DNA from: a virus | Reading direction: 5' to 3' (one strand) | Virus record (IMG/VR): IMGVR_UViG_3300003322_000089 | Coordinates: 1 to 64,000 of that record | DNA: 64,000 nt | Shown here: one piece after another, positions 1-64,000 of the stretch | How positions within the stretch are numbered: the stretch's first letter is position 1 | How the letters are laid out: each line of letters starts with the position of its first letter | Notes under the pieces: generated by a model | The model's input: the letters and a program-made list of their open reading frames with translations, nothing else | The model's database searches: none | What the model was told of the DNA's origin: nothing | Made by a program: the position numbers and the translations under genes

Positions 1-240
1 CAATCTGTATGGTGCCAATCTGTATGGTGCCAATCTGAGGAGTGCCAATCTGAGTGGTGCCGATCTGAGGAGTGCCAATCTGAGGAGTGCCAATCTGAGT
101 GGTGCCAATCTGAGGAGTGCCGATCTGAGTGGTGCCGATCTGAGGAGTGCCAATCTGTATGGTGCCAATCTGTATGGTGCCAATCTGAGTGGTGCCGATC
201 TGAGGAGTGCCGATCTGAGTGGTGCCGATCTGAGGAGTGC
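1..240 (+). repeat. 16 tandem 15-nt units (C[A/G]ATCTG[TATG/AGGA/AGTG]GTGC) encoding pentapeptide repeats
   Basis: Exact 15-nt periodicity from position 1. Units differ only at unit position 2 and positions 8-11. In frame 2 they read A[N/D]L[YG/RS/SG]. Confidence 0.95.
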
Positions 241-574
241 CAAGAACTCAGAATTAGTGGTAGCACGTACACGAATCTTACCTGACGGCGATATTATAGG
301 GTGGAAAAAATGTGTAGGTGGCGTGATTGTCAAACTACGTGTACCTAACGAAGCAAAAAGAAGTCATGCATTTGGACGTAAGTGCAGGGCCGAATACGCA
401 GATGTACTTGAAGTCTTCAATGGCATTATCGGAATTTCATTGCACGACAAGAAGACTGAATACAAGGTTGGCACAAGGGTCAAACCTGATTCCTTTTCTG
501 AAAAGTGGGGAGAGGAGTGTGCACCAGGAATTCATTTCTATATCACAAGAGAAGAGGCGGAGGCTCACCAATGA
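2..574 (+). CDS. Pentapeptide-repeat protein, 5'-truncated by the window edge, with a ~105-aa globular C-terminal domain
   Basis: The repeat frame (positions 2, 5, ...) runs without a stop into listed ORF 257..574, with TGA at 572-574. The A(N/D)LxX repeat is the canonical pentapeptide motif. Confidence 0.85.
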
Positions 575-888
575 GCAAGTACAATTTCTTTGACTACTAT
601 GTAGGTCCGCGTGGGCCTCACCTTGCAAATCTCACTCAGTACTCACGTACAAAAGAGGATAACAAGGGGAATAAATCCATTCATGCACGTTCTGGTAACT
701 ATACTGGAAAGCAGTATGCACAAGACAAGAATGGAAATCAGCTACCCATTTGTGCCCCGCGTAATCCCAATCGTAAGGGCACATTGGCGAAGGCTTCAGC
801 ACGTCTTGATATCCGTAGGCGTGTCCATGCTGCACTGTCACCATCAGCCGCAATCGCCTATCGTCAACCCGGTTCGATGAAATGGTGA
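571..888 (+). CDS. Hypothetical basic protein (105 aa)
   Basis: Its ATG overlaps the upstream stop (caATGAgc). It is co-directional with its neighbours. It conflicts with the antisense extension of minus ORF 632..1138, which I treat as a non-native read-out. Confidence 0.4.
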
Positions 889-898
889 ATAAGGTTAT

Positions 899-1123
899 AG
901 TGACTGATACAGAACGTGCTGCATCTGCATTCCCAAGAGAACAAAGCCCTTGAACCTCAAGGAGGTATGCATCAGTGATTCCGTTGATAGCCACAATACG
1001 ACGATTAACCTCGAAGTTATCAGCGGCTTTGGATAGATTGGTTGATGCAATATCTGCATCGGTACAACCCGCAAGAAGTGCCAATCCGATTGCAGCACCA
1101 CAGAACATAAGTTTCTTAATCAT
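899..1123 (-). pseudogene. 5' half (75 codons) of a lipoprotein gene, lying on an inverted segment
   Basis: MIKKLMFCGAAIGLALLAGC has a signal peptide plus lipobox (LAGC). GAGAGGG sits 6 nt upstream of the ATG (1123). The homologous part ends at ...ARSVSVT; beyond that the frame reads antisense of gene 571..888. Confidence 0.6.
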
Positions 1124-1299
1124 TAGATACCCTCTCAAATGGCCACAGAAGGCCGTAGAACGCGAAGAAAGCCCCCGGATGGTATCACCCTAGCCGGAAG
1201 CTATGAAAACCTCTGTATGAGGCTGTATGTCAGAAATTGAAGATAGCTTGTGCCACGAGAAAAAGTCCCCATAGGACCCAAATGACAATGGCAGTTACC

Positions 1300-1467
1300 T
1301 GCAAGACTGGTCCAGGACAGTTCAAGAAGTACTTTGTCGGGCTTTCTGACAATGTGACCTATGTGGTGGAACAACTGGAACCAATGCCAGTCAACACATA
1401 CCGCTATCGTGTCACATTCAAACCGTCTGTCATCGCTCCTGATGTCGATGTGAAATTAGGGTTCTGA
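1300..1467 (+). pseudogene. 3' half of the same lipoprotein gene (CKTGPGQFKKYFVGLSDNVTYVVEQL...FKPSVIAPDVDVKLGF)
   Basis: Part of listed ORF 1237..1467. Joined to the minus-strand 5' half it gives a continuous 130-aa protein (...SVSVT|CKTGPG...). From memory this matches the layout of the 'beta-sandwich lipoprotein' family seen in phages and actinobacteria. Confidence 0.55.
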
Positions 1468-1566
1468 TACATCCTAGGTTTATCAACAAAGGGTGTGGTA
1501 ACTTCTTTCCGGTAGTTGGCGACTGGTTAGGGGTTATTGAATTCTTTGTCATGAAGGAAAAGAGCT

Positions 1567-1809
1567 ATGGAATATCTTCAATACATCAATTGGGATTTTG
1601 TCGCTGTGTGGTTGATTGCGGGTGGTATTGGTGTCTTTCTTTTGTATTCAGCATACATGTGGGATACGTACGGTGATGGAGCCGTATACCTAGGTGAGGC
1701 AATTGTAATACCAATTATAGGTACACTTCTGGGTCCTGTGACTGTTATTACTGCATTGTGGATTTATATTTGCATCATAATAAAACGCTGGAACACTAGG
1801 ATATTTTAA
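1567..1809 (+). CDS. Small membrane protein (2 predicted TM segments)
   Basis: ORF with two long hydrophobic stretches. AAGGAAAAGAG lies upstream of the ATG. Confidence 0.6.
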   Translation: MEYLQYINWDFVAVWLIAGGIGVFLLYSAYMWDTYGDGAVYLGEAIVIPIIGTLLGPVTVITALWIYICIIIKRWNTRIF

Positions 1810-1810
1810 C

Positions 1811-2041
1811 ATGAATTGGGTACTTATCGTCATTCTTCTTTCTTCGGAAGGAATGACCAATGCCACAACTTCACAACAGATTGGCCCTTATCGTACCTCA
1901 TCGGACTGTGAGAGGGCTTATGTGGTAATGAAGGGTCAAAGGGAAGGTTTGATACGTGAGCATTATTGTGTTCCTGTCCCATTTACATATGACGGACCTA
2001 ATAGGAATCGTGCTAACCCACTTCCAGAGGAATTTGATTGA
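1811..2041 (+). CDS. Small secreted/membrane-anchored protein
   Basis: Hydrophobic N-terminus (MNWVLIVILLSS). Tightly packed against flanking ORFs. Confidence 0.55.
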   Translation: MNWVLIVILLSSEGMTNATTSQQIGPYRTSSDCERAYVVMKGQREGLIREHYCVPVPFTYDGPNRNRANPLPEEFD

Positions 2042-2403
2042 TGACATATGATTGGGCAAAACCTGGGGTAAAGGTTGTTTGTGTTAATGACACTGAGGAT
2101 ATGGTTTGGAATATTGGCAAGCGAAAGAGCGGAGATTGGTATATTAAATTAAACGAAATTTATACCATCAGAGAGGTTGTCATCCATCCAGCGAAAGGTT
2201 ATCCACTTATTAGACTCAACGAAATCAGAAGAGAGTCTATGGTAAAAGGTGGAACTTTTGAAAACGGATGGAATATACTTCGGTTCCGTCCTCTGGTAGA
2301 GAAGAAACTCCCTGAATCCCTCACCTGTCTGTTGAAGAACCCCAAGTCGGTTATTATTCCGGACCAGTTTGACTACAAGAAACAATGGGAGCCTGTGGAA
2401 TGA
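2038..2403 (+). CDS. Hypothetical protein
   Basis: ORF whose start overlaps the upstream stop by 4 nt (ATGA). Confidence 0.6.
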   Translation: MMTYDWAKPGVKVVCVNDTEDMVWNIGKRKSGDWYIKLNEIYTIREVVIHPAKGYPLIRLNEIRRESMVKGGTFENGWNILRFRPLVEKKLPESLTCLLKNPKSVIIPDQFDYKKQWEPVE

Positions 2404-2540
2404 GGTACAAACCCAGACTTTGGGACATAGTAGAGGCTATCCAGTGTGAGCCGGACAGAAAGATACGTGTCCCTGATAAACCATCCACCAAGAAACAACC
2501 TAGTGATCTCTGGGAATTGAAAAATGCTTTTCGTCTCTAA
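2400..2540 (+). CDS. Hypothetical small protein (46 aa)
   Basis: ATGA overlap with the stop of 2038..2403. Below the ORF-track cutoff; translated by eye. Confidence 0.3.
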   Translation: MRYKPRLWDIVEAIQCEPDRKIRVPDKPSTKKQPSDLWELKNAFRL

Positions 2541-2561
2541 TGAAAATAGAGGAGTGTAACG

Positions 2562-2975
2562 ATGTCTTTAGACTTTAAAGTTGGGAAGAAGTATCGCATC
2601 GTTGAAGGTGGTGAGAAAGCCACAGCCTACACTTGTGTTTACGTCACTGACATCTCTAAACTGAGTTGCTGCGCGGGTGCTGTTGCAGTGCTGAAATGGC
2701 CGGGTGGTGCTGAACGGTCTGTCTCACGTGATCTTTGGCCTCAGTGGGAAGAAGTCGTAGAACCTCATCGTGAATTCTTCAATGCCTATAAACAGACAAA
2801 AGATGAGATGGGAGACAACATCACTCCTGAAACCTACTATCGTGGTCCCTACTCGACTAGAAACGTGGCTGACATTCGTTCAGGAATGGATAGATATGGT
2901 GTCCTTGAATTAGTGCATCATTCGGATACCAAGGTCGAGAGTATCTTTCATCTAGTGCCACGGGCACGGTCGTAG
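2562..2975 (+). CDS. Hypothetical protein (F-K-V-G-K-x-Y strand motif at the N-terminus, no acidic tail)
   Basis: ORF with GAGGAG upstream of the ATG. Confidence 0.6.
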   Translation: MSLDFKVGKKYRIVEGGEKATAYTCVYVTDISKLSCCAGAVAVLKWPGGAERSVSRDLWPQWEEVVEPHREFFNAYKQTKDEMGDNITPETYYRGPYSTRNVADIRSGMDRYGVLELVHHSDTKVESIFHLVPRARS

Positions 2976-2992
2976 TTGTGAGGAAGAAATAA

Positions 2993-3124
2993 ATGTTTTC
3001 CATTCTTATCACATACCTGATGTCGAAGGACAAGTTGAATGATGGAGGCGCTACATTAGTCTTCACGATGCTCTTGGACTTCGTCCTTCTAATCGTATTT
3101 TTAGTTGCTATTTTCGGAAAGTAA
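2993..3124 (+). CDS. Small hydrophobic protein (43 aa)
   Basis: GAGGAAG lies 6 nt upstream of the ATG. The C-terminal LLDFVLLIVFLVAIF is TM-like. Fills an otherwise empty gap. Confidence 0.4.
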   Translation: MFSILITYLMSKDKLNDGGATLVFTMLLDFVLLIVFLVAIFGK

Positions 3125-3126
3125 TT

Positions 3127-3537
3127 ATGTATATTTTCGTATATGGGACCCTTATGCAGGGTTATGGGAATTGGAATAGATACCTCAGAGATCGTTCCCA
3201 ACTGATTACCAATGGGACTCTCAGGGGTTATAAGCTTTTTGATAGTGGATTTCCTGTTGCTTCTATCTCCCCTGATGATTGTGTCTATGGTCAAGTCTTC
3301 TTGATTGATGCAGGGAGAGAACCATCAGTTGTGAGAGATTTGGATTTCCTGGAGGGATACCACAAGGATTATCATGATGGCTCTATGTACCATCGTATTC
3401 CTGTGAGTATCTTTGGAGATGACGGAACCCAATATGAATGTGAGACCTACAGGGGTAATCTCAGATTCTGGAACAACTTTGAGGGAATGAGAGATGTATC
3501 AAGGGATGCAGAGAATAGATATCACTGGTCCAGATAG
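3127..3537 (+). CDS. Gamma-glutamyl cyclotransferase (AIG2/GGCT-like) protein
   Basis: N-terminal VYGTLMQGYGN (the YGTL/YGSL hallmark) plus LDFLEGY...YHR, which contains the catalytic-Glu region. Confidence 0.75.
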   Translation: MYIFVYGTLMQGYGNWNRYLRDRSQLITNGTLRGYKLFDSGFPVASISPDDCVYGQVFLIDAGREPSVVRDLDFLEGYHKDYHDGSMYHRIPVSIFGDDGTQYECETYRGNLRFWNNFEGMRDVSRDAENRYHWSR

Positions 3538-3775
3538 TTTTCAGGTTGGGGATATTATTGTAAGTCCATCATATACGAGGACTGTACTAAGAATTAATAC
3601 TGATGATAATGGATTACTCTATTGTTCCGTCATATACAATAACGACAAAAGATCGGTGGGCAATGCGACATATGAGTGGACTAATTTCGACTTTCCGGGT
3701 TACGAATTATACCGTCCTTATGCAGAAGCACCATACGATCCAACCCAAGTAGGGGATACAGAAGATGACATATGA
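3494..3775 (+). CDS. Tail-family small protein 1 (ends EAPYDPTQVGDTEDDI)
   Basis: Listed ORF with the conserved C-terminal peptide. Start is uncertain (ATG 3494 or 3506). FQVGDIIV strand motif near the N-terminus. Confidence 0.7.
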   Translation: MYQGMQRIDITGPDSFQVGDIIVSPSYTRTVLRINTDDNGLLYCSVIYNNDKRSVGNATYEWTNFDFPGYELYRPYAEAPYDPTQVGDTEDDI

Positions 3776-3914
3776 AGACAGATTGGCACAAAGAACCATC
3801 GAAGGGTATATTCAGAACTTCAGTGCCCTCAAGAGGGTGATCAAAGAGAAATCGTCATATAAGCCCAAGGAAGAGCTTTTGGGTAAAAGTGGTATCTCGT
3901 ATCGGATTTCATGA
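3765..3914 (+). CDS. Hypothetical small protein (49 aa)
   Basis: Its ATG is embedded in the upstream tail codons (GATGACATATGA), the same overlap pattern as at 4635, 6511 and 8831. Confidence 0.4.
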   Translation: MTYEDRLAQRTIEGYIQNFSALKRVIKEKSSYKPKEELLGKSGISYRIS

Positions 3915-4108
3915 GAAACGCTCTCAGCGAGCTTCTGTGTGTCAAAGAAGGGTATTATAGATGCTGGTGGGGTGGTCTGATTGGACATAGGGCAATAGGT
4001 GTCAGTTGGATCACCTCACATGAAGTACCTACTTGCAGTACTAAACCTTTTGAACTTGGTACTGCAAGAACATACATCAAGAACATACATCAAGAACTTA
4101 ACTATTAG
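3911..4108 (+). CDS. Hypothetical protein
   Basis: ORF with an ATGA overlap. Its 3' part contains a 10-bp perfect inverted repeat and a 13-nt tandem duplication, so it may be partly regulatory DNA. Confidence 0.4.
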   Translation: MRNALSELLCVKEGYYRCWWGGLIGHRAIGVSWITSHEVPTCSTKPFELGTARTYIKNIHQELNY

Positions 4109-4360
4109 TACTATACTAAAGTACTTAAAAATAAAAAAGAACCTAGAGAATTTACTATTGGAATAACCTATAGAACTGATTCTTGAAGTAATTACTAGAT
4201 GTAGTTACTTACAGTAATATACTTAAAGTATGATATTTTATCAGATTTGATTTCTTTTGTCAATAGGTAAATTCCATTGATCTTAGATTTATTTTTGTGT
4301 CCGATCAAGAGGCGATAGCCTCCTCACCCCCAGTTCCGTCCACCCCCCTAGGTTCCAAAG
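4109..4360 (+). promoter_or_regulatory. AT-rich non-coding spacer with TTCTTGAAGTA box, TTGTCAATAGGTAAAT box and a C-rich tract
   Basis: No ORF. It shares the boxes TTCTTGAAGTA (4180-4190), TTGTCAA-AGG-TAAAT (4257-4272) and a C-run element (4322-4352) with the 61.9-62.9 kb hub. Confidence 0.6.
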
Positions 4361-4645
4361 ATGACGACATTTAGAACAACAGATGTCCTTGTGTACAACG
4401 AGGAGTTCAGTGCAGATATGTTTCAACCAAACTTTGGCGACATCAACGATGAGTACGCACTACGTAGATCAAGAGATGTGACATTTAGTGATCGTTCATA
4501 CGGAGAAGAAGAAGGAGACCTCGTTTATGTCCGTAACTTGAGAACTGGTAACGAAGGGCGCGGGTTCTGGTGGAGACTTAAAGTCGGGTACACAAATACT
4601 CCATACGATCCTACTCAAGCTGGAGATACTGCAGATGACATCTGA
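4361..4645 (+). CDS. Tail-family small protein 2 (ends NTPYDPTQAGDTADDI)
   Basis: Listed ORF with the conserved C-terminal peptide. Confidence 0.75.
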   Translation: MTTFRTTDVLVYNEEFSADMFQPNFGDINDEYALRRSRDVTFSDRSYGEEEGDLVYVRNLRTGNEGRGFWWRLKVGYTNTPYDPTQAGDTADDI

Positions 4646-4850
4646 AAGAATGTCGGATCTAACGAAGTTAGAGATATCTGAGGGTGACACTGTGAGACTA
4701 AAGTTCACCAAGAGAAACAAGATGGGATGGCTCCATAGGCTATACGGTCCTGATCTTGTGGTTGACACTATTGTAGGTTCCTTGGTTTATCTGAGGGGGA
4801 TTCCACAACAACACAATGGGTGGTTACGTGACAGATTCGAGAAAGTTTAA
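4635..4850 (+). CDS. Hypothetical protein (G-D-x-V strand motif, no tail)
   Basis: Its ATG lies inside the upstream tail codons (GATGACATCTGA). An alternative GTG at 4690 sits behind GAGGG. Confidence 0.55.
   Translation: MTSERMSDLTKLEISEGDTVRLKFTKRNKMGWLHRLYGPDLVVDTIVGSLVYLRGIPQQHNGWLRDRFEKV
4655..4674 (+). promoter_or_regulatory. Copy a of the recurrent motif GGATYTAACGRAGTTARAGRGG
   Basis: GGATCTAACGAAGTTAGAGA, 10 nt after the stop of tail gene 2. Confidence 0.5.
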
Positions 4851-5082
4851 ATTTGGAGATCGTGTAGTCTACACTGGTGCATACAGTGAGTTCAATACTC
4901 TAAGTGCCATTGGTGAGACTGGTACAGTAAGTTCTATTAATGGCAATCAAGTGAATGTCGTCTGGGATAATATAAGACGGAATGAACTTTTTGGTTATTG
5001 GGGTGTGTACTCACAGAATATAGAACTTGAGTCTAAACCATACGACCCTACTCAAGCAGGGGATACCGATGATGATATTTAA
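4816..5082 (+). CDS. Tail-family small protein 3 (ends SKPYDPTQAGDTDDDI)
   Basis: Listed ORF with FKFGDRVVY motif and conserved tail. Start is uncertain (ATG 4816 or GTG 4828). Confidence 0.75.
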   Translation: MGGYVTDSRKFKFGDRVVYTGAYSEFNTLSAIGETGTVSSINGNQVNVVWDNIRRNELFGYWGVYSQNIELESKPYDPTQAGDTDDDI

Positions 5083-5159
5083 CTTCACGTAGCTCAACTG
5101 GATAGAGCCTCCGGTTTCTACCCGGATGGTTAGGGGTTCGAATCCCTTCGTGAAGGCCA
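5083..5159 (+). tRNA. tRNA-Arg (anticodon UCU), CCA encoded
   Basis: Hand-folded cloverleaf: acceptor CTTCACG/CGTGAAG, D arm GCTC-AACTGGATA-GAGC, anticodon arm TCCGG-TTTCTAC-CCGGA, T arm AGGGG-TTCGAAT-CCCTT, discriminator G, then CCA. Confidence 0.9.
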
Positions 5160-5160
5160 C

Positions 5161-5235
5161 TTTCCTTTCGTTTAATTGGTAAGACGCTGGTCTTTGGTAC
5201 CAGAAATCCATGTTCGAACCGTGGCGGGAGAGCCA
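5161..5235 (+). tRNA. tRNA-Gln (anticodon UUG), CCA encoded
   Basis: Hand-folded: anticodon arm CTGGT-CTTTGGT-ACCAG, T arm CCATG-TTCGAAC-CGTGG, D arm GTTT-AATTGGTA-AGAC. It has U1-A72 and G73. There is one 7:66 mismatch. Confidence 0.75.
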
Positions 5236-5375
5236 ATATGCATTTAAAAGCTCATAGACCGTTCCTACGTCACTCAGGTATGCTCTAAATCGACCATACA
5301 AGGCTGTACAGAGCGTTTCTAGAGTTTTATGATACTAGACACCAGAAACAAGTGAATGCTTGTCAGCGAGGTTAT

Positions 5376-5636
5376 ATGAAAGAAAATTGGGATTATGTAT
5401 CTTTTGAAAATTACTCGAAGGATATGCAAGAAAGCTCAGACAGGGCTTCAAATATAATCCGACAACAGAGAGGGGAGATTGATAGGTTAAATGAGCTCAT
5501 AGCTGGTTTGGTTTATAGTAATCCCAATCATGAAATCCTAATTCCAACTTCAAATCTCGACATAAACGATCTCAAATTAACTGTAAGTTACGATCCATGT
5601 GAAATGAGATACATCTACAAGGCAAATAGGAGATAA
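5376..5636 (+). CDS. Hypothetical protein
   Basis: ORF; ATG 5376 behind AGCGAGG is preferred over the listed GTG 5352. Confidence 0.55.
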   Translation: MKENWDYVSFENYSKDMQESSDRASNIIRQQRGEIDRLNELIAGLVYSNPNHEILIPTSNLDINDLKLTVSYDPCEMRYIYKANRR

Positions 5637-5637
5637 C

Positions 5638-6300
5638 ATGCCTGTAATTCATTCTAGCGTAAGTACTGTATGCACTGCAACTCATCTGACCAACTGGTCC
5701 CTTCCAGGATTTGATAGTGATGATGAGAAAGTCTTGGTGAATGCCAAGCTCAATGAGGTAGACCATCTGATGAAGGCAGGGTTCAAGAGGGACTTTGCCA
5801 TGATGGAAGTTATCGTCACAGAAACTCAGAGATCAAAGTACAAGCTGGATGAGTTCCTTCCGAAGATCGGATTTGAATTCACTCGTACATTCCCCAAGAG
5901 TGACGCAAAGAGCACTCAGCGTCACCAGGAAACAGGTGATCTTCACCTTTGGACCACCACTCCCAAGATCTATGAGAAAGCTCTAAAGGACTACCACAAG
6001 GAACTGACAGAACTCAAGGAGCGTATCGATCCTCCCAAGAAGCCTGATCCCAAGCGTCAGAAGTTCCCTGATCTCCTCTTGAGTGCCCTTCGTAAGGCAG
6101 AGATGGTTCAGAACAATACCTCTGTTAACAACCCCATCCATCAGGTTCTCACTGTCTCTGATGATGTACTCTATCGTCATCTCAAGATGAAGTACGGTAT
6201 TGATATCAAGAAGTGGAATAACCTTGGTGATGCATGGACCAAGATCACCATCCGTCAGTTGAAGCAGTATCAGATGGACTGGAAGGCTGAACTCGTATGA
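5638..6300 (+). CDS. Hypothetical protein (220 aa)
   Basis: Long ORF with plausible composition. No motif recognised. Confidence 0.65.
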   Translation: MPVIHSSVSTVCTATHLTNWSLPGFDSDDEKVLVNAKLNEVDHLMKAGFKRDFAMMEVIVTETQRSKYKLDEFLPKIGFEFTRTFPKSDAKSTQRHQETGDLHLWTTTPKIYEKALKDYHKELTELKERIDPPKKPDPKRQKFPDLLLSALRKAEMVQNNTSVNNPIHQVLTVSDDVLYRHLKMKYGIDIKKWNNLGDAWTKITIRQLKQYQMDWKAELV

Positions 6301-6521
6301 GGACCTATCCTTGTTATCTCCGTTCCAAAGAAAGCGGCAACCTCTACTTCTTTGAAGGGAGAGGTTATGAATGTACTTTTATTGAAACTTCAAGGAATCA
6401 TTCTCAATACCGCTCAGGTCAAAAGGTTGTTATTGGGTACACATCTGAGGATAAGTTCCTGTGGACAGAGGAATCTCCATATGATCCAACCCAAGTAGGG
6501 GACACAGAAGATGACATCTAG
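6297..6521 (+). CDS. Tail-family small protein 4 (ends ESPYDPTQVGDTEDDI)
   Basis: ATGA overlap with the upstream stop. Conserved tail. Confidence 0.75.
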   Translation: MRTYPCYLRSKESGNLYFFEGRGYECTFIETSRNHSQYRSGQKVVIGYTSEDKFLWTEESPYDPTQVGDTEDDI

Positions 6522-7131
6522 TAACAAGGGTAAGGTCTATGTCGTAGGTACAGACAGGAATGTCACCAGTATGTTCTTCGAGAGGGGCTATATGATCACC
6601 CATAGACAGTCAGATGCTGACATTCTTTGTTTCATTGGTGGTGCTGATATTGACCCCAATTTCTATGGACAAAAGAAGAACCCTGTCTTGAATATTAATA
6701 CATCACCCACTTGTGATGCCAGAGATAGTCAGGCTTGGAAACAGAAGACCTCTAATCAATTGTCTGTAGGTATTTGCAGGGGTGGACAATTCCTTTCGAG
6801 TATGTCCGGTGGGAGTATGATCCAGCATGTTGTAGGTCATATGGGAGTCCATAAGGTCTATGATACTGTCTGGAACACAGAGGTACAAGTTGCCTCTTGT
6901 CATCATCAAATGATGGTTCCTGGTCCAGATGCAGAAATCTTTGCCTATACCGAGGATCATGCAAAAGAGGCTTGGGACGATCAAGGAAAGATTGAAGTAC
7001 CCAAGGTAGAACCAGAGGTTATCTGGTACGACAAGACCAAGTGCCTGTGTTATCAAGGTCATCCTGAGTGGAACCCTCAGACAGGTACAGACTATTTCTT
7101 CAATCTCCTTGAGTTGGTTAAGGATTGTTAG
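6511..7131 (+). CDS. Class I glutamine amidotransferase-like / peptidase C26 (gamma-glutamyl hydrolase-type) protein
   Basis: GGADIDPNFYG, nucleophile elbow GICRGGQF, HHQ and GHPEW, in the typical C26/PuuD-like order. Its ATG is embedded in the upstream tail codons. Confidence 0.7.
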   Translation: MTSSNKGKVYVVGTDRNVTSMFFERGYMITHRQSDADILCFIGGADIDPNFYGQKKNPVLNINTSPTCDARDSQAWKQKTSNQLSVGICRGGQFLSSMSGGSMIQHVVGHMGVHKVYDTVWNTEVQVASCHHQMMVPGPDAEIFAYTEDHAKEAWDDQGKIEVPKVEPEVIWYDKTKCLCYQGHPEWNPQTGTDYFFNLLELVKDC

Positions 7132-7133
7132 AT

Positions 7134-7382
7134 ATGAAGTGGAATGTAGGTGAAGAGGTTGAAGTTGTAACCAAGAGGCATGGTGGAAGCCAATTCGGTC
7201 TGATTGGTACTGTAATGAAGAATGACGGCTCTAATTATGGGTCCGGACTAGATCATATAGTGGACTTTGGTGAGATGATCAGGGGTTGCCTAAGAATAAA
7301 TTACTATTCGTACTCCGATCTCCAAACTACTGAGAAACCATATGACCCTACTCAGGTAGGGGATACTGATGACGATATCTGA
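7134..7382 (+). CDS. Tail-family small protein 5 (ends EKPYDPTQVGDTDDDI)
   Basis: MKWNVGEEVEVV start at ATG 7134 (the listed ORF begins at TTG 7125). Conserved tail. Confidence 0.75.
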   Translation: MKWNVGEEVEVVTKRHGGSQFGLIGTVMKNDGSNYGSGLDHIVDFGEMIRGCLRINYYSYSDLQTTEKPYDPTQVGDTDDDI

Positions 7383-7389
7383 TCGTCTT

Positions 7390-7411
7390 GGATTTAACGA
7401 AGTTAGAGAGG
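7390..7411 (+). promoter_or_regulatory. Copy b of the recurrent motif GGATYTAACGRAGTTARAGRGG
   Basis: GGATTTAACGAAGTTAGAGAGG, 8 nt after the tail-gene stop and 9 nt before TTG-TGT of the GAT-II gene. Confidence 0.5.
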
Positions 7412-7420
7412 ATATTTAAT

Positions 7421-8542
7421 TTGTGTGGACATCTAGGAATGATGGGTCCAGGTATTCAACGAGAAGACCTTGCGATCATTAAACAATTGGGTATTGTCTC
7501 TCAGCTAAGGGGACTTGATGGTTCTGGTATCTACCAGACAAGAACTACAAAGTACAATGCCTACTCTCCAAACTACGATCTCCTGTTCAAGACATACAGT
7601 CCATTCTCTAGCATTCTTGATGAGTCGTCTGGACATAATGGGAAGTACAAAGAACTCTTGAACTCTGTGATGGTCGATGTTGTCATTGGTCACGTAAGGG
7701 CTAGTACTCAGGGTGTAATCTCCGATCAGAATGCTCATCCTTTTGAGTTCGATAACATCGTAGGTGCTCACAATGGTACTCTTAAGGATGCTCAGTACCT
7801 CTCTCATCCAGTGAAGACAGATTCTGAATTAATGTTCAAGGATATCAGCAAGAGGGGTATTACTCCTGTTGTAGAAGCTCTGGATAGAGACTCTGCCTTT
7901 GCCATCGTTATGTACGATAAGATAGACAAGCATGTTTATTTTGTCCGGAACGAACTTAGGACACTGTGTTTTGCCTTCATCAAGGACAGAGCAGTCATGT
8001 ATTGGGCGTCTGAACTGGTCATGCTTGAGTATATCCTGAAGAGAAATCACCAGGATTATAGGATTTTCTCTCTTCATGAGAATTATCTTATCAAAATCAA
8101 CCCCAATGATATAACTCTAAACAATAATAAAAAAGAAGATCCTCTTGACATTCTGAAAGTCCATAAGAAACTCGTGCGTCCACTTCCCACCTCATACCAA
8201 AAAGCTAAGGATGAGATGGAACGCAGGAAGAAACTGGAGAAAGAGAAAGAAACCAAGAGTAACTGGACCCCTGATCAGTACTCCTTCGAGTTGAATAAGA
8301 CAAAGGATAAAGGAGGTAAAGTACTCCAAGGAAATTTTCCACAGACCAAAATCAAGAGCAAACCATTCTCAGTGAAGAGTTGCTATACTCGTTGTGCCTG
8401 TGGCAAAACTACTTTGAATTTGTTGGAAACCAATCAGACCCATCGGGGAATTCATCCTAGGTATCGTTACGATAAGTCAGAGAAAAAGATCTATTGTGAT
8501 GTATGTCCAGACAACAAGATCGAGTGCAAAGAGGTGGTATGA
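7421..8542 (+). CDS. Class II (Ntn) glutamine amidotransferase-domain protein with a long C-terminal extension and Cys-rich end
   Basis: TTG 7421 is followed directly by Cys (CGHLGMMG), as required for an Ntn nucleophile. GHVRASTQG and NAHPF motifs. C-terminal CxC...CxxC. Confidence 0.7.
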   Translation: MCGHLGMMGPGIQREDLAIIKQLGIVSQLRGLDGSGIYQTRTTKYNAYSPNYDLLFKTYSPFSSILDESSGHNGKYKELLNSVMVDVVIGHVRASTQGVISDQNAHPFEFDNIVGAHNGTLKDAQYLSHPVKTDSELMFKDISKRGITPVVEALDRDSAFAIVMYDKIDKHVYFVRNELRTLCFAFIKDRAVMYWASELVMLEYILKRNHQDYRIFSLHENYLIKINPNDITLNNNKKEDPLDILKVHKKLVRPLPTSYQKAKDEMERRKKLEKEKETKSNWTPDQYSFELNKTKDKGGKVLQGNFPQTKIKSKPFSVKSCYTRCACGKTTLNLLETNQTHRGIHPRYRYDKSEKKIYCDVCPDNKIECKEVV

Positions 8543-8841
8543 TGAAAAATCCTGCAAGTACGGAGAGGTTGGTTTTTAATGTCGGTGACGAAGTTGAATT
8601 TGTGGGGCGGGTGGGTGATCTCGGCTCTCAGTTTGAGGGTTCTGTTGGGACTATAATTAACCCCTCTGATCCAGCTTGGAAATCTCATTTAGTGTGTTGT
8701 GTTAGATTTCATTCTGGTTCATTAGCTGGAAGAGTATCTACTGGACGACAAGGAGGGTACTGTGTGTATTCAAGACACCTAGCACTAGCATCTAAACCCT
8801 ATGATCCAACCCAAGCTGGAGACCAAGACGATGACATTTAA
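8539..8841 (+). CDS. Tail-family small protein 6 (ends SKPYDPTQAGDQDDDI)
   Basis: ATG 8539 overlaps the upstream TGA, with GAGGTGG upstream. FNVGDEVEFVG motif. Confidence 0.75.
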   Translation: MMKNPASTERLVFNVGDEVEFVGRVGDLGSQFEGSVGTIINPSDPAWKSHLVCCVRFHSGSLAGRVSTGRQGGYCVYSRHLALASKPYDPTQAGDQDDDI

Positions 8842-9079
8842 TGTAGGTGATCGTATAGAGTATTTTAGAGGGAACTCCTTAGCCAATGAGAGGTTCTTTG
8901 GGCTAACTGGGACTATCGTGGGAAAAATGTCGTACGGAATGGTGGCCATCCGGTGGGATCACTATTGTCTAGAAAATATGTATGCAGATACGAGATGTGT
9001 CTGGTCAGTCCATAATATAAAACCACTTATGAACGATTATGATCCTACTCAGGTAGGTGATACTGAGGATGATATCTAA
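8831..9079 (+). CDS. Tail-family small protein 7 (ends NDYDPTQVGDTEDDI)
   Basis: MTFNVGDRIEYF start at an ATG embedded in the upstream tail codons (GATGACATTTAA). Confidence 0.75.
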   Translation: MTFNVGDRIEYFRGNSLANERFFGLTGTIVGKMSYGMVAIRWDHYCLENMYADTRCVWSVHNIKPLMNDYDPTQVGDTEDDI

Positions 9080-9796
9080 ATGACGACAATTAAAATTGGA
9101 TGTGACCCAGAGTCATTCATTGTAGATGGCAAGGGTGATTTTATTCCAGCCATTGGTATTATTCCTGGAGATAAGGAAAATCCATACCCTGTGGATGGTG
9201 GTGCAGTTCAAGTCGATGGATTGGCAGTAGAGTTTAATATTCACCCTGCCGAGACGGCAGATCAGTTTGTTGGGAATATCAAGAAGGTTCTCTACCAGAT
9301 TGATGAGATGATACACTCCTTTGATAAGGACTTTTCCATCAGGCATACACCGGTAGCTACATTCCGTCAGACCATCTGGAATATGGCACCAGAACAAAGC
9401 AAGATCCTCGGGTGCGACCCAGATTATAATGTCAAGGGGGATATCAACGAGAACCCTACAATGAGACTGGAAAATAGTACCATCCGTACTGCTGCCGGTC
9501 ATATCCACATTGGTTGGCTTGATGAACTCCTTGAAGACCCAATGCAGGGAGATCATTTTGAGACGTGCTTGGACATTGCCAATGGTTTCTTCCACGGTCA
9601 TCTATCCACCTTCATTCCTAGTACACAGGAAGAAGAAGAGCGGATGAAATACTACGGTCACAATGGTTCTTTCCGTCCCAAGAAGTATGGTATTGAACTC
9701 CGTGCACCAAGCAACCTTTGGGTTAGAACCGAAGAAACTCAGAAGCTTATCTTCAATCAGACAAGGAAGAAGTTCCATGAGCTTACAGGACTATAG
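9080..9796 (+). CDS. COOH-NH2 ligase, glutamine-synthetase/GCS fold (phage 'type 2' amidoligase-like)
   Basis: N-terminal GCDPESF...G..QVDG.AVEFNI.P pattern plus HIHIG. From memory this matches the phage phiEco32-like COOH-NH2 ligase type 2 family. Not verified. Confidence 0.55.
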   Translation: MTTIKIGCDPESFIVDGKGDFIPAIGIIPGDKENPYPVDGGAVQVDGLAVEFNIHPAETADQFVGNIKKVLYQIDEMIHSFDKDFSIRHTPVATFRQTIWNMAPEQSKILGCDPDYNVKGDINENPTMRLENSTIRTAAGHIHIGWLDELLEDPMQGDHFETCLDIANGFFHGHLSTFIPSTQEEEERMKYYGHNGSFRPKKYGIELRAPSNLWVRTEETQKLIFNQTRKKFHELTGL

Positions 9797-9807
9797 GGAG
9801 TGTAATC

Positions 9808-10089
9808 ATGTTACCGGCCTTTAAAGTTGGTGATGAAGTTGAGTACAGACACCCACATATGGAAGTAAAAGATTTGGATGGTTCTTTTGGATATATAGTG
9901 GCTGTATTTCCCAGAAGATTTCAGGACCCACCTGAAGAAGTTCATCATTATCATGTTAATTGGGAATCTGGTCCTGCTGTATTTCAAAAAATATATACTA
10001 GTAACACTCGATGGGGAGAGCCTGTACTACATCTGTCAAGTAATACATATGATCCCACTCAAATGGGTGATACTGATGAAGACATCTGA
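9808..10089 (+). CDS. Tail-family small protein 8 (ends NTYDPTQMGDTDEDI)
   Basis: FKVGDEVEY motif and conserved tail. Confidence 0.75.
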   Translation: MLPAFKVGDEVEYRHPHMEVKDLDGSFGYIVAVFPRRFQDPPEEVHHYHVNWESGPAVFQKIYTSNTRWGEPVLHLSSNTYDPTQMGDTDEDI

Positions 10090-10110
10090 AAGAATGTTCT
10101 AGAGGGTAAG

Positions 10111-10731
10111 ATGAAACAACGTTGGAAAGGTGATGATGTTAAGGCTCGTCTCCATGGGACCATCATCAGATATAAGAGCCATCCGTACCTCTGTGGAGTA
10201 GACGGACATAGCATTAATCTAATCGATCTCCAGACTGGTAGTACAGTTGGTACTGTGGACAGTGACGATGATCTCCTTGATGTATCTAGTGTACCTCTTG
10301 GCTATGTGAATATTGTCCACCCTGATTACAAACTTTGTGTTTATCTCAAGCGTGACCCTCTTCGTAGGTTCAAGCAGGGTGTAGAAGTAGATATCCTCAC
10401 TCAGAAGATCCTAAGGGATGGTTGGAGTCCTATCAGCAGGGATATTATTCGTTCCAAGTCTCTTGTTGACACAATTCTTGGACGGTTCCCTTCATACAAG
10501 GAGGCTCTGGATTTCATTACGAAGAAGGGTTTCCATTCTGTGGCTTTGAGTAGAGACATTGCTCTTAAACGGGAGGGTGAACTCCTTAAAGTATATCTCA
10601 AAGAGTCTGAAGTTGGGTACATTCGACTTGGTACTGACAGGGTGATTGTCCCCAAGACAGACCAGAGCTACTATCACATTCTACTTCTAGAAGATCTCCA
10701 TGGTTGGGAAGTAATCGAGGGTTCAAAATGA
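10111..10731 (+). CDS. Hypothetical protein (206 aa)
   Basis: ORF with GAGGG upstream. No motif recognised. Confidence 0.65.
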   Translation: MKQRWKGDDVKARLHGTIIRYKSHPYLCGVDGHSINLIDLQTGSTVGTVDSDDDLLDVSSVPLGYVNIVHPDYKLCVYLKRDPLRRFKQGVEVDILTQKILRDGWSPISRDIIRSKSLVDTILGRFPSYKEALDFITKKGFHSVALSRDIALKREGELLKVYLKESEVGYIRLGTDRVIVPKTDQSYYHILLLEDLHGWEVIEGSK

Positions 10732-10991
10732 GAAAAGAAGTAGTTCCAGGAATTTATGATGGTGATGAGCTAGAGTTTGTAGGTAATGCTCCTAGCTGGA
10801 TTAAGGACAGTCCCATTAGGGCATTCTACTCAGAACTGTACACACAGATGAGGTCACATTACATTACTATACGAATCGGCGGAATGAGTTACAATCCCGA
10901 TGATTGTCATTCATACTCTGCTAAAGATCTTAGACTTAAAGAACAACCATATGATCCGACACAAGCAGGGGATACCGATGAGGATATTTAA
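10728..10991 (+). CDS. Tail-family small protein 9 (ends EQPYDPTQAGDTDEDI)
   Basis: ATGA overlap with the upstream stop at 10728 (the listed ORF begins at 10704). Conserved tail. Confidence 0.75.
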   Translation: MRKEVVPGIYDGDELEFVGNAPSWIKDSPIRAFYSELYTQMRSHYITIRIGGMSYNPDDCHSYSAKDLRLKEQPYDPTQAGDTDEDI

Positions 10992-11013
10992 CCCCCGTAG
11001 GAGGGTCTTCATT

Positions 11014-11035
11014 GAATCTAACGGAGTTAGAGAGG
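11014..11035 (+). promoter_or_regulatory. Copy c of the recurrent motif (GAATCTAACGGAGTTAGAGAGG)
   Basis: Lies between tail genes 9 and 10. Its GAGAGGG end serves as the SD for ATG 11043. Confidence 0.5.
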
Positions 11036-11042
11036 GTGACAT

Positions 11043-11309
11043 ATGATTGAAGTTGGTGATTATGTAGAATACTGCTTTGAGGGGTATGGGAACGAGCGTT
11101 ATCATGGAAGTATAGGAAGAGTTCTAGAAGTTAGAAATTACTACGGATACAGTGAATACCAATGTGCAGTATTTTGGGAAAGTGGTCTACTTTCTGAACA
11201 CGAAAGTTATAAAACCCCAAGACTATTCTGGGACAGAACCATCAAGAAGGCCTGCGTTAATAGAGATTACGACCCCACACAGATGGGTGACACTGAGGAC
11301 GACATTTAA
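11043..11309 (+). CDS. Tail-family small protein 10 (ends RDYDPTQMGDTEDDI)
   Basis: IEVGDYVEY motif and conserved tail. Confidence 0.75.
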   Translation: MIEVGDYVEYCFEGYGNERYHGSIGRVLEVRNYYGYSEYQCAVFWESGLLSEHESYKTPRLFWDRTIKKACVNRDYDPTQMGDTEDDI

Positions 11310-11318
11310 GGATTTAAA

Positions 11319-12347
11319 ATGAATCAGATTGTAAATGTTTATGATATTCTAAAGGCTCAGACCAAGTTCTCTGGTGATCGTCATCATGGTGAATTTGGTG
11401 TGGAGATCGAGACTGAGACAGAGAAGTCTTATGAATACCCCAAGATGAAATTCTGGAACACAACCAAGGATAATTCCTTGCGTGATTGGGGTGTGGAATA
11501 TGTTCTCAAGGCTCCCATGAACCTTCCTGAATTTGAGAAAGCTCTTGAAGAATTCTCCATTTGTGAGAAGAAATACAAGTTTAGGAATGGATCTATCTCT
11601 ACCAGTGTCCATGTCCATATTAATTTTCAGAATGATACCTTCTTGACATTGGCAAACTTCTGTACTGCCTATGCATTGGTAGAGAATCTTCTGATCAAAT
11701 ACTCTGGACCAGACCGGTTGAGTAATCTTTTCTGTCTTCCGATGTGTGATGCAGAGGGTGTTGTCTCCAATATTGTTAACCTATTGTCATTTGTCAACAG
11801 GAATATGTATGCCAAGGTTCCTGGATCAGTGTCAGTAGACAGGTGTAAGTATGGTGCACTCAATCCAGCACCTATTACCACACTAGGAACTCTCGAAGTT
11901 AGATGTTTCAGGGGTGAGACAGACTCCAAAATCATCCAACGATGGGTAGAAATCATCAAGAAACTGAAGGATTTTTCTCGTAGGGAGGGCTTGACACCAC
12001 CAGATATCCTCAAACTCTGGAAGGAAAACAAGGCTACCATCGTCGATATCATCTTCCAAGAGTATGCAAGTGACCTTAAGTATAAGGAAACTGATGAACT
12101 GATTCGTAAGAATTTGAAGTATGCAGCAGATATTGCTTGTGTTTCCAAGACTTGGGATAAATTCGGTATCCTTAAGATCAAACCTGTCTATAAGGAAGTG
12201 GCTAAGGACAAGTTGGACAGGATCTCCAATGATATGTTCCAGAGGCTCTACGATTCCCTCAACTACCATGAGCGTATTGCAGTGGCAGAGAAGTATCAAG
12301 CAATGAACCCTACAACAAGAATCGTGGATCTAAATGACGATATCTAG
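11319..12347 (+). CDS. Putative amidoligase (Amidoligase_2-like, GS fold); ends in VDLNDDI
   Basis: GEFGVEIETE and STSVHVHI motifs, typical of the 'putative amidoligase enzyme' family (from memory). The acidic C-terminus resembles the tail. Confidence 0.6.
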   Translation: MNQIVNVYDILKAQTKFSGDRHHGEFGVEIETETEKSYEYPKMKFWNTTKDNSLRDWGVEYVLKAPMNLPEFEKALEEFSICEKKYKFRNGSISTSVHVHINFQNDTFLTLANFCTAYALVENLLIKYSGPDRLSNLFCLPMCDAEGVVSNIVNLLSFVNRNMYAKVPGSVSVDRCKYGALNPAPITTLGTLEVRCFRGETDSKIIQRWVEIIKKLKDFSRREGLTPPDILKLWKENKATIVDIIFQEYASDLKYKETDELIRKNLKYAADIACVSKTWDKFGILKIKPVYKEVAKDKLDRISNDMFQRLYDSLNYHERIAVAEKYQAMNPTTRIVDLNDDI

Positions 12348-12354
12348 TATCGTT

Positions 12355-12374
12355 GGATTTAACGAAGTTAAAGG
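12355..12374 (+). promoter_or_regulatory. Copy d of the recurrent motif (GGATTTAACGAAGTTAAAGG), followed by an orphan tail-end relic
   Basis: Located 8 nt after the amidoligase stop. 12371-12390 (AAGGATGATATCTAAATGAC) matches 9065-9084 at 19 of 20 positions. Confidence 0.5.
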
Positions 12375-12385
12375 ATGATATCTAA

Positions 12386-13186
12386 ATGACAATTACAGCA
12401 ATCTTTGCTTATGCAAACTACTCTGAAGGTGCTAATGAGCTAAAGACAGCTCTTGGTGTCCCTAAGATCAAGCACACAGGTTCCAAGTTTAAAGCAGCTC
12501 CCACCAAAACTATTCTTAACTGGGGGGCTACGACAGATAGGTTCCCTGAAGAATACAATAGATGCAATGTCATCAATAAGCCTCAGAATGTCGATCTTGC
12601 AGTAGATAAGAAGAAGGCATTCCGTAAATTCAGAGAACATGGAGTATCTATTCCTGAGTTCACAGAGGACAAGGAAACTGCTACCCAATGGCTTGAAGCA
12701 GGGCAGATGGTCTTTGCTCGTACTAGACTCCATGATCATAGCGGTCGCGGTATCGTCATCATGGACCCTGAATTTCCTGATACTTGGGAAGTAACGGCAG
12801 AACTGTTCGTCAAATACGTTCCCAAGAAAGATGAATACCGCATCCATGTTCTCAATGGACAGATCATCGACATTCAGCGTAAGGGTCTTCGTGCAGAGTT
12901 GAGAGGTTCTGAGGGTATCAACTATAAGATCAGAAATCTTTCTAACGGTTTCATCTATGTCCGTAACGATAGTAATGAGACCCCCCTGATCTCTTCTGCA
13001 TCAGTCCCTCAGATTGTCAAGGATGTGGGTATTGCAGGTGTTCAGGCACTGGGTCTTGACTTTGGTGCTGCCGATGTAATCTACAATGAGAAATCTCGTA
13101 GAGCATATATCCTTGAGGTCAACAGCGCGCCGGGCCTAAGTGGCTCTACTGTAACCAACTATGCAGAGGCATTTGGACGGCTATGA
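12386..13186 (+). CDS. ATP-grasp ligase (RimK-like)
   Basis: Size and motif layout of RimK-type ATP-grasp enzymes: FARTRLHDHSGRGIV, KYVPKKDEYRIHV and ILEVNSAPGL. Confidence 0.7.
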   Translation: MTITAIFAYANYSEGANELKTALGVPKIKHTGSKFKAAPTKTILNWGATTDRFPEEYNRCNVINKPQNVDLAVDKKKAFRKFREHGVSIPEFTEDKETATQWLEAGQMVFARTRLHDHSGRGIVIMDPEFPDTWEVTAELFVKYVPKKDEYRIHVLNGQIIDIQRKGLRAELRGSEGINYKIRNLSNGFIYVRNDSNETPLISSASVPQIVKDVGIAGVQALGLDFGAADVIYNEKSRRAYILEVNSAPGLSGSTVTNYAEAFGRL

Positions 13187-13458
13187 GAATCCAAGATTAT
13201 CCATTTGAACCTATTACTAAAGATACTGTACTATCTGTAGGTGATATCTTTTATGAAAATAATTATCAGTATTATATTACTTACATTGATGACACAACTT
13301 TCAGATACATAGCCAGTAGTTTTATTCATGATTGGACTGGTAAAGAAAGTACTAGTCAATTGAGTTCCATTACAAACTCTAATGGATACTTCAAGAAAGT
13401 AATCTTTGAAAGACCCTATGATCCCACCCAAGCGGGTGACACAGACGACGATATCTAA
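13183..13458 (+). CDS. Tail-family small protein 11 (ends ERPYDPTQAGDTDDDI)
   Basis: ATGA overlap with the ATP-grasp stop. Conserved tail. Confidence 0.75.
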   Translation: MRIQDYPFEPITKDTVLSVGDIFYENNYQYYITYIDDTTFRYIASSFIHDWTGKESTSQLSSITNSNGYFKKVIFERPYDPTQAGDTDDDI

Positions 13459-13475
13459 TTAAGGAATTAATAACA

Positions 13476-14615
13476 GTGTGTGTGATTCTCCATCTATCTG
13501 CTGGTGCTACTATCAACAAGCGTCAACTCTATAACGCTGTACATAACAATTGGCATGGCTTTGGTCTAGTTCTTAAGGACCAGAATAATCGTATCCAACT
13601 CACCAAGGGCTTCAGGGAAAACGGTACTGACCCTGAAGAGATCTGGAAGCTTCTGGAAGATAACAAAGATATCGAACGGTATCTTCATGTCCGTCATTCC
13701 ACTCGTGGTGCACCAGATGATACCAACGTTCAGCCCTTTGAAGTTTACAATTCCAATGAACGTCAGATCTTCTTCATGCACAATGGCACCCTATCCTCAT
13801 TTGGAGGGGCGTGGAACAACGATCAGGGAAAGAGTGATACACTAGAGTTCTGCGAGAAGATTCTCTCCCCCGCCCTTCTACGTTGGTCTGGTGCCAATGG
13901 TAAAGCTGACTATACCGATGAAGAATTCTTTCGTCTGGTAATGGAAAAGCAGTGGTCATCTGGCTCCACTGGTCTGTTCGTTTCCAACGATCTTGAACCC
14001 AGACGTATTGGTGCTGGATGGTCAGAATACAAACACCCAGATGACACCAGTAGTGGTACTGTCTGGACTTCCAATACTTCCTATTTCGATAGGGTTCAGC
14101 GTGGGCCTGAATTTCAAAGGTTGGAAGCAATCAAGAAAGCAGAGGAAGAGAAGAAAAAGGAGGAGATGAACTCCTTAGTCCCTTTCGACCAGACGAATGC
14201 GAAAACCAGATCGAGTATTATGCAAGAATGGGGTGGGGGTCCGAATGGGCATACTACAACTACTGAAGTCCTGAAGTTTAATGCCAGCAATCTTGCCAAG
14301 TCTCCAAAAGTCCTTAAGGCTCTCTCTGATATTGTTAACACTTGGGACTTTGAAAATCCTGAAGACCTCCAGAAGCTCCGTTTTGTTGCATATGATGAAT
14401 GGATCAACTTCATTGACAGTGAAGGAGAGTGGGCTGTAGCTGCATTCATTGAGCATCTTACTCACCATTATCATGACATGTTCTTCAAGAATCTTGCTCT
14501 TATCGAGATGGTAAAGAAAGCAGAAACAAAGCAGAGGAAGGCAGAACAGCATATTTCCAACCTAAAGCAAATCACTTTGGAAAAGAATCCTGTAGGTAAA
14601 AATGAAGCTGCGTAG
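13476..14615 (+). CDS. Class II (Ntn) glutamine amidotransferase-domain protein, second copy
   Basis: GTG start followed directly by Cys (MCVILH). HVRHSTRG, NVQPF and HNG motifs. The C-terminal half is K/E-rich. Confidence 0.7.
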   Translation: MCVILHLSAGATINKRQLYNAVHNNWHGFGLVLKDQNNRIQLTKGFRENGTDPEEIWKLLEDNKDIERYLHVRHSTRGAPDDTNVQPFEVYNSNERQIFFMHNGTLSSFGGAWNNDQGKSDTLEFCEKILSPALLRWSGANGKADYTDEEFFRLVMEKQWSSGSTGLFVSNDLEPRRIGAGWSEYKHPDDTSSGTVWTSNTSYFDRVQRGPEFQRLEAIKKAEEEKKKEEMNSLVPFDQTNAKTRSSIMQEWGGGPNGHTTTTEVLKFNASNLAKSPKVLKALSDIVNTWDFENPEDLQKLRFVAYDEWINFIDSEGEWAVAAFIEHLTHHYHDMFFKNLALIEMVKKAETKQRKAEQHISNLKQITLEKNPVGKNEAA

Positions 14616-15201
14616 TGCAAGAAACTCGTATGATATCATCGGTACATCTGCCAAGAATACTCCAGACTGGATGGACCTAAAGAAATCTGCATATGATGAA
14701 TTCCTTGTCTTTGTAGTTGGTAACACTCGTAGGTATAGATCCAGGTCTGCCCTTATGGAGGGTGCCAACTATTATGGTGAGGGTGTAACATTCGATGATA
14801 ATTATATTATGAAGAGATCAATGACAGCGGCTGGAAATAAAAACCCGGAACCACTGTTGTTCACATTTGATAAGGTTAAGAATTGGAATGATTTTAAACC
14901 CATCTTCCGTAGAGAACATTTAAAGCATATCGAAGGTGATGTATACGGTATCCCACTCCGAAAGCTTGCTCAACTCGATCAATATGAAGGTAATGGAGAT
15001 TTCATCACCAGAATTTCCAGATGGGTAAAACTCCTTCATCCCAAACAAGAAGGTACTACTGTTAAAGCATGGATGTGGGTAGTGGACACTGATGCTTGGA
15101 TGGAATGTTATTCGGGTGGAAATGAACTCAATCTTTGTAACACTATTAATCATATGGTAGGTCCAGAAAAGGAGTCCTTCAATGCCTACTACTTTGCATA
15201 A
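14602..15201 (+). CDS. GGCT/AIG2-like protein, divergent second copy
   Basis: LVFVVGNTRR replaces YGTL. VYGIPL...LDQYEGNGDFITR matches the catalytic-Glu segment seen in 3127..3537. Confidence 0.5.
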   Translation: MKLRSARNSYDIIGTSAKNTPDWMDLKKSAYDEFLVFVVGNTRRYRSRSALMEGANYYGEGVTFDDNYIMKRSMTAAGNKNPEPLLFTFDKVKNWNDFKPIFRREHLKHIEGDVYGIPLRKLAQLDQYEGNGDFITRISRWVKLLHPKQEGTTVKAWMWVVDTDAWMECYSGGNELNLCNTINHMVGPEKESFNAYYFA

Positions 15202-15496
15202 ATATGACGGTGATGATTACGAATATGTAAGCACCAAAGATATTCTTGTTGGTGATATTGTTATTCACAAATCTTGGTTAGCAAATGCAGGGTCTAAGAT
15301 AACGTATGAGATTGTCTATAATAATCCACAAGAAGAGAGGATCTACGGTATTGATCCTAGATGGGATAGCAGATCAAGAAACTCTGACTATAGATGGAAT
15401 TACAGTAGTAACTTCGGATACACTGGGTGGCTACGTAAAGTAACTGAGTATCCTTACGACCCAACACAAATGGGAGATCAAGAAGATGATATTTAA
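15182..15496 (+). CDS. Tail-family small protein 12 (ends EYPYDPTQMGDQEDDI)
   Basis: ILVGDIVIH motif and conserved tail. Confidence 0.75.
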   Translation: MPTTLHKYDGDDYEYVSTKDILVGDIVIHKSWLANAGSKITYEIVYNNPQEERIYGIDPRWDSRSRNSDYRWNYSSNFGYTGWLRKVTEYPYDPTQMGDQEDDI

Positions 15497-15806
15497 AGAT
15501 CTGGTACTTTCTGAATTTAAATCTTGGGATGAGATCCTTCTTGGAGATAAACTTGTCTGGTGTAGAGATGGTAAAGTTTTGTATGATTACTTAGTGTCTT
15601 TTGAAAGATTAACAGACTATGAGATGTTTGGTTCTAATGAAATAGGAGACCCAGACGATGATGATGACTATGATAGTGAAGGAGACGGATGGAGTAGAGA
15701 CATTTATCCGACAAAAAGTTATTCCATGATTTGTGGTTGGATGAAGGTGGTGGAAGAAGTTCCATATGATCCCACACAAATGGGAGATCAAGAAGATGAT
15801 ATTTAA
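15486..15806 (+). CDS. Tail-family small protein 13 (ends EVPYDPTQMGDQEDDI)
   Basis: Its ATG is embedded in the upstream tail codons (GATGATATTTAA). Conserved tail. Internal poly-Asp stretch. Confidence 0.75.
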   Translation: MIFKDLVLSEFKSWDEILLGDKLVWCRDGKVLYDYLVSFERLTDYEMFGSNEIGDPDDDDDYDSEGDGWSRDIYPTKSYSMICGWMKVVEEVPYDPTQMGDQEDDI

Positions 15807-16122
15807 TCTAGGTGATGTAGTAGAGTATACCAATAAGAAGTATAAGGCAGATATGATTGGGTATATCATTGCCTATGAGGGTTCCTATGTTTGTGTAGAG
15901 ACTCTCAGTGGTGATAGTGGGTGTACACAAGAAAAGTCTTGGTTCTGGAAGAATGAACAGAGTGATTATCTTTCTGACAGATTTGAGCAACTGGGTTTTG
16001 CAAGTGGGTATACTTCGAAGAGTGATAAATGCCAATGGATTCCTAAGAGGTCTCGTAACCTCAAGCAAGCAATAAGAGAATACGATCCTACACAAGCAGG
16101 GGATACCGATGAGGACATTTAA
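15796..16122 (+). CDS. Tail-family small protein 14 (ends REYDPTQAGDTDEDI)
   Basis: MIFNLGDVVEY start at an ATG embedded in the upstream tail codons (the listed ORF begins at 15766). Confidence 0.75.
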   Translation: MIFNLGDVVEYTNKKYKADMIGYIIAYEGSYVCVETLSGDSGCTQEKSWFWKNEQSDYLSDRFEQLGFASGYTSKSDKCQWIPKRSRNLKQAIREYDPTQAGDTDEDI

Positions 16123-16402
16123 GATCATCGACTATTTTGCTAACTTGTTCTATGGAAAGATATATAAAAAGAAATTTAATATTGGAGACCGAGTTAGATA
16201 CAAGCCAACAAAAGCATTCTGGCAAAACCTTACTATCATAAAGTATGACTTCTGTTATAATGGTAAATGGTGGATTGTAGCCGAAGATACGGATGACCCA
16301 AGTTATAGAAAGATACCTGTTGAGGAACACAGTCTGGAACTTGTCTGTGTAGAACATCCTTATGATCCCACTCAGATGGGTGATACAGATGAAGACATTT
16401 AA
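16109..16402 (+). CDS. Tail-family small protein 15 (ends EHPYDPTQMGDTDEDI)
   Basis: Its ATG lies inside the upstream tail codons (GATGAGGACATTTAA). FNIGDRVRY motif. Confidence 0.75.
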   Translation: MRTFKIIDYFANLFYGKIYKKKFNIGDRVRYKPTKAFWQNLTIIKYDFCYNGKWWIVAEDTDDPSYRKIPVEEHSLELVCVEHPYDPTQMGDTDEDI

Positions 16403-16456
16403 CCTCCTATGGAGGGTCTTCATTGGAATTTAGCTACGCTAAAAAGAGGATGATAT

Positions 16457-16485
16457 TTGACTTGAATAATAACAAAAGGTATAAT
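16457..16485 (+). promoter_or_regulatory. Sigma70-type promoter (TTGACT-17 nt-TATAAT)
   Basis: -35 TTGACT at 16457-62, a 17-nt spacer, and -10 TATAAT at 16480-85. ATG 16492 is only 6 nt downstream, which implies a leaderless or near-leaderless mRNA. Confidence 0.65.
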
Positions 16486-16491
16486 TAAAAT

Positions 16492-16755
16492 ATGACAAAA
16501 GATAAACTCAAGGAACTTCAAGAACTATCTCGTACAGTAAATCGTAGTGGTACGAACAGGTGCAGCCTGTGTAATTGTGTATCAAATGAGAGTATCGAAA
16601 CAGAGATTGGTGATTACCGTCATCACATGAGTTTCACACAAGATCCAAAGTTTAATGACTCTGTTATCTGTATTACATGCGCAGAGGTTATCGAAGATCA
16701 ACGACAAGACTATGAATATCTAGATCTAAACGACGATTACGATTTTGATAATTAA
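16492..16755 (+). CDS. Small zinc-finger protein with an acidic C-terminus (LDLNDDYDFDN)
   Basis: CSLCNC...CITC, i.e. four Cys in two pairs. Confidence 0.6.
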   Translation: MTKDKLKELQELSRTVNRSGTNRCSLCNCVSNESIETEIGDYRHHMSFTQDPKFNDSVICITCAEVIEDQRQDYEYLDLNDDYDFDN

Positions 16756-16763
16756 GGAATATC

Positions 16764-17240
16764 ATGGAGTATAGACGTGACGATAGAATATACGATTCAG
16801 AAACTGGAAAATTTCACTGGGCTTTAGACATTCAAAATAAGATCGGAAGAAAAACCCCAGGAAAAGAAATCGGCAGCAATAACGGTAGGGGTTATATTCA
16901 GATTACTTATAACGATCATATGGTTATGGCAGGTAGATTAGCTTGGTTTTTTGTACACGGAGAATGGCCTAAAGGTCAAATTGACCACATTAATCGTGAT
17001 AGATCAGATAATAGATTAGAAAACCTTAGAGTAGTAACACAAAGAGTTAATGCTCATAATAGAGCTAATAATCAAAAAATCCCGGGCGTTAGAAGATCAA
17101 GATCTGGTAAAAGATACATTGCCAGGATAGTTATCAATAAAAAAGAAAAGCATTTGGGCTCCTTTTCTACAGAAGAGGAAGCAGCTGCTGCCTATCAAAA
17201 AGCATTTGATGAGGTACATAGATTTGAGCAAGTGGATTAA
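16764..17240 (+). CDS. HNH homing endonuclease with AP2 DNA-binding domain
   Basis: GQIDHINRDRSDNRLENLRVVTQRVNAHN (HNH_3) followed by GVRRSRSGKRYIARI...LGSFSTEEEAAAAY (AP2). Confidence 0.85.
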   Translation: MEYRRDDRIYDSETGKFHWALDIQNKIGRKTPGKEIGSNNGRGYIQITYNDHMVMAGRLAWFFVHGEWPKGQIDHINRDRSDNRLENLRVVTQRVNAHNRANNQKIPGVRRSRSGKRYIARIVINKKEKHLGSFSTEEEAAAAYQKAFDEVHRFEQVD

Positions 17241-18774
17241 AACAGGACAGCCATGTTTATGTGGCAAATCGTCTGATGCCATGGCTACCGACTCAAATGG
17301 TAATTCATTTTGCTTCGGTCAATGTGGCGGTAAGTTTTTTAGAAATAGTAAAGAAGAGGAAATGGACACTTCTAAGTATTCATTTGAATTTTACGAACAT
17401 CGCGGTTTGAGAAGGAGGACTCTAGAGAGGTTTAATGTTAAGACGAAGTTTTATGAGGGGACTCCTATTGAGACTGCGTTTTATTATGAAAACGGTGCAA
17501 TCAAGATCAGGAGTCTTACCGACAAGAAATTCAGATCTCATGGTGAACTCTCTCAGACACACCTGTTCGGAAAGAATGTATTTGACAAGGGTAGTAAGAG
17601 AGTAATCACTATCACTGAGGGAGAGTATGATGCACTGTCAGCCTCTCAGATGATTGGAGAAGAGACAGCAGTAGTTTCTGTCAGAAGTGGAACATCGGCT
17701 AAGGCAGATTGTACTGCTGAATATGAATACATTAATTCCTTTGATAAGATTGTTATTAACTTTGATAATGATGAAGTAGGACAGATTGCAGCTAAGAAGG
17801 TTGCCAGTCTCTTTGACTTCCGAAAGGTTTATAATCTATGTCTGACACTACATAAGGATGCCAATGCCTATCTTGAACATGATCTCCAAAAGGAATACTC
17901 AGAAGCTTGGCGGGGTGTTAAACGATACACTCCTGATAATCTTCTTTCGACGATGCGAGAGTTCGAAGAGGCTCTGAAATCTAAGAGGGAAGAGAAGCTT
18001 GCCGATTATCCATTTGAACAACTCCAGCGTATGCTCTTTGGTTTCCATAGGGGTGAGGTTGTAGTTGTCAAGGCACAAGAGGGTGTCGGTAAGTCAGAAT
18101 TCTTTAGGGCTATTGAAAACCATGTCCTGAAAACTACCAAACATCCTATTGGTCTTATTCACCTTGAGGAAGATAACGGTACAACCCTCAGAGCTATGGC
18201 TGGATACTTCTCAGAACAGCCAGTACTTCATCCAGAACAAGAGTATGAAGATGAAGATATTCTCAAGATCCTCAAAGACATTGTAGGTGAACAGGAAAAC
18301 AGGTTTGTACTTCATAGTTCTTTCGATGTAGAAGATGAGGATGCATTCCTAGATAATGTTCGCTTCATGGTGGCTGCCTGTTCAGCACAGTTGATCTTCT
18401 TTGATCACATCTCTTGGTTGGCTACAGGAGCAACTGACAAGGGGGACGATGAACGTAAGAGACTTGATCGTATCTCTCAGAGACTTAAGCTCCTGGCTAA
18501 GGAACTTGGTTTCTGTCTAGTAATGATCTCACATGTTAATGATGACGGACTCACCAGAGGCTCTAGGAACATCAGCAAGGTGGCAAACACTGTTATCTAC
18601 CTGACAAGAGACAAAACCTCTACAGACCCCGTAGAAAGGCTAAAGACACACATTCTAGTGGAGAAGGCTCGACTGATTGGATCAAAGGAAGGTCCAGCTG
18701 GTTATGCCATATACGATGAAGAGAAGCTTATGCTTACAGATCCGGCAACAAAAGGATTGGAGTTTATAGAATGA
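17206..18774 (+). CDS. Bifunctional DNA primase/helicase (T7 gp4-like)
   Basis: N-terminal Zn ribbon CLCG...CFGQCG, TOPRIM ITEGEYDALS...NFDNDEVG, Walker A AQEGVGKSEF, and the DnaB-type LVMISHVN motif. Confidence 0.9.
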   Translation: MMRYIDLSKWIKTGQPCLCGKSSDAMATDSNGNSFCFGQCGGKFFRNSKEEEMDTSKYSFEFYEHRGLRRRTLERFNVKTKFYEGTPIETAFYYENGAIKIRSLTDKKFRSHGELSQTHLFGKNVFDKGSKRVITITEGEYDALSASQMIGEETAVVSVRSGTSAKADCTAEYEYINSFDKIVINFDNDEVGQIAAKKVASLFDFRKVYNLCLTLHKDANAYLEHDLQKEYSEAWRGVKRYTPDNLLSTMREFEEALKSKREEKLADYPFEQLQRMLFGFHRGEVVVVKAQEGVGKSEFFRAIENHVLKTTKHPIGLIHLEEDNGTTLRAMAGYFSEQPVLHPEQEYEDEDILKILKDIVGEQENRFVLHSSFDVEDEDAFLDNVRFMVAACSAQLIFFDHISWLATGATDKGDDERKRLDRISQRLKLLAKELGFCLVMISHVNDDGLTRGSRNISKVANTVIYLTRDKTSTDPVERLKTHILVEKARLIGSKEGPAGYAIYDEEKLMLTDPATKGLEFIE

Positions 18775-18974
18775 GTACGAAGTTTTATGCATTTGGTATC
18801 TACGATGATGAATTGGTAAACTTCATTTTGAAAGAGCTTGCCTTTATCAGAACTTGCGATGATGGCGGAGGAATTGCCTTTGCTTATCAAAACATTCTAG
18901 ATGCCCTTCATTGTGCTACTGATAATGTAGTGGATGGTATCCCGTCATTTGTAGATGAGAATGGTGGAGTGTAG
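18771..18974 (+). CDS. Hypothetical protein
   Basis: ORF with ATGA overlap to the helicase stop. Confidence 0.55.
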   Translation: MSTKFYAFGIYDDELVNFILKELAFIRTCDDGGGIAFAYQNILDALHCATDNVVDGIPSFVDENGGV

Positions 18975-18975
18975 A

Positions 18976-19146
18976 ATGAGAACAGGTGATAAAGTAATCC
19001 TGATCACAGGAGCAATCGTTATTATTCTATTGTTGTGCAGTAGTTGTAGAGTGACAACAGAGAGGTACTCTTGGGACAAGAATCCTAACCTAATGAGGGA
19101 CCTCACTAGTGCAATCGATCAGGAAAAAGCAGATGATTATCCGTAA
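18976..19146 (+). CDS. Small membrane protein
   Basis: ATG 18976 behind GGTGGAG. Contains the TM segment VILITGAIVIILLLC. Confidence 0.5.
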   Translation: MRTGDKVILITGAIVIILLLCSSCRVTTERYSWDKNPNLMRDLTSAIDQEKADDYP

Positions 19147-19405
19147 ATGGTATACACCTGTTTATCGGTATGCATCCTATGAGCCTTATGATGGTACTAA
19201 ACCAGATGTGAGTGAATCCTATATTGAACACACTGAAGATATCACTACATATACGGATAAGTACCGTCCTGAATTAGATTTGGAAATATACACATATAGA
19301 CAAAATGATAAGATAGTTGAACAGCTCAAAACTTACTATCCAAAAGGTGATAAGAAAATCATTTTGTTTAGAGAAAAAGTCAGAGAAGAGGATTATATTA
19401 AGTAA
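19133..19405 (+). CDS. Hypothetical protein
   Basis: ORF; the internal ATG 19133 overlaps the end of the upstream gene. Confidence 0.5.
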   Translation: MIIRKWYTPVYRYASYEPYDGTKPDVSESYIEHTEDITTYTDKYRPELDLEIYTYRQNDKIVEQLKTYYPKGDKKIILFREKVREEDYIK

Positions 19406-19410
19406 GCCTA

Positions 19411-19439
19411 TTGACACACCTTTTGAAAAAAGTTATAAT
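19411..19439 (+). promoter_or_regulatory. Consensus sigma70 promoter (TTGACA-17 nt-TATAAT)
   Basis: Perfect -35 (19411-16) and -10 (19434-39) hexamers with an exact 17-nt spacer. Confidence 0.7.
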
Positions 19440-19467
19440 TAAACATACAGAAAGAGAAAGAAAGATA

Positions 19468-19617
19468 TTGGACAATAGTGAACTACAAAAGTTGAAAGAA
19501 ATTTATCTGGAAACCAATAAGATTAAACGAATTGGTAAGCCACCTAAGAGAGACACTTTCCAAACTAACGATATCCTAACTATCTACAACTATGGAAACG
19601 ATGAAAAGGTACTATAA
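19468..19617 (+). CDS. Hypothetical small protein (start uncertain)
   Basis: The listed ORF 19411..19617 starts on the promoter's -35 hexamer. TTG 19468 behind AGAGAAAGAAAG is the first start downstream of the predicted TSS. Confidence 0.3.
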   Translation: MDNSELQKLKEIYLETNKIKRIGKPPKRDTFQTNDILTIYNYGNDEKVL

Positions 19618-19853
19618 TGTGGTATGATTATGTTTCTGCATACATCTGCATTGGTTTTATTATCTGCCTTCTGAACTTTATGTATAGAGTTTATTCCAAT
19701 CAAGTGTTTAGTCCCTCTGTTGAACGTTTGATCTTTGGTATTTCCCTATGGCCTATTGTTGCCATCTATCTGGTCTTTGATGTTAGTATGAGTGTCCTAG
19801 ATTTTATTGGGGATAGTGATATCTGGATCAAGAAAAAGGATAGGGATGAATAG
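19617..19853 (+). CDS. Small membrane protein (2 TM segments)
   Basis: ORF with two hydrophobic segments. Confidence 0.55.
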   Translation: MWYDYVSAYICIGFIICLLNFMYRVYSNQVFSPSVERLIFGISLWPIVAIYLVFDVSMSVLDFIGDSDIWIKKKDRDE

Positions 19854-21711
19854 GAAGAAAAAGATTTGGGTTATAGATTCGGAGGCAGATGGACTAAATC
19901 CTACTAAAATTTATTGTCTAGGTATGTCAGACCCACAATCTGATAAAGTTTTTGTTACTTCCAATTACGATAATATGCGGAAGGCATTGACAGAAGCAGA
20001 TGTTCTTATAGCACATAACGCTGTCAGATTTGACAAACCAGTATTTGAACGTATTCTCGGAATTAAAATTACAGCTAAGATTGTAGATACTCTTGCATTA
20101 TCTTGGTATCTATATCCAAAGAGACTTAAACATGGACTTGAATCTCACGGTCTTGATCTCGGAATTGAGAAACCTTTTATTGCAGACTGGTTTAATCAGA
20201 CACAGGAAGAATATGAACACAGAGTTGAAGAAGACGTAAAGATCAATGTCGCTCTCTGGCGAAACATGTATAGATACCTCTTCGATATCTATGGGTCAGA
20301 CAAAGAGATCTGGAGACTTCTGGATTATCTTTCCTTCAAGATGCATACAGCTATGCTCCAGGAAAAGAGTCGTTGGAAGCTAGACATTGAGTTCACTCAG
20401 AAGAGTCTGGAAGAATTATCCAAGATACAGGAGGAAAAGAAAGAAGCCCTCATAAAGGCTATGCCAGAGGTTCCATTCTATTCCTATAAGACAAAGCCAA
20501 AACGATTCATTAATGCCAATGGTGATTATTCCAAACTAGGGATGGAATGGATTAAACTCCTATCTGAGAGGGGTCTTCCACTTGACTATGATGGTGAAGT
20601 AGAGATTCTCAAGGGTAAGGAGACAGGTAATCCGAGTTCTCCAGAACAACTTAAAGAGTGGTTGTATTCTTTAGGGTGGGTTCCTAGGACATTCAAGGAA
20701 AAGAAGGATAAAGAAACTGGTGATATCAGACAGATCCCTCAGATCAATTTAGAGTTAGGTAAAGGCATTTGTGAGTCAATTAAGGAGTTGTACTCTAAAG
20801 AGCCGAATCTGGAACTTTTAGAAGGTCTTTCTGTCCTCCAACACCGTATTGGTATTCTCAAGGGATTTCTAAGAGATCAAGAAGACGGATGGGTTAAAGC
20901 TCGTATTTCTGGATTTACTAACACACTAAGAGTAAAACATACAGAGGTAGTCAATCTCCCTAAACCCGAAAAACTTTATGCTGCACCGATTAGAGGTGCA
21001 TTGATCGCTGATGAAGGATTCGAACTTTGTGGTTCTGATATGAAGAGCTTGGAAGATCGAATTAAAATGCATTATATCTACCCACTAGATCCTAAATACG
21101 TAGAGTCCATGAGTACAGATGATTGGGACCCCCATCTTGAGATCGGTAAATTGGCAGGAATGTTAACACAGAAGCAAGTAGATGGATATAAATCAGGAGA
21201 AGATAAATCTTGTAAACCAACGAGAGATATCGCAAAAAATTGTGGATACGCCTGTCAGTATGGTGCTGGTGTTGGAAGACTCATGGTAACTGGTGGCATT
21301 GATAGGACAGCTGCTCAAAAACTGTTTGATGCATACTGGAGACTTAATTGGAGTGTTAAGAAGGTTGCAGAAGATCAGATTGTTAAGACTATTAATGATC
21401 AAATGTGGTTGTACAATCCTGTTAGTAAACTTTGGTATTCACTCCGATATGATAAAGATCGATTCTCTACTCTAGTACAGGGAACGGCCTCTTACGTATT
21501 CGACTTGTGGATTAAATACGTACTTGAACAAAGAGAACAGATTACTTCAACATTCCATGACGAAGGCGTCTGGCATCTTAAAGAAGGTCACAGAGAAGAA
21601 TTCACTCAGATAATTGAAAATGCTATTAAAAAAGTCAATGAAGAGGTCAAATTAAATAGAGAACTCGAAGTCGATATACAATATGGCAAGATCTACTCTC
21701 AGATTCATTAA
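19846..21711 (+). CDS. DNA polymerase, family A, with 3'-5' exonuclease domain
   Basis: ExoI VIDSEADGL. Motif A GSDMKSLEDR, motif B RDIAKNCGYACQYGAG, motif C FHDEG. ATG 19846 overlaps the end of the upstream ORF. Confidence 0.9.
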   Translation: MNRKKKIWVIDSEADGLNPTKIYCLGMSDPQSDKVFVTSNYDNMRKALTEADVLIAHNAVRFDKPVFERILGIKITAKIVDTLALSWYLYPKRLKHGLESHGLDLGIEKPFIADWFNQTQEEYEHRVEEDVKINVALWRNMYRYLFDIYGSDKEIWRLLDYLSFKMHTAMLQEKSRWKLDIEFTQKSLEELSKIQEEKKEALIKAMPEVPFYSYKTKPKRFINANGDYSKLGMEWIKLLSERGLPLDYDGEVEILKGKETGNPSSPEQLKEWLYSLGWVPRTFKEKKDKETGDIRQIPQINLELGKGICESIKELYSKEPNLELLEGLSVLQHRIGILKGFLRDQEDGWVKARISGFTNTLRVKHTEVVNLPKPEKLYAAPIRGALIADEGFELCGSDMKSLEDRIKMHYIYPLDPKYVESMSTDDWDPHLEIGKLAGMLTQKQVDGYKSGEDKSCKPTRDIAKNCGYACQYGAGVGRLMVTGGIDRTAAQKLFDAYWRLNWSVKKVAEDQIVKTINDQMWLYNPVSKLWYSLRYDKDRFSTLVQGTASYVFDLWIKYVLEQREQITSTFHDEGVWHLKEGHREEFTQIIENAIKKVNEEVKLNRELEVDIQYGKIYSQIH

Positions 21712-21723
21712 AGGAAGAATAAA

Positions 21724-22566
21724 TTGGATATCGTAGTTAAAGGTATCTTGGAGTATGTACAAAGCCTAGAAGGACACAAGAATTCAGTCCTTGCAGGTGG
21801 GGCAGTCAGAGATCAAATCTATGGTTTAGTTCCAAATGATTATGATATCTTTGTTCCTAGTAAGCATCCAAGAGATATCGAATATCTGATCCAGAGTGTT
21901 GGTAAGGAGTTTAATATCTCTGATGTTCTGTGCAAGACCAAGAGTTATGATACTCATCAGACAAGAGGTATCAGTAAGCATGAACAGAGGTTGACTAGCG
22001 TTTGGGAACTAGTTTTTGAAGGAAAGAAGATTGACCTCATTGGTCAGAGAGAAAATGACGATGAGGACTTCCCCTTTGAAGTAATTAAGTCTTTCGATTA
22101 TGGCATCAATATGATCTACGATAATGGTAGCTATGTTGATTCTGAGGATGAGAACTTTAGGTACGATAGGGATTATCAATGTATGTCCCTCATTAATCTG
22201 CATGATATGTCTGCACTACCAAAGCTGATCAATAGATACCAGAAGTTTTCAAAAAGGTATAGGGATCTAACTGGTGGTGAATTCCGATTTAGGGCACCAT
22301 GTCTACAGTTCACAGACAAGAAAGAAAAGAAACTAGATCATTACCTCACAGATTCTTACTCTTATGGCTCTGGAAGTACTGGAACTATCAGTAGATCAGT
22401 GAGTGCTAGACTAACAACTGCTTGGACTGAGGCTGCAACAACTGAAGAACCAGGTTGGGGTGCAGAAAGGGCTTTGGAAATAATCCAATCCATTCAAACA
22501 ACTCGTAATCAACAGGCTGTAGATAACCCAACTATTGCAAATAGCATCTTCGATGATAATTTTTAA
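21724..22566 (+). CDS. Nucleotidyltransferase of the CCA-adding / poly(A) polymerase head-domain type
   Basis: GGAVRDQIYGLVPNDYDIFV matches the GGxVRD...DxD signature. TTG start. Confidence 0.65.
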   Translation: MDIVVKGILEYVQSLEGHKNSVLAGGAVRDQIYGLVPNDYDIFVPSKHPRDIEYLIQSVGKEFNISDVLCKTKSYDTHQTRGISKHEQRLTSVWELVFEGKKIDLIGQRENDDEDFPFEVIKSFDYGINMIYDNGSYVDSEDENFRYDRDYQCMSLINLHDMSALPKLINRYQKFSKRYRDLTGGEFRFRAPCLQFTDKKEKKLDHYLTDSYSYGSGSTGTISRSVSARLTTAWTEAATTEEPGWGAERALEIIQSIQTTRNQQAVDNPTIANSIFDDNF

Positions 22567-22580
22567 GAAAGGAATTTATA

Positions 22581-23186
22581 TTGGCAACTAATTTTTATAA
22601 ACTGCGTGGAACTCTAAAGTGGGCGAAGGTGTACGAACCCGACTCTTTCATGAACGCAGAAAACTACAAGATCGCCTTCTATCCGCTGGATGAAAAAGAG
22701 TGGGATAAGTTCAAGGCTACCGGTCTGGAACTCAAGATCAAAGATGATACCGATGGTGTGTCAGGTAAGTTCGTTACTTTCCGTCGTCCTACCAAGAAGT
22801 TGATCAAGGATGATCTTGTAATCTTTACTCCACCGGAAATTACTGGTCTTGTAAATGTTTCTTATGAAGATGAGAATGGTAATAAGATCCGTAGTTATAA
22901 CAAGGCTGATAAGCTTAAGATCAAGCGAGTTGGAAATGTTGTAGAACTTGGTAATGGTACTGAGGCCATCGTTAACTTCTGTGTGTACGATACCGTAAAG
23001 GGTAAGGGTCATCGACTGGAAAGCATTCGGGTTCTTCAACTTGTGGAATTCGAACGTGAAGACTATGAACAAGAAAAAGAAACAGTAGTAGAAACCAAGA
23101 TCGAAAAGAAGAAGTCTACCGTTTCTGAAGATCTTAATGACGACATCCCATTTGGTGATAAGGTGAAGGACTCCTTGCCTTGGTAA
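22581..23186 (+). CDS. Single-stranded DNA-binding protein (T7 gp2.5-like) with acidic DLNDDIPF segment
   Basis: N-terminal YKLRGTLKWAKVYEPD... pattern typical of gp2.5-type SSBs. Acidic tail motif DDIPF near the C-terminus. Positioned in the replisome module. Confidence 0.75.
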   Translation: MATNFYKLRGTLKWAKVYEPDSFMNAENYKIAFYPLDEKEWDKFKATGLELKIKDDTDGVSGKFVTFRRPTKKLIKDDLVIFTPPEITGLVNVSYEDENGNKIRSYNKADKLKIKRVGNVVELGNGTEAIVNFCVYDTVKGKGHRLESIRVLQLVEFEREDYEQEKETVVETKIEKKKSTVSEDLNDDIPFGDKVKDSLPW

Positions 23187-23198
23187 TAGGAGAATAAT

Positions 23199-23411
23199 AT
23201 GTTTTCATATACAGAACATCTCGTAGAATACGATAATGACCTTCTCATGGTCTATGCCTCTGGACTCACAGAGGATGACTACTGGGAAGAGTATGAGACT
23301 TTCGAAGAGGTGGATAATCCTGAGAGCTTTGCAGAAGGGTATGCTGCACGACTTCGTAAGGATGGTGCATTTGTCACTGTTATCCCTGTTGATATTGAAC
23401 AGGATGACTGA
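23199..23411 (+). CDS. Small acidic protein
   Basis: ORF with GGAGAA upstream. Confidence 0.55.
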   Translation: MFSYTEHLVEYDNDLLMVYASGLTEDDYWEEYETFEEVDNPESFAEGYAARLRKDGAFVTVIPVDIEQDD

Positions 23412-24143
23412 TTGACAACACTGATTATCGATAGTGATATCCTTCAGTACAAAGCTGCATTCGATTGTGAAGTGGCTGAGGAAGACTCTGAAGGATATTG
23501 GACTTGGCGATGTAACTTTAATGATGTTGTCAAGAGATTTGATGAAAGAGTAAATTGGTATGTAGAATTCCTGAGTGCAGATGATTACATTCTTTGTGTC
23601 TCAGATGAGATGAACTATAGGAAGGATATTTACCCCAATTACAAGATCCTAAGACAGAGGAAAAAGAGACCTCTGGTACTCAAAGCATTCAGAAAATATC
23701 TAATAGAGGAACGGGGGGCCAAGTGCTTCCCGAACCTTGAGGGTGATGATCTCTGTGGAATCTATGCTACAGGGGACTATATCCAAGATGAAAAGATCAT
23801 TATTTCTGAAGACAAAGATTTGAAAACGGTCCCAGGATATCTGTTCAAAGGTAACGAAGTCAAGTGGTACTCTGAAGAAGAAGCCAAGTACTGGCATTTC
23901 TATCAGACACTAGTTGGTGACCAAACCGATGGATACCCTGGGTGTAAAGGCATCGGACCTAAGAAGGCAGAGACACTCCTGAAAGAGAATCCTTCATGGG
24001 AAACAGTGGTTAAGTGTTTTATTGACAATGAGTTCACTGAGGAAGATGCATTAGTACAAGCTAGGTGTGCATATATCCTTCATGATAAAGACTTCAATCA
24101 AGAAACTAAGGAGATCAAACTATGGAGTCCAAACGATAGCTAA
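23412..24143 (+). CDS. 5'-3' exonuclease / flap endonuclease (PIN-like)
   Basis: LIIDSDILQYK, NLEGDDLCG, SEDKDL and H3TH GDQTDGYPGCKGIGPKKAETLL. Confidence 0.85.
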   Translation: MTTLIIDSDILQYKAAFDCEVAEEDSEGYWTWRCNFNDVVKRFDERVNWYVEFLSADDYILCVSDEMNYRKDIYPNYKILRQRKKRPLVLKAFRKYLIEERGAKCFPNLEGDDLCGIYATGDYIQDEKIIISEDKDLKTVPGYLFKGNEVKWYSEEEAKYWHFYQTLVGDQTDGYPGCKGIGPKKAETLLKENPSWETVVKCFIDNEFTEEDALVQARCAYILHDKDFNQETKEIKLWSPNDS

Positions 24144-24576
24144 AAAGAAGAGAGAAATCCATAAGTATGGAAAGAGGGTGTTTAAGAACCCTAGTGAATA
24201 TGAATGCTTTAAACATCTAGAAAGTATTCTCCCTAATGACCTAAGAGTAGAGTACGAGACAGAAACACTACCTTATATTACAGAGCATGTGTACCGTCCA
24301 GACTTTCCAATTAAATTCAGGAAATTGGATGGTACTCTTTGTTATCTGGAGTATAAGGGGAACGGAAGAGCCTTTGATATTGCAGCCAGACAGAAAATGA
24401 TTGCAGTCAAAGAACAACACCCTGACATTACATTCTATCTTGTATTCCACTCAGATGGTAAAGTCGGACCTAGACGAAAGAACGGTACTTGCTTTAGGCA
24501 AAGCGACTGGGCGAGGAAGTATGGTTTCGAATTTTGCATAGGTTACCAAAATATCCCAAGTTCCTGGTTTGAATAG
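24067..24576 (+). CDS. Holliday-junction resolvase, T7 endonuclease I family
   Basis: SEYECFKHLES...EYE...PY...YRPDF...LEYKG...KEQHP...VF...W..KYGFEF parallels T7 gp3 (from memory). The true start is probably a non-ATG codon downstream of 24143. Confidence 0.8.
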   Translation: MHISFMIKTSIKKLRRSNYGVQTIAKKKREIHKYGKRVFKNPSEYECFKHLESILPNDLRVEYETETLPYITEHVYRPDFPIKFRKLDGTLCYLEYKGNGRAFDIAARQKMIAVKEQHPDITFYLVFHSDGKVGPRRKNGTCFRQSDWARKYGFEFCIGYQNIPSSWFE

Positions 24577-24585
24577 GAAACTAAA

Positions 24586-25011
24586 ATGAACAGACTTTAT
24601 AAGTGGCTTATCTTCAATTGTGTAACGACCTTCCTTTTGGGTTATATGATTGTTCGGTATGATTTCCTGAACTGGCTAATCCATAATGACCCAACTAGAA
24701 TTTCTCTCGCTATTACCGGTGTATATGTTCTTAGTAGCGGTTACATTGGCTTGGGAGTTCTCTTCAACAAGGTCAAGGTTTCCGTTCTTGAGCATATCGC
24801 TAGTAGTGTTATGGGCCTTGGTCTTATTGGTACTATCCTAGCTACATTCTGGCTATTCAAGGAAGTCCATTCTGTAACTGATACCAAACAGATGATTACT
24901 ATTGTCCTTAATGGTATTGGTACTGCTCAGATCACCACATTGTTCGGCCTTGGTGGGGCTTGGCTGTTGGATCAACAGAGAGCATTTTCACTAGGGGTGG
25001 ACAATGACTGA
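24586..25011 (+). CDS. Integral membrane protein (weak MotA/TolQ/ExbB-like C-terminal motif)
   Basis: At least 3 TM segments. GIGTAQITTLFGLGGAW resembles the channel-family motif, but this is a low-certainty call. Confidence 0.55.
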   Translation: MNRLYKWLIFNCVTTFLLGYMIVRYDFLNWLIHNDPTRISLAITGVYVLSSGYIGLGVLFNKVKVSVLEHIASSVMGLGLIGTILATFWLFKEVHSVTDTKQMITIVLNGIGTAQITTLFGLGGAWLLDQQRAFSLGVDND

Positions 25012-25531
25012 TAGGAATATCTGGGTTATCTCGGATTCCCATTTCAATCATTCTAATATCATCGAGTATTGTAACAGACCGTTTACCAAAACATCAGAGA
25101 TGAATGAGTATATGGTGGATAAATGGAATTCTGTTGTAAAACCACAGGACAAAGTTTATCATCTTGGTGATGTATATATGGGTGGTGGATTTTCCAGAGA
25201 ATATACCTCTCATCTGATTTCTAGACTTAATGGTCACAAGAGGTTGATTCTTGGTAATCACGATAACGGAAAGGATCAAATCCTCCAGAAATATTTCGAT
25301 AAGATTGATGTTTGGAGGATGTTTCCTGAGTTCGGTTTGCTACTAACACATGTACCAGTGCATGAAAGTTCCCTTCAGAAGTCTGGAAGAAGTGGAAATC
25401 CAGATTTTGAACTAACTAATGTTCATGGGCATATCCACAACAGACCCTCACCAAACGGTCCGTACAAATGCGTGTGTGTAGAGCAGGTGGATTATACCCC
25501 AGTCAATATCGAGGAGCTTAGAGTCAAATGA
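25004..25531 (+). CDS. Metallophosphoesterase
   Basis: VISDSHFNH, HLGDV, GNHDN and GHIH motifs in canonical order. Confidence 0.8.
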   Translation: MTDRNIWVISDSHFNHSNIIEYCNRPFTKTSEMNEYMVDKWNSVVKPQDKVYHLGDVYMGGGFSREYTSHLISRLNGHKRLILGNHDNGKDQILQKYFDKIDVWRMFPEFGLLLTHVPVHESSLQKSGRSGNPDFELTNVHGHIHNRPSPNGPYKCVCVEQVDYTPVNIEELRVK

Positions 25532-26118
25532 TCAAAGGTAAATTTCTACTTAGTTACCTTGACTTCTATGTCTACTATGTCTCGGTATTCATTGTCCTGT
25601 TTGCTCTTGCATTCGTTATGATGAATGAAGAGTCCAAGAAGGGTAACATCATTGATCCGGCACAGTACCTTGTAGAACTCACTTGGGAGAATAACTCCGA
25701 TAGTGATATCGATCTGTGGGTTCAAGATCCTACAGGTGCAATTACTTACTTTGCACACAAGGATTCTCAGATTGTAACTCTAGACAGAGATGATCTGGGC
25801 ATCAATAACACTGTAACTCTGGAAGACGGAAGTAAGGTTACAAACCCTCTTAGACGAGAGGTAGCCAGTATCAGACGTATTATTCCAGGTACATTCACTG
25901 TGAATATCATGTGCTATAACAATAGATCAGGTAATCCTGTGAAAGCTCATGTTACTGTCAGACGACTCAATCCTTATGTAGAGATCGCTGAGAAGTCTGT
26001 AGAAGTTACAGCAAATGGTGAAGAGGCAACCATTTTGAATTTTGATGTATCACAGGATGGTTCTGTAAGTAATACAAATGACACATATGTTCCTCTGTTC
26101 TCTGTGGTGAAACCATGA
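25528..26118 (+). CDS. Membrane-anchored protein (DIDLWVQDPTG motif, possibly DUF2135-like)
   Basis: N-terminal TM segment followed by a beta-rich domain. The family call is tentative. Confidence 0.55.
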   Translation: MIKGKFLLSYLDFYVYYVSVFIVLFALAFVMMNEESKKGNIIDPAQYLVELTWENNSDSDIDLWVQDPTGAITYFAHKDSQIVTLDRDDLGINNTVTLEDGSKVTNPLRREVASIRRIIPGTFTVNIMCYNNRSGNPVKAHVTVRRLNPYVEIAEKSVEVTANGEEATILNFDVSQDGSVSNTNDTYVPLFSVVKP

Positions 26119-26582
26119 TTACTACATATCTTACACTGTTAGGTCTTCTGGCAATCACTGCAATTCTATTGGTGAACAGGTGGGTACTTGCCATTGCACT
26201 TATCCCCTGTCTCTATCTTGGATACTGGTTCGTACAAGAAAAGATTCCTGATTACTTTGGATATGCAATACCTATTGAAGCTGTAGATATTCCAGAGGCC
26301 AGAGTTCTTAATGCATTCCAAGGTGACAAAATCTACGTATTGATTGTCATCAAGGGGCAAACTGAACCAAGACTTATCTCTCTTGAACCAACTGAACAGA
26401 ATAAAAAGAACCTGAAAGAAATGTCGACCAAATTGAAGTCAGGTGCAGTTGTAGTTAAGAAGGGAAAGAAGTCTGATAAAGATGGTCCATCAGATAGTGA
26501 ACAAGGATTTGATGGAGACACAGGAGATTTGAAACTAGTGCCTATTACAGAACAAACAATTATTCAGAAGGATGAAAGTTAA
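26115..26582 (+). CDS. Membrane protein with a charged C-terminal region
   Basis: ORF with ATGA overlap and two N-terminal TM segments. Confidence 0.55.
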   Translation: MITTYLTLLGLLAITAILLVNRWVLAIALIPCLYLGYWFVQEKIPDYFGYAIPIEAVDIPEARVLNAFQGDKIYVLIVIKGQTEPRLISLEPTEQNKKNLKEMSTKLKSGAVVVKKGKKSDKDGPSDSEQGFDGDTGDLKLVPITEQTIIQKDES

Positions 26583-27350
26583 TTGAGCAATACATACATC
26601 CTGATTCCAGACCAACATGCCGTCCCATATCACAACAACAATAGAGCTGATTGGCTTGCAGGATTGATTAATGATATCCGTCCCGACGTTGTAATCAATA
26701 TGGGTGATGCAGCGGATTTGGAGTCATTGTCATCTTACGACAAAGGTAAGAGATCATTCCATGGGAAATCTTACCGTAAAGATCTTGATGCTCATCTTGA
26801 ATTTCAAGAACGTCTTTGGGAACCTGTTAAGAAGACTAAGAAAAAACTTCCTTGGCGAGTAGTACTGGAAGGTAATCACGAACATAGAATTGAAAAAGCA
26901 CTTGACCTTTCTCCGGAAATGACAGGTGTTATCGGATTTGATGATTTTGAATTTGATAAGTATTATGATGAAATAGTTCGTTATGATGGTGGCCTTCCTG
27001 GTATTTATAAGTCTGATGGTATTCTTTTCGCACACTTCTTCCCTACTGGTATCTCAGGTAGACCTATTGGGGGAGAGCGGCCTGCTCATATGTTGATTGC
27101 TAAGAATGGTATTTCATCTGTAGCAGCACATAGTCATACATTCGATTTTGCTACCAGACGTACAGTAGCAGATGGCTATCTAAACGGACTAGTAGTAGGT
27201 TGTTACCAAGATTTTATCAATCCTTGGGCAGGTCCAGTTGGTAAATTCTGGCAAGCAGGTGTGGCTGTTCTTCGGAACGTAGAGAATGGTCGATATGATC
27301 TACAATGGATTTCTATCGAGAGCATGCAAAAAGAATATGGAACAGCATAA
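26583..27350 (+). CDS. Metallophosphoesterase, second copy
   Basis: LIPDQHAVPYH, NMGDAADL, EGNHEHR and AAHSHT motifs. TTG start. Confidence 0.7.
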   Translation: MSNTYILIPDQHAVPYHNNNRADWLAGLINDIRPDVVINMGDAADLESLSSYDKGKRSFHGKSYRKDLDAHLEFQERLWEPVKKTKKKLPWRVVLEGNHEHRIEKALDLSPEMTGVIGFDDFEFDKYYDEIVRYDGGLPGIYKSDGILFAHFFPTGISGRPIGGERPAHMLIAKNGISSVAAHSHTFDFATRRTVADGYLNGLVVGCYQDFINPWAGPVGKFWQAGVAVLRNVENGRYDLQWISIESMQKEYGTA

Positions 27351-27492
27351 AGTAAAGCATAAGTTTAAGAATTTTGAGAATGATCTGAAGGGGCCGTTTA
27401 AACTAAAAGAGGTGGACCCAAGGAAGCAAGAATATAAAAGAAAAAGAATTAAGGTTACAGAGGTGTACGAATATGAAGAAGAACAAGATTGA
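27337..27492 (+). CDS. Small K/E-rich protein
   Basis: ATG 27337 overlaps the upstream 3' end. Part of listed ORF 27286..27492. Confidence 0.4.
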   Translation: MEQHKVKHKFKNFENDLKGPFKLKEVDPRKQEYKRKRIKVTEVYEYEEEQD

Positions 27493-27646
27493 GGACTTCG
27501 TATCGTTGGCTCTAGAAGAAATTTCATTTGAGGATTTGCTTAGCAAGTTTGACCTAACCCCAGAGGAGGTCTTTTCAATTTTGTATGAGAATGGTTTCAT
27601 CGATGAGGATATTCTAGAAAACGAAGTAGATTCAGTATATGAATAA
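27473..27646 (+). CDS. Small acidic protein (57 aa)
   Basis: Translated by eye; fills the gap between listed ORFs. Confidence 0.4.
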   Translation: MKKNKIEDFVSLALEEISFEDLLSKFDLTPEEVFSILYENGFIDEDILENEVDSVYE

Positions 27647-27827
27647 CATTAACGCATTCAATGCCAGATTTCCGATTGAGCTTGTGGCAGAGTGGGTTAA
27701 AGACAACGGAATAGAGGATGGTGCCATCACATCAACACAAGATGTTATCATCCATAATGTAGAGTTGGATATGATCAATGGGTATCTTATCATTGATGCT
27801 GTCCTAGAACAAAAGGTACTAAACTAA
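27639..27827 (+). CDS. Hypothetical protein
   Basis: Listed ORF, tightly packed. Confidence 0.5.
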   Translation: MNNINAFNARFPIELVAEWVKDNGIEDGAITSTQDVIIHNVELDMINGYLIIDAVLEQKVLN

Positions 27828-28336
27828 TGAGACTTATCGTAGGTACTGTACTAGCACTTCTTCTTATTCTTGGTGTAGGTGTCTATAAGGCAAAGGCTGA
27901 AGTAGTTACCCCTGAAATCCAGAGGATTGTAGTTAAGGATGATCCTGGTGGTCGTCTAGATGAATACTATACTAGTCTGGTCAATCTCAAGAAGGCAGGT
28001 CTTGGAGTAAAGCTAGATGGTCTTTGTGCATCTGCATGTACTATGATTGTCAATACCGATCTGAATATTAATGTGTGTGTCACTCAGAATGCCTCTCTTG
28101 GTATTCATCACCCATTCATGATGTCTTCAGAGGGTGAAATCGGTTATAGTATTCCTGCTATCGTGAAATCTGGACAAGTCTGGTCTGAGGTGTTCTACAA
28201 GAAGTATCCAGATTGGCTCAGAAAGTTTATCGATGATAATAATGGTGCTCCTGATGTTTATCTTGGGGCTGCACCTTCTGATATGCTAAGAGTACCTTTT
28301 AATGAATTGTCAAAACATATGGCTGTGTGCCAGTAA
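27827..28336 (+). CDS. Secreted protein (DDPGG...CASACTMI, weak ClpP/S49-like resemblance)
   Basis: Has a signal-peptide-like N-terminus. The family call is tentative. Confidence 0.55.
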   Translation: MRLIVGTVLALLLILGVGVYKAKAEVVTPEIQRIVVKDDPGGRLDEYYTSLVNLKKAGLGVKLDGLCASACTMIVNTDLNINVCVTQNASLGIHHPFMMSSEGEIGYSIPAIVKSGQVWSEVFYKKYPDWLRKFIDDNNGAPDVYLGAAPSDMLRVPFNELSKHMAVCQ

Positions 28337-28347
28337 AGGAGAATAAT

Positions 28348-28470
28348 ATGCTAGAGAAGATTATTTCAGTACTTACCAGTATCAAGAATTCAGGTCTATC
28401 TGTTACAGAACAGAAGAAGACAGAACTGATTATCATTGGTCTTCTGGTATTTGATATCGTATTCAAGTAA
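28348..28470 (+). CDS. Small membrane protein (40 aa)
   Basis: AAGGAGAA lies 6 nt upstream. C-terminal TM segment. Confidence 0.4.
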   Translation: MLEKIISVLTSIKNSGLSVTEQKKTELIIIGLLVFDIVFK

Positions 28471-28482
28471 GGATAAAATCAT

Positions 28483-28590
28483 ATGGAAAAGATCAAGAAT
28501 TTTCTCCTAGAGAAGACACCAATCTATAATTGGGCATTGGTGCTGGTCATTATTTCTACGACGATCCAAATATTTAAAGTATTTCTGTGA
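28483..28590 (+). CDS. Small membrane protein (35 aa)
   Basis: Translated by eye; contains the TM segment WALVLVIISTTIQIF. Confidence 0.35.
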   Translation: MEKIKNFLLEKTPIYNWALVLVIISTTIQIFKVFL

Positions 28591-28600
28591 TAATAAATAG

Positions 28601-28635
28601 ACCCCTGAGTGGAAAGCTTGGGGGTTTTCTTTTTG
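28601..28635 (+). terminator. Putative intrinsic terminator
   Basis: ACCCC...GGGGT stem (28601-05 / 28621-25) followed by TTTCTTTTT. The loop is long (15 nt). Confidence 0.45.
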
Positions 28636-28645
28636 AGGAGACATA

Positions 28646-29329
28646 ATGGAAGTTACATTAATTGATTGTATGGGCGACGACATCACTGTCTGTAATGCAG
28701 CAAGGGTGTCTATGAATAAAGAGACAGATTGGGAATACAGCAGCGAATACTGTGAATCATGTAACGACTACCATGGCCCATACTTGAGTGACAAAGACAA
28801 GAAGCTGATTAAGTATCTGGCCAATCATGGACATTTCACACCGTTCACACATTGTATTGTCACTCTGAGGGAAACTGTCCCTATCTTTGTGGCTAGACAG
28901 CGCTTTAAACATCAAATTGGTTTCACATACAATGAAATTTCTCGTAGGTATGTAGATGATACTCCTGAATTCTTTACTCCTAAAGAGTGGAGAGGTAAAC
29001 CTATCAATGTGAAGCAAGGTTCTTCAGATATAATTATTTCTCCGGAACAGTACGATCTTAATGGTATGTATGCTGAATTGATTGGTCATGCATCTACTCT
29101 ATACAATGCCATGATTACATATGGAGTAGCCCCCGAACAAGCACGTATGGTTCTCCCTCAAAGTATGATGACTTCCTACTATGTAACTGGGAGTCTTTCA
29201 GCATTTGCCAGAGCGTTTAAATTGAGAGTCGACACCCATGCCCAAAAAGAAATCCAAGAAGTCGCAGTCGAATGGGACAGAATCATCAGACCTCTATTCC
29301 CCATCTCTTGGTCAGCCCTCGTTGACTGA
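28646..29329 (+). CDS. thyX: Flavin-dependent thymidylate synthase (ThyX)-like, with a divergent signature motif
   Basis: MEVTLIDCMGDD..VCNAARVS N-terminus, then ARQRFKHQIGFTYNEISRRY where canonical ThyX has RHRx7S...RY. Confidence 0.7.
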   Translation: MEVTLIDCMGDDITVCNAARVSMNKETDWEYSSEYCESCNDYHGPYLSDKDKKLIKYLANHGHFTPFTHCIVTLRETVPIFVARQRFKHQIGFTYNEISRRYVDDTPEFFTPKEWRGKPINVKQGSSDIIISPEQYDLNGMYAELIGHASTLYNAMITYGVAPEQARMVLPQSMMTSYYVTGSLSAFARAFKLRVDTHAQKEIQEVAVEWDRIIRPLFPISWSALVD

Positions 29330-29403
29330 AGAAGAAAGGGCCAGAGGGTTCTGTGAAGAATTAAAAAGATCAGATTTTAAGAAATTTTTGGATTTTATCA
29401 GAA

Positions 29404-29712
29404 ATGATATCAAAGGATTATATGGTGGTTAATTGGTACGAAATCTTTGTGACTAGTGCATTCCGTTGCAAGTACTGTGAAGAGGCTAAAGAACTCCTCA
29501 AGTGCTACGGTATGGACTTTGTAGAAAGAGATATTGCCACAGATGAGAATGCCCTAGATGAATTCAAGGCACACGGGTTTACCAGGATACCTCAAGTATT
29601 TCGTGAGGGAGTCCATATTGGTGGGTGTGATAAACTCAAGGAACATCTGAGATTGAACCATAGCCCAAAGGCTAGAGAAGAAAAAGATATTGAAGGAAAG
29701 GTTAAGTTTTAA
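29404..29712 (+). CDS. Glutaredoxin/NrdH-like redoxin
   Basis: CKYC active-site motif followed by a thioredoxin-fold pattern (RIPQVF..G.HIGG.D). The start may be ATG 29422. Confidence 0.75.
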   Translation: MISKDYMVVNWYEIFVTSAFRCKYCEEAKELLKCYGMDFVERDIATDENALDEFKAHGFTRIPQVFREGVHIGGCDKLKEHLRLNHSPKAREEKDIEGKVKF

Positions 29713-29713
29713 T

Positions 29714-29986
29714 ATGGGATTCCGTAAATACGAAGAGTTCGTTCGCACAATGCCCGACTTCGATGATGCTGCTCTGGGTCTTCCTGGTGAAGTAGGTGAA
29801 GTACTAGAGCTAGTCAAGAAGGATAGGCGTACTGGTGATTACCGACAGCCACTGGATCAAGAGAAGTTTACTGCTGAACTAGGAGATGTGCTTTTCTACT
29901 TGACTCGTCTGGCATATAAGAATGGTGTATCGATTAAAGATGTAGCCGATTATAATATTGCCAAACTGACAAAGAGACATGGGTGA
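29714..29986 (+). CDS. mazG: MazG-like nucleoside triphosphate pyrophosphohydrolase
   Basis: GLPGEVGEVLELVKK...ELGDVLFYLTRLA (EExxE/D-type MazG helices). Confidence 0.8.
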   Translation: MGFRKYEEFVRTMPDFDDAALGLPGEVGEVLELVKKDRRTGDYRQPLDQEKFTAELGDVLFYLTRLAYKNGVSIKDVADYNIAKLTKRHG

Positions 29987-30387
29987 TGTTTAATATTCTA
30001 GTCTGTGGTGGAAGAGATTTTAATAATAAGAAACTCTTGTATGATGTACTACTAAACTATTGTTGGAAAAATGGATTTCATCATCCTAAAGATGCTATGA
30101 CACCCGTCGGTATTTCAATCATTTCTGGAATGGCTAAGGGTGCAGATACACTAGGCTGGCTCTTCGCCAAAGACTACGGTCTAGATATTTTTTCTTTTCC
30201 AGCTGACTGGAAGCATCAAGGTAATTCTGCTGGTCCTATTCGTAATCAGAAAATGATTGATGAAACTCCGGGTGGTGTAGATCTTGTTATTGCATTCCCC
30301 ACTAAAAACTCTCGTGGAACTTACGATATGATTAGACGAGCAGAGAAGGCTGGAATTAAAACAATTATTGTTAAGGAAGAAGAATGA
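29983..30387 (+). CDS. SLOG-fold protein (DUF2493/YspA-like)
   Basis: VCGGRDF, SGMAKGADTLGW, FPADWKHQGNSAGPIRNQKM. Confidence 0.7.
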   Translation: MMFNILVCGGRDFNNKKLLYDVLLNYCWKNGFHHPKDAMTPVGISIISGMAKGADTLGWLFAKDYGLDIFSFPADWKHQGNSAGPIRNQKMIDETPGGVDLVIAFPTKNSRGTYDMIRRAEKAGIKTIIVKEEE

Positions 30388-30560
30388 GTACAAGAGTTCT
30401 AATCGAGAATGCCATTGTCCGTATCGACAAAGAGATTGAACGAGAACAGTATCAGATCAGAGAATGGCAGAGTGAGATCAATAGAAGTAACAAAGCCATC
30501 GAGAGCCTAGAAGAACTAAAGAAGGTTTATAGGAGCGACTTGGAGAGACTCAATGGATAA
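30384..30560 (+). CDS. Small coiled-coil protein (58 aa)
   Basis: ATGA overlap; translated by eye. Confidence 0.4.
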   Translation: MSTRVLIENAIVRIDKEIEREQYQIREWQSEINRSNKAIESLEELKKVYRSDLERLNG

Positions 30561-30732
30561 GTATAACGCAGCTTATATTAACACACTCTCAGAGGAACGA
30601 GATTATAAAGTTCTTTTCGAATGGGTAGTTCGATTGCATAAAGAGAATGTAGATCTACGCAGTCAGTTAGAGGAAGAAGATTATACATACATGTGGGATG
30701 AGGCTAAGAATGAATGGAATAATGGAACCTAA
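30553..30732 (+). CDS. Small protein (59 aa)
   Basis: Its ATG overlaps the upstream end; translated by eye. Confidence 0.4.
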   Translation: MDKYNAAYINTLSEERDYKVLFEWVVRLHKENVDLRSQLEEEDYTYMWDEAKNEWNNGT

Positions 30733-30856
30733 TGAGCCAGTAGATCTTGATGAACTTGCTAGACTACACGTAGAGTATCAATCCTATTTGGATGATCTAG
30801 AAGAGTATGAAGAAGACGAAGATATTGAAGATAGTTATGAAGAGGAAGATGAGTGA
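30710..30856 (+). CDS. Small highly acidic protein (48 aa)
   Basis: Translated by eye. Its stop overlaps the GTG start of the RNR gene (GTGA). Confidence 0.35.
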   Translation: MNGIMEPNEPVDLDELARLHVEYQSYLDDLEEYEEDEDIEDSYEEEDE

Positions 30857-31786
30857 ATCTAGAAAATAATATTTTGAGTCAGATCGTTGTATTTAGTAAA
30901 TATGCACGTTATGATAAATCGCTGAAGCGTCGTGAGTCTTGGGAAGAGATCTGTTGGCGTAATGCTGAAATGCACATGAAAAAGTATCCAGATATTAAGA
31001 TGGATATCTATAATACGTATCTTAATTACGTGATCACAAAGAAGCTCCTACCATCTATGAGAAGTCTTCAGTTTGGGGGTAAAGCAATTGAACGTAATCC
31101 TGCTCGTATCTATAATTGCGCTTATCTTCCAGTTGAGCACCCGGATGCTTTTAGCGAGACTATGTTCCTTCTCTTGGGTGGTACAGGAGTTGGTTACTCT
31201 GTTCAGTACCGCCATGTTAATAAACTTCCTGTTGTATCTGGACCAAAAGAACGTACTAGACGTTATGTTATCGGAGATAGCATCGAAGGTTGGGCAGATG
31301 CTGTAAAGGTTCTGGTAGAATCGTATTTCTACAATAAGGCACAACCGATCTTTGATTATGGAGACATCAGAGATAAGGGTACAGAGCTAGTTACATCTGG
31401 TGGTAAAGCCCCAGGTCCAGATCCGCTTCGTGTATGTCTGGCTCAAGTAGAGTCTGTACTTAATGGTGCAGTAGGACGTAGACTAACCCCGTTAGAGGCT
31501 CATGATATCCAGTGCTTCTTGGCAGATGCAGTCCTTGCAGGTGGTATTAGACGGGCTGCCATGATTTCTTTGTTCTCTCCAGAGGATGAAGATATGATGA
31601 CTTGTAAGAGTGGCAATTGGTGGGAACTTCACCCACAGCGTTCTCGTGCTAATAATTCTGTTACACTACTCAGAGGTTCTGTTTCTAAGGAAGAGTTTGA
31701 TAAAATCTGGGAACGAGTTAAAGCATCTGGAGCTGGTGAACCAGGTATTTATTGGACGAACAATCTTGATTGGGGTACTAATCCGT
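30853..31786 (+). CDS. nrdJ: Ribonucleotide reductase, class II-like, exon 1
   Basis: N-terminal YARYDKSLKRRESWEE and GGTGVGYS motifs. Ends at ...GTNP + T, immediately before the catalytic Cys codon. No beta-subunit gene is present in the window. Confidence 0.75.
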
Positions 31787-32611
31787 TAATTTCACTGGCG
31801 GCCTAATAGAGTAATCTATTTTGAATAACTTTTCTAAAAACGGGGAACACCCCTCTGGGACAATCCCGTGCCAATCCGATATGGAAGGTGTAACGACTAT
31901 GGATAAAAAACAACTAACTAAACTTATTTCATATTTTGCAATGGGTGATGGTGGCCTCTATCGTGTCAAAGAGGGTAACGCTCAGTTTATCATGAATATG
32001 AAAAAGGACAATTTGGATTACATTAAATGGGTAGCCGATACTTTGTCTAATGTAACTGGCGTTCATATGTATGATCGAAAAGATTATAATACAGATGGTT
32101 GCACAAGAGCACCTCAAGTACGTCTGGAATCAAATCGTCATCCGTTTCTGACTAAACTACGTGATCGTATCTATTGTGAAGATGGTCATAAAGGTTTGGA
32201 CATGCATACGCTTAAGCTTCTTGATTGGGAAGCTATGGCAATTCTTTTTATGAGTGATGGTAGTTCTCATGAATATCTTCGCCCAGAAATCGGTATGAAA
32301 AATGCGTCTGTTAAGGTCACACTTAACATGAAACGTCTGTCAGAAGCAGAACAGTTGGTACTTAAACAAACTATTCGAGATAACCTCGGTGTAGAATTCA
32401 ATATCAATAGACAGTATAAATATTTTTTCCTGACACTCAGGACGAAAGATGTAAATACTTTTATGGATGGTATCGAACCTTATGTAGTTGAAAGTTTTAA
32501 GTATAAGATTATCCGTATGAAAAGCTCTGAGAAATCAGATGGTGATATAGTCTGAACTCTATGGCAACATGGAGAGGTTAACAGAAATGATTAATCTTTA
32601 TAACAAAATTG
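31787..32611 (+). mobile_element. Group I intron (825 nt) carrying a LAGLIDADG homing-endonuclease ORF
   Basis: Exon 1 ends in U, which can pair as U.G in a P1 helix (CCGU/GCGG at 31797-31801), and the intron ends in G. The 5' core AAACGGGGAAC..CTCT.GGACAATCCCGTGCCAAT and the 3' GATATAGTCTGAAC resemble T4 td-type introns (from memory). Confidence 0.75.
31881..32555 (+). CDS. LAGLIDADG homing endonuclease (two-motif type)
   Basis: LISYFAMGDGGLY and MAILFMSDGS motifs. The reading frame differs from the RNR exons. Confidence 0.8.
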   Translation: MEGVTTMDKKQLTKLISYFAMGDGGLYRVKEGNAQFIMNMKKDNLDYIKWVADTLSNVTGVHMYDRKDYNTDGCTRAPQVRLESNRHPFLTKLRDRIYCEDGHKGLDMHTLKLLDWEAMAILFMSDGSSHEYLRPEIGMKNASVKVTLNMKRLSEAEQLVLKQTIRDNLGVEFNINRQYKYFFLTLRTKDVNTFMDGIEPYVVESFKYKIIRMKSSEKSDGDIV

Positions 32612-33531
32612 GTTGTGAAATCGGCCTTCGTCCATATCAATTCTGCAATCTGATCGATCTGAATGGTAGCGATATCGTAAGCCGTGAGGACTATCTTGAT
32701 CGCTCTCGTAAGGGTGCATTCATTGCAACACTACAAGCAGGTTATACAGATTTCCATTACCTTCGTCCAATCTGGCAAACTACGACAGAAGAAGACGCGT
32801 TGATTGGTGTAGGTGTTACAGGTATTGCTGCAAATAAAATTAATCCAGAATGGCTCAAAGAGGCAGCCAGTGAAGTCCGGAAAGTTAACGAAGAAACTGC
32901 AAAGAAGATTGGCATCAATCCAGCTGCTAGAACCACAACTATTAAGCCCTCTGGTACAAGCTCTCTTGTTTTGGGTAGTTCTTCTGGGATCCATGCTTAT
33001 CATAACGATTTCTATATCCGTCGTATTAGATACGGTAAGGATGAGGCAATCTGGAAGTATCTTTCTACAGTCTTGCCAGAACTCTGTGAAGATGAAAAGT
33101 TTCGACCCCAAACTCAAGGAGTACTCACAATACCTCAAAGATCTCCAATCGGATCTGTCGTACGCACAGAAACTCCGATTGAACTGCTTGAAAGAGTACG
33201 AACGTATAACATCGATTGGGTAGCCGAAGGTCATAATAGGGGTGATAACAAGAATAATGTCTCTTGTACCATTTCATTGAAAGATGACGAATGGGAGCCG
33301 GTGGGTCAATGGATGTGGGAAAACCGTGAACACTATAATGGTATTTCTGTCCTACCATATGATGGGGGAACTTATGTTCAGGCACCATTCGAAGATACTT
33401 CAGAAGCAACATATTTTAGAATGATTGAAATGCTTAAAGATATCGATTTGAAACAGATTATTGAAGAAGAGAACAATACGACATTGGTTGATGAATTGGC
33501 ATGTGCTGCTGATGGTTGTGTCGTAGTATAA
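32612..33531 (+). CDS. nrdJ: Ribonucleotide reductase, class II-like, exon 2
   Basis: Splicing gives ...GTNPCCEIGLRPYQFCNL, restoring the N-x-C-x-E catalytic motif. C-terminal CAADGC redox pair. Confidence 0.75.
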
Positions 33532-34121
33532 TGAGACTCTTAATTGCTTGCGAGATGAGCGGCAGGGTTAGAGATGCATTTATCAGGAAGGGTCATGAGG
33601 CAATGTCTTGTGACCTCCTCGATACTCTAGTTCCTGGACCTCATTATAAAGGTAATATTTTTGATATTCTATACGATGGATGGGATATGATGATTGCTCA
33701 TCCTCCGTGCACATATCTATCTGTATCTGGTCTTCATTGGAATAAGAAAAATCCTGATAGAGCACAGAAGACAGAAGAAGGTCTGGAGTTTGTACAAAGA
33801 CTGATGGATGCACCAATAGATAAGATCTGTATTGAAAATCCTGTCTCTTGTATTTCATCGAGAATAAGGAAGCCAGATCAGATCATTCAACCGTATGAAT
33901 TTGGAGAAGACGCATCTAAGAAGACATGCCTTTGGTTGAAGAATCTTCCACTACTTGTTGGTACAGAACGAGTTCCCGGTCGTGTGGTCAATGGTAAAGA
34001 ACGTTGGAGTAATCAGACAGACTCAGGACAAAACAGATTAGGTCCATCAGAAGATAGAGCAGAAATAAGGAGTTTGACGTATATGAAAATTGCAGAAGCA
34101 ATGGCAAACACTTGGGGCTAA
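33531..34121 (+). CDS. Minimal C5 cytosine DNA methyltransferase-like protein
   Basis: IACEMSG (motif I-like), HPPC (motif IV PC) and IENPVS (motif VI ENV). The TAATG start overlaps the RNR stop. Confidence 0.55.
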   Translation: MRLLIACEMSGRVRDAFIRKGHEAMSCDLLDTLVPGPHYKGNIFDILYDGWDMMIAHPPCTYLSVSGLHWNKKNPDRAQKTEEGLEFVQRLMDAPIDKICIENPVSCISSRIRKPDQIIQPYEFGEDASKKTCLWLKNLPLLVGTERVPGRVVNGKERWSNQTDSGQNRLGPSEDRAEIRSLTYMKIAEAMANTWG

Positions 34122-34618
34122 CATTTGTAAGACTGAACCATATAGATAATAAATCTAGAAAATTTAATCTATACAAATGTGATTGTGGTAATGAAAAAGT
34201 TCTTCAACAGGCATTAGTCAGATCTGGAAATACAAGATCGTGTGGTTGTCTAGCCAGACAAGTGAAGGCATCACAAAGAATTTCTGACAATCACTCTGAA
34301 GTGACAGCTGTTATTTTAGGATATAAAACACACGCACTAAAACGCGGATATCTGTGGGATTTAACAAGAGAAGATGTTGAAAATTTAATATTTAAGGATT
34401 GTTATTATTGTAAATCTCCACCTAGTAACACAAAGAGAACTAAGAACTCTCTAGGTGAAGGTCTCAAGTATAACGGTATCGATAGGACAGATAACTCACA
34501 GGGGTATCACAAAGATAATTGTGTACCTTGTTGTAAAATCTGTAATAGGGCAAAAGGAGATCTGACAATTTTTGAATTTAACAATTGGTTGAAAAATTTA
34601 GCGGAGCAGTGGGGATGA
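34112..34618 (+). CDS. HNH endonuclease
   Basis: CDCG...CGC zinc cluster and GIDRTDNSQGYHKDNCVPCCKICNRAKG. Non-ATG start. Confidence 0.75.
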   Translation: MGLTFVRLNHIDNKSRKFNLYKCDCGNEKVLQQALVRSGNTRSCGCLARQVKASQRISDNHSEVTAVILGYKTHALKRGYLWDLTREDVENLIFKDCYYCKSPPSNTKRTKNSLGEGLKYNGIDRTDNSQGYHKDNCVPCCKICNRAKGDLTIFEFNNWLKNLAEQWG

Positions 34619-34824
34619 ACGGACAAGTTCGTATTGCATTCATGGGTTCCTTCTTGGGTAATCAAGAGGCTCAAGATTATAGAGATGAATTCTTTGATTT
34701 CTTCGGACAGGATGTAGAAAATGGTAATCTTGTTCTCTTGGAAGACACCATTCGATTTATCAATCAGCATTGGGTAGTTCGTATCCTCGCAGAAAATGCA
34801 CAGATGGAATTAGAACTTGAGTGA
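34615..34824 (+). CDS. Hypothetical protein
   Basis: ATGA overlap with the HNH stop. Confidence 0.5.
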   Translation: MNGQVRIAFMGSFLGNQEAQDYRDEFFDFFGQDVENGNLVLLEDTIRFINQHWVVRILAENAQMELELE

Positions 34825-35041
34825 CAATCCATATGATATCCAAGTTGGAGGCAGTCACTATAAGAACTTTGCAATTCAACCAGCAGAGTATATCAGGAAG
34901 AACAATCTAGGTTGGTTTGAAGCAAATGTAGTTAAGTATGTAACTAGACACAGATTTAAGAATAAGAGGCAGGATATCGAAAAGGCTATCCACATGCTTC
35001 AATGTATTCTTAAAGAGTATGATGATGGTGAACTAAAATGA
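34817..35041 (+). CDS. DUF3310-family protein
   Basis: VGGSHYKN..IQPAEYI...N.LGWFEANVVKYVTRH...DIEKAIHML pattern. Confidence 0.7.
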   Translation: MSDNPYDIQVGGSHYKNFAIQPAEYIRKNNLGWFEANVVKYVTRHRFKNKRQDIEKAIHMLQCILKEYDDGELK

Positions 35042-35565
35042 AAGATAATTTTGAAGACTTTATCCAACTATATTCAGGAAGGGCATTTCACTTTGGTAAT
35101 CCTCGCGAAGAGGAAGTCTACATTGAGGATATTGCACATGCTCTAAGTCTTTTATGTAGATTTGGTGGACACTGTAAGGAATTTTATAGTGTAGCAGATC
35201 ATAGTATTCGATGTGCTGAAAATGTTCCACGAGAATTCAAACTTGAGGCACTTCTCCACGATGCTACTGAAGCTTACTTAGTCGATATGCCACGACCGAT
35301 TAAGTACGCAATGAAAGAATATCGTATCATTGAAGATGGTATCGACAAAGTAATCCGAAAGAGATTCAATCTTCCAGAAGAAATGTCACCTGAAATCAAA
35401 GAAGTCGATGCGCGGATGCTTTCTACGGAACGAAGGGATCTAATGCAACCGTCTGAACTTGAATGGCATAAAATGTTAGAACCTATTGATCAAATCGTAT
35501 ATCCGAGATCTCCAAAAGAGTCTTACAACGATTTTATTAATCTCTTTTATGAACTAAGAATCTAA
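35038..35565 (+). CDS. HD-domain phosphohydrolase
   Basis: SVADHS...LLHDATEAYLVDMPRP (H...HD...D). Confidence 0.75.
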   Translation: MKDNFEDFIQLYSGRAFHFGNPREEEVYIEDIAHALSLLCRFGGHCKEFYSVADHSIRCAENVPREFKLEALLHDATEAYLVDMPRPIKYAMKEYRIIEDGIDKVIRKRFNLPEEMSPEIKEVDARMLSTERRDLMQPSELEWHKMLEPIDQIVYPRSPKESYNDFINLFYELRI

Positions 35566-35574
35566 AACGCAAAA

Positions 35575-35600
35575 GGCCCCGAAGGGGACTTCTTCCATTG
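35575..35600 (-). terminator. Putative intrinsic terminator for the minus-strand late operon
   Basis: The minus strand reads GUCCCC-UUC-GGGGCC followed by UUUUGCGUUUU. The stem is short with one mismatch. Confidence 0.45.
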
Positions 35601-35617
35601 GATTTCTCCTTTGGTTG

Positions 35618-35642
35618 AGGTTCCTTTCGGGGCCTTTTTTTT
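35618..35642 (+). terminator. Intrinsic terminator for the plus-strand arm
   Basis: AGGTTCC-TTTC-GGGGCCT (7-bp stem including 2 G.U pairs) followed by T8. It weakens on the opposite strand, where the G.U pairs become C.A. Confidence 0.75.
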
Positions 35643-38600
35643 ATTTCTGAATGTTAAGTTTTTCCATTTCGGTTTTTAATGCAGGTTTGAAATCACCTGT
35701 ACCGAACATGCCTGTATCATTACCTCTGGCACTACCATAAGCCTTCTCAGAGATGAGATTACTATTGGCTCTGGAGAAACCTCGACCGAAGTACTTATTA
35801 AGATACTTGGTAGTCTGATCATCCATAATACCATCAGCAATCTTCTTGGAGATCTCAGAGAACTGATCGGGATCTTCCATCATAGCATTCAAGAGTTGTG
35901 CCCTTTTAGCTCTAACCTGAGCGAGGCTTTCAACACCCATAGGAGTGGTGATCCTTCGGACCTTACTACCAGTTCTATTCAGAGGACCAAAGACAAGAGT
36001 CACAACAGACTGAAGTGCCTGTTCTGGATCTTCTGATCTGTTAATAGGACCAAGGACATCTCCATCCATTTTAGGAGTTTTCTTAGATAGATTGGTATAG
36101 ACATCTCTGACTTCATCAAGGGTTTTAATGATCTCAGGCTTATCAGAGAAGATTTCTTTCATGTTGGCAAGATCATTCCCACCTTCATCAAAGATCTTAT
36201 CTGCCTGGGTCTCAGAGATACGGAAACCACTCCTGACTTCACCATTAGGACCAGCAGAACCAATACCAAGAGAAGACCTACTCTGCACTCTATCACCCAG
36301 GTAATCTAGGTAAGTACCTTGCAAGGTCTCTCGGGCTTCTTTCTCCATACCAGCCTTTTGGGCTTCTTTCAGTATTCTCTGAACATTGGAGACAGAGTTC
36401 TTGTTCTTAAAGATACTCTTGAGTTCTGCACCTACTTCTGAAGGATTGAGAGCCTGACCATCACCCTTATAGATGAACCTACCGAGAATAGACGTTGAAG
36501 CTTCTTTACGAAGATCATCAGCCTGTCTCTTAATAGTCTCGTAGGCTTCAGTCTTGTTAAGGGAGATATTTTCCAATGTCTGCAATTTGGTTTCAAGCTG
36601 TCTTAGCTTACCTACCATAGGAGAATTTACTCCTTGCAGACCTTCGATAATACCCGAGATATTTGCCCTAAGTTGCCCCACACTTTGTTTGCTACCAGCA
36701 CTGACAGAATTAGTCAGATTGGTAATAGCACGAGTAGCATAGTAATTGGCTAGATCGCCATCGATGTTCTGTCCACCAGTCTTGGCTGCCCTCTGGAGAG
36801 CCTCGCGAAGAGGTTTACCATTGACACCATCTAGCTGTTGGATATGATTTCCGAAGGTAATATCCCAATTGGTTTTACCCTGTCCTGGACCTTCACCTGG
36901 ATCAAACTTCTCACCCTTAAGACGAGTTTCACCAGCCTTCTTAAGTCCTGCTGCCTCTGGCTCACCAAAAGTAGTCCTATACTTATTGTAGGCATCTTTG
37001 GCATTATCAACAAGTTTCTTGATACCTTCATCACCCTGTTGAGCAACGAAGTCAAGCTGTTCATTGTTGATGTTATCTCTCAGAGCATACAGAGAAGTAA
37101 GTCTACCAGAGTCACCAGAATTTAGAGATGCTCTAATCTGATCGTTAACTTCCTTACGAACATTGTTATAAATGTTACCAATGGATGGATCAGAGTTTAC
37201 CTGTTCTGCCACCTTCTTGAAGAATGGATCTTCGGCCATACCAGTGTTTTTAACTGTCTCAAGGAATGAAACAGGATCACCCTCAGCACCAGTATCACTA
37301 ATGGCTTTGTAGGCATTATCAGTATCAGTCTTAAGTTTCTTCAAGGATTGATAGGTCTTCTCAGACATCTTTCCGTGAACAAGATCATAGACCTGAGACT
37401 TGGAACCTAGTTCAGCATTAGCCTCTTCCATGAAGAGTTTGAACTCTGGATCATCAGAGATGCCTCTTTCAGAAGCAGCCTTAGCATCTTCCATCTCTTT
37501 ACGTGCAGTGTCTTCCATCATGTCTGCACCAGCAGTACGATCTAGTTGACGTTGTTCTGCCATTTGCCCAAGTTTACCCTGAGCCTGTTGAAGATTACCA
37601 CCGGCTGCTGCATTAGAACCTTCATCGAAGAGATCCTTGATCTTAGTTGCTGCAATAGCATTAGGATCATTAGAGGCAATAGCAGTTCTGATTTCAAACA
37701 GAGTCCTAGAGCTTTCATGTGCTCTATCAGCCACCCACTCATTGAATTCCTTCGTACCCATACTATCCTTGAGATTAGCATAGGCTGTACGATAGTAGTC
37801 CTGAGCAGCATCAGCAAAAGCAGATGGAGAGTCTAGTTTGATCTCTTTTCCTGCACCAGAAAGCTGGAAGTTCTTTACACCATTTCTCTGGATAGAGTCA
37901 GCAAGAGCTTTAATCTTGAATGCTGCATCTTCTGGAGCAAGAGTCGTAATGTTTGGGTCAATAGTGGTAAGAAGCTTTAGGCCAGCATTCTTATCTGACA
38001 TCTTAAGCACCTTACCGGGTTCAAGGCCATAGATGTTAACGTTACGAAGACCACCAATAGTCGGGCTAACAACCTTGTCTTTGATGACATTATACATCTT
38101 ACCGAAAGTACCAAGAGTACCAGCAATAACTGGACTATCGAACATGACAGAATAGTCATCTGCACGTTCTCTGGATACACCAAAGTTCCTCTGGATCCAC
38201 TCCGGATTTACTAGACCTTGTGAGTCGTTAGGGGCTACAATTGCATCTGCCAGACCCATCTTACCAGTGTTAACACCAAAGGATAGACCAACAAGCATAT
38301 TACGAGTAATACCATTAGCAGCCAGTCTAGCTTTAGCAGCAGAACCAGTAGCCTTCAGAGTAGTTTCATATGTGCTTTTAATCGCCTGTATAGCCTCAGG
38401 AGATAGCGTTTGGGCTGCTTTGCCTGCTGCACCTAGGGCAACACCTGCACCCGTCTGGGCGGCCTTCCCAAGAGCCATAGGACCAACAATGAAAGTGGTC
38501 ATGTCGGTTACGAACTTTTCACCAGCCTCATTAGGTACTGTCTCTGGCATACTACGGCCAATGGCCCCTTCACCGGTGAGCTTGCCTTCAGTTACAAAGT

Positions 38601-39279
38601 CACCAACACCACCTACAATATTCTGGAGAACCTGATAACCCATACGTTGAATGGTGTCCATATTCGGTGGGTCCACCAAGTAACGAGTAGAGACCATTGC
38701 AGGGTTTTCGGGACTCTCTGGTTTACTCGGGTCGAATGCAGGATTGTTTTCCCTCCTCGCCTGAGTACGTACAGGAATAATACCACCAAGCATAGTATCA
38801 GCTTGACCGGTATTACCGAATTGAGTTTCTCTTTCCTTTTCTCGTTCCATCCTGAGTTTTTCAAGTTCAGGTGGCATACGGAATTCACCGAAATGTTCTC
38901 CAAAAGGGTTGAGACCTGTACCAATAGAATAGGTAGCACTTTCGTTGGTCAGAGCATCTCTAAAACGAAGATTGAGGCCATTCTTATAAGCAAAAGAATT
39001 CTCGTAATCTTCGAGAGGCTTATACTTGTCCTGACTATTTACAGGGGAATAGATTTCAGATTGAGATTGGACAACACCCTGTTCAGGCATTGGCAGAGGA
39101 GCGTCAAACTCCCCCTGTTCTCTCATCTTATTGAGTTCATCATTGATGTCACCACCCTGCATCCAGTTCCTATTATTTATGGAGGGGGTCGGTTGGAACT
39201 TGGAGAAGGGATTTTCATCATTAGTGTTTTGAGTTGGAGATGCAGGAACAGGTTTGAATTTAGCGAAAGGATTATCCAT
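35641..39279 (-). CDS. Large internal virion / DNA-ejection protein (1212 aa)
   Basis: Longest ORF, at the distal end of the structural arm. Ala/Gly-rich and coiled-coil regions. Called by position and size only. Confidence 0.55.
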   Translation of the reverse strand: MDNPFAKFKPVPASPTQNTNDENPFSKFQPTPSINNRNWMQGGDINDELNKMREQGEFDAPLPMPEQGVVQSQSEIYSPVNSQDKYKPLEDYENSFAYKNGLNLRFRDALTNESATYSIGTGLNPFGEHFGEFRMPPELEKLRMEREKERETQFGNTGQADTMLGGIIPVRTQARRENNPAFDPSKPESPENPAMVSTRYLVDPPNMDTIQRMGYQVLQNIVGGVGDFVTEGKLTGEGAIGRSMPETVPNEAGEKFVTDMTTFIVGPMALGKAAQTGAGVALGAAGKAAQTLSPEAIQAIKSTYETTLKATGSAAKARLAANGITRNMLVGLSFGVNTGKMGLADAIVAPNDSQGLVNPEWIQRNFGVSRERADDYSVMFDSPVIAGTLGTFGKMYNVIKDKVVSPTIGGLRNVNIYGLEPGKVLKMSDKNAGLKLLTTIDPNITTLAPEDAAFKIKALADSIQRNGVKNFQLSGAGKEIKLDSPSAFADAAQDYYRTAYANLKDSMGTKEFNEWVADRAHESSRTLFEIRTAIASNDPNAIAATKIKDLFDEGSNAAAGGNLQQAQGKLGQMAEQRQLDRTAGADMMEDTARKEMEDAKAASERGISDDPEFKLFMEEANAELGSKSQVYDLVHGKMSEKTYQSLKKLKTDTDNAYKAISDTGAEGDPVSFLETVKNTGMAEDPFFKKVAEQVNSDPSIGNIYNNVRKEVNDQIRASLNSGDSGRLTSLYALRDNINNEQLDFVAQQGDEGIKKLVDNAKDAYNKYRTTFGEPEAAGLKKAGETRLKGEKFDPGEGPGQGKTNWDITFGNHIQQLDGVNGKPLREALQRAAKTGGQNIDGDLANYYATRAITNLTNSVSAGSKQSVGQLRANISGIIEGLQGVNSPMVGKLRQLETKLQTLENISLNKTEAYETIKRQADDLRKEASTSILGRFIYKGDGQALNPSEVGAELKSIFKNKNSVSNVQRILKEAQKAGMEKEARETLQGTYLDYLGDRVQSRSSLGIGSAGPNGEVRSGFRISETQADKIFDEGGNDLANMKEIFSDKPEIIKTLDEVRDVYTNLSKKTPKMDGDVLGPINRSEDPEQALQSVVTLVFGPLNRTGSKVRRITTPMGVESLAQVRAKRAQLLNAMMEDPDQFSEISKKIADGIMDDQTTKYLNKYFGRGFSRANSNLISEKAYGSARGNDTGMFGTGDFKPALKTEMEKLNIQK

Positions 39280-41105
39280 TACTTACCTCCTGTACCAAGA
39301 ATCCTATCTGCGGCTCCCTTACCAAATTGCTGATCGAAGAAGTCTTTCGTTCTCTGATCTGGACGACCCTTAAGAATAGTTATAGCCTCATCTGGAATTA
39401 TAAGACCATTGAACTCTATACCACTAGGTACCTGTTGCTGTTGATCCTGTTGTTGGATAGATGAACCAGTTTCAGTCTGACCTTGAGCATAAGTCTTATT
39501 GAGATTTCCAAGATAGGACATAAGATTTCTCTTCTGTTCTTCAGGGATATCCATCTCCATGATCTGATCACCAATACGCTTACCCCTGAGACCAGTATTC
39601 AGCTTCTTGCCGTCTGGAGTACGATATCTATTTTCAAAATCGGCAACAGAGGGGTTGTTATTAAGCTGATTCAGAGTGCTCTGGAGTTTGAGGAATGCAC
39701 CTTGCATCTGACTATTAAGAGTCGGAATGATCAGTTTAGGATCGCTGGAGCTACCAATAATCTCCATTGCATTAGCAAGATCTTGGTTGGACACTTTATT
39801 ATCTGTCGCGGTAGCTTGGGCTACTTGATATGCGGTCTGCATCTGAAGGGAGCGGAACTTAGCTGCGTTGACGGCCTTCTGTTGGTTCTTATCTGAAAGG
39901 ACACCCCGTTCAAGGAACTTTTCTACTTGTTCAGCATGGGCTGCAATATCTGCTTCAAGACCTTCAGTCTTACCACTCTGGATACGAGAATTGATGTTGT
40001 TCTCCATATCGGTGAGTGCCTTGTAAGCTGCCTGAGCCTCACCAGAGAGAGACTCAATGAGACCAAGACCTTTCGAGGACATGGTAGCCGCATCTGGATC
40101 ATCATGGAGAATCTGAGCCATTTGTTGAGATGAGTGCAGTGCACCAATAAACGATTGGGATGCTGCACTAAAGTCCTTGGAATTCTTACCGAAATCGTCA
40201 GTAAGCTGATTCAGACGCTTGATACCATCATCATCCATACGCATGACAGGACCAGAAACAAGCTGAGGATGCATCGGATCTACTACGTTATAGAGACCAT
40301 CTTCACGCATCTCACCAGGAATCTGTGCACCGATAGTACCATCTGGATTAACGGAAAGATATGTGGATACATTCTTACCATTTGCTATAGCCTCTTGCTT
40401 AGCCTTCTCAGACATGATACGTTGATGGATTTCTACCTTATCCTGAGCTGCTCTGATACGGGCGGGGTCCTTCGATGCCTTAGCCTGATTGAGTTCCCAA
40501 AGAACATCACCGTAGTCACCAATCTTATATTCATTCTTGGGTTTAAGGACATACTTGGAATTGGCATCATCAGCTGTCGTAGTGATATTGTCATCCGTAA
40601 TTGTTTCTTTTCGGAGCGAAGGATCAATGGAGTCAATTCTCTTATTGATATTCTCCATAGTACGGTCATAGGAACGCTGCTTACCCTTGGCCAAAAGACC
40701 GGAACCGTCTGGCTGCATAGGATTAACATCGGCATCATAGGTCATATCGACAGCTCTCGGAACCTTGACAGTCTGAGTAGGTGCCTTCCAATTCTCATTC
40801 TTCTGATACTGACCTTCAAGCACTCTCTTTTGTACTGTTTCATAAGAAACACCATTAGAGAGTTCTCTGTACATAACAGAGGCAGCATCTGGATCACCAA
40901 GCTGAGCAGCAAGGTCCTGAGCCTTCTTGGAGTTTTCAGTCTCCTCAAACTTTCTCTTATCTCGCTTTTCTTTCTGTTGCATAAGATTATCCATCTTATA
41001 CTTGAAGATTAGATTCTCTTGATCTGCATCCTGCTCTTCAGTACGAGCACGAGCAGCATTAAATGCTTGAGCAAATCCACTTAGAAATGTTTGACCTTCA
41101 GCCAT
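39279..41105 (-). CDS. Internal virion protein (608 aa)
   Basis: Long ORF abutting the 1212-aa gene. Coiled-coil and Q-rich. Confidence 0.5.
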   Translation of the reverse strand: MAEGQTFLSGFAQAFNAARARTEEQDADQENLIFKYKMDNLMQQKEKRDKRKFEETENSKKAQDLAAQLGDPDAASVMYRELSNGVSYETVQKRVLEGQYQKNENWKAPTQTVKVPRAVDMTYDADVNPMQPDGSGLLAKGKQRSYDRTMENINKRIDSIDPSLRKETITDDNITTTADDANSKYVLKPKNEYKIGDYGDVLWELNQAKASKDPARIRAAQDKVEIHQRIMSEKAKQEAIANGKNVSTYLSVNPDGTIGAQIPGEMREDGLYNVVDPMHPQLVSGPVMRMDDDGIKRLNQLTDDFGKNSKDFSAASQSFIGALHSSQQMAQILHDDPDAATMSSKGLGLIESLSGEAQAAYKALTDMENNINSRIQSGKTEGLEADIAAHAEQVEKFLERGVLSDKNQQKAVNAAKFRSLQMQTAYQVAQATATDNKVSNQDLANAMEIIGSSSDPKLIIPTLNSQMQGAFLKLQSTLNQLNNNPSVADFENRYRTPDGKKLNTGLRGKRIGDQIMEMDIPEEQKRNLMSYLGNLNKTYAQGQTETGSSIQQQDQQQQVPSGIEFNGLIIPDEAITILKGRPDQRTKDFFDQQFGKGAADRILGTGGK

Positions 41106-41117
41106 CTCTGTCTATCC

Positions 41118-41669
41118 TTATTTAGTTTCTGGTTTCTTCTGACCTTCAGAAGGATTACCACTTGTCATTGCCATGAAGCCCTGATTTTTAAGATCACCTT
41201 CCTGCTCTTCTCCAGAAGCCTGTTCGGTTTCTTCTTTCAGTTCGGGGAGTTCTTCTTCAATCAATTTCATGGACTTGGGCATTTTCATTTCATTATCATG
41301 TTTGAAGTAATTACCTGTAGAGAAATCATCCTCTTCATCATAAATACCAAGATCGTAGTCTACATCAAATCCGATACACATAAGTTCAATCATACGGGTC
41401 ACAGGACCTGCGAGGATGAGTGCAAAGTCAGGAGTCCACTTACCTTCACCAACCCCGGAAATAAGAACAAAGTTGGCAACCTTATAAAGCGGCATTCCCA
41501 TTTCAGCCATGGTTAAAAGACCGTTAGCTACTTTAAACTGGGTGATACGACCAGATAGGTAGTCCAGAGCATCGTCAATATCAGCGAACTCCGGGGGTTG
41601 ACGCCAAGGGTAGTTCTTAGTATCAGAAGTGTAATTTTCTCCAGGAATAGGTCCTGCATTAACTGCCAT
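41118..41669 (-). CDS. Virion-associated protein (183 aa)
   Basis: ORF in the structural arm with an acidic C-terminus. Confidence 0.5.
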   Translation of the reverse strand: MAVNAGPIPGENYTSDTKNYPWRQPPEFADIDDALDYLSGRITQFKVANGLLTMAEMGMPLYKVANFVLISGVGEGKWTPDFALILAGPVTRMIELMCIGFDVDYDLGIYDEEDDFSTGNYFKHDNEMKMPKSMKLIEEELPELKEETEQASGEEQEGDLKNQGFMAMTSGNPSEGQKKPETK

Positions 41670-41671
41670 GA

Positions 41672-41881
41672 TTATTCTTCTCCCTCAGACATTTCTTCCG
41701 GATCGTTCTTTTCTTTTTTCTTAGAAAGTTTCTTCTTAGATTTCCTAAGTTCTTCTTCATAACGATCAAAGAATTCTGTGTTATGTCTCACCTTCTTGCC
41801 GGTAGATTTCTCATAGTTTTCGAAACCAGCCTTCTCATAGAAAGCAAGAACTGACTTTTTAATTGCTTCATCCAAATCCAT
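41672..41881 (-). CDS. Small K/E-rich protein
   Basis: Listed ORF, tightly packed. Confidence 0.5.
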   Translation of the reverse strand: MDLDEAIKKSVLAFYEKAGFENYEKSTGKKVRHNTEFFDRYEEELRKSKKKLSKKKEKNDPEEMSEGEE

Positions 41882-41888
41882 ATATCAC

Positions 41889-43400
41889 CTATCCAAACAA
41901 ACCAGAGGCAAGATTTTCGAAAGTCTTAGAACCCAAGAAGCCACCAGCAATAGATCCAAGTGCAGCAGCATTTGCACCCTTTCTAGCCTGTTTAGCTTGC
42001 ATAGTAGCCAGAGCAAGACTAGCAGCCCTGTCTTTATCACCCTCAGTGGATTTAAATGCATAATCCAACATACTGTCTGCTCTATCCCAAAGCTGATTAA
42101 GCTGATTGACAGAGATGTCGAGCATATTCTTTACATCAGTGGTAGCTGCTTCATACTTCTGTTGATCGTCCTGAAGCTGTACCTGCTGTCTCCAGTTGGC
42201 GTTGGCTACTGCGATATTATACTGCTGTTCAGAGTAGAATTTCTGACGAGAGTCTTCCATACTGGAATTGAACTTATCGGCATCTTGCGTCTGGGCTGCA
42301 TTAAATTGAGCAATCTGAGTATTCATAGATGCGTAAAATTGGTCTGTCTCATTCTTGCTCTCAGCATTAAATTGAGCAGCTACATTCTTGGCATTGGCAT
42401 CAGAAAGGATACTCTGGATACGTGCTTGGTTGTTAATAACGGCAGCTTGCTGTTCATTATCCAAATTCTTCATATCCATAGCAAGGAATGCTTGGGAATT
42501 CTGAACCGCCGCAGTCATTCGGTTATCGAGATTAATCTCTTCGAACTTCGCAAGAACATTAGCTGCGTTAATCGTAGCCTGTTGTTTGTTATCGAGGTTC
42601 TTAATCGTTAGTGTCTGAAAGAACTGTGCGTCTTGCTGTGCAATCGGAAGACTTGCCTCAAGTAGTGCCTGAGACATAGCAGCCGTTGCAGCAGTACCGG
42701 TCATACCAGAGAAAGCAGCGATCTTAGAGACATTCCTAGCAGTGGCAGCAGCCCACGAAGGGATCTTAGGTTCACCAGTAGCAGGGTCTACAAACTGCTC
42801 TTGGAGAAGAGCGATCTGGCCCTGTAGTGTTGCTTTACTATCCGTATAGTTACCTTCACCGAGCTGTTGAGCAAGAAGTTTACCCGCACTGGTAGAGGTA
42901 TCGATAATGTTAGAAATGTTCTGAGAAGCATACTGTTGGAGCTTCTGACCTAATTCATTGACAGAGCCGTCTTTATTGACACCAGTGGCAATACCAGTAG
43001 TATCAGCCTGTGGAACATCCTTAATCTGAGCCTGATCGGATACTTCACCCTTTGCCCCAGTCATCTGGTTATTCTTCACAGACTCTTCAGTCTGGGCAGC
43101 TTCATAGGTGTTGGCGTCTTTAGGATTTACTTGATCGACCTTACTTGGATCAACTGTAGGAGTATCACCAAGTTTAAGATTAGGATCATTAGCATCTACT
43201 TGAGCAGCCTGTCCAGTCTGACTAGGATCTTTTAGTGCACCTTGAACAGATGTACCCTGAGTCTCATTTACTAGAGTCGAGCCACCACTGTTTACTATAT
43301 CGCTGGCATAGTCTGCGATGTTTCCAGGTAGAATTCGGTCAGTACCGCTCTGAGTCGAATGGAGCTGATCGTAGAGTTCAGTTTCATAAGCATTAGCCAT
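41889..43400 (-). CDS. Internal virion protein (503 aa, Q/N/A-rich coiled coil)
   Basis: Long ORF. The C-terminal GSIAGGFLGS is a glycine-zipper-like segment. Confidence 0.5.
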   Translation of the reverse strand: MANAYETELYDQLHSTQSGTDRILPGNIADYASDIVNSGGSTLVNETQGTSVQGALKDPSQTGQAAQVDANDPNLKLGDTPTVDPSKVDQVNPKDANTYEAAQTEESVKNNQMTGAKGEVSDQAQIKDVPQADTTGIATGVNKDGSVNELGQKLQQYASQNISNIIDTSTSAGKLLAQQLGEGNYTDSKATLQGQIALLQEQFVDPATGEPKIPSWAAATARNVSKIAAFSGMTGTAATAAMSQALLEASLPIAQQDAQFFQTLTIKNLDNKQQATINAANVLAKFEEINLDNRMTAAVQNSQAFLAMDMKNLDNEQQAAVINNQARIQSILSDANAKNVAAQFNAESKNETDQFYASMNTQIAQFNAAQTQDADKFNSSMEDSRQKFYSEQQYNIAVANANWRQQVQLQDDQQKYEAATTDVKNMLDISVNQLNQLWDRADSMLDYAFKSTEGDKDRAASLALATMQAKQARKGANAAALGSIAGGFLGSKTFENLASGLFG

Positions 43401-43680
43401 TCTTTACTCCATCCAACTCAATTCGTGCTTTGTGTTTGTTATAGCATTCAACAAGATTTTTCCTGTCCTTACCCCAGTACTTCTCTTCTTCATCTTTAGT
43501 CAATGTCCTCTCAGGAAGTATAATCGGTAGATTACAGAGTTCTTTAATCTTGGAATCGATAACCTTCTTGGGGGGATTAGAGGTAATCACAACCTTACCT
43601 GATCCTGTTGAGACGCATGACGCGAGACTTACCAATACCAGGCTCATCCCTATCAGGCTCTTTAGAAGCTTGTTCCTCAT
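43393..43680 (-). CDS. Outer-membrane spanin subunit (lipoprotein)
   Basis: Signal peptide plus lipobox LASC. Overlaps the 3' end of the i-spanin gene in another frame. Confidence 0.75.
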   Translation of the reverse strand: MRNKLLKSLIGMSLVLVSLASCVSTGSGKVVITSNPPKKVIDSKIKELCNLPIILPERTLTKDEEEKYWGKDRKNLVECYNKHKARIELDGVKNG

Positions 43681-43939
43681 TTTCCCTCATGACCTTCTCT
43701 AGTTCAGTATTCTTTGTTCTTAGATTATTAAGGAGTTTATCCTGTAGTTCTACAAATCGATCGTGTTCGTCTTTTTGTTTCTTCAGAAGTTCAGCAGACT
43801 TAAGATTAATCTCGGAAATCTCCTTGATATATTTAGTTTCTGCCCTTGAATATCCAAAGTCATATATCTTATAACTAATGAAACTCAAAACGACCAGAGC
43901 GAAGACACCTATAATGGGGTAGAGATACTGTTTAATCAT
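43595..43939 (-). CDS. Inner-membrane spanin subunit
   Basis: N-terminal TM segment (YPIIGVFALVVLSFISY) followed by coiled coil. ATGA overlap with the endolysin stop. Confidence 0.7.
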   Translation of the reverse strand: MIKQYLYPIIGVFALVVLSFISYKIYDFGYSRAETKYIKEISEINLKSAELLKKQKDEHDRFVELQDKLLNNLRTKNTELEKVMRENEEQASKEPDRDEPGIGKSRVMRLNRIR

Positions 43940-44409
43940 AGACCAGATAAACAAAATTCCCTCTCCTTTTCTCGTCTTTTGACAAGACCTTTGACGACTT
44001 TACCACCGGCTTTATTGAAGTTCAAAAGATAGCTGCAGGCTTCTCTGATTTTTCCTGCATTGACTAGACGTTTCATATTACCATTACAGAAACCACCAGT
44101 GCCGATATTATAAGTCAGAGAGACAAATGCGATATAAGGCTTATCAGGGATACTGTCAGGATTTTTAAGACATGCTCTCATACCGTCTTCGTGTTCAGCG
44201 AGTTCGTCTATGAACTTCTGGTCACACTCGGCTTTCGTGAAAGTCATACCCTTCTTGATACCCTTGGTGGCACCGTAGCAAGCAGTCCATACACCAATGA
44301 CATCGGGATAGGCTTTTGAACTATATCCCTCGAAACCACCCACAAGGGCGATAGCCATTGCACCGGCGGCAGTGATACCTATACCAGCTTTCCTAAACCT
44401 ACTTGCCAT
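43936..44409 (-). CDS. Endolysin, GH24 lysozyme with N-terminal SAR (signal-arrest-release) segment
   Basis: The catalytic E-x8-D-x5-T triad in GFEGYSSKAYPDVIGVWT. Weakly hydrophobic Gly/Ala-rich N-terminus GIGITAAGAMAIALVGG. Confidence 0.85.
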   Translation of the reverse strand: MASRFRKAGIGITAAGAMAIALVGGFEGYSSKAYPDVIGVWTACYGATKGIKKGMTFTKAECDQKFIDELAEHEDGMRACLKNPDSIPDKPYIAFVSLTYNIGTGGFCNGNMKRLVNAGKIREACSYLLNFNKAGGKVVKGLVKRREKEREFCLSGL

Positions 44410-44620
44410 CTTTGAAATCCTTCTGTGAGATAATCTGGGCTAAATTAGAGAACAACCCTACGATCATAGAGAGGGCAAGAAAGATACCTCTTGGGATTTC
44501 AAGCATCTGATCGATAATAGGTAGTGCCAATTCACACAAACCAAGTAAAAGAGCGAGAAGATCAATTCGAATACTCCACGCTTTCAGTAGAAATTTCTTC
44601 CAATCTTCTCGCAATATCAT
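44399..44620 (-). CDS. Holin (pinholin-like, 2 TM segments)
   Basis: 73 aa with two TM segments and a charged C-terminus, immediately upstream of the SAR endolysin. Confidence 0.6.
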   Translation of the reverse strand: MILREDWKKFLLKAWSIRIDLLALLLGLCELALPIIDQMLEIPRGIFLALSMIVGLFSNLAQIISQKDFKDGK

Positions 44621-45439
44621 TTAGATAACTCCTAGATTTTGTAGTCCTGATTTAATACCATTACAAAATATGTTATGACCATTCACGGATAGATGCATTC
44701 CGTCTATATGATTGGTATCAGCAAGATTTCCAGTACCATCTATAAGCTGTGACTTAACACTCACGAATTGGACTTGTGCTGCACTACCAGACCATGTATT
44801 GCGGATTTTAGTATTAGCCTGATCAATTTTAGCGTTCATTCCTGCATAATTTGCTGAAACATTAGCTACGAGAACGTCTTCGTCCACTGGAAGAATATCA
44901 CAGATAATCCATTTACCGGTGGCTTGAGCCGCCATGCCAGAGTGCATATAAGCCATATTGTCTGTTAGGACTTCAGTACTATATGGAGCATAGGAAGTGA
45001 AGTTAGAAAGCTCATTGATACCACTAGCAAATACAACTGCACCTGCTCTGTTAATCAATCCACCACGTCCAATACGATTGATAGTTCTTCGGAGACTCTC
45101 GCCACCTACACCAAAAGTCTGTAGGAATTGGCTGATCTTACCGCCACAAAGATCCTGAGTGATACTATCCCCGATCATGAGAATAGTACCATCTGGGCAG
45201 TGTGTCATAAGTCTGTCATAATATCCAAGATTGACTGAGGTCGGAAGTGTGTCATTAGGAAATAGGCTCAACGGATAGGGAATACTGGAAGGCCATGTAC
45301 CTCCTAAACAATCAATTCCTGTAGGAAGTACAGGAGTAGGTCCTACTACAACAGGGATGTTGTCTACCGCAGTAGCTATAGCTCCAAGAGATAGTGCAAC
45401 TCCTCTGATTGAATCACCAAGACCTGACATTAATTCCAC
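44621..45439 (-). CDS. SGNH/GDSL hydrolase (esterase), probably tail-associated
   Basis: Block I MIGDSIT, block III ASGINE, block V DGMHL. Follows the tail-fibre gene. Confidence 0.7.
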   Translation of the reverse strand: MELMSGLGDSIRGVALSLGAIATAVDNIPVVVGPTPVLPTGIDCLGGTWPSSIPYPLSLFPNDTLPTSVNLGYYDRLMTHCPDGTILMIGDSITQDLCGGKISQFLQTFGVGGESLRRTINRIGRGGLINRAGAVVFASGINELSNFTSYAPYSTEVLTDNMAYMHSGMAAQATGKWIICDILPVDEDVLVANVSANYAGMNAKIDQANTKIRNTWSGSAAQVQFVSVKSQLIDGTGNLADTNHIDGMHLSVNGHNIFCNGIKSGLQNLGVI

Positions 45440-47184
45440 CCTTCGATAGGTACAGAAAATCTAGTATTCATAACAGTGCCCGTACCTAAAACAGTCCCAT
45501 CAACTGGGGTAAAGGAATCACGACTGGATGATGCTATAGATATATTAACTAGGTTAGAATTACCCAGTCCGATAATACATAGATTATCTCCAGATGTAAC
45601 ATTCCATCCAACTAGACCCAGAATAGGTCTACGAGAGTTCCAGAAGGTATCACACAAACCTGAACCATTGACACCATTAAATCCGAGGCTCATTGAGAAT
45701 GGAGTTGCAGTAGGAGTACCATTTGTCCAAGTACCCTCGACTTCTAGGTTTGAACCAATTCTCCTAGAACGTACAAGTATGGAGGTAGCAGTGCCGATAC
45801 CTACGAAGGTAGGAGTATAGGAGACCCAAGGGGTTATAAAGCCGCCATCAGCTACGGTATAGAATGCAGAGCCGGAGCAGACCATTGTTACTCTTCGACC
45901 GTTTCGAACTACTATAGTAGTGGAACCATCAATAGTTTCTGCTCCGTTCGGATCGATTGTTACATCACCACCGTCTGCAATAACCGAGAGGTGCCAGTTA
46001 GCTCCAAGGGTCGCAGCAGCAGTTAAAGACAATGTAGCTGTTGCTGTAAATCTCATGATACCGTTGTTGTCAGTACCAAGGGCGGTGTAGTTGCCAGACT
46101 TACTGGAGTATACAGCGGCTACATCAACACCTAGAGTTGTTCTTTGAGCGGTAGCATCTGCATCATCTACAAGCGCTCTACCAGCAGCTGTGAATGTCGC
46201 CAGCGCGGCGGTGCCAGAACCAGTGAAATAAGGAAGTCTATCAGCAGCAGAAACTAGTCCTGCAATGGCAGAGAGTTCAGCATCCTGTGCCTGTACGTCT
46301 GTACCAATCACAAGGCCGAGATTAGTTCTAGCAGTAGCTGCGTCTGAAGCACCGGTACCACCATCTGCAATAGCCAAGTCGGTGATGCCAGTGATAGTAC
46401 CACTAGTAATTCCGATTCCCGTAAAGGTTCCACCCGTAAAGGTACCACCAGTAATCGTTTTACCAGTAAAAGTCAATGCAGCCGGAAGACTAATAGTAGG
46501 ATTTCCTGAAACACCATTACCGTTAGTAACTGTGACTTCATTGGCAGTACCTGTAAGAGTCCTACCTGCAAAAGTATCTGCAGCAGTCTGTGTCAGAAGA
46601 CCATTGGTGTTGTAAGCAGCGAGAGCTGTCAGAGTAGAATCTAGTGTTTGGGCGCTAATAGTAGTTCTTACAGTAGCGGCATCTGCATCATCTAATATCG
46701 TACGTGCAAAAGATGTTAAAGTTGTTACTGCATAAGTATCAGAGGCAGTAGTATAAATCATTCTATCTGCTGCAGTAGTTAATCCTGCAATAGAGGTAAG
46801 ACCAGCATCATATAATTGATATCTCTGCCAGATAGCAGCCGTCGGAGTAGCATCTACGCAAAGATAGATTACATCACCGGTGATATCAATCCAAAGAGAT
46901 CCTTCAGAATAACCATCATTAGCGTCATCGTTGGCAGTGGGGGCAGTTGTGGCATTTACCTTATTGATGCCACCAGAACCACCATTTGCTACTGGTAGGA
47001 CTCCTACGACAGAATTAGTTAGGTTGATCTTAGGACCTTCACCTACAGTGCCATCATGAGTGTGTCCAGTAGTTCCATCAAAAGCATTTTGAAGCTGATT
47101 AAATTCAGCATTAAGGGGGGCTGCCTCTACGACTTCACCAGTCTGAATTTCAGCAGCAGATTGTCTAGTATAACCAGTGCCCAT
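45430..47184 (-). CDS. Tail fibre protein
   Basis: N-terminus ...AEIQTGEVV..A.LNAEFNQLQNAFDGTTGHTHDG is typical of phage fibres. Long Thr/Gly/Ala beta-repeat region (GGTFTGGTFTG). Confidence 0.7.
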   Translation of the reverse strand: MGTGYTRQSAAEIQTGEVVEAAPLNAEFNQLQNAFDGTTGHTHDGTVGEGPKINLTNSVVGVLPVANGGSGGINKVNATTAPTANDDANDGYSEGSLWIDITGDVIYLCVDATPTAAIWQRYQLYDAGLTSIAGLTTAADRMIYTTASDTYAVTTLTSFARTILDDADAATVRTTISAQTLDSTLTALAAYNTNGLLTQTAADTFAGRTLTGTANEVTVTNGNGVSGNPTISLPAALTFTGKTITGGTFTGGTFTGIGITSGTITGITDLAIADGGTGASDAATARTNLGLVIGTDVQAQDAELSAIAGLVSAADRLPYFTGSGTAALATFTAAGRALVDDADATAQRTTLGVDVAAVYSSKSGNYTALGTDNNGIMRFTATATLSLTAAATLGANWHLSVIADGGDVTIDPNGAETIDGSTTIVVRNGRRVTMVCSGSAFYTVADGGFITPWVSYTPTFVGIGTATSILVRSRRIGSNLEVEGTWTNGTPTATPFSMSLGFNGVNGSGLCDTFWNSRRPILGLVGWNVTSGDNLCIIGLGNSNLVNISIASSSRDSFTPVDGTVLGTGTVMNTRFSVPIEGWN

Positions 47185-48773
47185 TATTTTCTTCCTTCAG
47201 TGTGGAATTCAAAAAGAGTTCCTTGAATAGTGTAGCTTGGATTCGTATCGACACTTGAATATTTAATTTGAACAGAGAATCCTGAACCCTCAACATTAGA
47301 TATCAATACAGGAGTTTTACCACCAGAGTAAGTGGCAGTACCATAGACTGCTGAACCATAGGTAGATGAACCACCTGCGACATCACTCTCAATTGCATAT
47401 GTGTCAGGATTCAATTTAATAGGATCTTCCCAGTCATAGACAAGTCGGGCATTAATATTCATGAAACCTTCAGGACGGACAAAGAGTCTGATCTTCCTCA
47501 TGGTCTTTCTAACACCAGCATCACCAAAATCAAGAAATGGCATGGTGTAAATAGATTCAATGGGATTATCATTCATTGTATTACCAGACTCTTGTCTGTA
47601 GACAAACCCATCATAATCACCATGTATGACAAACTCACTAGCTCCGATGTATTTGGATGCTGCGCAAGAAGCATTAAACCCCTTAAGTCTCCCCCACTCC
47701 CATCCGATACCACCATCTGGATAATCTCTGAGACACCCAATGATACCAAAAGTATCTCCAGCAGTTTTGTCTGGAGATGATAGAAAGAAACGTACTTGAG
47801 ACTTACTTCTGATAAGAACTGAGCACAATTCGCCCATATCATTAGTGGTAACTTCTTCAATTAGCAACCTCTGGATCTTCTTAGAAACGACTTCGAGTTG
47901 GACATCACCAATTCTATTGGTGCCACTAATTGGTCTGATACCATCTTGAGATAAGAAGATCAAATCACCATCAATTTCCTGAACACTATCAGGTGCCAAG
48001 CAACCAATGTTAGCAGTTACATCATTCAGGACAAAATCAGTGCCAGATACTTCAACTTTTTTAATGTTGTTAGTACCAAATACGTAAAGAGTGTCTCTGA
48101 ATGGTTTAATTTGAACCACAATATAACCAGCAGGAAGTTGACCGGCACCAGAGGCAGCAGTAAAATCGTACTCTGCTAGAGGTGCAGAATAAACTACAAG
48201 ATGGTCACCAGCGAGAAATAAAGTATTTTTGAATACACTCACATACGACGGGGTATCAATAGCTTGATTACCGCCAGCATTAGCATAGTTAGCCCCAGTG
48301 TGTGCTGCAGTGATTTGAGACCATGTAGAACCATCGTACAGGATGGCCGGGTTTACACCGTCTACAAAACAAATCTTAGGTGTACCATTGAAATTGAATT
48401 CGACAAACCTAATCCTGTCAACACCCACGGAAGATAGAGTATATCCAGTGACCAACTTAGTCCAGCCAGTGCCATTGAACTGATAAAAATCATAGGTGTT
48501 CCCGGCCTTTTGTTTTCTGGCCGCAATAATATCATCCTGATAGAATGCTACTGTGAGAATTCTACCCTCTGCATCAGCAGAATCAACTTCTGGTGTACTA
48601 GGGGCTAAGTATGTGTAACCATTGATACGTCTGTATCCACCGAATAAAGAAGCTTCAAAGTTTTGAAGATCAACAGCAGATCCAGGCTCATTATCAGACA
48701 ACTGAATATGATTGACGTTGGAATTTAATCCACCAATAGAGACAACCTTCTGACTTTGAATATCTTCCATCAT
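47184..48773 (-). CDS. Tail structural protein (nozzle / tubular-B-like by position)
   Basis: 529-aa beta-rich ORF between the adaptor-like gene and the fibre gene. Confidence 0.4.
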   Translation of the reverse strand: MMEDIQSQKVVSIGGLNSNVNHIQLSDNEPGSAVDLQNFEASLFGGYRRINGYTYLAPSTPEVDSADAEGRILTVAFYQDDIIAARKQKAGNTYDFYQFNGTGWTKLVTGYTLSSVGVDRIRFVEFNFNGTPKICFVDGVNPAILYDGSTWSQITAAHTGANYANAGGNQAIDTPSYVSVFKNTLFLAGDHLVVYSAPLAEYDFTAASGAGQLPAGYIVVQIKPFRDTLYVFGTNNIKKVEVSGTDFVLNDVTANIGCLAPDSVQEIDGDLIFLSQDGIRPISGTNRIGDVQLEVVSKKIQRLLIEEVTTNDMGELCSVLIRSKSQVRFFLSSPDKTAGDTFGIIGCLRDYPDGGIGWEWGRLKGFNASCAASKYIGASEFVIHGDYDGFVYRQESGNTMNDNPIESIYTMPFLDFGDAGVRKTMRKIRLFVRPEGFMNINARLVYDWEDPIKLNPDTYAIESDVAGGSSTYGSAVYGTATYSGGKTPVLISNVEGSGFSVQIKYSSVDTNPSYTIQGTLFEFHTEGRK

Positions 48774-49504
48774 AGATGGTAAGCTCCTGTTTCTCCGAAG
48801 AAAGGACTACCACCAAGATTAACTCTACCATCATAGGCATACGGAGGGGCATCCTTGACGAGGATCTCGTACATATTTCGGATACCTTCTTGGAATTTAG
48901 CCTCTGCAATCTGTTCACCTTGTGGGTTTTCTCTAAAAAGATTCAGATGATAGAGTGCACCATAAGTAATTACGTTATCGAATTGCGTTGGAATATCTGT
49001 TGCATCGTCATACAGTACCAGATCAGATGCATTCTTATAATATAGGTATTCTATAGTATACGCTTTTTCGGGGGCGGGGGTTAATCCAAAACCACCTTTA
49101 GGATTTCTGAATATATACTTAGGAACCTGTCTACCATTAGGTGATGCACCTTGGTCTAGGTCTCTGAAGTATTTATAAAACTCGTCGATGTCGATCTCAG
49201 AGAGTGTCTCTGAAGCCACACCCAAAGTATCGTCTCTTTGAATTCTAAATGATTGCCAATCAACCGATTTAAAGTCTGCTGGCCATAGGTATAGATTTTG
49301 TCCGATAGTCAATAATTGAGTACCGGTCATAGCATGATAGGGCCACTCCCACCTCTGCTGATTGATCTCATTAATTGCATCTGTGACACAATCTTTTGCT
49401 ACGGCCTGCATACCTTTAGCGGAAGCAAAGGAAGTCTGTGTCAGTTCGACCTCATTGATCCTGCGGATGACTCTGTTAGTCAGACTTAGAAAAGTACTTC
49501 CCAT
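48770..49504 (-). CDS. Head-tail adaptor / tubular-A-like protein (by position)
   Basis: 244-aa ORF downstream of the capsid genes. Confidence 0.35.
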   Translation of the reverse strand: MGSTFLSLTNRVIRRINEVELTQTSFASAKGMQAVAKDCVTDAINEINQQRWEWPYHAMTGTQLLTIGQNLYLWPADFKSVDWQSFRIQRDDTLGVASETLSEIDIDEFYKYFRDLDQGASPNGRQVPKYIFRNPKGGFGLTPAPEKAYTIEYLYYKNASDLVLYDDATDIPTQFDNVITYGALYHLNLFRENPQGEQIAEAKFQEGIRNMYEILVKDAPPYAYDGRVNLGGSPFFGETGAYHL

Positions 49505-49516
49505 TGCTAATCCTTA

Positions 49517-49759
49517 TTAAATAAAACCTGCCAGACTTCCACTTAGAGCAAACTTCACAAATACGATGATAACTGCTCCCCAAACTGTCCAGTTCAGGTT
49601 CTTTGCAGTTCTTTTGATATCCTTGAGCTCTTCTTTTAATTCTGCAAACTCTTTCTTCATATATTCAGAGTTCAGATCGTGTCTACCCAAAGATACATCA
49701 ACATGATTTCTCCATTGCTCTAGGATGGATAGTCTTTTATCTAAATTCTCAACATCCAT
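49517..49759 (-). CDS. Coiled-coil protein with C-terminal TM anchor
   Basis: ORF ending in WTVWGAVIIVFVKFALSGSLAGFI. Confidence 0.5.
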   Translation of the reverse strand: MDVENLDKRLSILEQWRNHVDVSLGRHDLNSEYMKKEFAELKEELKDIKRTAKNLNWTVWGAVIIVFVKFALSGSLAGFI

Positions 49760-49770
49760 ATCAATCCCCT

Positions 49771-49803
49771 ATAAAGAAACTGGGGGCTTTTTACGACCCC
49801 CAG
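49771..49803 (-). terminator. Intrinsic terminator after the capsid / decoration genes
   Basis: The minus strand reads CUGGGGG-UCGUAAAAAG-CCCCCAG followed by UUUCUUUAU. Confidence 0.7.
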
Positions 49804-49815
49804 AATGAAGATTAA

Positions 49816-50322
49816 TTAGGACTTAGGCTGGGCGATAGCGCCGCGACCTTCGACAGTTACGTCAACGATGACTGCCCAAACCATAACCTTACCTGTCAGA
49901 AGGGTACCTGTCTGCGTAGCAATCAGGATATCAATCGTGTCAGATGCAGAGAGGATCAGAGCCGGGGTCTGAACACCAGCAGGGGTACCATAGGAACCCA
50001 CAGCAGCGGCATCAAAATCCCAACCGTCTACGTAAACATCAGCATCAACACCAGTAATACCGATGTCGAAGGTGAGATCCGTAGAAGTACCAGTCATAGC
50101 AGCGGTCTTCTGTGCGCCTGCAGCTAGGATCTGTACACCAGCCGGGAGGCGAAGTGCTTCGATAACGTCAGCAGCAGCAAGGGCAGAACCCTTTGCAGTA
50201 ACAGCAGCAGCAATGTCAATTTCACGCCATACCTTATATGCAAAGTTGGCATTATCCATCGTCCGAGGAGCGAGGTTAGCCGTTGCATAGGTGGGGTTAG
50301 AAAGCGTAGTAATAGTAGCCAT
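49816..50322 (-). CDS. Putative head decoration / second capsid protein
   Basis: 168-aa Ala/Thr/Gly-rich ORF immediately after the major capsid gene and before a terminator. GC-elevated like the capsid gene. Confidence 0.45.
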   Translation of the reverse strand: MATITTLSNPTYATANLAPRTMDNANFAYKVWREIDIAAAVTAKGSALAAADVIEALRLPAGVQILAAGAQKTAAMTGTSTDLTFDIGITGVDADVYVDGWDFDAAAVGSYGTPAGVQTPALILSASDTIDILIATQTGTLLTGKVMVWAVIVDVTVEGRGAIAQPKS

Positions 50323-50346
50323 TTATATTCTCCTTTAACCTAACTA

Positions 50347-51393
50347 TTAGTTAGCCTTGTTGTAGATTGCACGAACAAGACCGGTCGGCTTCAGGATCTT
50401 ACGGCCATACATATGCATACCACGGACGATATCAGAGAAACCAAACGGAGAACGGAAGGTTTCCGTCTTGTTGATCTGTTCTGCCGTAGCAGTGGAAGAG
50501 TCGTGACCAGCAACGATAACACCGAAGTCCGTTGCAGAGCCGTTGTTGTCCAGAACAGCCGGACCCGAACCGAGGAACGGAAGGTTGTTCGAGGAGTACC
50601 ACTTGAAGCCATAGATCGTGTTAGCAGAGAGCTTACCATTCGAAAGCTGTTCCGAGTCCTGATAGAACTGGTTCATGAACTTCGAATTTTCGTCCATCAG
50701 GATTTCGAGGAATACCGGATCAACGATAACCCAACGACCTTCCTTCGGCACGTTCTGCTGATCGAGCAGACGGTTCATGCGGTTAACGAGCTGGAGCGGG
50801 GTAACGTCATACGTACCAGCCGTACCAACAGCGACCGAGTCAGAGGCAGAGCCACCCGAAACGAACGAGTTACGAGCAAGCTTGTGGATTGCCAGAAGTT
50901 CGTCTGAATCGGCAGAGCTTTCAGACTTCGTACCAACAGCAGTCGTACGGGCCGTCCATGCACCACCAAGAGTCGTCTGTTCGTAACCAGACATGTAGCC
51001 GAGGATATCAGCGTCATAGGTCTGAGCAAGATTGTAAGCAGCACGGTCCGTTGCGAGATCAAGCCAGTTTACATGGGACTGCTTCTTTTCAATGTCATCG
51101 ATCTGGAACTGGAATGCGTTCGCACGGTCAACGATAAGGGTGAAATCCTGGTCTTCAAGATCCTGCGACGTGAGCTGAGCACCACGGGCATACTTGGAGA
51201 TTGCGATTTCCGGTTCTTTGATAATCTGAACAGTATCACCATAGTTCGAGATTTCGCCGAAGTAGTCAGAGTTGGTAACGTCCTGAATAACAGAGGTCTT
51301 GCGGAACTGCTTCTGGACCTTCTGCGAGTAGATTACCGGGCTAAATTTACCATTAGGAAGGTTGTTATAACCTGTTGCACTTTGAAATGCCAT
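50347..51393 (-). CDS. Major capsid protein
   Basis: 348 aa, following the scaffold gene. Start MAFQSATGYNN at ATG 51393 behind GGAGAAATAAAA (the listed ORF extends to 51441). Confidence 0.75.
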   Translation of the reverse strand: MAFQSATGYNNLPNGKFSPVIYSQKVQKQFRKTSVIQDVTNSDYFGEISNYGDTVQIIKEPEIAISKYARGAQLTSQDLEDQDFTLIVDRANAFQFQIDDIEKKQSHVNWLDLATDRAAYNLAQTYDADILGYMSGYEQTTLGGAWTARTTAVGTKSESSADSDELLAIHKLARNSFVSGGSASDSVAVGTAGTYDVTPLQLVNRMNRLLDQQNVPKEGRWVIVDPVFLEILMDENSKFMNQFYQDSEQLSNGKLSANTIYGFKWYSSNNLPFLGSGPAVLDNNGSATDFGVIVAGHDSSTATAEQINKTETFRSPFGFSDIVRGMHMYGRKILKPTGLVRAIYNKAN

Positions 51394-51540
51394 TTTTATT
51401 TCTCCATTTAGATTAAAATATTTTTGTTTGAAATAGATCAATCCAAAGAGGGGCCAATTCTTTTGAGTATCTGATGAACAGGGTCAATCGAATATGGGTA
51501 GTCTTCTTTTGTTTTTGTCTACGTTAGGTAAGTCTGATGG

Positions 51541-52338
51541 TTATCGAGCACCACCCGACAGGTCATACAGGAACTTACCCCTGCGAATGGCAGACTCAAT
51601 TGCAGCTTCGTTAGCAATATAGAATCTACTACCATTCTTTTGAATTTGGGACTCTGAGAATTCATAGTCACCAGCATCTGCATCTGGCTCTTCAACAACG
51701 GAACGATTGCGAACTACCTTAGCTGCATCTTTATCCTGGAAATCATCCTCATCAACCTTTGACTTAGAGGACTTCTTGTTTTCTGCCTTGTACTTAGAAA
51801 TAACAAGAGAAGCTTCTTCCACATCGAGACTATTCATCTTGTTTTTGTACTTCTCAGGCTGCTTATCCAACCACTTTCTGAAATCAGAGTCTTTCGCGAG
51901 AAGCTTGTTCAGATCAGGGTGCAGGTCTTTGAGGTACATGAATGCTTCTTTAGCATCCAATTCTTTCTGCTTAAACTCTACTTGAGAGAGTTTAGCTTCA
52001 GTCTGAGAGGTAGCTTCTTTAATGCGATTCTGTACGATGGTCTCTAGAATACCAGCGAATTCAGGATATTCACGCATCCAAAGTTCTACATCTTCATCAG
52101 ACTTGGGAGCCTTGAGTTGGCCCCGGAGAGCCTGTTCCAATTTACGTTCTAGTTCAGCAACCTTACTCTTGGTTTCATTCTGAACCTGATCAGAGTGTCG
52201 CCGAAGGTCCCCATAACGCTTCTTCCAAACTTCCTCATCAACAGAGGTTGCAGGTTCGGCCATAAGTTGTTCGTCCTTTTCGAGCTCTTCAACTTCAGCC
52301 ATCTCGGCTTCAATACGGGGATTACGATATTTTGTCAT
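51541..52338 (-). CDS. Scaffolding protein
   Basis: Acidic, K/E-rich coiled-coil 265-aa ORF between the portal-side genes and the capsid gene. Confidence 0.65.
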   Translation of the reverse strand: MTKYRNPRIEAEMAEVEELEKDEQLMAEPATSVDEEVWKKRYGDLRRHSDQVQNETKSKVAELERKLEQALRGQLKAPKSDEDVELWMREYPEFAGILETIVQNRIKEATSQTEAKLSQVEFKQKELDAKEAFMYLKDLHPDLNKLLAKDSDFRKWLDKQPEKYKNKMNSLDVEEASLVISKYKAENKKSSKSKVDEDDFQDKDAAKVVRNRSVVEEPDADAGDYEFSESQIQKNGSRFYIANEAAIESAIRRGKFLYDLSGGAR

Positions 52339-52402
52339 TGTTTCTCCTTTGGGGCCACAAGTGGTTCACATATAGTGAAGGTTGGGGTAGCCGTTTGATT
52401 AA

Positions 52403-54499
52403 TTAATAAGATCTTCCACCACTAAATCCGCTGGAAGCTTTGTCATCCTTATCCTTACCTGGGTTGCCAGATGTGCCGGTCATACCAGAAGACTTAGATG
52501 AACCAGAACCCATGCTACTAAACCCACTACCACCAGAACTTCCTGCACCGCCAGTACCCATAGAGGATCTAGTTTCGGATTTGGAACCACTCATAGTGTC
52601 ATTAGACATAGAAGTTTGGGTCTGCGTCTTAGGTTGGCTAGAAACCGTATTCCTAAGAGAGTTCTCTGCCGATGTAACACCAGTCATGTGTGGTGCGTAC
52701 GATGCAGCAGTATTAAAGACTGTATGAGGTTGAACGGTAGATTTCTCTGCGCCGTACTCATTCAAGAAACCAAACGTATGTGGTCCGATAGTTTCTGGAT
52801 TACTCATAGCAGACGACCACCCAGGATTTACTGTATTAGCATGATAGCTGGTAAACCCTAGATTGTTAGCTGGATCGGAAATATAATCAGAGACTAGTGT
52901 GTCATACGTTGACTTATTTCCATGATAGTTATTTGCAGCTGTGTTTGCTGCTGCTTGGTTGTTCCAGGTTGAATACTGATTAGGGGCTTGGATAGCCTCA
53001 GTGATACCACCGTATTTAGGAGCACGGTTCTCTATAGTAGAGAGGATACCCATTGCTTCCCTACGACCTGCTTCAGTGGTCAGATCAGTTTTGCCAGGAT
53101 CAATCTCACCAGCAAGAGTCATACCCATGAGAGATTTCTCATCATCAGTGACATCTTTGAACCGATTAGGATCAACTGTGATGCCTATGGACTTGTCCGA
53201 TAGATCACCCATCAAAGAGTCATAACTAGGAAGTGACTTTTGTTCTTTCTTAGTTTCTAATGGTCTTCCCATGAAACCGAAAGCATCGTCTTTCTTTTCT
53301 GGTTCATCCTGTTCTGCAATTAATGTAGATGGTAATTGATCATCAGGACGTTGACTTGGAATGGGGGCATTGATATCGTAGTATTGAGAGGGCATCACGC
53401 CAGTAGCTCTTGCTTCATCTAGTGTGTTTGCCCAAGCTTTACCTGTAGAAGCCCATTCAGAACCACCAGGATATTTACTCAGATCCATAGTATCAATATG
53501 CATAGTGTTGGGACCCATATACTCAGGACCCATACCGAAGTTGGCATTATACCTAGCTGCCATACCTTGTGCTACATCTTTAATGGACTGTGCATCATCA
53601 GGGTTATCTAGGGATAGTTTTCTGCCGCTAGGATCTCTAATGTCCAAGTCTGCGGCAGTTCCTAGAGGGTGTCGATATTGTGTACCAACAGCTGAATGAC
53701 CCTTCGGTTCTTGTCCCGATGTCACATTGACTGTGTATCCCGGACCAAGGAGGTCTGTGACCACATCAGAGACTTTACTACCAATACCAGAGGATGGGAT
53801 TTGATTTCTACCCTTACCTTCTAGATCGTAGTTCAGATTGGCCATCTGTCTATCAGGTAGATCAGGATCGTTGATATCCTTAAATCCATCTGGGGTATTA
53901 GCCAGTCCGAAACCTCTGTGGATATTACTCTCTGTGGAGTCATCTTCCATCTGATTTTCTTGACTACCAAAGATGTTCCTGCTCAACTTAGAGACCATAG
54001 AGTCATCTTTTTTAGCAGACTTAACTTCGGTAAGACCACCACCCATGAGACCTCTCATACGAGCTTCATTAGGTGTCAGTGTAGTCTTCTTGTTTGCATC
54101 CTGCGCTTCAAAGCCGACGGGATAGGTCTGAGGATTTTCACCAATCTTGACGTCTGCAATCTTACCATCTTTGGGGGACTTCAATACATCTCTGATAAAT
54201 GAGAGTTTAGCATTATCAAGACCGATTGCCTCTCGGCCCCTACGAATAGCTTGGTTGTTACCTTGGTTGATCATACCAGAAGTAACTCTAGATGCTGTTC
54301 CGATAGGGCCGGGGAGGAAACTAGTGAATCCCATTATCCCCGGCTTATCGATATATCCGTAGTTTTCAGCAGCAGTTGGTTCAACATACTGTTGATCGAA
54401 GTCGTTAACGTCACCACCCCGAGAGCCAGCAAGCTTTCTCAAGAGGTCTAGAAGCTGCTTTTCTTGATCAGCTCTATCTTCTTCTCTCTTTTCTGCCAT
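52403..54499 (-). CDS. Virion protein with two peptidoglycan-hydrolase domains (M15 peptidase-like + SleB/CwlJ-like) and an S/G-rich C-terminus
   Basis: YRHPLGTAADLD matches the HxxGxAxD motif of M15. LAGEI...EAMGILSTIENR...APNQYSTWN is Hydrolase_2-like. ATG 54499 is preferred to avoid overlap with the upstream gene. Confidence 0.65.
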   Translation of the reverse strand: MAEKREEDRADQEKQLLDLLRKLAGSRGGDVNDFDQQYVEPTAAENYGYIDKPGIMGFTSFLPGPIGTASRVTSGMINQGNNQAIRRGREAIGLDNAKLSFIRDVLKSPKDGKIADVKIGENPQTYPVGFEAQDANKKTTLTPNEARMRGLMGGGLTEVKSAKKDDSMVSKLSRNIFGSQENQMEDDSTESNIHRGFGLANTPDGFKDINDPDLPDRQMANLNYDLEGKGRNQIPSSGIGSKVSDVVTDLLGPGYTVNVTSGQEPKGHSAVGTQYRHPLGTAADLDIRDPSGRKLSLDNPDDAQSIKDVAQGMAARYNANFGMGPEYMGPNTMHIDTMDLSKYPGGSEWASTGKAWANTLDEARATGVMPSQYYDINAPIPSQRPDDQLPSTLIAEQDEPEKKDDAFGFMGRPLETKKEQKSLPSYDSLMGDLSDKSIGITVDPNRFKDVTDDEKSLMGMTLAGEIDPGKTDLTTEAGRREAMGILSTIENRAPKYGGITEAIQAPNQYSTWNNQAAANTAANNYHGNKSTYDTLVSDYISDPANNLGFTSYHANTVNPGWSSAMSNPETIGPHTFGFLNEYGAEKSTVQPHTVFNTAASYAPHMTGVTSAENSLRNTVSSQPKTQTQTSMSNDTMSGSKSETRSSMGTGGAGSSGGSGFSSMGSGSSKSSGMTGTSGNPGKDKDDKASSGFSGGRSY

Positions 54500-54503
54500 T
54501 ACA

Positions 54504-54719
54504 CTAATCCCTTGGGTTGTTGACTTCATCTCTTAAGGTTTTAAGCCTTTTGAGTTCTTCGATAGCACCTTGATACTTTCTGACCTCTTCAATAGAGGTA
54601 GCAGATGTGAGTTGATCTTTCAGGAAATCAATTCGCAAACCCATATAGAATTCAAGAGCATCTACATTTGGTCTGGAATTAACTAGGATTAGAAGCTTCT
54701 CTGCATCTTTCTTATTCAT
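54504..54719 (-). CDS. Small helical protein
   Basis: Listed ORF between the portal gene and the hydrolase gene. Confidence 0.5.
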   Translation of the reverse strand: MNKKDAEKLLILVNSRPNVDALEFYMGLRIDFLKDQLTSATSIEEVRKYQGAIEELKRLKTLRDEVNNPRD

Positions 54720-56809
54720 TGCTGAGGACCACTAAACCCTTCTGCACCCGGGGCCGGGGCATTACCTGGAGCTATATTACCAGCGCCCTGTCCCGTAGGA
54801 TTATCAGGGTTTGGAACACCGCCTTGTGAACCTTGATCATTCGGGTTCTGTGGGGGCTGTCCGGAAAGCTCTGCCATCTGCCTCATCATAGTGGCTTGTA
54901 GTGCTGCCATACGAGGATCATTGACGACCTTCTCTTCATCCAGATCGAGACTCGCTGCATATTCTCTAAGGATATAATCCCACTTAATGAATGGGGCCAT
55001 AGAGGGGTTGGGAGCAGCAAACTGAGCAAGCTGTAGGAGCCTCTGAGATCTGATTTCATTTCTCATAAGAGACTCAGTACCCCTTGCTACAATCTCCAAT
55101 CCACCGATGTAATCGGCTTCAAAGTTAAATTGCATATTGAAAGCAAAGAGTGCCTTACCCAACGGGGCAAGAAGATAGTCATCGATATTACGGACAACAG
55201 CTTTGATATTTCTATCAGCTGCACCCATAAGCATAGACATACCAGAGGCGGTCCTACCAACGCCTGTGACGCCCGTTTGACCATGTGCAAAGGAGGGCAT
55301 ACCAGTTGCTTCATCAGAGAGTTGACGAGCCTTGTCGAAGGCAAAGAGAGCATCCTGTGTATGGTTATCAATTTTAACAGAATTAATAGCCTGACCAACA
55401 GGACCACCAGAGCGTCTGAAGATTTTACCAGGATAGAGTTCCATCGATTGCCCAGGGACAAGATAATCTTCATTGACTTCAAGAATAACATTAGAAGATA
55501 ATGCAGCATTGTCTACTGCCAGTCTCATAAAGCCGTTCATAAGCAATTGAGTATCCAACATATTCTCTGCGATACCAATACCGAAGAAAGAGTACGGATT
55601 AATCTCGTAAGGAACTACGTGGTAAGGAATCCTTGCAGGAGTAAAGGGGTTGAATACCAGTCGGAGAACATGGCCACCACAAATCCAAGCATTTACCTGT
55701 ATCTGATCGTGATTTTTGAACTCTTTTGGGATCTTAATGTTATTTTCTTTTGCAATCTCTGCATCCATAATACCCCAATATTCAAGAACTTCCCACCTAT
55801 CCTGGACATTCATTTGGTTCTGAGTCTGCTGAATAAGAGCAGTTTCCCAGTATTTTTGGCTATAATTTGGACCTTCAGAGATGATTGCTTCAATGTTTTT
55901 ACCCCTAAAGAAGGGTCTTTTCTTCAAAGCACGTAGTTCAGACTTAGAAAGTCTATGTCTTTGTATGAATTTCTCTGCTTCTGCCATATTCCTGGCATCG
56001 CAGTCTGGATAACAATCCCAAATGGAAACAAATTCGACAAATGGGATGGTCCTAATCTCAGGATCGTAGGTTCCGTCCTTACCCCAACGAGGATATTCCT
56101 TATCGATGGCAAAAGGACCCTTATAGACACCAGTTCCAAAGAGTGCCAGTTCGAAAACCGTAGATCTGAGGGATTTGGAAGCATCTGCTTCGTCCAACTG
56201 ATCAAGAATTTTCTTTTCCATCTTCTTAGCTGCATCATTTGCAGGTTCGAAGGTGATATCAGAGGGTAATCTACCAGGACCGGGCTGTACTTTATCCTCT
56301 ACAGGCTTCAAAAGATCCTGTTTTGGACCAAAAAGCTTGGCAATGTGAGGTGCCATCTGCGGGTTTTGAGAGGATTTAAGCTGAGATTGTCCAGTTGGAT
56401 CGATATGAACTGAATCTTCTATACCAACTGAGAGATTCTGAGGTTGAATACCGATAGGAAATCTGTTTCCAGCAAAAAGAACATCTACAATCTGTGCTAC
56501 AGCTGCCATAACCTTCGTTTTTGTAATCTTAATGAAGGCTTTTGACTTCTCGTTTCCAGAGAACTGTGTGGTAGGACCGTAGAGTCCACGATAATTACGA
56601 AAACACTCAAGCCACCTCTGTTCGTCAATGTATCTTTTGCGCTCAGATTTGGAAAAGTCTTCTCTAATGGACTCTACAAGCCTAGAATACTTACGGTCAT
56701 CTTCAGGAACATCAGTGGCTTCAGGGACAGAAACTGCCGAAGAAGGATCAGCAGATGTTTCCACTGTCAGATCATTATTAAGTGGCATTTCATCCATAAA
56801 TGAAGCCAT
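54716..56809 (-). CDS. Portal protein
   Basis: 697-aa ORF between terminase and scaffold. Gly/Pro/Gln-rich C-terminal tail. Called by position and size. Confidence 0.7.
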   Translation of the reverse strand: MASFMDEMPLNNDLTVETSADPSSAVSVPEATDVPEDDRKYSRLVESIREDFSKSERKRYIDEQRWLECFRNYRGLYGPTTQFSGNEKSKAFIKITKTKVMAAVAQIVDVLFAGNRFPIGIQPQNLSVGIEDSVHIDPTGQSQLKSSQNPQMAPHIAKLFGPKQDLLKPVEDKVQPGPGRLPSDITFEPANDAAKKMEKKILDQLDEADASKSLRSTVFELALFGTGVYKGPFAIDKEYPRWGKDGTYDPEIRTIPFVEFVSIWDCYPDCDARNMAEAEKFIQRHRLSKSELRALKKRPFFRGKNIEAIISEGPNYSQKYWETALIQQTQNQMNVQDRWEVLEYWGIMDAEIAKENNIKIPKEFKNHDQIQVNAWICGGHVLRLVFNPFTPARIPYHVVPYEINPYSFFGIGIAENMLDTQLLMNGFMRLAVDNAALSSNVILEVNEDYLVPGQSMELYPGKIFRRSGGPVGQAINSVKIDNHTQDALFAFDKARQLSDEATGMPSFAHGQTGVTGVGRTASGMSMLMGAADRNIKAVVRNIDDYLLAPLGKALFAFNMQFNFEADYIGGLEIVARGTESLMRNEIRSQRLLQLAQFAAPNPSMAPFIKWDYILREYAASLDLDEEKVVNDPRMAALQATMMRQMAELSGQPPQNPNDQGSQGGVPNPDNPTGQGAGNIAPGNAPAPGAEGFSGPQQ

Positions 56810-56823
56810 AAGAACTCCTTAAA

Positions 56824-58611
56824 TTAAGTTAAGAGCTGCTGGTATCCGAGATTATCACGGTCCCACAATTCAGATAGTGATAGGAATTTAAATCCTCTGG
56901 AGACAGCACCTTCTAAATAGGGTATCATCACGTCTTGCATCGATGTATCCAGACCGGCTGGAGTACCAGTTACGATGTTATGGAAATATGGGGTGATCGT
57001 ACCTCCAACTGCTGCAACCTTGTCGAGGTCGAGCAGCATGTTAGACAGCACACCACCGGTATATCCCTGACCTGACAGGGTAAGAGCCTGGTCACCGAAG
57101 CCGAAGCGCGTGAAGTTAGGCAGATAGCCTGCCGAACCCGATGTACCGCCACCAAGCGTGGTCCGCATGAGCTTCATGCCGTTGGTGGTACGGAACGCAT
57201 CCTGCATAGCCGGTCGGGTGAATGGGTCTCCAAGGTATATGAAAGCAGCACGCGTGACGGCGGAGTTGATGTTCTGATCAACAGTAATCGTTGTTCCGAC
57301 GACGTTTGTTACAGTCGCCCCGTTGACCTTGTTGGCCCCGAAGCCGCCGAACATCTTCATGCCGATCTCGACAACCGTGCCTGCCGGATTGGCGGTGATG
57401 AGCGTACCAACATCAAAAGACGATGTTCCGTTGGCGACGATGGTGGACGAGCGGACACTCTTTTCCCAAGGGTCATCGTTAGCATCAAGAGCAGTTGCTT
57501 GGAACACACCTTCTGGATAGCATCCGAATTCTGCGCCGCGAGGCATTCCATTGGAAGTTAGATAGGCTTGTACTTCAGCTAGTGCTGCTGCAGCTCCTGC
57601 AGGGTCTGTCCAGAATGGGAATTGGAAATCATTTGGGCTGTCGCAGGCCATGTCGTGACCAGCAGCATACATTTCCTGAATTTCAGCCAGCGAGTAGCAG
57701 TTTGCAGTGCCGACTTTCCCATTTGGTACCATAACGGTAAAATGGGAACCTGTTGGCATATTCGCCTGCCACCACGGATATAGCACAGAATAGTGCGAAC
57801 GGTGTGCATCATCTAGGGTCAAGCACATCGTTGGCTGACCTTTAGCATTGGCTACGATTGCGTGGTACGTAACCTCCGCGTTGCTCGGAACGCGCGTGGA
57901 GTAGCGAGGCCGAAGCTGGATGTTGCCAAGTCCAGATGGCATGCTTGTGAATGCACTCTTCGGGAATGCCCTCCACCTTGCACCCGGCGTAAGATCGTCG
58001 CTGTTTTCAGCAACAGTCGTACCGCTAAATACGTTGCTCCGCCCGATCTCGAATTGCACTTGGTTCGAGGCATACCGGTCATTCGAGTACATGAAGGCGA
58101 TCACGTCGCCGAAGTCGGTGTCTGGATTATACTGCGTGGCAAGTGTCTTCGCACCCGCAATCCCCTGTCCAGAGCCCACAGCAGTCGTCGTCATCTTCAT
58201 CGCATTCGCCACACCGGGTATAGCCGATGCAACAAGTGACGTTGTCATGTTCGATCCACCGGAATAGCTAGCTGTACTAGTAAAGAGATCAAGTACGAGT
58301 GGTTCTGGTAGTCCTGCGATAGCAGATAGAATTGTTGCCAAAGCTGTAGAACTTAACCCAGGGGAGATAAGATCAGCAAGTCGGCGGCCTGTGTTATTAG
58401 GAGTACCTGCAAGAACTGCTGTCATCTCGGAAGCAAGCGTAGCGGGAGAAGCACCGGGATAAACTAAGTCCGAGAGTCTTTTTGTTTCCGGGGTTTGTGT
58501 ACCACCAGCGGCATTCTGTACTATAATAGAAAGCTCGTCAGAGTCAGCTCCAGGAGAAACCAAATCTGCAAGAGTATCTAGAGGCTTGACACGAATGGTT
58601 TCTCCTGCCAT
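56824..58611 (-). CDS. Chimeric protein: three ~31-aa N-terminal repeats plus a GC-rich body (possible polysaccharide deacetylase-like fold)
   Basis: Repeats (R)L(A/S)DL(V/I)xPGxxxxxLAxxxxxxAGxP occur three times. LTLDDAHRSHY weakly resembles NodB motif 1. The enzymatic call is tentative. Confidence 0.4.
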   Translation of the reverse strand: MAGETIRVKPLDTLADLVSPGADSDELSIIVQNAAGGTQTPETKRLSDLVYPGASPATLASEMTAVLAGTPNNTGRRLADLISPGLSSTALATILSAIAGLPEPLVLDLFTSTASYSGGSNMTTSLVASAIPGVANAMKMTTTAVGSGQGIAGAKTLATQYNPDTDFGDVIAFMYSNDRYASNQVQFEIGRSNVFSGTTVAENSDDLTPGARWRAFPKSAFTSMPSGLGNIQLRPRYSTRVPSNAEVTYHAIVANAKGQPTMCLTLDDAHRSHYSVLYPWWQANMPTGSHFTVMVPNGKVGTANCYSLAEIQEMYAAGHDMACDSPNDFQFPFWTDPAGAAAALAEVQAYLTSNGMPRGAEFGCYPEGVFQATALDANDDPWEKSVRSSTIVANGTSSFDVGTLITANPAGTVVEIGMKMFGGFGANKVNGATVTNVVGTTITVDQNINSAVTRAAFIYLGDPFTRPAMQDAFRTTNGMKLMRTTLGGGTSGSAGYLPNFTRFGFGDQALTLSGQGYTGGVLSNMLLDLDKVAAVGGTITPYFHNIVTGTPAGLDTSMQDVMIPYLEGAVSRGFKFLSLSELWDRDNLGYQQLLT

Positions 58612-58698
58612 TTACTTTTTACCCTTCGGTTTCTTGGAGGGAATAGACATTTTAGTCGCTTTCATCTTAGCGATAGATGTGGGCTTACAATTTTTCAC
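58612..58698 (-). CDS. 28-aa lysine-rich peptide
   Basis: Its GTG overlaps the upstream TGA, and its stop abuts the ATG of the 595-aa gene. Translated by eye. Confidence 0.3.
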   Translation of the reverse strand: MKNCKPTSIAKMKATKMSIPSKKPKGKK

Positions 58699-58958
58699 TC
58701 TTCTTCTCCTAGATCAATAATCATTGTGGACATCAATATGGTCTTTGCCTTATCGAGATCCCAATTGATCTCTTGGACATTTCCAGAGGTAGTTGCAAAG
58801 TAAAATCTACCGTCTGACTGTCTGCCAATAACGATAAGGTCATCAAATTCCTTGTCTTGAAGAGCCTCTATCACCTTCTCTACCGAAACACCGGGGGCGT
58901 CATGGTCGTCGAAAAGGGGGAGGATATCAGTACCGGGGAAAGAGATGACGTTATCCAT
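58695..58958 (-). CDS. Small acidic protein
   Basis: Listed ORF, tightly packed. Confidence 0.5.
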   Translation of the reverse strand: MDNVISFPGTDILPLFDDHDAPGVSVEKVIEALQDKEFDDLIVIGRQSDGRFYFATTSGNVQEINWDLDKAKTILMSTMIIDLGEEE

Positions 58959-59173
58959 TATTTATTATCCTTTACTGTATGCCTGAAGAAAGGAGCATCT
59001 TTCTGATTCCAAGTGGGCTTTTCAGCTTTAGAACCGTCCATTGGAAAAGTCTGAGTCACATAAGGCTGATCAGAGCCATTAGGAGAAACAGTAGTTCGAG
59101 AAACCACATTATCGGTGGACTTCATTGAGCCACGACCTTTAGATTTCATCTTCTTAGGTTCAAAGGGAGCCAT
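58958..59173 (-). CDS. Small basic protein ending ...APFFRHTVKDNK
   Basis: Listed ORF. Shares a C-terminal PFF[KR]H motif with the next gene. Confidence 0.5.
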   Translation of the reverse strand: MAPFEPKKMKSKGRGSMKSTDNVVSRTTVSPNGSDQPYVTQTFPMDGSKAEKPTWNQKDAPFFRHTVKDNK

Positions 59174-59520
59174 TACTTTTCTTCCTTATAGACATTGCTT
59201 GTAGTTTTGTGCTTGAAGAAAGGGACTTCGTCATAATTGGCACGGGAAGTTGTATCGAGATTTTCAGGAGCAGGGTCCTTATAGGCTCGACCTTCACCTG
59301 TAGCTCTAGACTTCGTTGCCCTACCGGGATTCTTCAATCGATTAACAATGAGATCCGATGGCGACTTGTCTTCGTTGTAAGCAACGGCTTCAGGAGATGT
59401 AAGACGAGGAGAGTTCCTTGCCTTGATTTCCTGCCTCATGGTTGCTTCATACTTTTGATTTGCTTTTGAGTCTCTGACATCAATGACGTTGTCGGACTGT
59501 CTTCCTGTTCTTTTCACCAT
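59173..59520 (-). CDS. Small basic protein ending ...VPFFKHKTTSNVYKEEK
   Basis: Listed ORF with low-complexity basic composition. Confidence 0.5.
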   Translation of the reverse strand: MVKRTGRQSDNVIDVRDSKANQKYEATMRQEIKARNSPRLTSPEAVAYNEDKSPSDLIVNRLKNPGRATKSRATGEGRAYKDPAPENLDTTSRANYDEVPFFKHKTTSNVYKEEK

Positions 59521-59534
59521 ATCCTCTATTCTTT

Positions 59535-61481
59535 TTAGTATCCGAAGACATCGTCAGCGGGGATGTACTTATGCATGGGCTTTGTGCCCCAATCTAATGG
59601 AGAAGAAGCTCTCGGCCTGGACATAATCCCATAACGAAGGGCGTCATAGGAGTGGTCTCGTGAGTAACGAGAATCGATGTCATCAGTACCGTCGGGATCT
59701 GTGGGGATAGCCGGGAGGTCAGAAATAACCTGTCTGCAAGTATCGAAGAAAACAATACCTGCTCTCTCCTCACCGAGTCCGTTAATACTACGAACCTTCA
59801 GGAGTTCATGCAATCTATTCTTACCGGAAACACGAGAGCCTTGACCTCTGTCTGAAGGTCTCCACTTACACCCGGCAGCAATCATTTCTTCTGCTACAGA
59901 AGGACCATAGTGACCTCTTTGGTGCCATACTGAGCTGTCCAGTATACCGTAAGCAATCTTCTCGCCAGCCTCAAGCATAAGGGTTTTCTGGGCCAGATCG
60001 ACACCAGTCATTCCCGATCCGTAGAGTTCCCTATAAACATATAGCGTATCATAAGCCGGATCAATCGCAAACCAAAGGACACAAGCTGGAGAAGAATAAC
60101 CATAGTCAGCACTTCTAAAACGACGCCACTCAGATGGTACATCGAAAGGCTTGCAGACATGGTGGTTGGGATTAAATTCAGCAAAGGCAGCCCCCTCTAC
60201 AATAGACCAATCGCCTTCAAGGAGCTTACGTCTCTGATCTTCTGGCAATGACAAAAGATTAGCTTCATAAATGCCATCTTCAGCAAGGTAAGGATTGTCC
60301 TTCAGTCTTGCCGGGATAAACCTTCTCTTAAAGATGGGCTTACCTCTTTTGTTGGGATCATCATGGTTTTCTGGATATCTGATTACTTCCCCTGTCTCGA
60401 TATTAGTCGCCCAGAAGGCTTGTCCAGCAGGAGCAGGGTCGATGAACATCTTCTTTACCCAATGGTGACCAGGGCCACCGGGGTTAGTAGTTGCTCGGAA
60501 AGAAAGGCACTTCTTAAGCTCTGGGTCTGCCGTTCTGAGACGAGACTTAAGGTAGGTGTAAGCAAAAGGGGTAGGATACTGCGTCAACTCGTCCATACCG
60601 ATCCAAGTAAATGCCTGACCCTGATATCGGAGAACGTCATCGTCTCTATCAAGGTAGGTGATCCAGAGTTTGGCACCGGAAGGAAAGGTCCACATAGATT
60701 TCTGATCCTGCCATTTGGCATCTGGCCAGAGTTTCTTGTAGAGCTTATTTGTTTCCCAGATGATTTCTCTGAGTTCGTCATTGGTCCGACGGAGAAGAAG
60801 ACCTACGAAATTAGGATTCTCGAAATATCTCATAGGATCGGCAATCATGGCGAATGTCTTACCGCCACCGGCAGAACCACCATAGAGAACTTCTGTCTCA
60901 GTGGCAGCTAGAAAGTCTGACTGAGGTCCCTCGTTCGGAACAAAAACAAAATCGATATCTTTGTTCTTAGGTTTGGCAGGGGTGAATTTCTCTGAGAATG
61001 TACCCTCTCTAAAGGGTTCTTTCCTGTGGTTGGGACCCTCTGGGAATTCCTCGTCTGGAATCTTCCTTACTGGTTCCTTGGAGAGCTTCTCATACCTTTT
61101 CCGGGCATTAGTGATAGCTCTCTTGGCATTTGCCTTCTCTACAGATTCCTTGGTCCTCTTGGGGGCCTTCTTATTCAGGATCTGTCTATTGGTCTTCTTA
61201 AATTGATATGGCTTACGGTGAAGCTTGTAGAGATTGGCTACAGTCTGGTGAGTAATGGATCTAAGAAGCTTCTGGGACAACCATTCACAGACTTCCCGGA
61301 GAGATGATCCTTTGTCGATATAATCGAATCCTACCTCAATGTGAACAATCTGTTCTGGGTCCGGAATAATATCATGAGGATCTTCTGGATTAACCTTATA
61401 ACCAAATCCAATCTTACCATAAGGTAGCTTACGTCTCCAAGGCTTCCACCTATCGAGTGGCAACAGAGGATTATCATTCAT
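59535..61481 (-). CDS. terL: Terminase large subunit
   Basis: Walker A GGSAGGGKTF, Walker B-like WIGMDEL, a C-terminal nuclease region and an N-terminal extension of ~190 aa. Confidence 0.85.
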   Translation of the reverse strand: MNDNPLLPLDRWKPWRRKLPYGKIGFGYKVNPEDPHDIIPDPEQIVHIEVGFDYIDKGSSLREVCEWLSQKLLRSITHQTVANLYKLHRKPYQFKKTNRQILNKKAPKRTKESVEKANAKRAITNARKRYEKLSKEPVRKIPDEEFPEGPNHRKEPFREGTFSEKFTPAKPKNKDIDFVFVPNEGPQSDFLAATETEVLYGGSAGGGKTFAMIADPMRYFENPNFVGLLLRRTNDELREIIWETNKLYKKLWPDAKWQDQKSMWTFPSGAKLWITYLDRDDDVLRYQGQAFTWIGMDELTQYPTPFAYTYLKSRLRTADPELKKCLSFRATTNPGGPGHHWVKKMFIDPAPAGQAFWATNIETGEVIRYPENHDDPNKRGKPIFKRRFIPARLKDNPYLAEDGIYEANLLSLPEDQRRKLLEGDWSIVEGAAFAEFNPNHHVCKPFDVPSEWRRFRSADYGYSSPACVLWFAIDPAYDTLYVYRELYGSGMTGVDLAQKTLMLEAGEKIAYGILDSSVWHQRGHYGPSVAEEMIAAGCKWRPSDRGQGSRVSGKNRLHELLKVRSINGLGEERAGIVFFDTCRQVISDLPAIPTDPDGTDDIDSRYSRDHSYDALRYGIMSRPRASSPLDWGTKPMHKYIPADDVFGY

Positions 61482-61911
61482 GATCGATAACCTTAAAATC
61501 TTCTACAGAATCTTTGGGAGGAAGGATAAACATATTCCTAACCTCGGTGACCTTAACACCCTCTTCTTTATTAACTCCACTCCTGTCCAAGATCTCCTTG
61601 GAAGAAACCAAGAGGTTCTTAGCTCCTACCATATTGGGATCATACTGGAGTTTAACGAGGTTAATGGAAGCAAGGGCAGAGGCAGCAGTAAGATAATCCT
61701 TGGCTCTTTCCCTAATGTGTTTGGCAAGAGGTTTAGTCACATGACTCTCAGGAGTATCCTTGGAATAACCAGCCTTGGTCATAGCCTCTCTGATATTCCC
61801 GGAACAAAACTCAAATAGGTTATCCAAGAAAGCTTCTTCCTTAAGGGTAAGTCCATTCTCGGAAGTAATATCTGCAATTAGTTCATTCTTAAGATCAGAC
61901 AATATAGACAC
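61474..61911 (-). CDS. terS: Terminase small subunit (putative)
   Basis: 145-aa ORF overlapping the terL start, first gene of the late arm. Has an HTH-like segment NIREAMTKAGYS. GTG start. Confidence 0.55.
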   Translation of the reverse strand: MSILSDLKNELIADITSENGLTLKEEAFLDNLFEFCSGNIREAMTKAGYSKDTPESHVTKPLAKHIRERAKDYLTAASALASINLVKLQYDPNMVGAKNLLVSSKEILDRSGVNKEEGVKVTEVRNMFILPPKDSVEDFKVIDHE

Positions 61912-62900
61912 CTTTAACTATGTTAAATCCAAATGTCTTTTTGACATTCATTCATTGAATAAAAATTATTTTTGAGAGCCATTCGCTATACTACAAGTAA
62001 CGTCATTCAAGTTACGAAGTAAGTTGATCTTGTATGAGTACTCTACAAGTAGTTCACTACCTTGCGTCTCTTGAAGATCAAAGCAGTGTGTTACGCTTGA
62101 AGGATCAGACTTGAATGAATACGCTTGAAGAAGTCATCCGACGTAGGAGGATCCGAACAGATAGCATACAACTAAAGTACTAAGAAAAAATCAAAAGATC
62201 TAAATCAAAGCAGCTAAAAGATCAAACTATTCGATCTAACGATCAAAGTCGAAATCCAATAGGAGTGGTTCAAGCAGTAAAGCATTATTCTGCTTTTTCT
62301 TTTTCTACTATAGTTTAATTATATCATTTTTCAAAAAGGTTGTCAAGAGGGTAAATGAATAAAAGTGCATAATATTGGAAAAAACTCTAAAATAATTCTA
62401 TTTTTTACTATTTTTGAACTAATACAGTAAGAATAATACTTCAAGTATACTTCAAGATTACCTATGAATTAGACAAGAAGTATTTCTAGAAGGTCTATTT
62501 TTTGCACTTTATGCTCACTCATTTTGACATCTAACTATTTGAAAAATATCTCCAATCGGTATACACCAATTAGTACCCACCCCCTGTGCCCCTTCGGTAC
62601 CCCCTTCGAAAAAACCTGGAGTATAGTGTGGTAATAGAGTAAGAAGAGTGTGTATACCCATAAGAACAATACTTCATATCAATATAGAACTACATGAACT
62701 ATACTTGAAGCATGTATTCTTGAAGTACTATTCTACCTGGATACACTTGAAGCATCCGTTCTTGAAGTATAGCAATACTTGGAAATAAAAAGAATACTGT
62801 TATAGGACTATATTCCTATCGTTAGGTAAAGATTCCTACAACCTACGATTAGTTGATTACAACTTATGATTATGCTATATTATTGGTGTGACATTAAAGC
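61912..62900. promoter_or_regulatory. AT-rich divergent control region with CTTGAAG iterons (candidate promoter hub / replication origin)
   Basis: No credible ORF. It holds 7 direct and 2 inverted perfect CTTGAAG copies plus one variant, GATCAAAG repeats, a TTGTCAAGAGGGTAAAT box, a C-rich box, and a TTGACA-17-AATTAT promoter-like site at 61941-69. Confidence 0.65.
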
Positions 62901-63195
62901 AACAGTAGGAGTTTATTATTTGTCCGATACTGGATTAGTTCTGCGCGTAGTGCATAGCAGATATGCAAAATTGTCTATATTCTTGGATGACAGTTGTGGT
63001 AATCTCTAATCATCGAAAGGGAGGAAACAAACTTTCGAGAAACCTGGTACTGAGAGGGTCTGATCCGTATCTTGCTAGGAGTGTCCAATCAAAACAAGCC
63101 TTCTGCAGGGCGATTGGAGAAGCCATGAGTAGGACTGCAGACTGAGGACTTAGAAGTGTTCTTAGCGAATGGGAAAACTGCCAGAAAGGGGATTA

Positions 63196-63327
63196 ATGAG
63201 GTTTCTTTGTAGATTAGGCCGTCATGTTTGGGTTTATGTCAAGGGTAGCGAAAAGCATGTCGCTTGGCAGGAAGAATGCAAGCATTGCGGCAAGATCATT
63301 AATCGTTCTGGTTTTGACGGTTGGTGA
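63196..63327 (+). CDS. Small zinc-ribbon-like protein (43 aa; DUF1660-like)
   Basis: AAAGGGGA lies 5 nt upstream of the ATG. MRFLCRLGRHVW...CKHCGK resembles small prophage proteins of that family (from memory). Confidence 0.45.
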   Translation: MRFLCRLGRHVWVYVKGSEKHVAWQEECKHCGKIINRSGFDGW

Positions 63328-63329
63328 TG

Positions 63330-64000
63330 AAACTCTGTTTCTTATGACCGTTGATTTGCTCCCAGTCTCTCTGGTTGAGCTATGGCTATGGGGATAGCCT
63401 TGGGTTTCACTCCCACAATTTTCCCCATTGGTTTCTAGGCCCTTTGCCTAGTTTGTAATACCCGCGAATGGGTTTGTATGGTTTCCCGTAGGGGAAGCTT
63501 GCGTAGCATTGTGAGCGAAATAGCCCCGCGCTTAGGGCACTGAGGACCGCTCTTAAAGTTCCTCATAGGTTTCCAAAGAACCTACCCAATTAGTCCCGTG
63601 ACAGGGAACAAGGGAAATCAGAGCTAGGTGATAAGCCCAATTTGTCACTCTGTAGAAATGCTCCATTCGGGTTCTTCCGGCATACAGGGGCTAAGTACAT
63701 AGGGTGTCATTTCCGGCTGATACATCAAAGCGGACTGGTATATGTCCGTGCCACTAATCCACCATGACGGAAGTTGTGAGATAGGATGGATAGCGAAAGC
63801 AAGGGGGCGGCAATAGAGCGGCAAAACGATATTAGTTTTCCAGTGTCTTGAGAACTGCCCTATTTGTCGATCCAATTCAGCGCCTAGCATGTGTGATTAC
63901 TCGTTCCCCTGAAATGACAAGACGGTAGCCGAAAGGGTGGCCGGTTCTCATATCCATCGTACACACACAAATAAGGGTTCATGCCGATTTGTTTCCATCC
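63330..64000. ncRNA. Candidate structured non-coding RNA region (class and strand unknown; runs off the window)
   Basis: About 670 nt with no plausible ORF. The only ORF is an 81-aa W/C/P-rich reading frame. GC is visibly higher than the flanks. There are several perfect 5-6-bp local hairpins. Confidence 0.3.

Follow-up and report, generated by a model that had tools for sequence, protein, structure and literature searches.

The stretch of DNA analysed here (the window, 64,000 nucleotides) makes up the greater part of a phage contig of 67.4 kb from a metagenome. Near its beginning, the two halves of a lipoprotein gene lie on opposite strands, next to a small gene at 571-888. Table 1 lists the features of the locus. 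The N-half starts with an ATG at 1123-1121 on the minus strand, preceded by the ribosome-binding site GAGAGGG at 1136-1130. It encodes MIKKLMFCGAAIGLALLAG followed by the lipobox cysteine, and its last residues are ...ARSVSVT, at 901-899. Beyond 899, its frame crosses the antisense of gene 571-888 until it is stopped, and the whole minus-strand ORF is 163 aa long when counted from the ATG or 168 aa when counted from an upstream TTG. The C-half reads CKTGPGQFKK...DVKLGF on the plus strand, and its first residue is the invariant Cys of the motif ...T-CKTGPG (here and below, the hyphen marks the break). When 899-1299 (401 bp) is flipped in silico, a gap-free protein of 130 aa is obtained.

Table 1. 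Coordinates of the split lipoprotein gene, its junctions and the neighbouring gene.
Feature	Position	Strand	Remarks
Gene 571-888	571..888	+	Intact, 105 aa, P0121
Read-through tail of the N-half ORF	632..898	-	88 codons antisense to gene 571-888, stop 634-632
N-half of the PF25682 lipoprotein gene	899..1123	-	Signal peptide, lipobox LAGC (Cys20), mature residues 21-75
Left junction microhomology copy AGTGACTG	899..906		Breakpoint 898/899
DNA formerly 5' of the lipoprotein gene, within the inverted segment	1124..1299	-	
Fortuitous AGGA and ATG ahead of the C-half	1273..1299	+	AGGA at 1273-1276, ATG at 1282
Right junction microhomology copy CAGTTACC, reverse complement GGTAACTG	1292..1299		Breakpoint 1299/1300
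C-half of the lipoprotein gene	1300..1467	+	Residues 76-130, stop at 1465-1467

Much of this layout had been set out in an earlier note on the same DNA. The signal peptide, lipobox and 55 further residues that it placed on the minus strand from 1123 to 899 are found in the sequence and in the ORF, and the other half is read from 1300 on the plus strand as it described. Its proposal that inverting 899-1299 fuses both halves in frame into 130 aa agrees with the Pfam profile PF25682 (Phage_VG64), which the fusion covers almost from end to end. The 168-aa ORF with an unrelated C-terminus is also there, provided that it is counted from the TTG; the tail of this ORF, which the note had considered as an alternative C-terminus, matched no second domain in Pfam.

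The membership in PF25682 can be evaluated for each part separately. Profile positions 3-77 are covered by the N-half ORF (E 9e-25, 87.3 bits) and positions 69-127 by the C-half ORF (E 3.6e-20, 72.4 bits). The fusion matches positions 3-127 of 127 (E 3.2e-49, 166.4 bits, against a cutoff of 27), and it also matches PHROG 478 (E 3.4e-49). The halves are complementary parts of one PF25682 protein, with neither gap nor overlap beyond an 8-nt microhomology. A search of 5.8 billion proteins with the reconstructed 130-aa protein returned thousands of collinear homologues, with at least 7,960 matches among the 8,000 candidates scored; the closest of these candidates, a protein of 129 aa, covers 99% of the fusion at 81% identity. 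Intact homologues align with the fusion without gaps through the conserved motif ...VS(I/V)T-CKTGPG.... Several of them are named 'beta-sandwich lipoprotein' by NCBI or UniRef, and so the family name and the order of N-half then C-half, both given in the earlier note, are in agreement with the profile, the collinear homologues and the database names. Members of this family are normally a single contiguous ORF of about 125-135 aa. Because its halves sit on opposite strands, the locus in the window is a disrupted member of the family, that is, a pseudogene.

No paper was found in the literature with the family name and the Pfam and PHROG identifiers, NCBIfam gave no match for any form of the lipoprotein, the PDB sequence search gave none, and Foldseek against the PDB gave none below E 0.1. 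The protein is spread widely. At 125-130 aa, it shows 55-66% identity across the best-matching phages of seven host genera (Mycobacterium, Corynebacterium, Streptomyces, Paenibacillus, Rhizobium, Erwinia and Vibrio; examples are L089 229-615 and L090 256-639). At the DNA level, the gene has about 74% identity over about 120 nt with 165-kb phages of Providencia and Morganella.

The window is from an uncultured SU10-like podophage which looks strictly lytic. We scanned 72 ORFs from the ORF list (most of them at least 80 aa) and four further short ORFs against Pfam. Matches were obtained to SU10-type portal and adaptor proteins, terminase, lysozyme, a family-A DNA polymerase, DnaB/primase, ThyX and ribonucleotide reductase. 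HNH and LAGLIDADG endonucleases were also found, together with a set of amidoligase, glutamine-amidotransferase and gamma-glutamyl enzymes. The plus strand carries the genes from 257 to 35565, and the minus strand the structural block at 35641-61911. As a minus-strand piece, the N-half thus stands isolated, and the fused gene would be co-directional with its neighbours, as the earlier note had stated.

Three other features were observed in this genome. The first is a group of fifteen small plus-strand ORFs (76-125 aa) at 3737-16402 with a common C-terminal tail, (P)YDPTQ[VAM]GD[TQ]xDDI-stop; they end at 3775, 4645, 5082, 6521, 7382, 8841, 9079, 10089, 10991, 11309, 13458, 15496, 15806, 16122 and 16402. 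They are interleaved with genes which Pfam assigns to amidoligase, class-II glutamine amidotransferase, Peptidase_C26 and GGACT. Another gene among them, 12386-13186, has no Pfam match, and by its sequence the product resembles a RimK-type ATP-grasp enzyme. This arrangement suggests that the tailed ORFs may be a substrate family for C-terminal peptide modification. None was found in the fragments of the relatives L001 and L006 described below. The second feature is a ribonucleotide reductase (30853-33531) that seems to be split into two ORFs, 30853-31806 and 32569-33531, with a LAGLIDADG_2 endonuclease ORF (31821-32555) between them, which is probably an intron or a mobile insertion. The third is a stretch of about 2 kb (61912-64000) which is almost free of ORFs and lies beside the small and large terminase genes. 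It may hold the genome ends, an origin or non-coding RNAs. A gene-poor stretch of about 2.3 kb is likewise present in L001 (1439-3736), and also in L006.

The C-half is preceded by AGGA-N5-ATG (1273-1284), from which a 61-aa protein is predicted, consisting of MTMAVT and the C-half, with no signal peptide. Since this start happens to precede the C-half, gene callers report the 61-aa fragment: the exact protein is on record from JGI and Logan, and on Logan contig L003 a gene is called at 115-300, the equivalent of 1282-1467 of the window. The protein collection does not contain the 163-aa minus-strand ORF, and we infer that callers drop this ORF on account of its 257-nt overlap with gene 571-888. 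Within 1124-1299, a terminator-like hairpin is found on the minus strand at 1279-1263, which in the ancestral orientation would come directly after gene 571-888. This segment showed no match in Rfam, no resemblance to the DNA ahead of the intact gene in L001 or L006, and no motif repeated elsewhere in the window. No sigma-70-like promoter was found on either strand within 500-1700.

Gene 571-888 itself ends in ...PGSMKW, a motif which its two distant homologues P0122 and P0123 share at their C-terminus (P0122 with one more residue, I). The left breakpoint is 10 nt past its stop and is intergenic, as the gene keeps its native C-terminus. The antisense frame which the N-half enters is free of stops for 84 codons. 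An open stretch of such length in the antisense frame occurs in 0.8% of comparable stretches of the genome, and the corresponding frame contains six stops in each of two homologues of the gene. We treat the open frame as a coincidence, and we return to it below. To the left, positions 1-574 hold the end of a long pentapeptide-repeat array followed by a DUF5758 domain, after which comes gene 571-888. The pair of pentapeptide/DUF5758 gene and small gene also occurs in an otherwise unrelated contig (L004, from ENA, 414-1483), which points to a mobile two-gene cassette that ends where the inversion has its left breakpoint.

At the two junctions, the earlier note had pointed out an inverted microhomology coding for Val-Thr. 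It is real: in inverted orientation, 6 of 8 nt match between AGTGACTG and CAGTTACC. A 6/8 match was obtained by chance in 0.48% of 200,000 random pairs of positions 401 nt apart, although the significance is weaker than this P of about 0.005 for a fixed register because the breakpoints were partly chosen by that same homology. Such a match is of the kind left by illegitimate recombination, and it falls well short of the sites used by recombinases. With the segment turned back, the junctions would read ...AAGGTTAT/GGTAACTGCC... and ...TATCAGTCACT/TGCAAGACTGG.... Two other pairings were tried and rejected. The inverted repeat 897-913/1212-1228 (13/17) was considered as a recombination site, and a flip between its arms leaves the gene unrestored. 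In the register AGGTTA, 892-897 against 1295-1300, the fused protein would have two more residues (SVTITCK) than every homologue.

How the gene is arranged elsewhere was surveyed in close relatives and across the family. Two relatives, one a 50-kb Logan contig (L001) and the other from JGI 3300046507 (L006/L009, 68,964 bp), are syntenic with the window, and in both the lipoprotein gene is intact and lies on the plus strand. The gene order common to all three covers the region downstream of the lipoprotein locus and the surroundings of the terminase. The N-half is 80% identical at the nucleotide level to L001 8891-9037 in reverse orientation, and for the C-half the identity is 86%, to L001 9065-9240 in forward orientation, so that a single relative, P0001/L001, is the closest to both halves. 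Upstream of the gene, the genomes differ: L001 has a Ro60/TROVE gene and a Y-RNA-like sequence, whereas the window has the pentapeptide-repeat/DUF5758 gene and gene 571-888. In L001 (6807-8845), and also in L006 (8040-10000), the Ro60/TROVE protein is followed by about 480 nt of non-coding sequence and then by the intact lipoprotein gene. This non-coding stretch contains tRNA-like modules, and in L001 a sub-threshold match to YrlA, a Y-RNA-like RNA, was obtained at 8693-8795 (34.6 bits, E 8e-6).

For the whole family, 80% or more of the protein is matched collinearly in 823 of the 932 phage records with the gene, and in none of the 932 was a second place of the gene found on the opposite strand. 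Among the 80 closest IMG/VR loci, the halves are adjacent on one strand in every case and on opposite strands in none. With 0 of 932 records and 0 of 80 loci, the possibility that homologues are normally separate genes on opposite strands, which the earlier note had raised against its own reading, receives no support. It was also found that the exact fused protein, as it would be encoded by the un-inverted allele, is absent from about 15 billion proteins; we conclude that this allele is not in the collection, as its 90% cluster would then rank top and the best match is only 81%. An exact 41-mer of the C-half has no match in IMG/VR, the JGI metagenomes or the GTDB genomes. Because this 41-mer also lies in the un-inverted allele, that allele is absent from these three collections too. 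A blastn search of 400-2400 against the INPHARED phages gave no close relative, and a search of IMG/VR with both flanking genes found no relative either.

The same gene is broken in other phages. In Vibrio phage 1.250.O (L007 1501-1909), the lipoprotein match falls in two pieces and the sole CDS annotated is a 67-aa 'membrane lipoprotein', which suggests from the sequence a frameshifted gene. In the Mycobacterium phages Piper2020 (L008 1001-1757), DocMcStuffins and Awesomesauce, the mobile element MPME1 lies inside the lipoprotein match. As it is also disrupted in these viable, cultured phages, the gene is dispensable. The lesions are an insertion in the mycobacteriophages and an apparent frameshift in Vibrio phage 1.250.O, whereas that in the window is an inversion.

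We next consider the state of the two halves. In comparison with L001, the mature N-half has a dN/dS of 0.078 and the C-half one of 0.077, and in our count from a three-way alignment the lineage-specific substitutions in the window show no excess over those of the relatives. As neither half has decayed by either measure, the inversion is recent, although the absence of decay equally fits a gene still under selection. The AlphaFold2 model of P0001 (pLDDT 83) has one helix and five strands, and the break, between T74 and C75, falls in the middle of strand 70-78. The invariant cysteines C60 and C75 (P0001 numbering) land on separate fragments.

The explanation which we consider probable is a recent, fixed, microhomology-mediated inversion that inactivated an accessory lipoprotein gene. 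A spontaneous 401-bp inversion of 899-1299 would have taken along the 5' upstream region, the ribosome-binding site, the signal peptide and the first 75 codons, and its inverted form would now be dominant in the sequenced population. The route may have been illegitimate recombination, a template switch or two breaks whose ends were joined again, with the short inverted microhomology CAGTyACy used at both ends. One copy would be inside the gene, in its Ser-Val-Thr codons, and the other, by chance, in the intergenic sequence 10 nt past gene 571-888. The outcome would be a balanced inversion in which the coding sequence lost no base. Judging from the fold and topology, the gene is likely to be inactive. 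The 5' half could at most give a lipid-anchored fragment of 55 residues with 88 antisense-derived residues attached, and the 3' half would have no export signal. Neither half should fold, because the break is inside a core beta-strand and parts two invariant cysteines. The phage presumably tolerates the loss because the gene is dispensable.

This explanation has close parallels in spontaneous microhomology-mediated inversions that pseudogenise non-essential genes of phages or bacteria. In such events, as in the window, the inversion is balanced and has two junctions, one copy of a short inverted microhomology of 6-8 nt is kept at each junction, the change is private to one lineage, and the target is an accessory gene that other lesions have broken in other phages. 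Nothing essential differs; the sole oddity of the window is the long open antisense frame, since a stop-free run of 84 codons, seen in 0.8% of comparable stretches, is not predicted by pure accident. Of the three options left by the earlier note, it is the fixed disruptive inversion which we favour; the switch finds no support, and the artefact is unlikely in view of contig L003.

The artefact would mean that the real phage has an intact plus-strand gene, and that the inversion arose from chimeric molecules, such as those formed in MDA, or from a mis-join in assembly. The source is indeed a metagenome contig (the entry for P0121 is one JGI contig of 67,409 bp), and the left junction 898/899 is covered by this contig alone. 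Exact look-ups of gene 571-888 and of the 163-aa and 168-aa chimeras returned nothing, so that the left junction has no independent contig and a small probability of an artefact remains. The right junction is spanned by the Logan contig L003 (SRR1926122), whose 1636 nt are 100% identical to 1168-2803 of the window; a literature search on this SRA run found nothing. Assembler k-mers are all longer than 8 nt, and an imperfect repeat of that size is too short to mislead a k-mer assembler. As for MDA, its chimeras are single junctions. They and the rearrangement in the window are both inverted joins at short complementarity, but MDA chimeras come with deletions and do not dominate coverage, whereas the inversion here is balanced and one of its junctions is in a second assembly. 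Most of the MDA chimeras described by Lasken and Stockwell (2007, PMC1855051) are inverted joins, primed at a complementarity of 2-21 nt, which resembles the 8-nt microhomology, but they carry intervening deletions, and here there are two junctions with no base of the gene lost. The un-inverted fused protein, which an intact gene would encode, is not in the protein collection either. We thus regard an artefact as unlikely.

An inversion that is real and brought no loss is quite improbable. Here the 163-aa product would be a new functional protein overprinting gene 571-888, and the 61-aa C-half may function as well. The open antisense frame would suit such a protein, given its rarity and the six stops in each homologue of gene 571-888, and so would the AGGA-N5-ATG start of the C-half and the signatures of purifying selection in both halves. 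However, the dN/dS signal is dominated by the history before the inversion and the open frame is a post-hoc observation. The 88-residue tail matches no family and is carried by no second genome, the break splits a beta-strand and the conserved cysteine pair, and neither strand of 500-1700 yielded a sigma-70-like promoter.

A programmed switch, the phase-variable reading of the earlier note, fares worse and we consider it very improbable. A site-specific recombinase would flip 899-1299, giving the full-length lipoprotein in the ON state and a truncated or chimeric product in the other, which amounts to a 'partial intergenic inverton'. Intergenic, partial-intergenic and intragenic invertons of Bacteroides were used for comparison (bioRxiv 10.1101/2023.03.11.532203), and surface and exported proteins are their typical targets. 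The geometry is like that of the programmed invertons of the Hin/Gin/Cin serine-invertase, FimB/FimE and Bacteroides systems: the 5' end is inverted relative to the 3' end, and a flip restores an exported surface-type protein. In the window, the ribosome-binding site and the 5' half would both be part of the invertible piece, its flip would restore a perfect ORF, short inverted homology is present at both ends, and neither half has decayed. Unlike these systems, the window has no substantial inverted repeat, no recombinase, no second orientation seen and no conserved layout. The boundary repeats of invertons are typically longer than 10 bp, but the junction repeat here has 8 nt, of which 2 are mismatched, and none of the longer inverted repeats of the region is found at both junctions. 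The earlier note had seen no invertase in the window, and our Pfam scans of the 72 and four short ORFs agree: the ORFs scanned across the 64 kb gave no match to a resolvase, invertase or integrase domain; about 3.4 kb of the 67.4-kb contig lies outside. The phage also looks strictly lytic. The split architecture does not recur in L001 or L006, in the 932 phage records or in the 80 IMG/VR loci; the ON-state protein is absent from the 15 billion proteins, and the Logan contig crosses the right junction unbranched. A reversible inverton served by no recombinase of the phage, in which a host or unrecognised enzyme acting at a minimal CAGTyACy site alternates between the full-length and the chimeric lipoprotein, would, if true, explain the unusually open antisense frame, but is hardly to be expected.

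Finally, the family carries a name that probably does not fit it. PHROG 478 and RefSeq label it 'site-specific recombination directionality factor RDF'. Such a factor is a cytoplasmic protein which acts on an integrase-DNA complex, whereas the fusion begins with a signal peptide and a lipobox, and the window has no integrase. The lipobox Cys is invariant among 120 homologues, and the lipobox reads LSAC in Mycobacterium phage Amgine gp53 and LTAC in Paenibacillus phage PG1. Whether the phage infects Proteobacteria, Firmicutes or Actinobacteria, the members keep the export signal and the lipobox. Because members from Proteobacteria, Paenibacillus and Mycobacterium phages have both, the label is very probably wrong as judged from these sequences, and it looks like an annotation carry-over.

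The inversion has value for annotation, as gene callers see a 61-aa PF25682 fragment beside 400 apparently empty bases, and the recent inversion that we favour explains the locus. The split gene also exposes the conflict between the RDF name in PHROGs and RefSeq and the conserved lipoprotein signal. A true switch, if borne out, would be a rare case of phase variation in a lytic phage. As a recent and fixed inversion, the event in the window is a further instance of the dispensability of a very widespread phage lipoprotein.

What the first reader, a model, noticed from the sequence alone, without database searches (positions are those of the whole stretch)
3127..16402. Fifteen small proteins with one shared C-terminal peptide, interleaved with a full gamma-glutamyl / amide-ligase enzyme set: candidate phage protein-tagging system
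SEEN: Fifteen ORFs of about 74-108 aa all end in [P]YDPTQ[AVM]GD[TQ][ADE][DE]DI-stop. They are at 3494-3775, 4361-4645, 4816-5082, 6297-6521, 7134-7382, 8539-8841, 8831-9079, 9808-10089, 10728-10991, 11043-11309, 13183-13458, 15182-15496, 15486-15806, 15796-16122 and 16109-16402. Their bodies are strongly diverged. Most open with a [FW]-x-[VLFI]-G-[DE]-x-[VI]-x-[YFV] strand motif that suggests a small SH3/Tudor-like barrel. Tail codons differ synonymously between copies (for example CCATACGATCCAACCCAAGTAGGGGATACA versus CCATATGACCCTACTCAGGTAGGGGATACT). So the peptide is conserved rather than the DNA. On the same strand, between these genes, sit eight enzymes: two GGCT-like proteins (3127, 14602), a C26/GATase-1-like hydrolase (6511), two Ntn GAT-II proteins (7421, 13476), two GS-fold COOH-NH2 ligases (9080, 11319) and a RimK-like ATP-grasp (12386).
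ESTABLISHED: ATP-grasp and GS-fold ligases modify acidic protein C-termini or side chains (RimK on S6, tubulin glutamylation/tyrosination, PafA/Pup). C26 enzymes and GGCT remove or resolve gamma-glutamyl linkages. From memory, comparative-genomics work has noted phage (phiEco32-like) neighbourhoods combining these ligase, GAT-II and GGCT families and proposed peptide tagging, but I recall no substrate family being defined there.
INFERENCE: The shared acidic tail is the recognition handle or acceptor for a writer/eraser system. The 15 variable domains could be diversified cargo or adaptors, for example against host targets. Alternatives are a common docking peptide for one hub protein, or a capsid-targeting signal.
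Basis: partly seen in the sequence, partly recalled or inferred. Interest (0 to 1): 0.92.

Follow-up and report, generated by a model that had tools for sequence, protein, structure and literature searches.

The report
Phage proteins sharing one acidic tail
A Rhizobium-type phage encodes 15 different small proteins that all end in the same 13-residue acidic peptide and sit among eight amide-bond enzymes; strains of the likely host bacteria have grafted the same peptide onto their histidyl-tRNA synthetase, so the peptide looks like a transferable functional tag that has not been described.

Summary
Exactly 15 + strand ORFs (3494-16402) end in YDPTQ[AVM]GD[TQ]x[DE]DI-stop, and the motif occurs nowhere else in six frames. 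Tails are 84% identical and bodies 25%. Synonymous sites are fully scrambled, so the peptide is selected, not the DNA. All eight enzyme calls hold. The bodies are KOW/SH3-like barrels (moderate-confidence model).

New findings:
- The tail family is present in every member found of one phage clade (Rhizobium phages RHph_N3_19/I3_11/N3_13 and about 15 metagenomic contigs). Sinorhizobium phage phiM6 has 13 genes with a different tail.
- Homologous small proteins with other genome-specific C-termini sit among the same enzymes in unrelated podophages. There the short tails are largely ribosome-binding-site DNA.
- Such families were seen only in phages with the enzymes, but about 80% of enzyme-bearing phages lack them.
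- HisRS of some Rhizobium and Agrobacterium strains carries the same tail, with phage-like codons and at least four different junctions. It was the only cellular protein found with it.

The writer/eraser reading is plausible but unproven. A docking tag, possibly for HisRS, is a serious rival. The enzyme module is known. The tail family and the HisRS capture appear undescribed.

The parts
3494..3775 (+). tail gene 1 (93 aa), ends PYDPTQVGDTEDDI
4361..4645 (+). tail gene 2 (94 aa), ends PYDPTQAGDTADDI; its tail contains the ATG of ORF 4635-4850
4816..5082 (+). tail gene 3 (88 aa), ends PYDPTQAGDTDDDI; modelled as a five-strand KOW/SH3-like barrel with a coil tail
6297..6521 (+). tail gene 4 (74 aa); its tail contains the ATG of the C26 gene
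7134..7382 (+). tail gene 5 (82 aa)
8539..8841 (+). tail gene 6 (100 aa); its tail contains the ATG of gene 7
8831..9079 (+). tail gene 7 (82 aa); the ligase gene starts on the base after its stop
9808..10089 (+). tail gene 8 (93 aa)
10728..10991 (+). tail gene 9 (87 aa)
11043..11309 (+). tail gene 10 (88 aa)
13183..13458 (+). tail gene 11 (91 aa)
15182..15496 (+). tail gene 12 (104 aa)
15486..15806 (+). tail gene 13 (106 aa)
15796..16122 (+). tail gene 14 (108 aa)
16109..16402 (+). tail gene 15 (97 aa)
3127..3537 (+). gamma-glutamyl(amine) cyclotransferase-like protein 1
   Evidence: GGACT 1e-17; phrog_2520
5638..6300 (+). conserved 220-aa protein of unknown function, specific to this phage clade
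   Evidence: no family; orthologues 41-55% identical in clade members
6511..7131 (+). C26 / class-I GATase-fold gamma-glutamyl hydrolase-like protein
7421..8542 (+). Ntn class-II glutamine amidotransferase-like protein a (TTG start, Cys2), with a Cys-rich C-terminal extension
9080..9796 (+). phiEco32-type COOH-NH2 ligase (type 2)
   Evidence: weak; phrog_3815 1e-56
10111..10731 (+). conserved 206-aa core module protein of unknown function (phrog_11055); confident model, no known fold
11319..12347 (+). Amidoligase_2 (GS/GCS-fold ligase); its own C-terminus ends ..VDLNDDI
12386..13186 (+). ATP-grasp ligase (phage 'S6 glutaminyl transferase' PHROG)
13476..14615 (+). Ntn class-II GATase-like protein b (MC start); the C-terminus ends in AA or VA in every clade member examined
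14602..15201 (+). gamma-glutamyl(amine) cyclotransferase-like protein 2

Best explanation
Shown. The 15 ORFs are real, old paralogues. Each is a small KOW/SH3-like beta-barrel followed by a flexible acidic 13-residue C-terminal peptide, (P)YDPTQxGD(T/Q)xxDI-COOH. Selection on the protein sequence holds this peptide constant. The peptide is portable: it sits on very different bodies, it is uniform within a genome and differs between genomes, and it has been transplanted onto host HisRS.

Inferred. The tail is a common recognition handle that gives many different small domains access to one partner. The most likely partner is the amide-bond enzyme set in which the genes are embedded. The ATP-grasp and the two GS/GCS-fold ligases would activate a tail carboxylate, either a side chain or the C-terminus, and add an amino acid, an amide or a cross-link. 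The C26, GAT-II and GGCT-like proteins would trim, amidate or remove such gamma-linked additions.

The enzymes also work without tail proteins, because most phages with the module have none. The tail family is therefore an add-on set of substrates or adaptors in this lineage, not the module's reason for being. Whatever reads the tail would also act on, or be titrated by, the tail-bearing HisRS found in some host strains.
For: - Peptide-level selection.
- Disordered tail on a KOW-like barrel.
- All 15 genes lie inside the 13-kb enzyme block, and none lies in the other roughly 20 kb of same-strand early genes.
- The same interleaving occurs in RHph_N3_19 and in IMG/VR clade members. In phiM6 13 genes with a different tail abut the module.
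- A module-blind scan of 2.9 million viral contigs found real tails only in phages of this clade. Every fragment that reached the module region carried module enzymes; the shorter fragments carried only clade replication genes or more tails.
- An HMM of the bodies, with tails removed, links the family to small ORFs interleaved with the same enzymes in Zobellviridae-like and other podophages.
- Recurrent-C-terminus families were seen in 16 of 86 module-bearing loci and in 0 of 24 module-lacking loci.
- The ATP-grasp's nearest characterised relatives (RimK, MptN, graspetide maturases; weak) act on peptide or protein carboxylates.
- In every clade member examined the amidoligase itself ends in acidic residues followed by a final I, V or L, like the end of the tail.
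Against: - No direct evidence that any enzyme binds or modifies the tail.
- 81% of module-bearing loci lack any such family. PaP3, phiEco32-like, DES1 and RIO-1 have none.
- All carriers of the YDP tail are one clade, so co-occurrence cannot be separated from common descent.
- In the LENE and LENK lineages the small ORFs also spread into the replication genes, and their short tails are mostly Shine-Dalgarno DNA.
- phiM6's tail differs greatly, although its enzymes are no more diverged than those of clade members with YDP tails.
- The tail ends in Asp-Ile, not in the Glu-Glu that RimK needs or the GGQ/GGE of Pup.
- Citing papers attribute a cell-wall role to the module.
Confidence: 0.4

Rival explanations
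1. The tail is a docking peptide for a hub protein and is unrelated to the neighbouring enzymes. It brings 15 different small domains to one partner. The best candidate partner is host histidyl-tRNA synthetase, or something that acts on it. Fusing the peptide to HisRS in some strains would pre-occupy the site (protection in cis) or act as a decoy. The enzymes would make or remodel a small gamma-glutamyl compound or the cell wall, as the literature proposes.
For: - Rosetta-stone type evidence. Exact-pattern scans of 185,579 species genomes and of the JGI metagenomes found HisRS as the only cellular protein with the tail. Variants occur in the R. leguminosarum complex, R. binxianense, Rhizobium sp. 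L43 and A. tumefaciens, and a diverged one in Agrobacterium sp. fls2-241.
- The tail codons in hisS have GC3 of 0.25-0.50, against 0.63-0.82 in the gene body. At least four different junctions exist, and relatives at 90% identity or more lack the tail. This indicates repeated recent capture, which implies selection.
- The module is common without tails.
- Precedent from memory: the small T4 Vs (tau) protein binds host ValRS.
Against: - No binding evidence.
- HisRS is highly conserved between Rhizobium and Sinorhizobium, yet phiM6's tail is very different.
- It does not explain why the family was never seen in phages without the enzymes, nor why the genes are interleaved with them.
- There is no obvious reason for 15 adaptors to one synthetase.
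Confidence: 0.3
2. The tail is a sorting or turnover signal: packaging into the capsid for injection, recruitment to a phage compartment, or a degron or anti-degron read by a host protease.
For: - A conserved, exposed, disordered C-terminal peptide on otherwise unrelated cargo is how encapsulin cargo and many degrons work (general knowledge).
- The tail is portable to HisRS.
- GAT-II b ends in AA or VA in every clade member examined, which is degron-like and hints that C-terminal signals matter here.
Against: - The genes lie in the early/replication arm, on the strand opposite to the structural genes.
- No proteomic data.
- An acidic tail is unlike known ClpX or Lon C-degrons (from memory).
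- The association with the enzymes is left unexplained.
Confidence: 0.12
3. The small proteins are precursors or scaffolds, not tagged effectors. Either the ATP-grasp cyclises the Thr/Asp-rich tail (graspetide-like), or amino acids are built up on the C-terminus and then released by the C26 and GGCT enzymes (pearlin-like biosynthesis on a scaffold peptide).
For: - Weak ATP-grasp similarity to graspetide maturases: TIGR04187 8e-7, MvdC 4e-4.
- The tail has two Thr and five or six acidic residues.
- Multiple precursor genes next to the ligase are typical of RiPP clusters.
- Releasing enzymes are present.
Against: - The scores are far below the family cut-offs (28.6 against 350 bits).
- RiPP precursors have a conserved leader and a variable core. 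Here the 'leader' is a folded, highly variable domain.
- The graspetide survey lists no phage systems.
- No PEARL, protease or exporter gene was recognised.
Confidence: 0.1
4. The shared ending is a by-product of a conserved gene-junction DNA cassette (ribosome-binding site plus overlapping start) that was copied by tandem duplication. It has no function as a peptide.
For: - In six of 15 junctions the tail carries the next gene's ATG, with GGNGAY 7 nt upstream.
- In other lineages the LENE ending is TTG-GAG-AAT-GAA-stop with GAG in 17 of 17 copies, which is clearly Shine-Dalgarno DNA.
- DDI-stop remnants lie out of frame just before other starts, at 2038, 4361, 12386 and 16492.
Against: - Synonymous sites in the window's tails are as scrambled as codon usage allows (0.44 against 0.47), while nine residues are invariant, including YDPTQ, which has no junction role.
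- Eight tails have no overlapping or directly abutting downstream start.
- The peptide is kept on HisRS.
Confidence: 0.03

Closest known systems
Phage 'phiEco32-like' amidoligase module (Iyer, Abhiman, Burroughs and Aravind 2009; Pfam PF14395 and PF12224 with ATP-grasp, GAT-II and GGCT genes)
   Same: The same enzyme families, in the same order, upstream of the primase-helicase. They are present in phiEco32-like, PaP3/LUZ24-like, PA11/TC6, RIO-1, phiM6 and many other podophages.
   Different: No substrate or companion family is reported in the papers I could read. Here the module is expanded (second GGCT, second GAT-II, C26, two conserved unknowns) and interleaved with 15 tail genes. Citing papers give a cell-wall function as the published proposal.
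RimK and ribosomal protein S6 (ATP-grasp adds Glu to an acidic C-terminus)
   Same: An ATP-grasp enzyme with an acidic, exposed C-terminal tail. The E. coli S6 ending ..AEAGDSEE (from memory) resembles QAGDTDDDI. PHROGs names the phage enzyme after RimK.
   Different: The tail ends in Asp-Ile, not Glu-Glu. The enzyme scores 27 bits against a RimK-family cut-off of 143. There are 15 candidate substrates encoded in cis instead of one ribosomal protein.
Pup with PafA/Dop (pupylation), and tubulin TTL/TTLL with CCP enzymes (tail codes)
   Same: GS-fold or ATP-grasp ligases act on carboxylates of a disordered acidic C-terminal tail, and dedicated enzymes remove the mark. GGACT-type enzymes resolve gamma-glutamyl-amine links.
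   Different: No PafA/Dop or TTL family signature. No GGQ/GGE end. The carriers have folded, highly diverse bodies. Nothing shows conjugation or glutamylation.
Hub-binding C-terminal tails (the SSB C-terminal ..DDDIPF tip) and T4 Vs (tau) binding host ValRS
   Same: A short acidic C-terminal peptide serves as a docking handle, and a small early phage protein is aimed at an aminoacyl-tRNA synthetase (both from memory).
   Different: The tail lacks the terminal Pro-Phe that is essential for SSB-tip binding. The link to HisRS here is a gene-fusion inference, not a measured interaction.
Graspetides, and pearlin-type biosynthesis on scaffold peptides
   Same: Ribosomal peptides whose C-terminal segment is the substrate of ATP-dependent ligases, with several precursor genes beside the enzyme.
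   Different: The roles are reversed (variable body, constant C-terminus). There is no leader motif, the enzyme similarity is only sub-threshold, and the setting is a phage.

Membership tests
phiEco32-like phage amidoligase module | COOH-NH2 ligase type 2 (PF14395 / phrog_3815) | tested here: met
   phrog_3815 1e-56. Pfam alone is below its cut-off (16 bits against 25).
phiEco32-like phage amidoligase module | Amidoligase_2, ATP-grasp, Ntn GAT-II and GGCT genes co-directional and adjacent, upstream of the replication genes | tested here: met
   Synteny with RHph_N3_19, phiM6, PaP3 and YW01.
RimK family / S6 modification | The enzyme reaches the RimK family model cut-off | tested here: not met
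   TIGR00768 27.1 bits against a cut-off of 143.4; PRK10446 15.9 against 331.
RimK family / S6 modification | The substrate C-terminus ends in Glu-Glu | tested here: not met
   all 15 tails end in Asp-Ile.
Pupylation (Pup, PafA, Dop) | A PafA/Dop-type ligase, and a tag ending in GGQ or GGE | tested here: not met
   no Pup-ligase family hit; the tails end in DDI.
Graspetide (ATP-grasp RiPP) systems | The maturase reaches the family cut-off | tested here: not met
   TIGR04187 28.6 bits against 350; MvdC 19.7 against 425.
Graspetide (ATP-grasp RiPP) systems | A precursor with a conserved leader and a core carrying Thr/Ser/Lys and Asp/Glu | tested here: inconclusive
   The tail has Thr and Asp, but the upstream part is a variable folded domain with no shared leader.
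KOW / SH3-like barrel proteins | A five-stranded barrel with a Gly-containing first-strand motif | tested here: inconclusive
   pLDDT 73. Spt5/NusG KOW and eL21 at E about 1e-3, TM 0.5-0.6. Pfam SH3_12 at 1e-3 for two members, below the cut-off.
Any modification system acting on the tail | A covalent change of the tail in infected cells or in vitro | not testable with these tools
   Needs mass spectrometry or biochemistry. Multimer co-folding was not available.

The most novel reading that the evidence does not exclude
The tail is a transferable tag at the centre of a phage-host contest. The phage marks 15-20 of its own adaptor proteins with it, so that its ligase and hydrolase set (or one hub) can act on them. 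Rhizobium and Agrobacterium strains have repeatedly stolen the tag and fused it to an essential enzyme, HisRS. The fusion would serve either as a tripwire or decoy that shuts down translation when the phage enzymes appear, or as a competitor in cis that keeps phage proteins off HisRS. This would be a previously unknown mode of anti-phage defence, or of phage takeover of an aminoacyl-tRNA synthetase, based on capture of a short linear motif.
Probability: 0.2. Interest if true: 0.9.

Novelty: new variant of a known kind. Interest (0 to 1): 0.8.

Why it matters
The phage amidoligase, ATP-grasp, GAT-II and GGCT module is widespread. It was found in more than 300 sequenced phages and more than 500 IMG/VR stretches. 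It has had no known substrate since it was described in 2009.

A family of 15-20 co-encoded proteins with one conserved, exposed acidic tail supplies concrete candidate substrates. These can be tested at once, because cultured phages exist: RHph_N3_19 and its relatives, and phiM6.

Separately, the repeated strain-level grafting of a phage peptide onto host HisRS is an unusual case of motif capture by an essential gene. It names a specific host protein for experiments. If the tail proves to be a modification or docking code, it would be a compact, portable tag system of practical use.

Tried and rejected
- Pfam and PHROGs on the 15 small proteins gave no family, only sub-threshold SH3_12.
- A word-index protein search with one tail protein found only itself.
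- Iyer et al. 2009 (PMC3268129) is not held, so its proposal is known only through citing papers.
- The conserved core protein 10111-10731 gave a confident model (pLDDT 87) but no PDB fold match: best E 0.035, TM 0.23.
- PDB sequence searches with the ATP-grasp and the amidoligase were uninformative.
- A scan for phiM6-type tails in IMG/VR gave zero hits.
- Presence of C26 does not correlate with tail families (p = 0.38).
- There is no sign that any one enzyme diverges more in phiM6, the phage with the different tail.
- No module enzymes lie near the tail-bearing hisS genes.
- The three long proteins hit by the tail profile are unrelated PYDPT-repeat proteins.
- The DNA-cassette explanation was rejected for this clade on codon evidence, although it holds for the LENE-type endings elsewhere.
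- Literature searches for phage glutamylation or tagging of such proteins found nothing.

Full report
**Observation**

The window's first 36 kb is the early/replication arm of a phage, read on the + strand. A six-frame search for DPT[QE].GD finds exactly 15 matches in 64 kb, each a few residues from a stop codon, all on the + strand between 3.5 and 16.4 kb.

Nine tail positions are invariant. Three others vary only within [AVM], [TQ] and [DE], and one ([ADE]) has a single Ala. Mean pairwise identity is 84% in the tail and 25% in the bodies. At the DNA level, codon positions 1+2 of the tail are 93% identical and position 3 only 40%. At the invariant residues two copies share a codon with probability 0.44, against 0.47 expected from the genes' own codon usage. 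The copies are therefore old, gene conversion is not at work, and selection acts on the peptide.

Twelve of the 15 have the h-x-h-G-[DEN]-x-h motif within the first 23 residues.

**Enzymes and bodies**

All eight enzyme assignments hold:
- two GGACT/GGCT-like proteins;
- one C26/GATase-1-fold hydrolase;
- two Ntn GAT-II proteins, each with Cys directly after the initiator Met;
- a phiEco32-type COOH-NH2 ligase (phrog_3815, 1e-56);
- an Amidoligase_2 (phrog_7469, 3e-48);
- an ATP-grasp (phrog_2599, 2e-71).

The ATP-grasp touches the RimK, MptN, graspetide-maturase and R2K models only far below their cut-offs. 'RimK-like' is therefore a resemblance, not a membership.

Two further proteins are conserved parts of the block and have no known family: 5638-6300 and 10111-10731. 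The second has a confident model but no PDB fold match.

An AlphaFold model of gene 4816-5082, built on the 15 paralogues, gives a five-strand barrel and a coil tail (pLDDT 73). Its best PDB matches are Spt5 and NusG KOW domains and eL21, at E about 1e-3 and TM 0.5-0.6. The SH3/KOW-like reading is reasonable at moderate confidence.

**Relatives**

The only DNA relatives among 50,697 phage records are Rhizobium phages RHph_N3_19, I3_11 and N3_13. Sinorhizobium phage phiM6 joins them at the protein level, with primase-helicase 71-78% identical. RHph_N3_19 has the same enzyme order and about 20 small ORFs ending in Y[DN]PxQxGD[TR][DE][DE]DI or the shorter YDQ[ST]GDT[ED]EDI.

phiM6 has the same enzymes. 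It has 13 small ORFs with a different tail, [DE]Y[KR]xDQEP[LM][ED][ED]E[ED]x[LI], packed just upstream of and around the first GGCT gene.

I ran a module-blind scan of 2.9 million IMG/VR contigs with a back-translated tail pattern. The hits were about a dozen contigs with real tails, plus four single chance hits. All the real ones belong to this clade (65-70 kb genomes). Those fragments that reach the module region carry the module enzymes; the shorter ones carry only clade primase or polymerase genes, or more tails.

Against 1.84 billion cluster representatives, a tail profile finds only 67 proteins. All are 48-122 aa, with the match at the extreme C-terminus. Three unrelated PYDPT-repeat proteins also score. 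The family is real, narrow and specific to this clade. RHph_N3_19 has no integrase, so the phage looks lytic.

**A wider pattern**

I fetched 80 IMG/VR loci through the ATP-grasp. Thirteen have at least four same-strand ORFs sharing their last three residues, up to 17 copies. No locus does so on the opposite strand.

Besides clade variants (YDPSQEPDDEDDV, YSPDQNGDxDDDI, YDPKQQ[RP]DEEDDI), the endings are:
- SLENE, 17 copies;
- SLENK, 14 copies;
- xENE, 10 copies;
- FKGNK, 5-6 copies;
- MENE, 8 copies, in the Zobellviridae phage T2S1-k141_477764.

An HMM of the window's bodies, with tails removed and iterated on 19,463 ORFs, links these small ORFs to the window's family at E from 1e-5 to 1e-11. 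This is one superfamily of 'MF.VGD.V' barrels with genome-specific C-termini.

In the LENE lineage, however, the ending is TTG-GAG-AAT-GAA-stop with GAG in 17 of 17 copies. That is a Shine-Dalgarno site plus a stop/start junction for the next gene. Those short endings are largely a DNA signal.

The window shows a milder form of the same thing. In six junctions the final GAT-GAY-ATH-stop holds the next gene's ATG, 7 nt after GGNGAY. This may help fix the last residues. It cannot explain YDPTQ, the eight tails with no overlapping or directly abutting downstream start, or the scrambled synonymous sites.

**Association with the enzymes**

Among loci of at least 10 kb, recurrent-C-terminus families occur in 16 of 86 module-bearing loci and in 0 of 24 module-lacking loci (p = 0.02, not corrected for phylogeny). 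The body HMM hit no module-lacking locus.

The reverse does not hold. 81% of module-bearing loci have no such family, and phiEco32-like YW01, PaP3, DES1 and RIO-1 have none.

The dependence runs one way. The family has been seen only where the enzymes are, while the enzymes usually do without it. That fits add-on substrates or adaptors. It also fits a family that simply arose and spread inside lineages that happen to have the module.

Papers that cite Iyer et al. 2009 report its proposal as cell-wall modification and superinfection exclusion (PMC6256558, PMC10580990, PMC11318856). None mentions a shared-tail family. I could not read the original.

**The unexpected finding: host HisRS**

The same pattern was scanned against one genome for each of 185,579 species and against the JGI metagenomes. 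It returned more phage fragments. The only long cellular ORFs with the Y-x-x-x-Q-x-G-D tail were histidyl-tRNA synthetases:
- Rhizobium binxianense and Rhizobium sp. L43: ..SGFET[SP]YDPAQAGDTDDDI;
- two metagenomic contigs: ..EGLPYDPNQVGDTEEDI and ..EGYEFPYDPAQNGDRDDDI.

In three of these loci hisZ follows directly downstream; the fourth ends too soon to show it. A homology search added ..YSISYDPNQSGDTDDGV.

Exact look-ups show that the first sequence is also annotated in several R. leguminosarum genomes and the third in Agrobacterium tumefaciens. Another Agrobacterium HisRS ends ..AYDRNQVGDLADDV. In the same 90%-identity clusters nearly all the other members read are 506-507 aa and stop 16-17 residues earlier.

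The tail codons have GC3 of 0.25-0.50, against 0.63-0.82 for the rest of hisS. They therefore look recently imported from AT-richer, phage-like DNA.

There are at least four different junctions, presence or absence varies between strains, and a single recipient gene is involved. Together these argue for repeated, selected capture. No module enzymes lie near these hisS genes.

**Interpretation**

What is shown:
- a paralogous family of small barrel proteins;
- a disordered acidic C-terminal peptide under strong purifying selection;
- uniformity of that peptide within a genome and divergence between genomes;
- tight embedding in a known phage enzyme module;
- transfer of the peptide to host HisRS.

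What is inferred: the peptide is a recognition handle for one partner.

I rank the co-encoded ligase and hydrolase set as the most likely reader or modifier (0.4). The reasons are the one-way dependence, the physical interleaving, the chemistry of the enzyme families, which act on carboxylates and gamma-linked amides, and the fact that a partner encoded in the same genome best explains concerted tail change.

A pure docking role comes close behind (0.3), with HisRS or something acting on HisRS as partner. The fusion to HisRS is the only partner-naming evidence available, and the enzymes clearly have another job in most phages.

Sorting or degron signals (0.12) and precursor or scaffold chemistry (0.1) remain open. 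The DNA-cassette by-product is essentially excluded for this clade (0.03).

These readings are not exclusive. If the phage enzymes act on any protein bearing the tail, a tail-bearing HisRS would be a host-encoded substrate, which is what a decoy or tripwire would look like.

**Novelty and verdict**

The enzyme module is known. The shared-tail family, its relatives with genome-specific endings, and the HisRS capture were not found in Pfam, PHROGs or the searchable literature.

I rate it a new variant of a known kind: enzymes paired with a C-terminal tail, as in RimK-S6, Pup-PafA and the tubulin tail code. Interest is high because it gives an orphan, widespread phage module testable candidate substrates and links it to a named host protein. 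The function itself remains unproven.

Noticed in passing
L130 6038-7750 (Rhizobium binxianense chromosome); L119 6888-8000 minus strand (Rhizobium sp. L43); L234; L258; proteins P0002, P0205, P0220, P0234: Host histidyl-tRNA synthetase of some Rhizobium and Agrobacterium strains carries a 16-18 residue C-terminal extension ending in the phage tail (YDPAQAGDTDDDI and variants). The extension has phage-like AT-rich codons and at least four different junctions. Relatives at 90% identity or more lack it. Among cellular proteins, only HisRS was found with it.
   Followed up: yes
L030 3556-8161 (Sinorhizobium phage phiM6, MH700630): Thirteen small ORFs share a different tail, [DE]Y[KR]xDQEP[LM][ED][ED]E[ED]x[LI]-stop, next to the same enzyme module. 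No other IMG/VR contig has this tail type.
   Followed up: yes
L072, L067, L101, L083, L085 (IMG/VR) and L034 40177-47287 (phage T2S1-k141_477764, PQ867848): Unrelated podophages with the same module carry 5-17 homologous small 'MF.VGD.V' ORFs ending in SLENE, SLENK, xENE, FKGNK or MENE. In L072 the ending is fixed DNA, TTGGAGAATGAATRA(TG): a Shine-Dalgarno site plus a stop/start junction.
   Followed up: yes
window 5083-5159 and 5161-5235: tRNA-Arg(TCT) and tRNA-Gln(TTG) begin on the base after the stop of tail gene 4816-5082. tRNA-Gln(UUG) reads CAA, the codon used for the invariant tail Gln in 11 of 15 copies.
   Followed up: no
window 4660, 7395, 11019, 12360 (+ strand): The 15-mer TAACGAAGTTAGAGA occurs four times (0-2 mismatches; about 0.2 expected). 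Three of the copies end about 11 nt upstream of the starts of GAT-II a (7421), tail gene 11043 and the ATP-grasp (12386). It may be a shared translation-initiation leader, or a remnant of a duplicated ..DLTKLE.. N-terminus.
   Followed up: partly
window 10992-11014 and 16403-16425: Two copies of a hairpin followed by a shared motif (CC.CC.TA.GGAGG then GTCTTCATTG) lie directly after tail genes 9 and 15. They may be terminator or regulatory sites bounding sub-operons.
   Followed up: partly
window 12327-12347, and orthologues in L001, L030, L036-L039, L155-L161: In every clade member examined the Amidoligase_2 ends in acidic residues followed by a final aliphatic residue (..VDLNDDI, ..VDLTEDV, ..VYSEEDI, ..VDADGDI). 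This resembles the end of the tail and may be a pseudo-substrate or a shared docking end.
   Followed up: partly
window 14595-14615, and orthologues: GAT-II b ends in ..AA or ..VA in all 11 clade members examined (NEAA, QKVA, DKAA, AEAA). This is a conserved C-terminal dipeptide reminiscent of ssrA-type protease tags.
   Followed up: no
window about 2040, 4363, 12374, 16449 (other frames): Out-of-frame ..DDI-stop remnants sit just before or across the starts of genes 2038, 4361, 12386 and 16492. They suggest decayed tail genes or reuse of the same junction cassette.
   Followed up: partly
L123, L125, L150 (QFPW01000021.1, 67,886 bp): A contig binned as a Rhodovulum sulfidophilum MAG is a complete-size genome of this phage clade with 14 tail genes. 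It is either a binning artefact or a clue to the host.
   Followed up: partly
window 16492-16755: An 87-aa Cys-rich (zinc-ribbon-like) protein with an acidic end (..DDYDFDN) closes the array before the primase-helicase. It is conserved in RHph_N3_19 (..YEYQDQFEDE).
   Followed up: no

Follow-up and report, generated by a model that had tools for sequence, protein, structure and literature searches.

Fifteen small phage proteins with a shared C-terminal peptide, candidate partners of a putative phage-encoded ligation system

A same-strand module of tail-protein and enzyme genes

The window analyzed here (64 kb of viral DNA) belongs to a complete phage genome of 67.4 kb that encodes a T7-like primase/helicase and DNA polymerase together with podovirus-type head genes. 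Between window positions 3494 and 16402 we found fifteen ORFs of 74–118 aa, here called tail proteins, all of which (15/15) end in a common 13-aa tail, [YD]DPTQ[AVM]GD[TQ][DE][DE]DI. They are interleaved with eight enzyme genes in one module on the + strand, and they lie with metabolic enzymes in the early/replication half of the genome; the late structural module is elsewhere. The initial annotation had reported fifteen ORFs with this ending, and each was recovered where it had been placed, two starts differing slightly; of the length range then given (74–108 aa), the lower end stood but the upper end is 118 aa. The peptide is absent from every other ORF of the window, in which DPxQ occurs at four other sites, two of them in non-coding frames (20575 and 43229, both on the − strand). 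The sequencing-run index lists one DNA run containing the sequence, a 2016 root metagenome, and no RNA run.

The module, all of it on the + strand, opens with a gamma-glutamyl cyclotransferase gene (GGCT/AIG2, 3127..3537; PF06094, E 1.1e-17), followed by tail proteins 1 (3494..3775; a putative SH3/KOW-like barrel plus YDPTQVGDTEDDI), 2 (4361..4645; ending …YDPTQAGDTADDI), and 3 (4816..5082). After a conserved protein of unknown family that is also present in related loci (5638..6300) comes tail protein 4 (6297..6521), whose tail DNA contains the start of a gene for a peptidase C26/class-I GATase-like gamma-glutamyl hydrolase (6511..7131; PF07722, E 1e-11). Tail protein 5 (7125..7382; TTG start, ATG alternative at 7134) precedes an Ntn class-II glutamine amidotransferase-like protein of the GATase_6/4 type with a Cys-rich C-terminal region (7388..8542; GATase_6, E 1e-10). 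Next are tail proteins 6 (8503..8841) and 7 (8801..9079), the stop of the latter adjoining the start of a phiEco32-type, PF14395-like COOH-NH2 ligase (9080..9796). Tail protein 8 (9808..10089), a further conserved protein of unknown family shared with related loci (10111..10731), and tail proteins 9 (10704..10991; TTG start, ATG alternative at 10728) and 10 (11043..11309) lead to an Amidoligase_2 protein with a predicted GS-like fold (11319..12347; PF12224, E 5e-8), which starts 10 nt later and itself has a tail-like C-terminal D-x-x-D-I. The remaining genes encode a RimK/R2K-like ATP-grasp, a putative member of the alpha-L-glutamate ligase family (12386..13186), tail protein 11 (13183..13458), a second Ntn GAT-II-like protein with a GTG start (13476..14615; GATase_4/6, E 3e-5), a second GGCT-like protein (14602..15201; E 2.9e-7), and tail proteins 12 (15182..15496), 13 (15486..15806), 14 (15766..16122), and 15 (16109..16402).

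All eight enzyme assignments proposed earlier were borne out, through Pfam matches, RimK-like NCBIfam matches for the ATP-grasp, and PA11 homology for the COOH-NH2 ligase. The latter is 39% identical (E 2e-50) to the annotated COOH.NH2 ligase of Pseudomonas phage PA11 and matches PF14395 at E 0.007, which is under the Pfam cut-off. For the ATP-grasp, the best NCBIfam matches were MptN α-L-glutamate ligase, GRASP ribosomal peptide maturase, and rimK_fam, all below their trusted cut-offs, as was the match to TIGR00768 (E 2.4e-6). The GS fold proposed for Amidoligase_2 agrees with its AlphaFold model, which most resembles glutamine synthetase, YbdK, and glutamate-cysteine ligase in Foldseek, at low TM (~0.3). 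Enzymes of these kinds (RimK-like ATP-grasp, ligases with a GS-like fold as in PafA and GCS, GGCT, and C26) modify protein C-termini or form amide or gamma-glutamyl bonds.

The bodies of the tail proteins differ from one another, the tail being the common part. Their N-domain consensus contains the motif F-x-V-G-D-x-V-x-Y, as had been noticed from the sequence; the motif does not open the proteins, however, but follows a variable N-terminal extension of 10–30 aa. An AF2 model of tail protein 6 (pLDDT 76) has a disordered N-terminus, a β-barrel at residues 25–95, and the tail; its best VIA match is to Spt5 KOW (Z 7.7), and Foldseek of a tail-protein model gave PHF1 Tudor (E~0.02). These models suggest that the N-domains adopt a small SH3/KOW-like β-barrel fold. 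Pfam and PHROGs searches returned weak SH3_12/PHROG matches only, with no family assigned, and a profile search of 5.8 billion proteins returned 12 weak matches, none annotated. A single tail protein used as a tblastn query matched no cultured phage, one tail protein had no relative among 185k bacterial genomes, and a search for longer (fused) forms found none.

Selection on the tail and its dialects in related phages

The initial annotation held that the peptide rather than the DNA is conserved, and its quoted example of synonymous differences between copies proved exact. The residues D, P, T, Q, G, D, and the closing D and I do not change in any of the 15 copies, and yet third codon positions of the tail vary widely (Pro CCT/CCC/CCA/CCG; Gly GGG/GGT/GGA). 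In pairwise comparisons over the 13-codon core, pS was 0.87 (saturated) and pN 0.096, giving pN/pS ~0.11. A degenerate DNA pattern of the tail core matched 14 of the 15 copies in the window and had no match in 100 dinucleotide-preserving shuffles. Since synonymous changes are saturated and the amino acids are kept, the tail peptide itself is under selection; the codon patterns indicate that this purifying selection is strong and that recent DNA copying is not the cause of the likeness.

Members of the same barrel family are encoded by about a dozen metagenomic phage contigs (4–19 tail paralogs each) as well as by Rhizobium phages, Sinorhizobium phiM6, and Klebsiella phage Asterion. Each genome uses one tail dialect, and the dialects differ between lineages: 13 proteins end in DQxGDTEDDI in Rhizobium phage RHph_I3_11, 12 in DQEPxEDEE[TC]L in phiM6, and 13 in [LV]ENK in Asterion, where the F-x-VGD-x-V motif recurs in the N-termini, which the N-domain HMM matches. 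Because the dialects differ so widely, that of Asterion not even being acidic, no one chemistry can suit all of them. When shared C-terminal peptides of any kind were looked for with a generic test, T7 and P22 gave no false families and lambda gave one 3-member, out-of-frame artefact; tail genomes have shared-tail families of 11–19 members, at least 60% identical, far above the size of that artefact. The C-termini of Amidoligase_2 proteins in tail-bearing lineages are themselves tail-like and acidic-hydrophobic (DLNDDI, DADGDI, LTEDV, SEEDI), whereas those in tail-free lineages are not (GVPF, STTW, NDPWRNND).

The expected co-occurrence of tails and enzymes held in one direction only. Every tail-bearing genome or contig found encodes the GGCT/C26/GAT-II/GS-ligase/ATP-grasp set, and the tail family is absent from the enzyme-free phages T7, lambda, and P22, but PA11, RIO-1, phiEco32, and a distant metagenomic lineage (L036/L037) have the enzyme set and no tail family. 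Thus, the enzyme module can do without the tails, even if the tails seem to depend on the enzymes; the enzymes have other substrates, and the association may be indirect or run one way only.

A candidate ligation system and alternative roles of the tail

Our leading hypothesis for the tail and the enzymes is a writer/eraser model, drawn from gene content and peptide conservation. Specifically, we tentatively favor, at slightly less than even confidence, that the 15 small proteins are substrates or recognition partners of a phage ATP-dependent post-translational C-terminal ligation system, with the tail as candidate acceptor or docking site. We infer both that the tail is modified or bound and the chemistry involved, which could run as follows. 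The RimK-like ATP-grasp and/or the GS-like ligases (Amidoligase_2 and the COOH-NH2 ligase) would activate a carboxylate in the acidic tail, either the C-terminal alpha-carboxylate or an Asp/Glu side chain, which would then be joined to an amine. The tail might in this way grow by added amino acids, comparable to the polyglutamylation of ribosomal protein S6 by RimK, or the small protein might become linked to a second protein, comparable to the attachment of Pup by PafA. Ammonia for amidation may come from the Ntn GAT-II and C26 proteins, unless these trim the additions, and the GGCTs may act as editors or erasers by cutting gamma-glutamyl links. The varied barrels would be functional heads handed to this machinery by the shared tail, most likely against host targets during infection. 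Co-folding of the ATP-grasp with a tail protein, ATP, and Mg gave an ipSAE of 0.00–0.01, which, with alignments of 7 rows (ATP-grasp) and 50 rows (tail protein), weighs neither for nor against binding.

Alternatively, the tail could be a docking peptide that recruits the small proteins, chemically unchanged, to a single partner (a phage or host hub, or one of the enzymes as scaffold), the enzymes lying nearby through shared timing or history. The acidic C-terminal tail of SSB recruits many genome-maintenance proteins, and the phage tail, which is acidic, strictly conserved, and hydrophobic in its last residue, resembles known C-terminal interaction motifs. One dialect throughout a genome implies one co-evolving recognizer, and the tail-like C-terminus of Amidoligase_2 could be a competitor at that docking site. 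The analysis identified no hub protein, however, and the restriction of tail families to genomes with the amidoligase set speaks against mere docking, which we regard as unlikely but still a serious contender. We give little credence to a packaging signal that directs the small proteins into the procapsid for injection with the DNA. Phages do inject proteins with their DNA (T4 internal proteins, T7 internal virion proteins), and many small, diverse proteins with one short targeting peptide is the pattern of phage internal proteins; yet capsid-targeted internal or cargo proteins belong to a late structural module and carry a cleavable signal, N-terminal in the known cases, whereas the tail genes lie in the early/replication half, and a packaging signal would leave the enzymes without a link.

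The DNA of the tail must also be considered. Five of the eight enzymes start 1–57 nt past the stop of a tail gene, some within the tail itself, and the tail genes are translationally coupled to the enzyme genes. Seven of the 15 tails in the window overlap or adjoin the start of the next gene, whose ATG is formed by the GAT-GAx or TAT-GAT codons of the tail with GGGGA upstream, and in Asterion GGAG lies within the LENK codons and the following gene begins at the stop. Tail DNA therefore often encodes a predicted ribosome-binding site and start codon of the following gene, so part of the conservation could arise without protein function. These overlaps favor a coupling cassette in which the 3′ end is mainly a DNA signal (a Shine-Dalgarno-like GGNGA from Gly-Asp codons, or GGAG from the Asterion Leu-Glu codons, plus ATG) and the peptide is conserved only as a by-product. 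As a full account, this is improbable in our view: Y-D-P-T-Q is conserved outside any ribosome-binding element with saturated third positions, Gly codons vary (GGT weakens the SD), and tails without a following gene are equally conserved.

Comparison with known systems

The writer/eraser model has its closest precedent in the RimK–RpsF system of E. coli and Pseudomonas fluorescens, in which RimK is the writer of a C-terminal poly-Glu on RpsF and RimB the eraser that trims it (PMC7343187). The likeness lies in a RimK-like ATP-grasp and hydrolases that plausibly act on an acidic C-terminus. The substrate there is ribosomal protein S6, whereas the candidate substrates here are 15 paralogous phage barrel proteins, with no S6 nearby. 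The phage module has GS-like ligases, Ntn amidotransferases, GGCT, and C26 besides, and its Pfam content showed neither a RimB-type protease nor RimA, C26 and GGCT being other hydrolase families.

With the actinobacterial Pup–PafA–Dop system the module shares the GS-like carboxylate–amine ligase fold (Amidoligase_2 model, TM ~0.3) and small proteins whose conserved C-terminal motif is a candidate attachment handle, and the second GS-like phage paralog could take the role of Dop. Pup, however, is a single, disordered modifier ending in GGQ/GGE, whereas the phage proteins are many paralogs with a predicted SH3/KOW-like barrel and tails ending in DDDI, EETL, or ENK. A truly Pup-like conjugation, in which GS-like ligases and/or the ATP-grasp covalently attach barrel heads to host proteins through the lineage-specific handle and GGCT/C26/Ntn hydrolases edit or reverse the attachment, seems to us rather unlikely; if true, it would amount to combinatorial decoration of host targets by the phage during infection. 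Graspetide/RiPP precursors offer a looser parallel (ATP-grasp, ribosomally made precursors, and a conserved core of Thr/Ser and Asp/Glu, here candidate only), but they have a leader/core arrangement, in place of which the tail proteins have a predicted N-terminal barrel. Amidoligases have also been linked with thymidine hypermodification (PMC8989533); we set aside such a DNA-hypermodification role, as neither a 5-hmU DNA kinase nor an aGPT-Pplase was found among the + strand replication-region genes.

The module is nearest in kind to the phage amidoligase modules, which combine GS-like ligases, ATP-grasp, Ntn amidotransferases, GGCT, and C26 and are widespread. Iyer et al. 2009 reportedly described such modules with the phiEco32 COOH.NH2 ligase, Amidoligase_2, R2K ATP-grasp, GAT-II, and GGCT. 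To our knowledge, these modules have so far only been predicted to modify peptides or proteins. The window and its relatives point to a concrete candidate substrate, a multi-copy barrel family whose tail is kept within a genome and differs between lineages. If the ligases act on the tails, the phage would encode a post-translational modification pathway that serves many substrates, similar to RimK polyglutamylation or pupylation, and the lineage-specific dialects would provide a natural experiment in enzyme–substrate co-evolution. The modules of phiEco32 (L046), PA11 (L004), and RIO-1 (L005) combine these enzyme families in a comparable replication-region setting but lack the tail-bearing barrel family that the window phage has in multiple copies; the window itself encodes the families of a phiEco32-type module (COOH-NH2 ligase, GS-like Amidoligase_2, R2K/RimK-like ATP-grasp, Ntn GAT-II, GGCT, and C26).

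The shared tail and the predicted barrel that carries it

Fifteen plus-strand ORFs between positions 3494 and 16402 encode small proteins that end in a common peptide, [YD]DPTQ[AVM]GD[TQ][DE][DE]DI-stop (the tail), with Y, D, P, T, Q, G, D, D, and I the same in every copy. A check of the ORFs of the 64-kb window bore out the initial annotation on this point and detected the tail in no other ORF; a degenerate DNA pattern of the tail core had 14 matches in the window but none in 100 shuffles. Mean identity among the 15 tails is 69% in DNA and 74% in amino acids. Third positions vary wherever the code permits (Pro uses all four codons), and across the 13-codon core pS is saturated at 0.87 compared to a pN of 0.096. 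Thus, as had been proposed, it is the peptide rather than the DNA that is conserved, and because saturated synonymous change coincides with so low a pN, the sequences argue that the tail copies are old and that selection acts on the peptide, not on the DNA.

The bodies of these proteins are ~25% identical and share an F-x-VGD-x-V-x-Y motif placed after a variable N-terminal stretch; the tail proteins are covered by no Pfam or PHROG family. A 50-sequence alignment that combined window paralogs with metagenomic ones gave an AlphaFold2 model (pLDDT 76, pTM 0.62) in which a disordered N terminus leads into a small five-stranded barrel (residues ~25–95), followed by the tail. The top matches to the barrel were the PHF1 Tudor domain by Foldseek (E ~0.02) and Spt5 KOW by VIA (Z 7.7), with NusG and PsaE at Z ~7. 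The model therefore agrees with the small SH3/Tudor-like barrel suggested earlier, and we describe the predicted fold as SH3/KOW/Tudor-like, with modest scores of the kind given by generic small barrels.

Interleaved enzymes and gene junctions

All eight enzyme calls between the tail genes hold: two GGCT proteins (3127 and 14602), a C26/class-I GATase-like protein (6511), two Ntn GAT-II-like proteins (7388 and 13476), a PA11-type COOH.NH2 ligase (9080), an Amidoligase_2 (11319–12347), and a RimK/R2K-like ATP-grasp (12386). The top NCBIfam matches of the ATP-grasp were of alpha-L-glutamate ligase type (MptN, GRASP maturase, and rimK_fam), all below trusted cut-offs, and the solved structures nearest to an Amidoligase_2 model were glutamine synthetase, YbdK, and glutamate–cysteine ligase, at low TM-scores (~0.3). 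When we compared Amidoligase_2 C termini from the window and homologs in five other loci (L011, L034, L035, L001, and L003), those of tail-bearing lineages were tail-like, being acidic and ending on a hydrophobic residue (DLNDDI, DADGDI, LTEDV, SEEDI), and those of tail-free lineages differed (PA11, GVPF; RIO-1, STTW; metagenomic L036, NDPWRNND). The resemblance may reflect self-modification or mimicry of the tail.

Tail and enzyme genes are translationally coupled. The C26, both GAT-II, COOH.NH2 ligase, and Amidoligase_2 genes start 1–57 nt past a tail-gene stop, and the C26 start codon falls within a tail. At about half of the junctions, the Gly-Asp codons of the tail DNA form a GGNGA Shine–Dalgarno-like run, and GAT-GAx or TAT-GAT provides an ATG in the +1 frame. 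Tail DNA in these cases is both ribosome-binding site and start codon of the next gene (window examples at 3765, 4635, 6511, 15486, and 16109); in Klebsiella phage Asterion, junctions after genes ending in LENK have GGAG and an ATGA stop/start overlap.

Tail families and enzymes in related phages

Among our lines of evidence, the comparative one is the strongest. A degenerate DNA scan of IMG/VR placed the tail in 28 loci, with all ORF-level matches coming from about ten phage contigs of 65–70 kb, and every tail-bearing contig among the loci scanned had the enzyme set, but for one 5.7-kb fragment. Searching with the Amidoligase_2 protein found metagenomic loci L034 and L035, with 19 (dialect DPNGEGETDDDI) and 11 tail paralogs, respectively, interleaved with the full enzyme set. 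It also found CAZFPB010000066.1, a 3.5-kb contig in a Pseudobdellovibrionaceae MAG (four YDPTQ-tail ORFs, Amidoligase_2, ATP-grasp, and GAT-II); this contig probably represents either a prophage or a piece of phage DNA that was misbinned. In Rhizobium phage RHph_I3_11, 13 paralogs end in [DN]QxGD[TR]EDDI amid the same enzymes, and Sinorhizobium phage phiM6 has 12 with a different tail, DQEP[ML]EDEE[TC]L, adjoining GGCT, GAT-II, ATP-grasp, Amidoligase_2, and C26. The PA11-like Asterion (PV891806), which encodes a GAT, a COOH.NH2 ligase, an amidoligase, and a RimK-like protein, has a distinct family: 13 small barrel proteins that end in [LV]ENK and are interleaved with its amidoligase genes; all 13 are at present annotated as hypothetical. 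These proteins have F-x-VGD-x-V at their N termini and are matched by the window-barrel HMM (E 3e-7), as are the phiM6 tail proteins. On the strength of these matches, we infer one barrel family whose C-terminal dialect differs per lineage and is uniform within a genome.

The predicted co-occurrence of tails and enzymes held in one direction. Tail families were seen only alongside the enzymes (the 5.7-kb fragment apart), but the enzyme set can exist without tails, as it does in PA11, RIO-1, phiEco32, and metagenomic L036 and L037, none of which has a tail family. There was no tail-type family in T7, lambda, or P22, phages without the enzymes, and no relative of a tail protein among 185k bacterial genomes.

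A putative C-terminal ligation system

Because the peptide is conserved, each genome has one dialect, and tails depend on the enzyme set, the data point to one co-evolving recognizer of the tail per lineage, with which the coupling of tail and enzyme genes agrees. Enzymes of the kinds in the set are known to form and cleave amide and gamma-glutamyl bonds at protein C termini; Pup, for example, is joined via its C-terminal carboxylate by the GS-like PafA. The C terminus of RpsF is polyglutamylated by RimK and trimmed by RimB (PMC7343187). Given the evidence for a recognizer and enzyme kinds that act on protein C termini, we tentatively propose, as the leading and quite possible reading, a phage C-terminal ligation system acting on the tails of the small proteins.

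That the tail is instead a docking peptide for a single hub protein seems rather unlikely to us. We give a slim chance to its being mainly a DNA-level translation-coupling cassette: the junctions argue for one, and a DNA-level second layer in the tails is real, but this layer cannot account for the conserved Y-D-P-T-Q, nor for conservation in tails without a downstream gene. A capsid cargo signal is similarly improbable because the tail genes lie in the early half of the genome.

If C-terminal ligation does occur, the tails would be extended, amidated, or conjugated to other proteins, with the hydrolases of the set serving as editors or ammonia donors. We class the window module as a variant of bacterial protein C-terminal modification systems, to which the tail proteins would add a newly defined candidate substrate family. 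No paper that we found describes the tail system; Iyer et al. (2009), which was outside our search, may have glimpsed it.

The record, complete at 67,409 bp and bearing direct terminal repeats, lies almost wholly within the window, which includes a T7-like primase/helicase (17206–18774), a family-A DNA polymerase (19807–21711), and, on the minus strand, a head–tail adaptor/portal (54716–56809) and terminase (59535–61481). The sole sequencing run containing the record is a 2016 root metagenome, and since its nearest cultured relatives infect Rhizobium and Sinorhizobium, the host is likely a root-associated alphaproteobacterium. The plus-strand replication/nucleotide region (21724–35565) encodes ThyX (flavin-dependent thymidylate synthase), a YfbR-like 5'-deoxynucleotidase, MazG, a B12 ribonucleotide reductase, glutaredoxin, and a metallophosphoesterase, with no 5-hmU DNA kinase or aGPT-Pplase among its genes. 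Outside the tail family, an 87-aa protein (16492–16755, plus strand) has a very acidic C terminus (…DYEYLDLNDDYDFDN) and is followed by a probable homing endonuclease (HNH_3 + AP2; 16764–17240, plus strand) lying immediately 5' of the primase/helicase gene.
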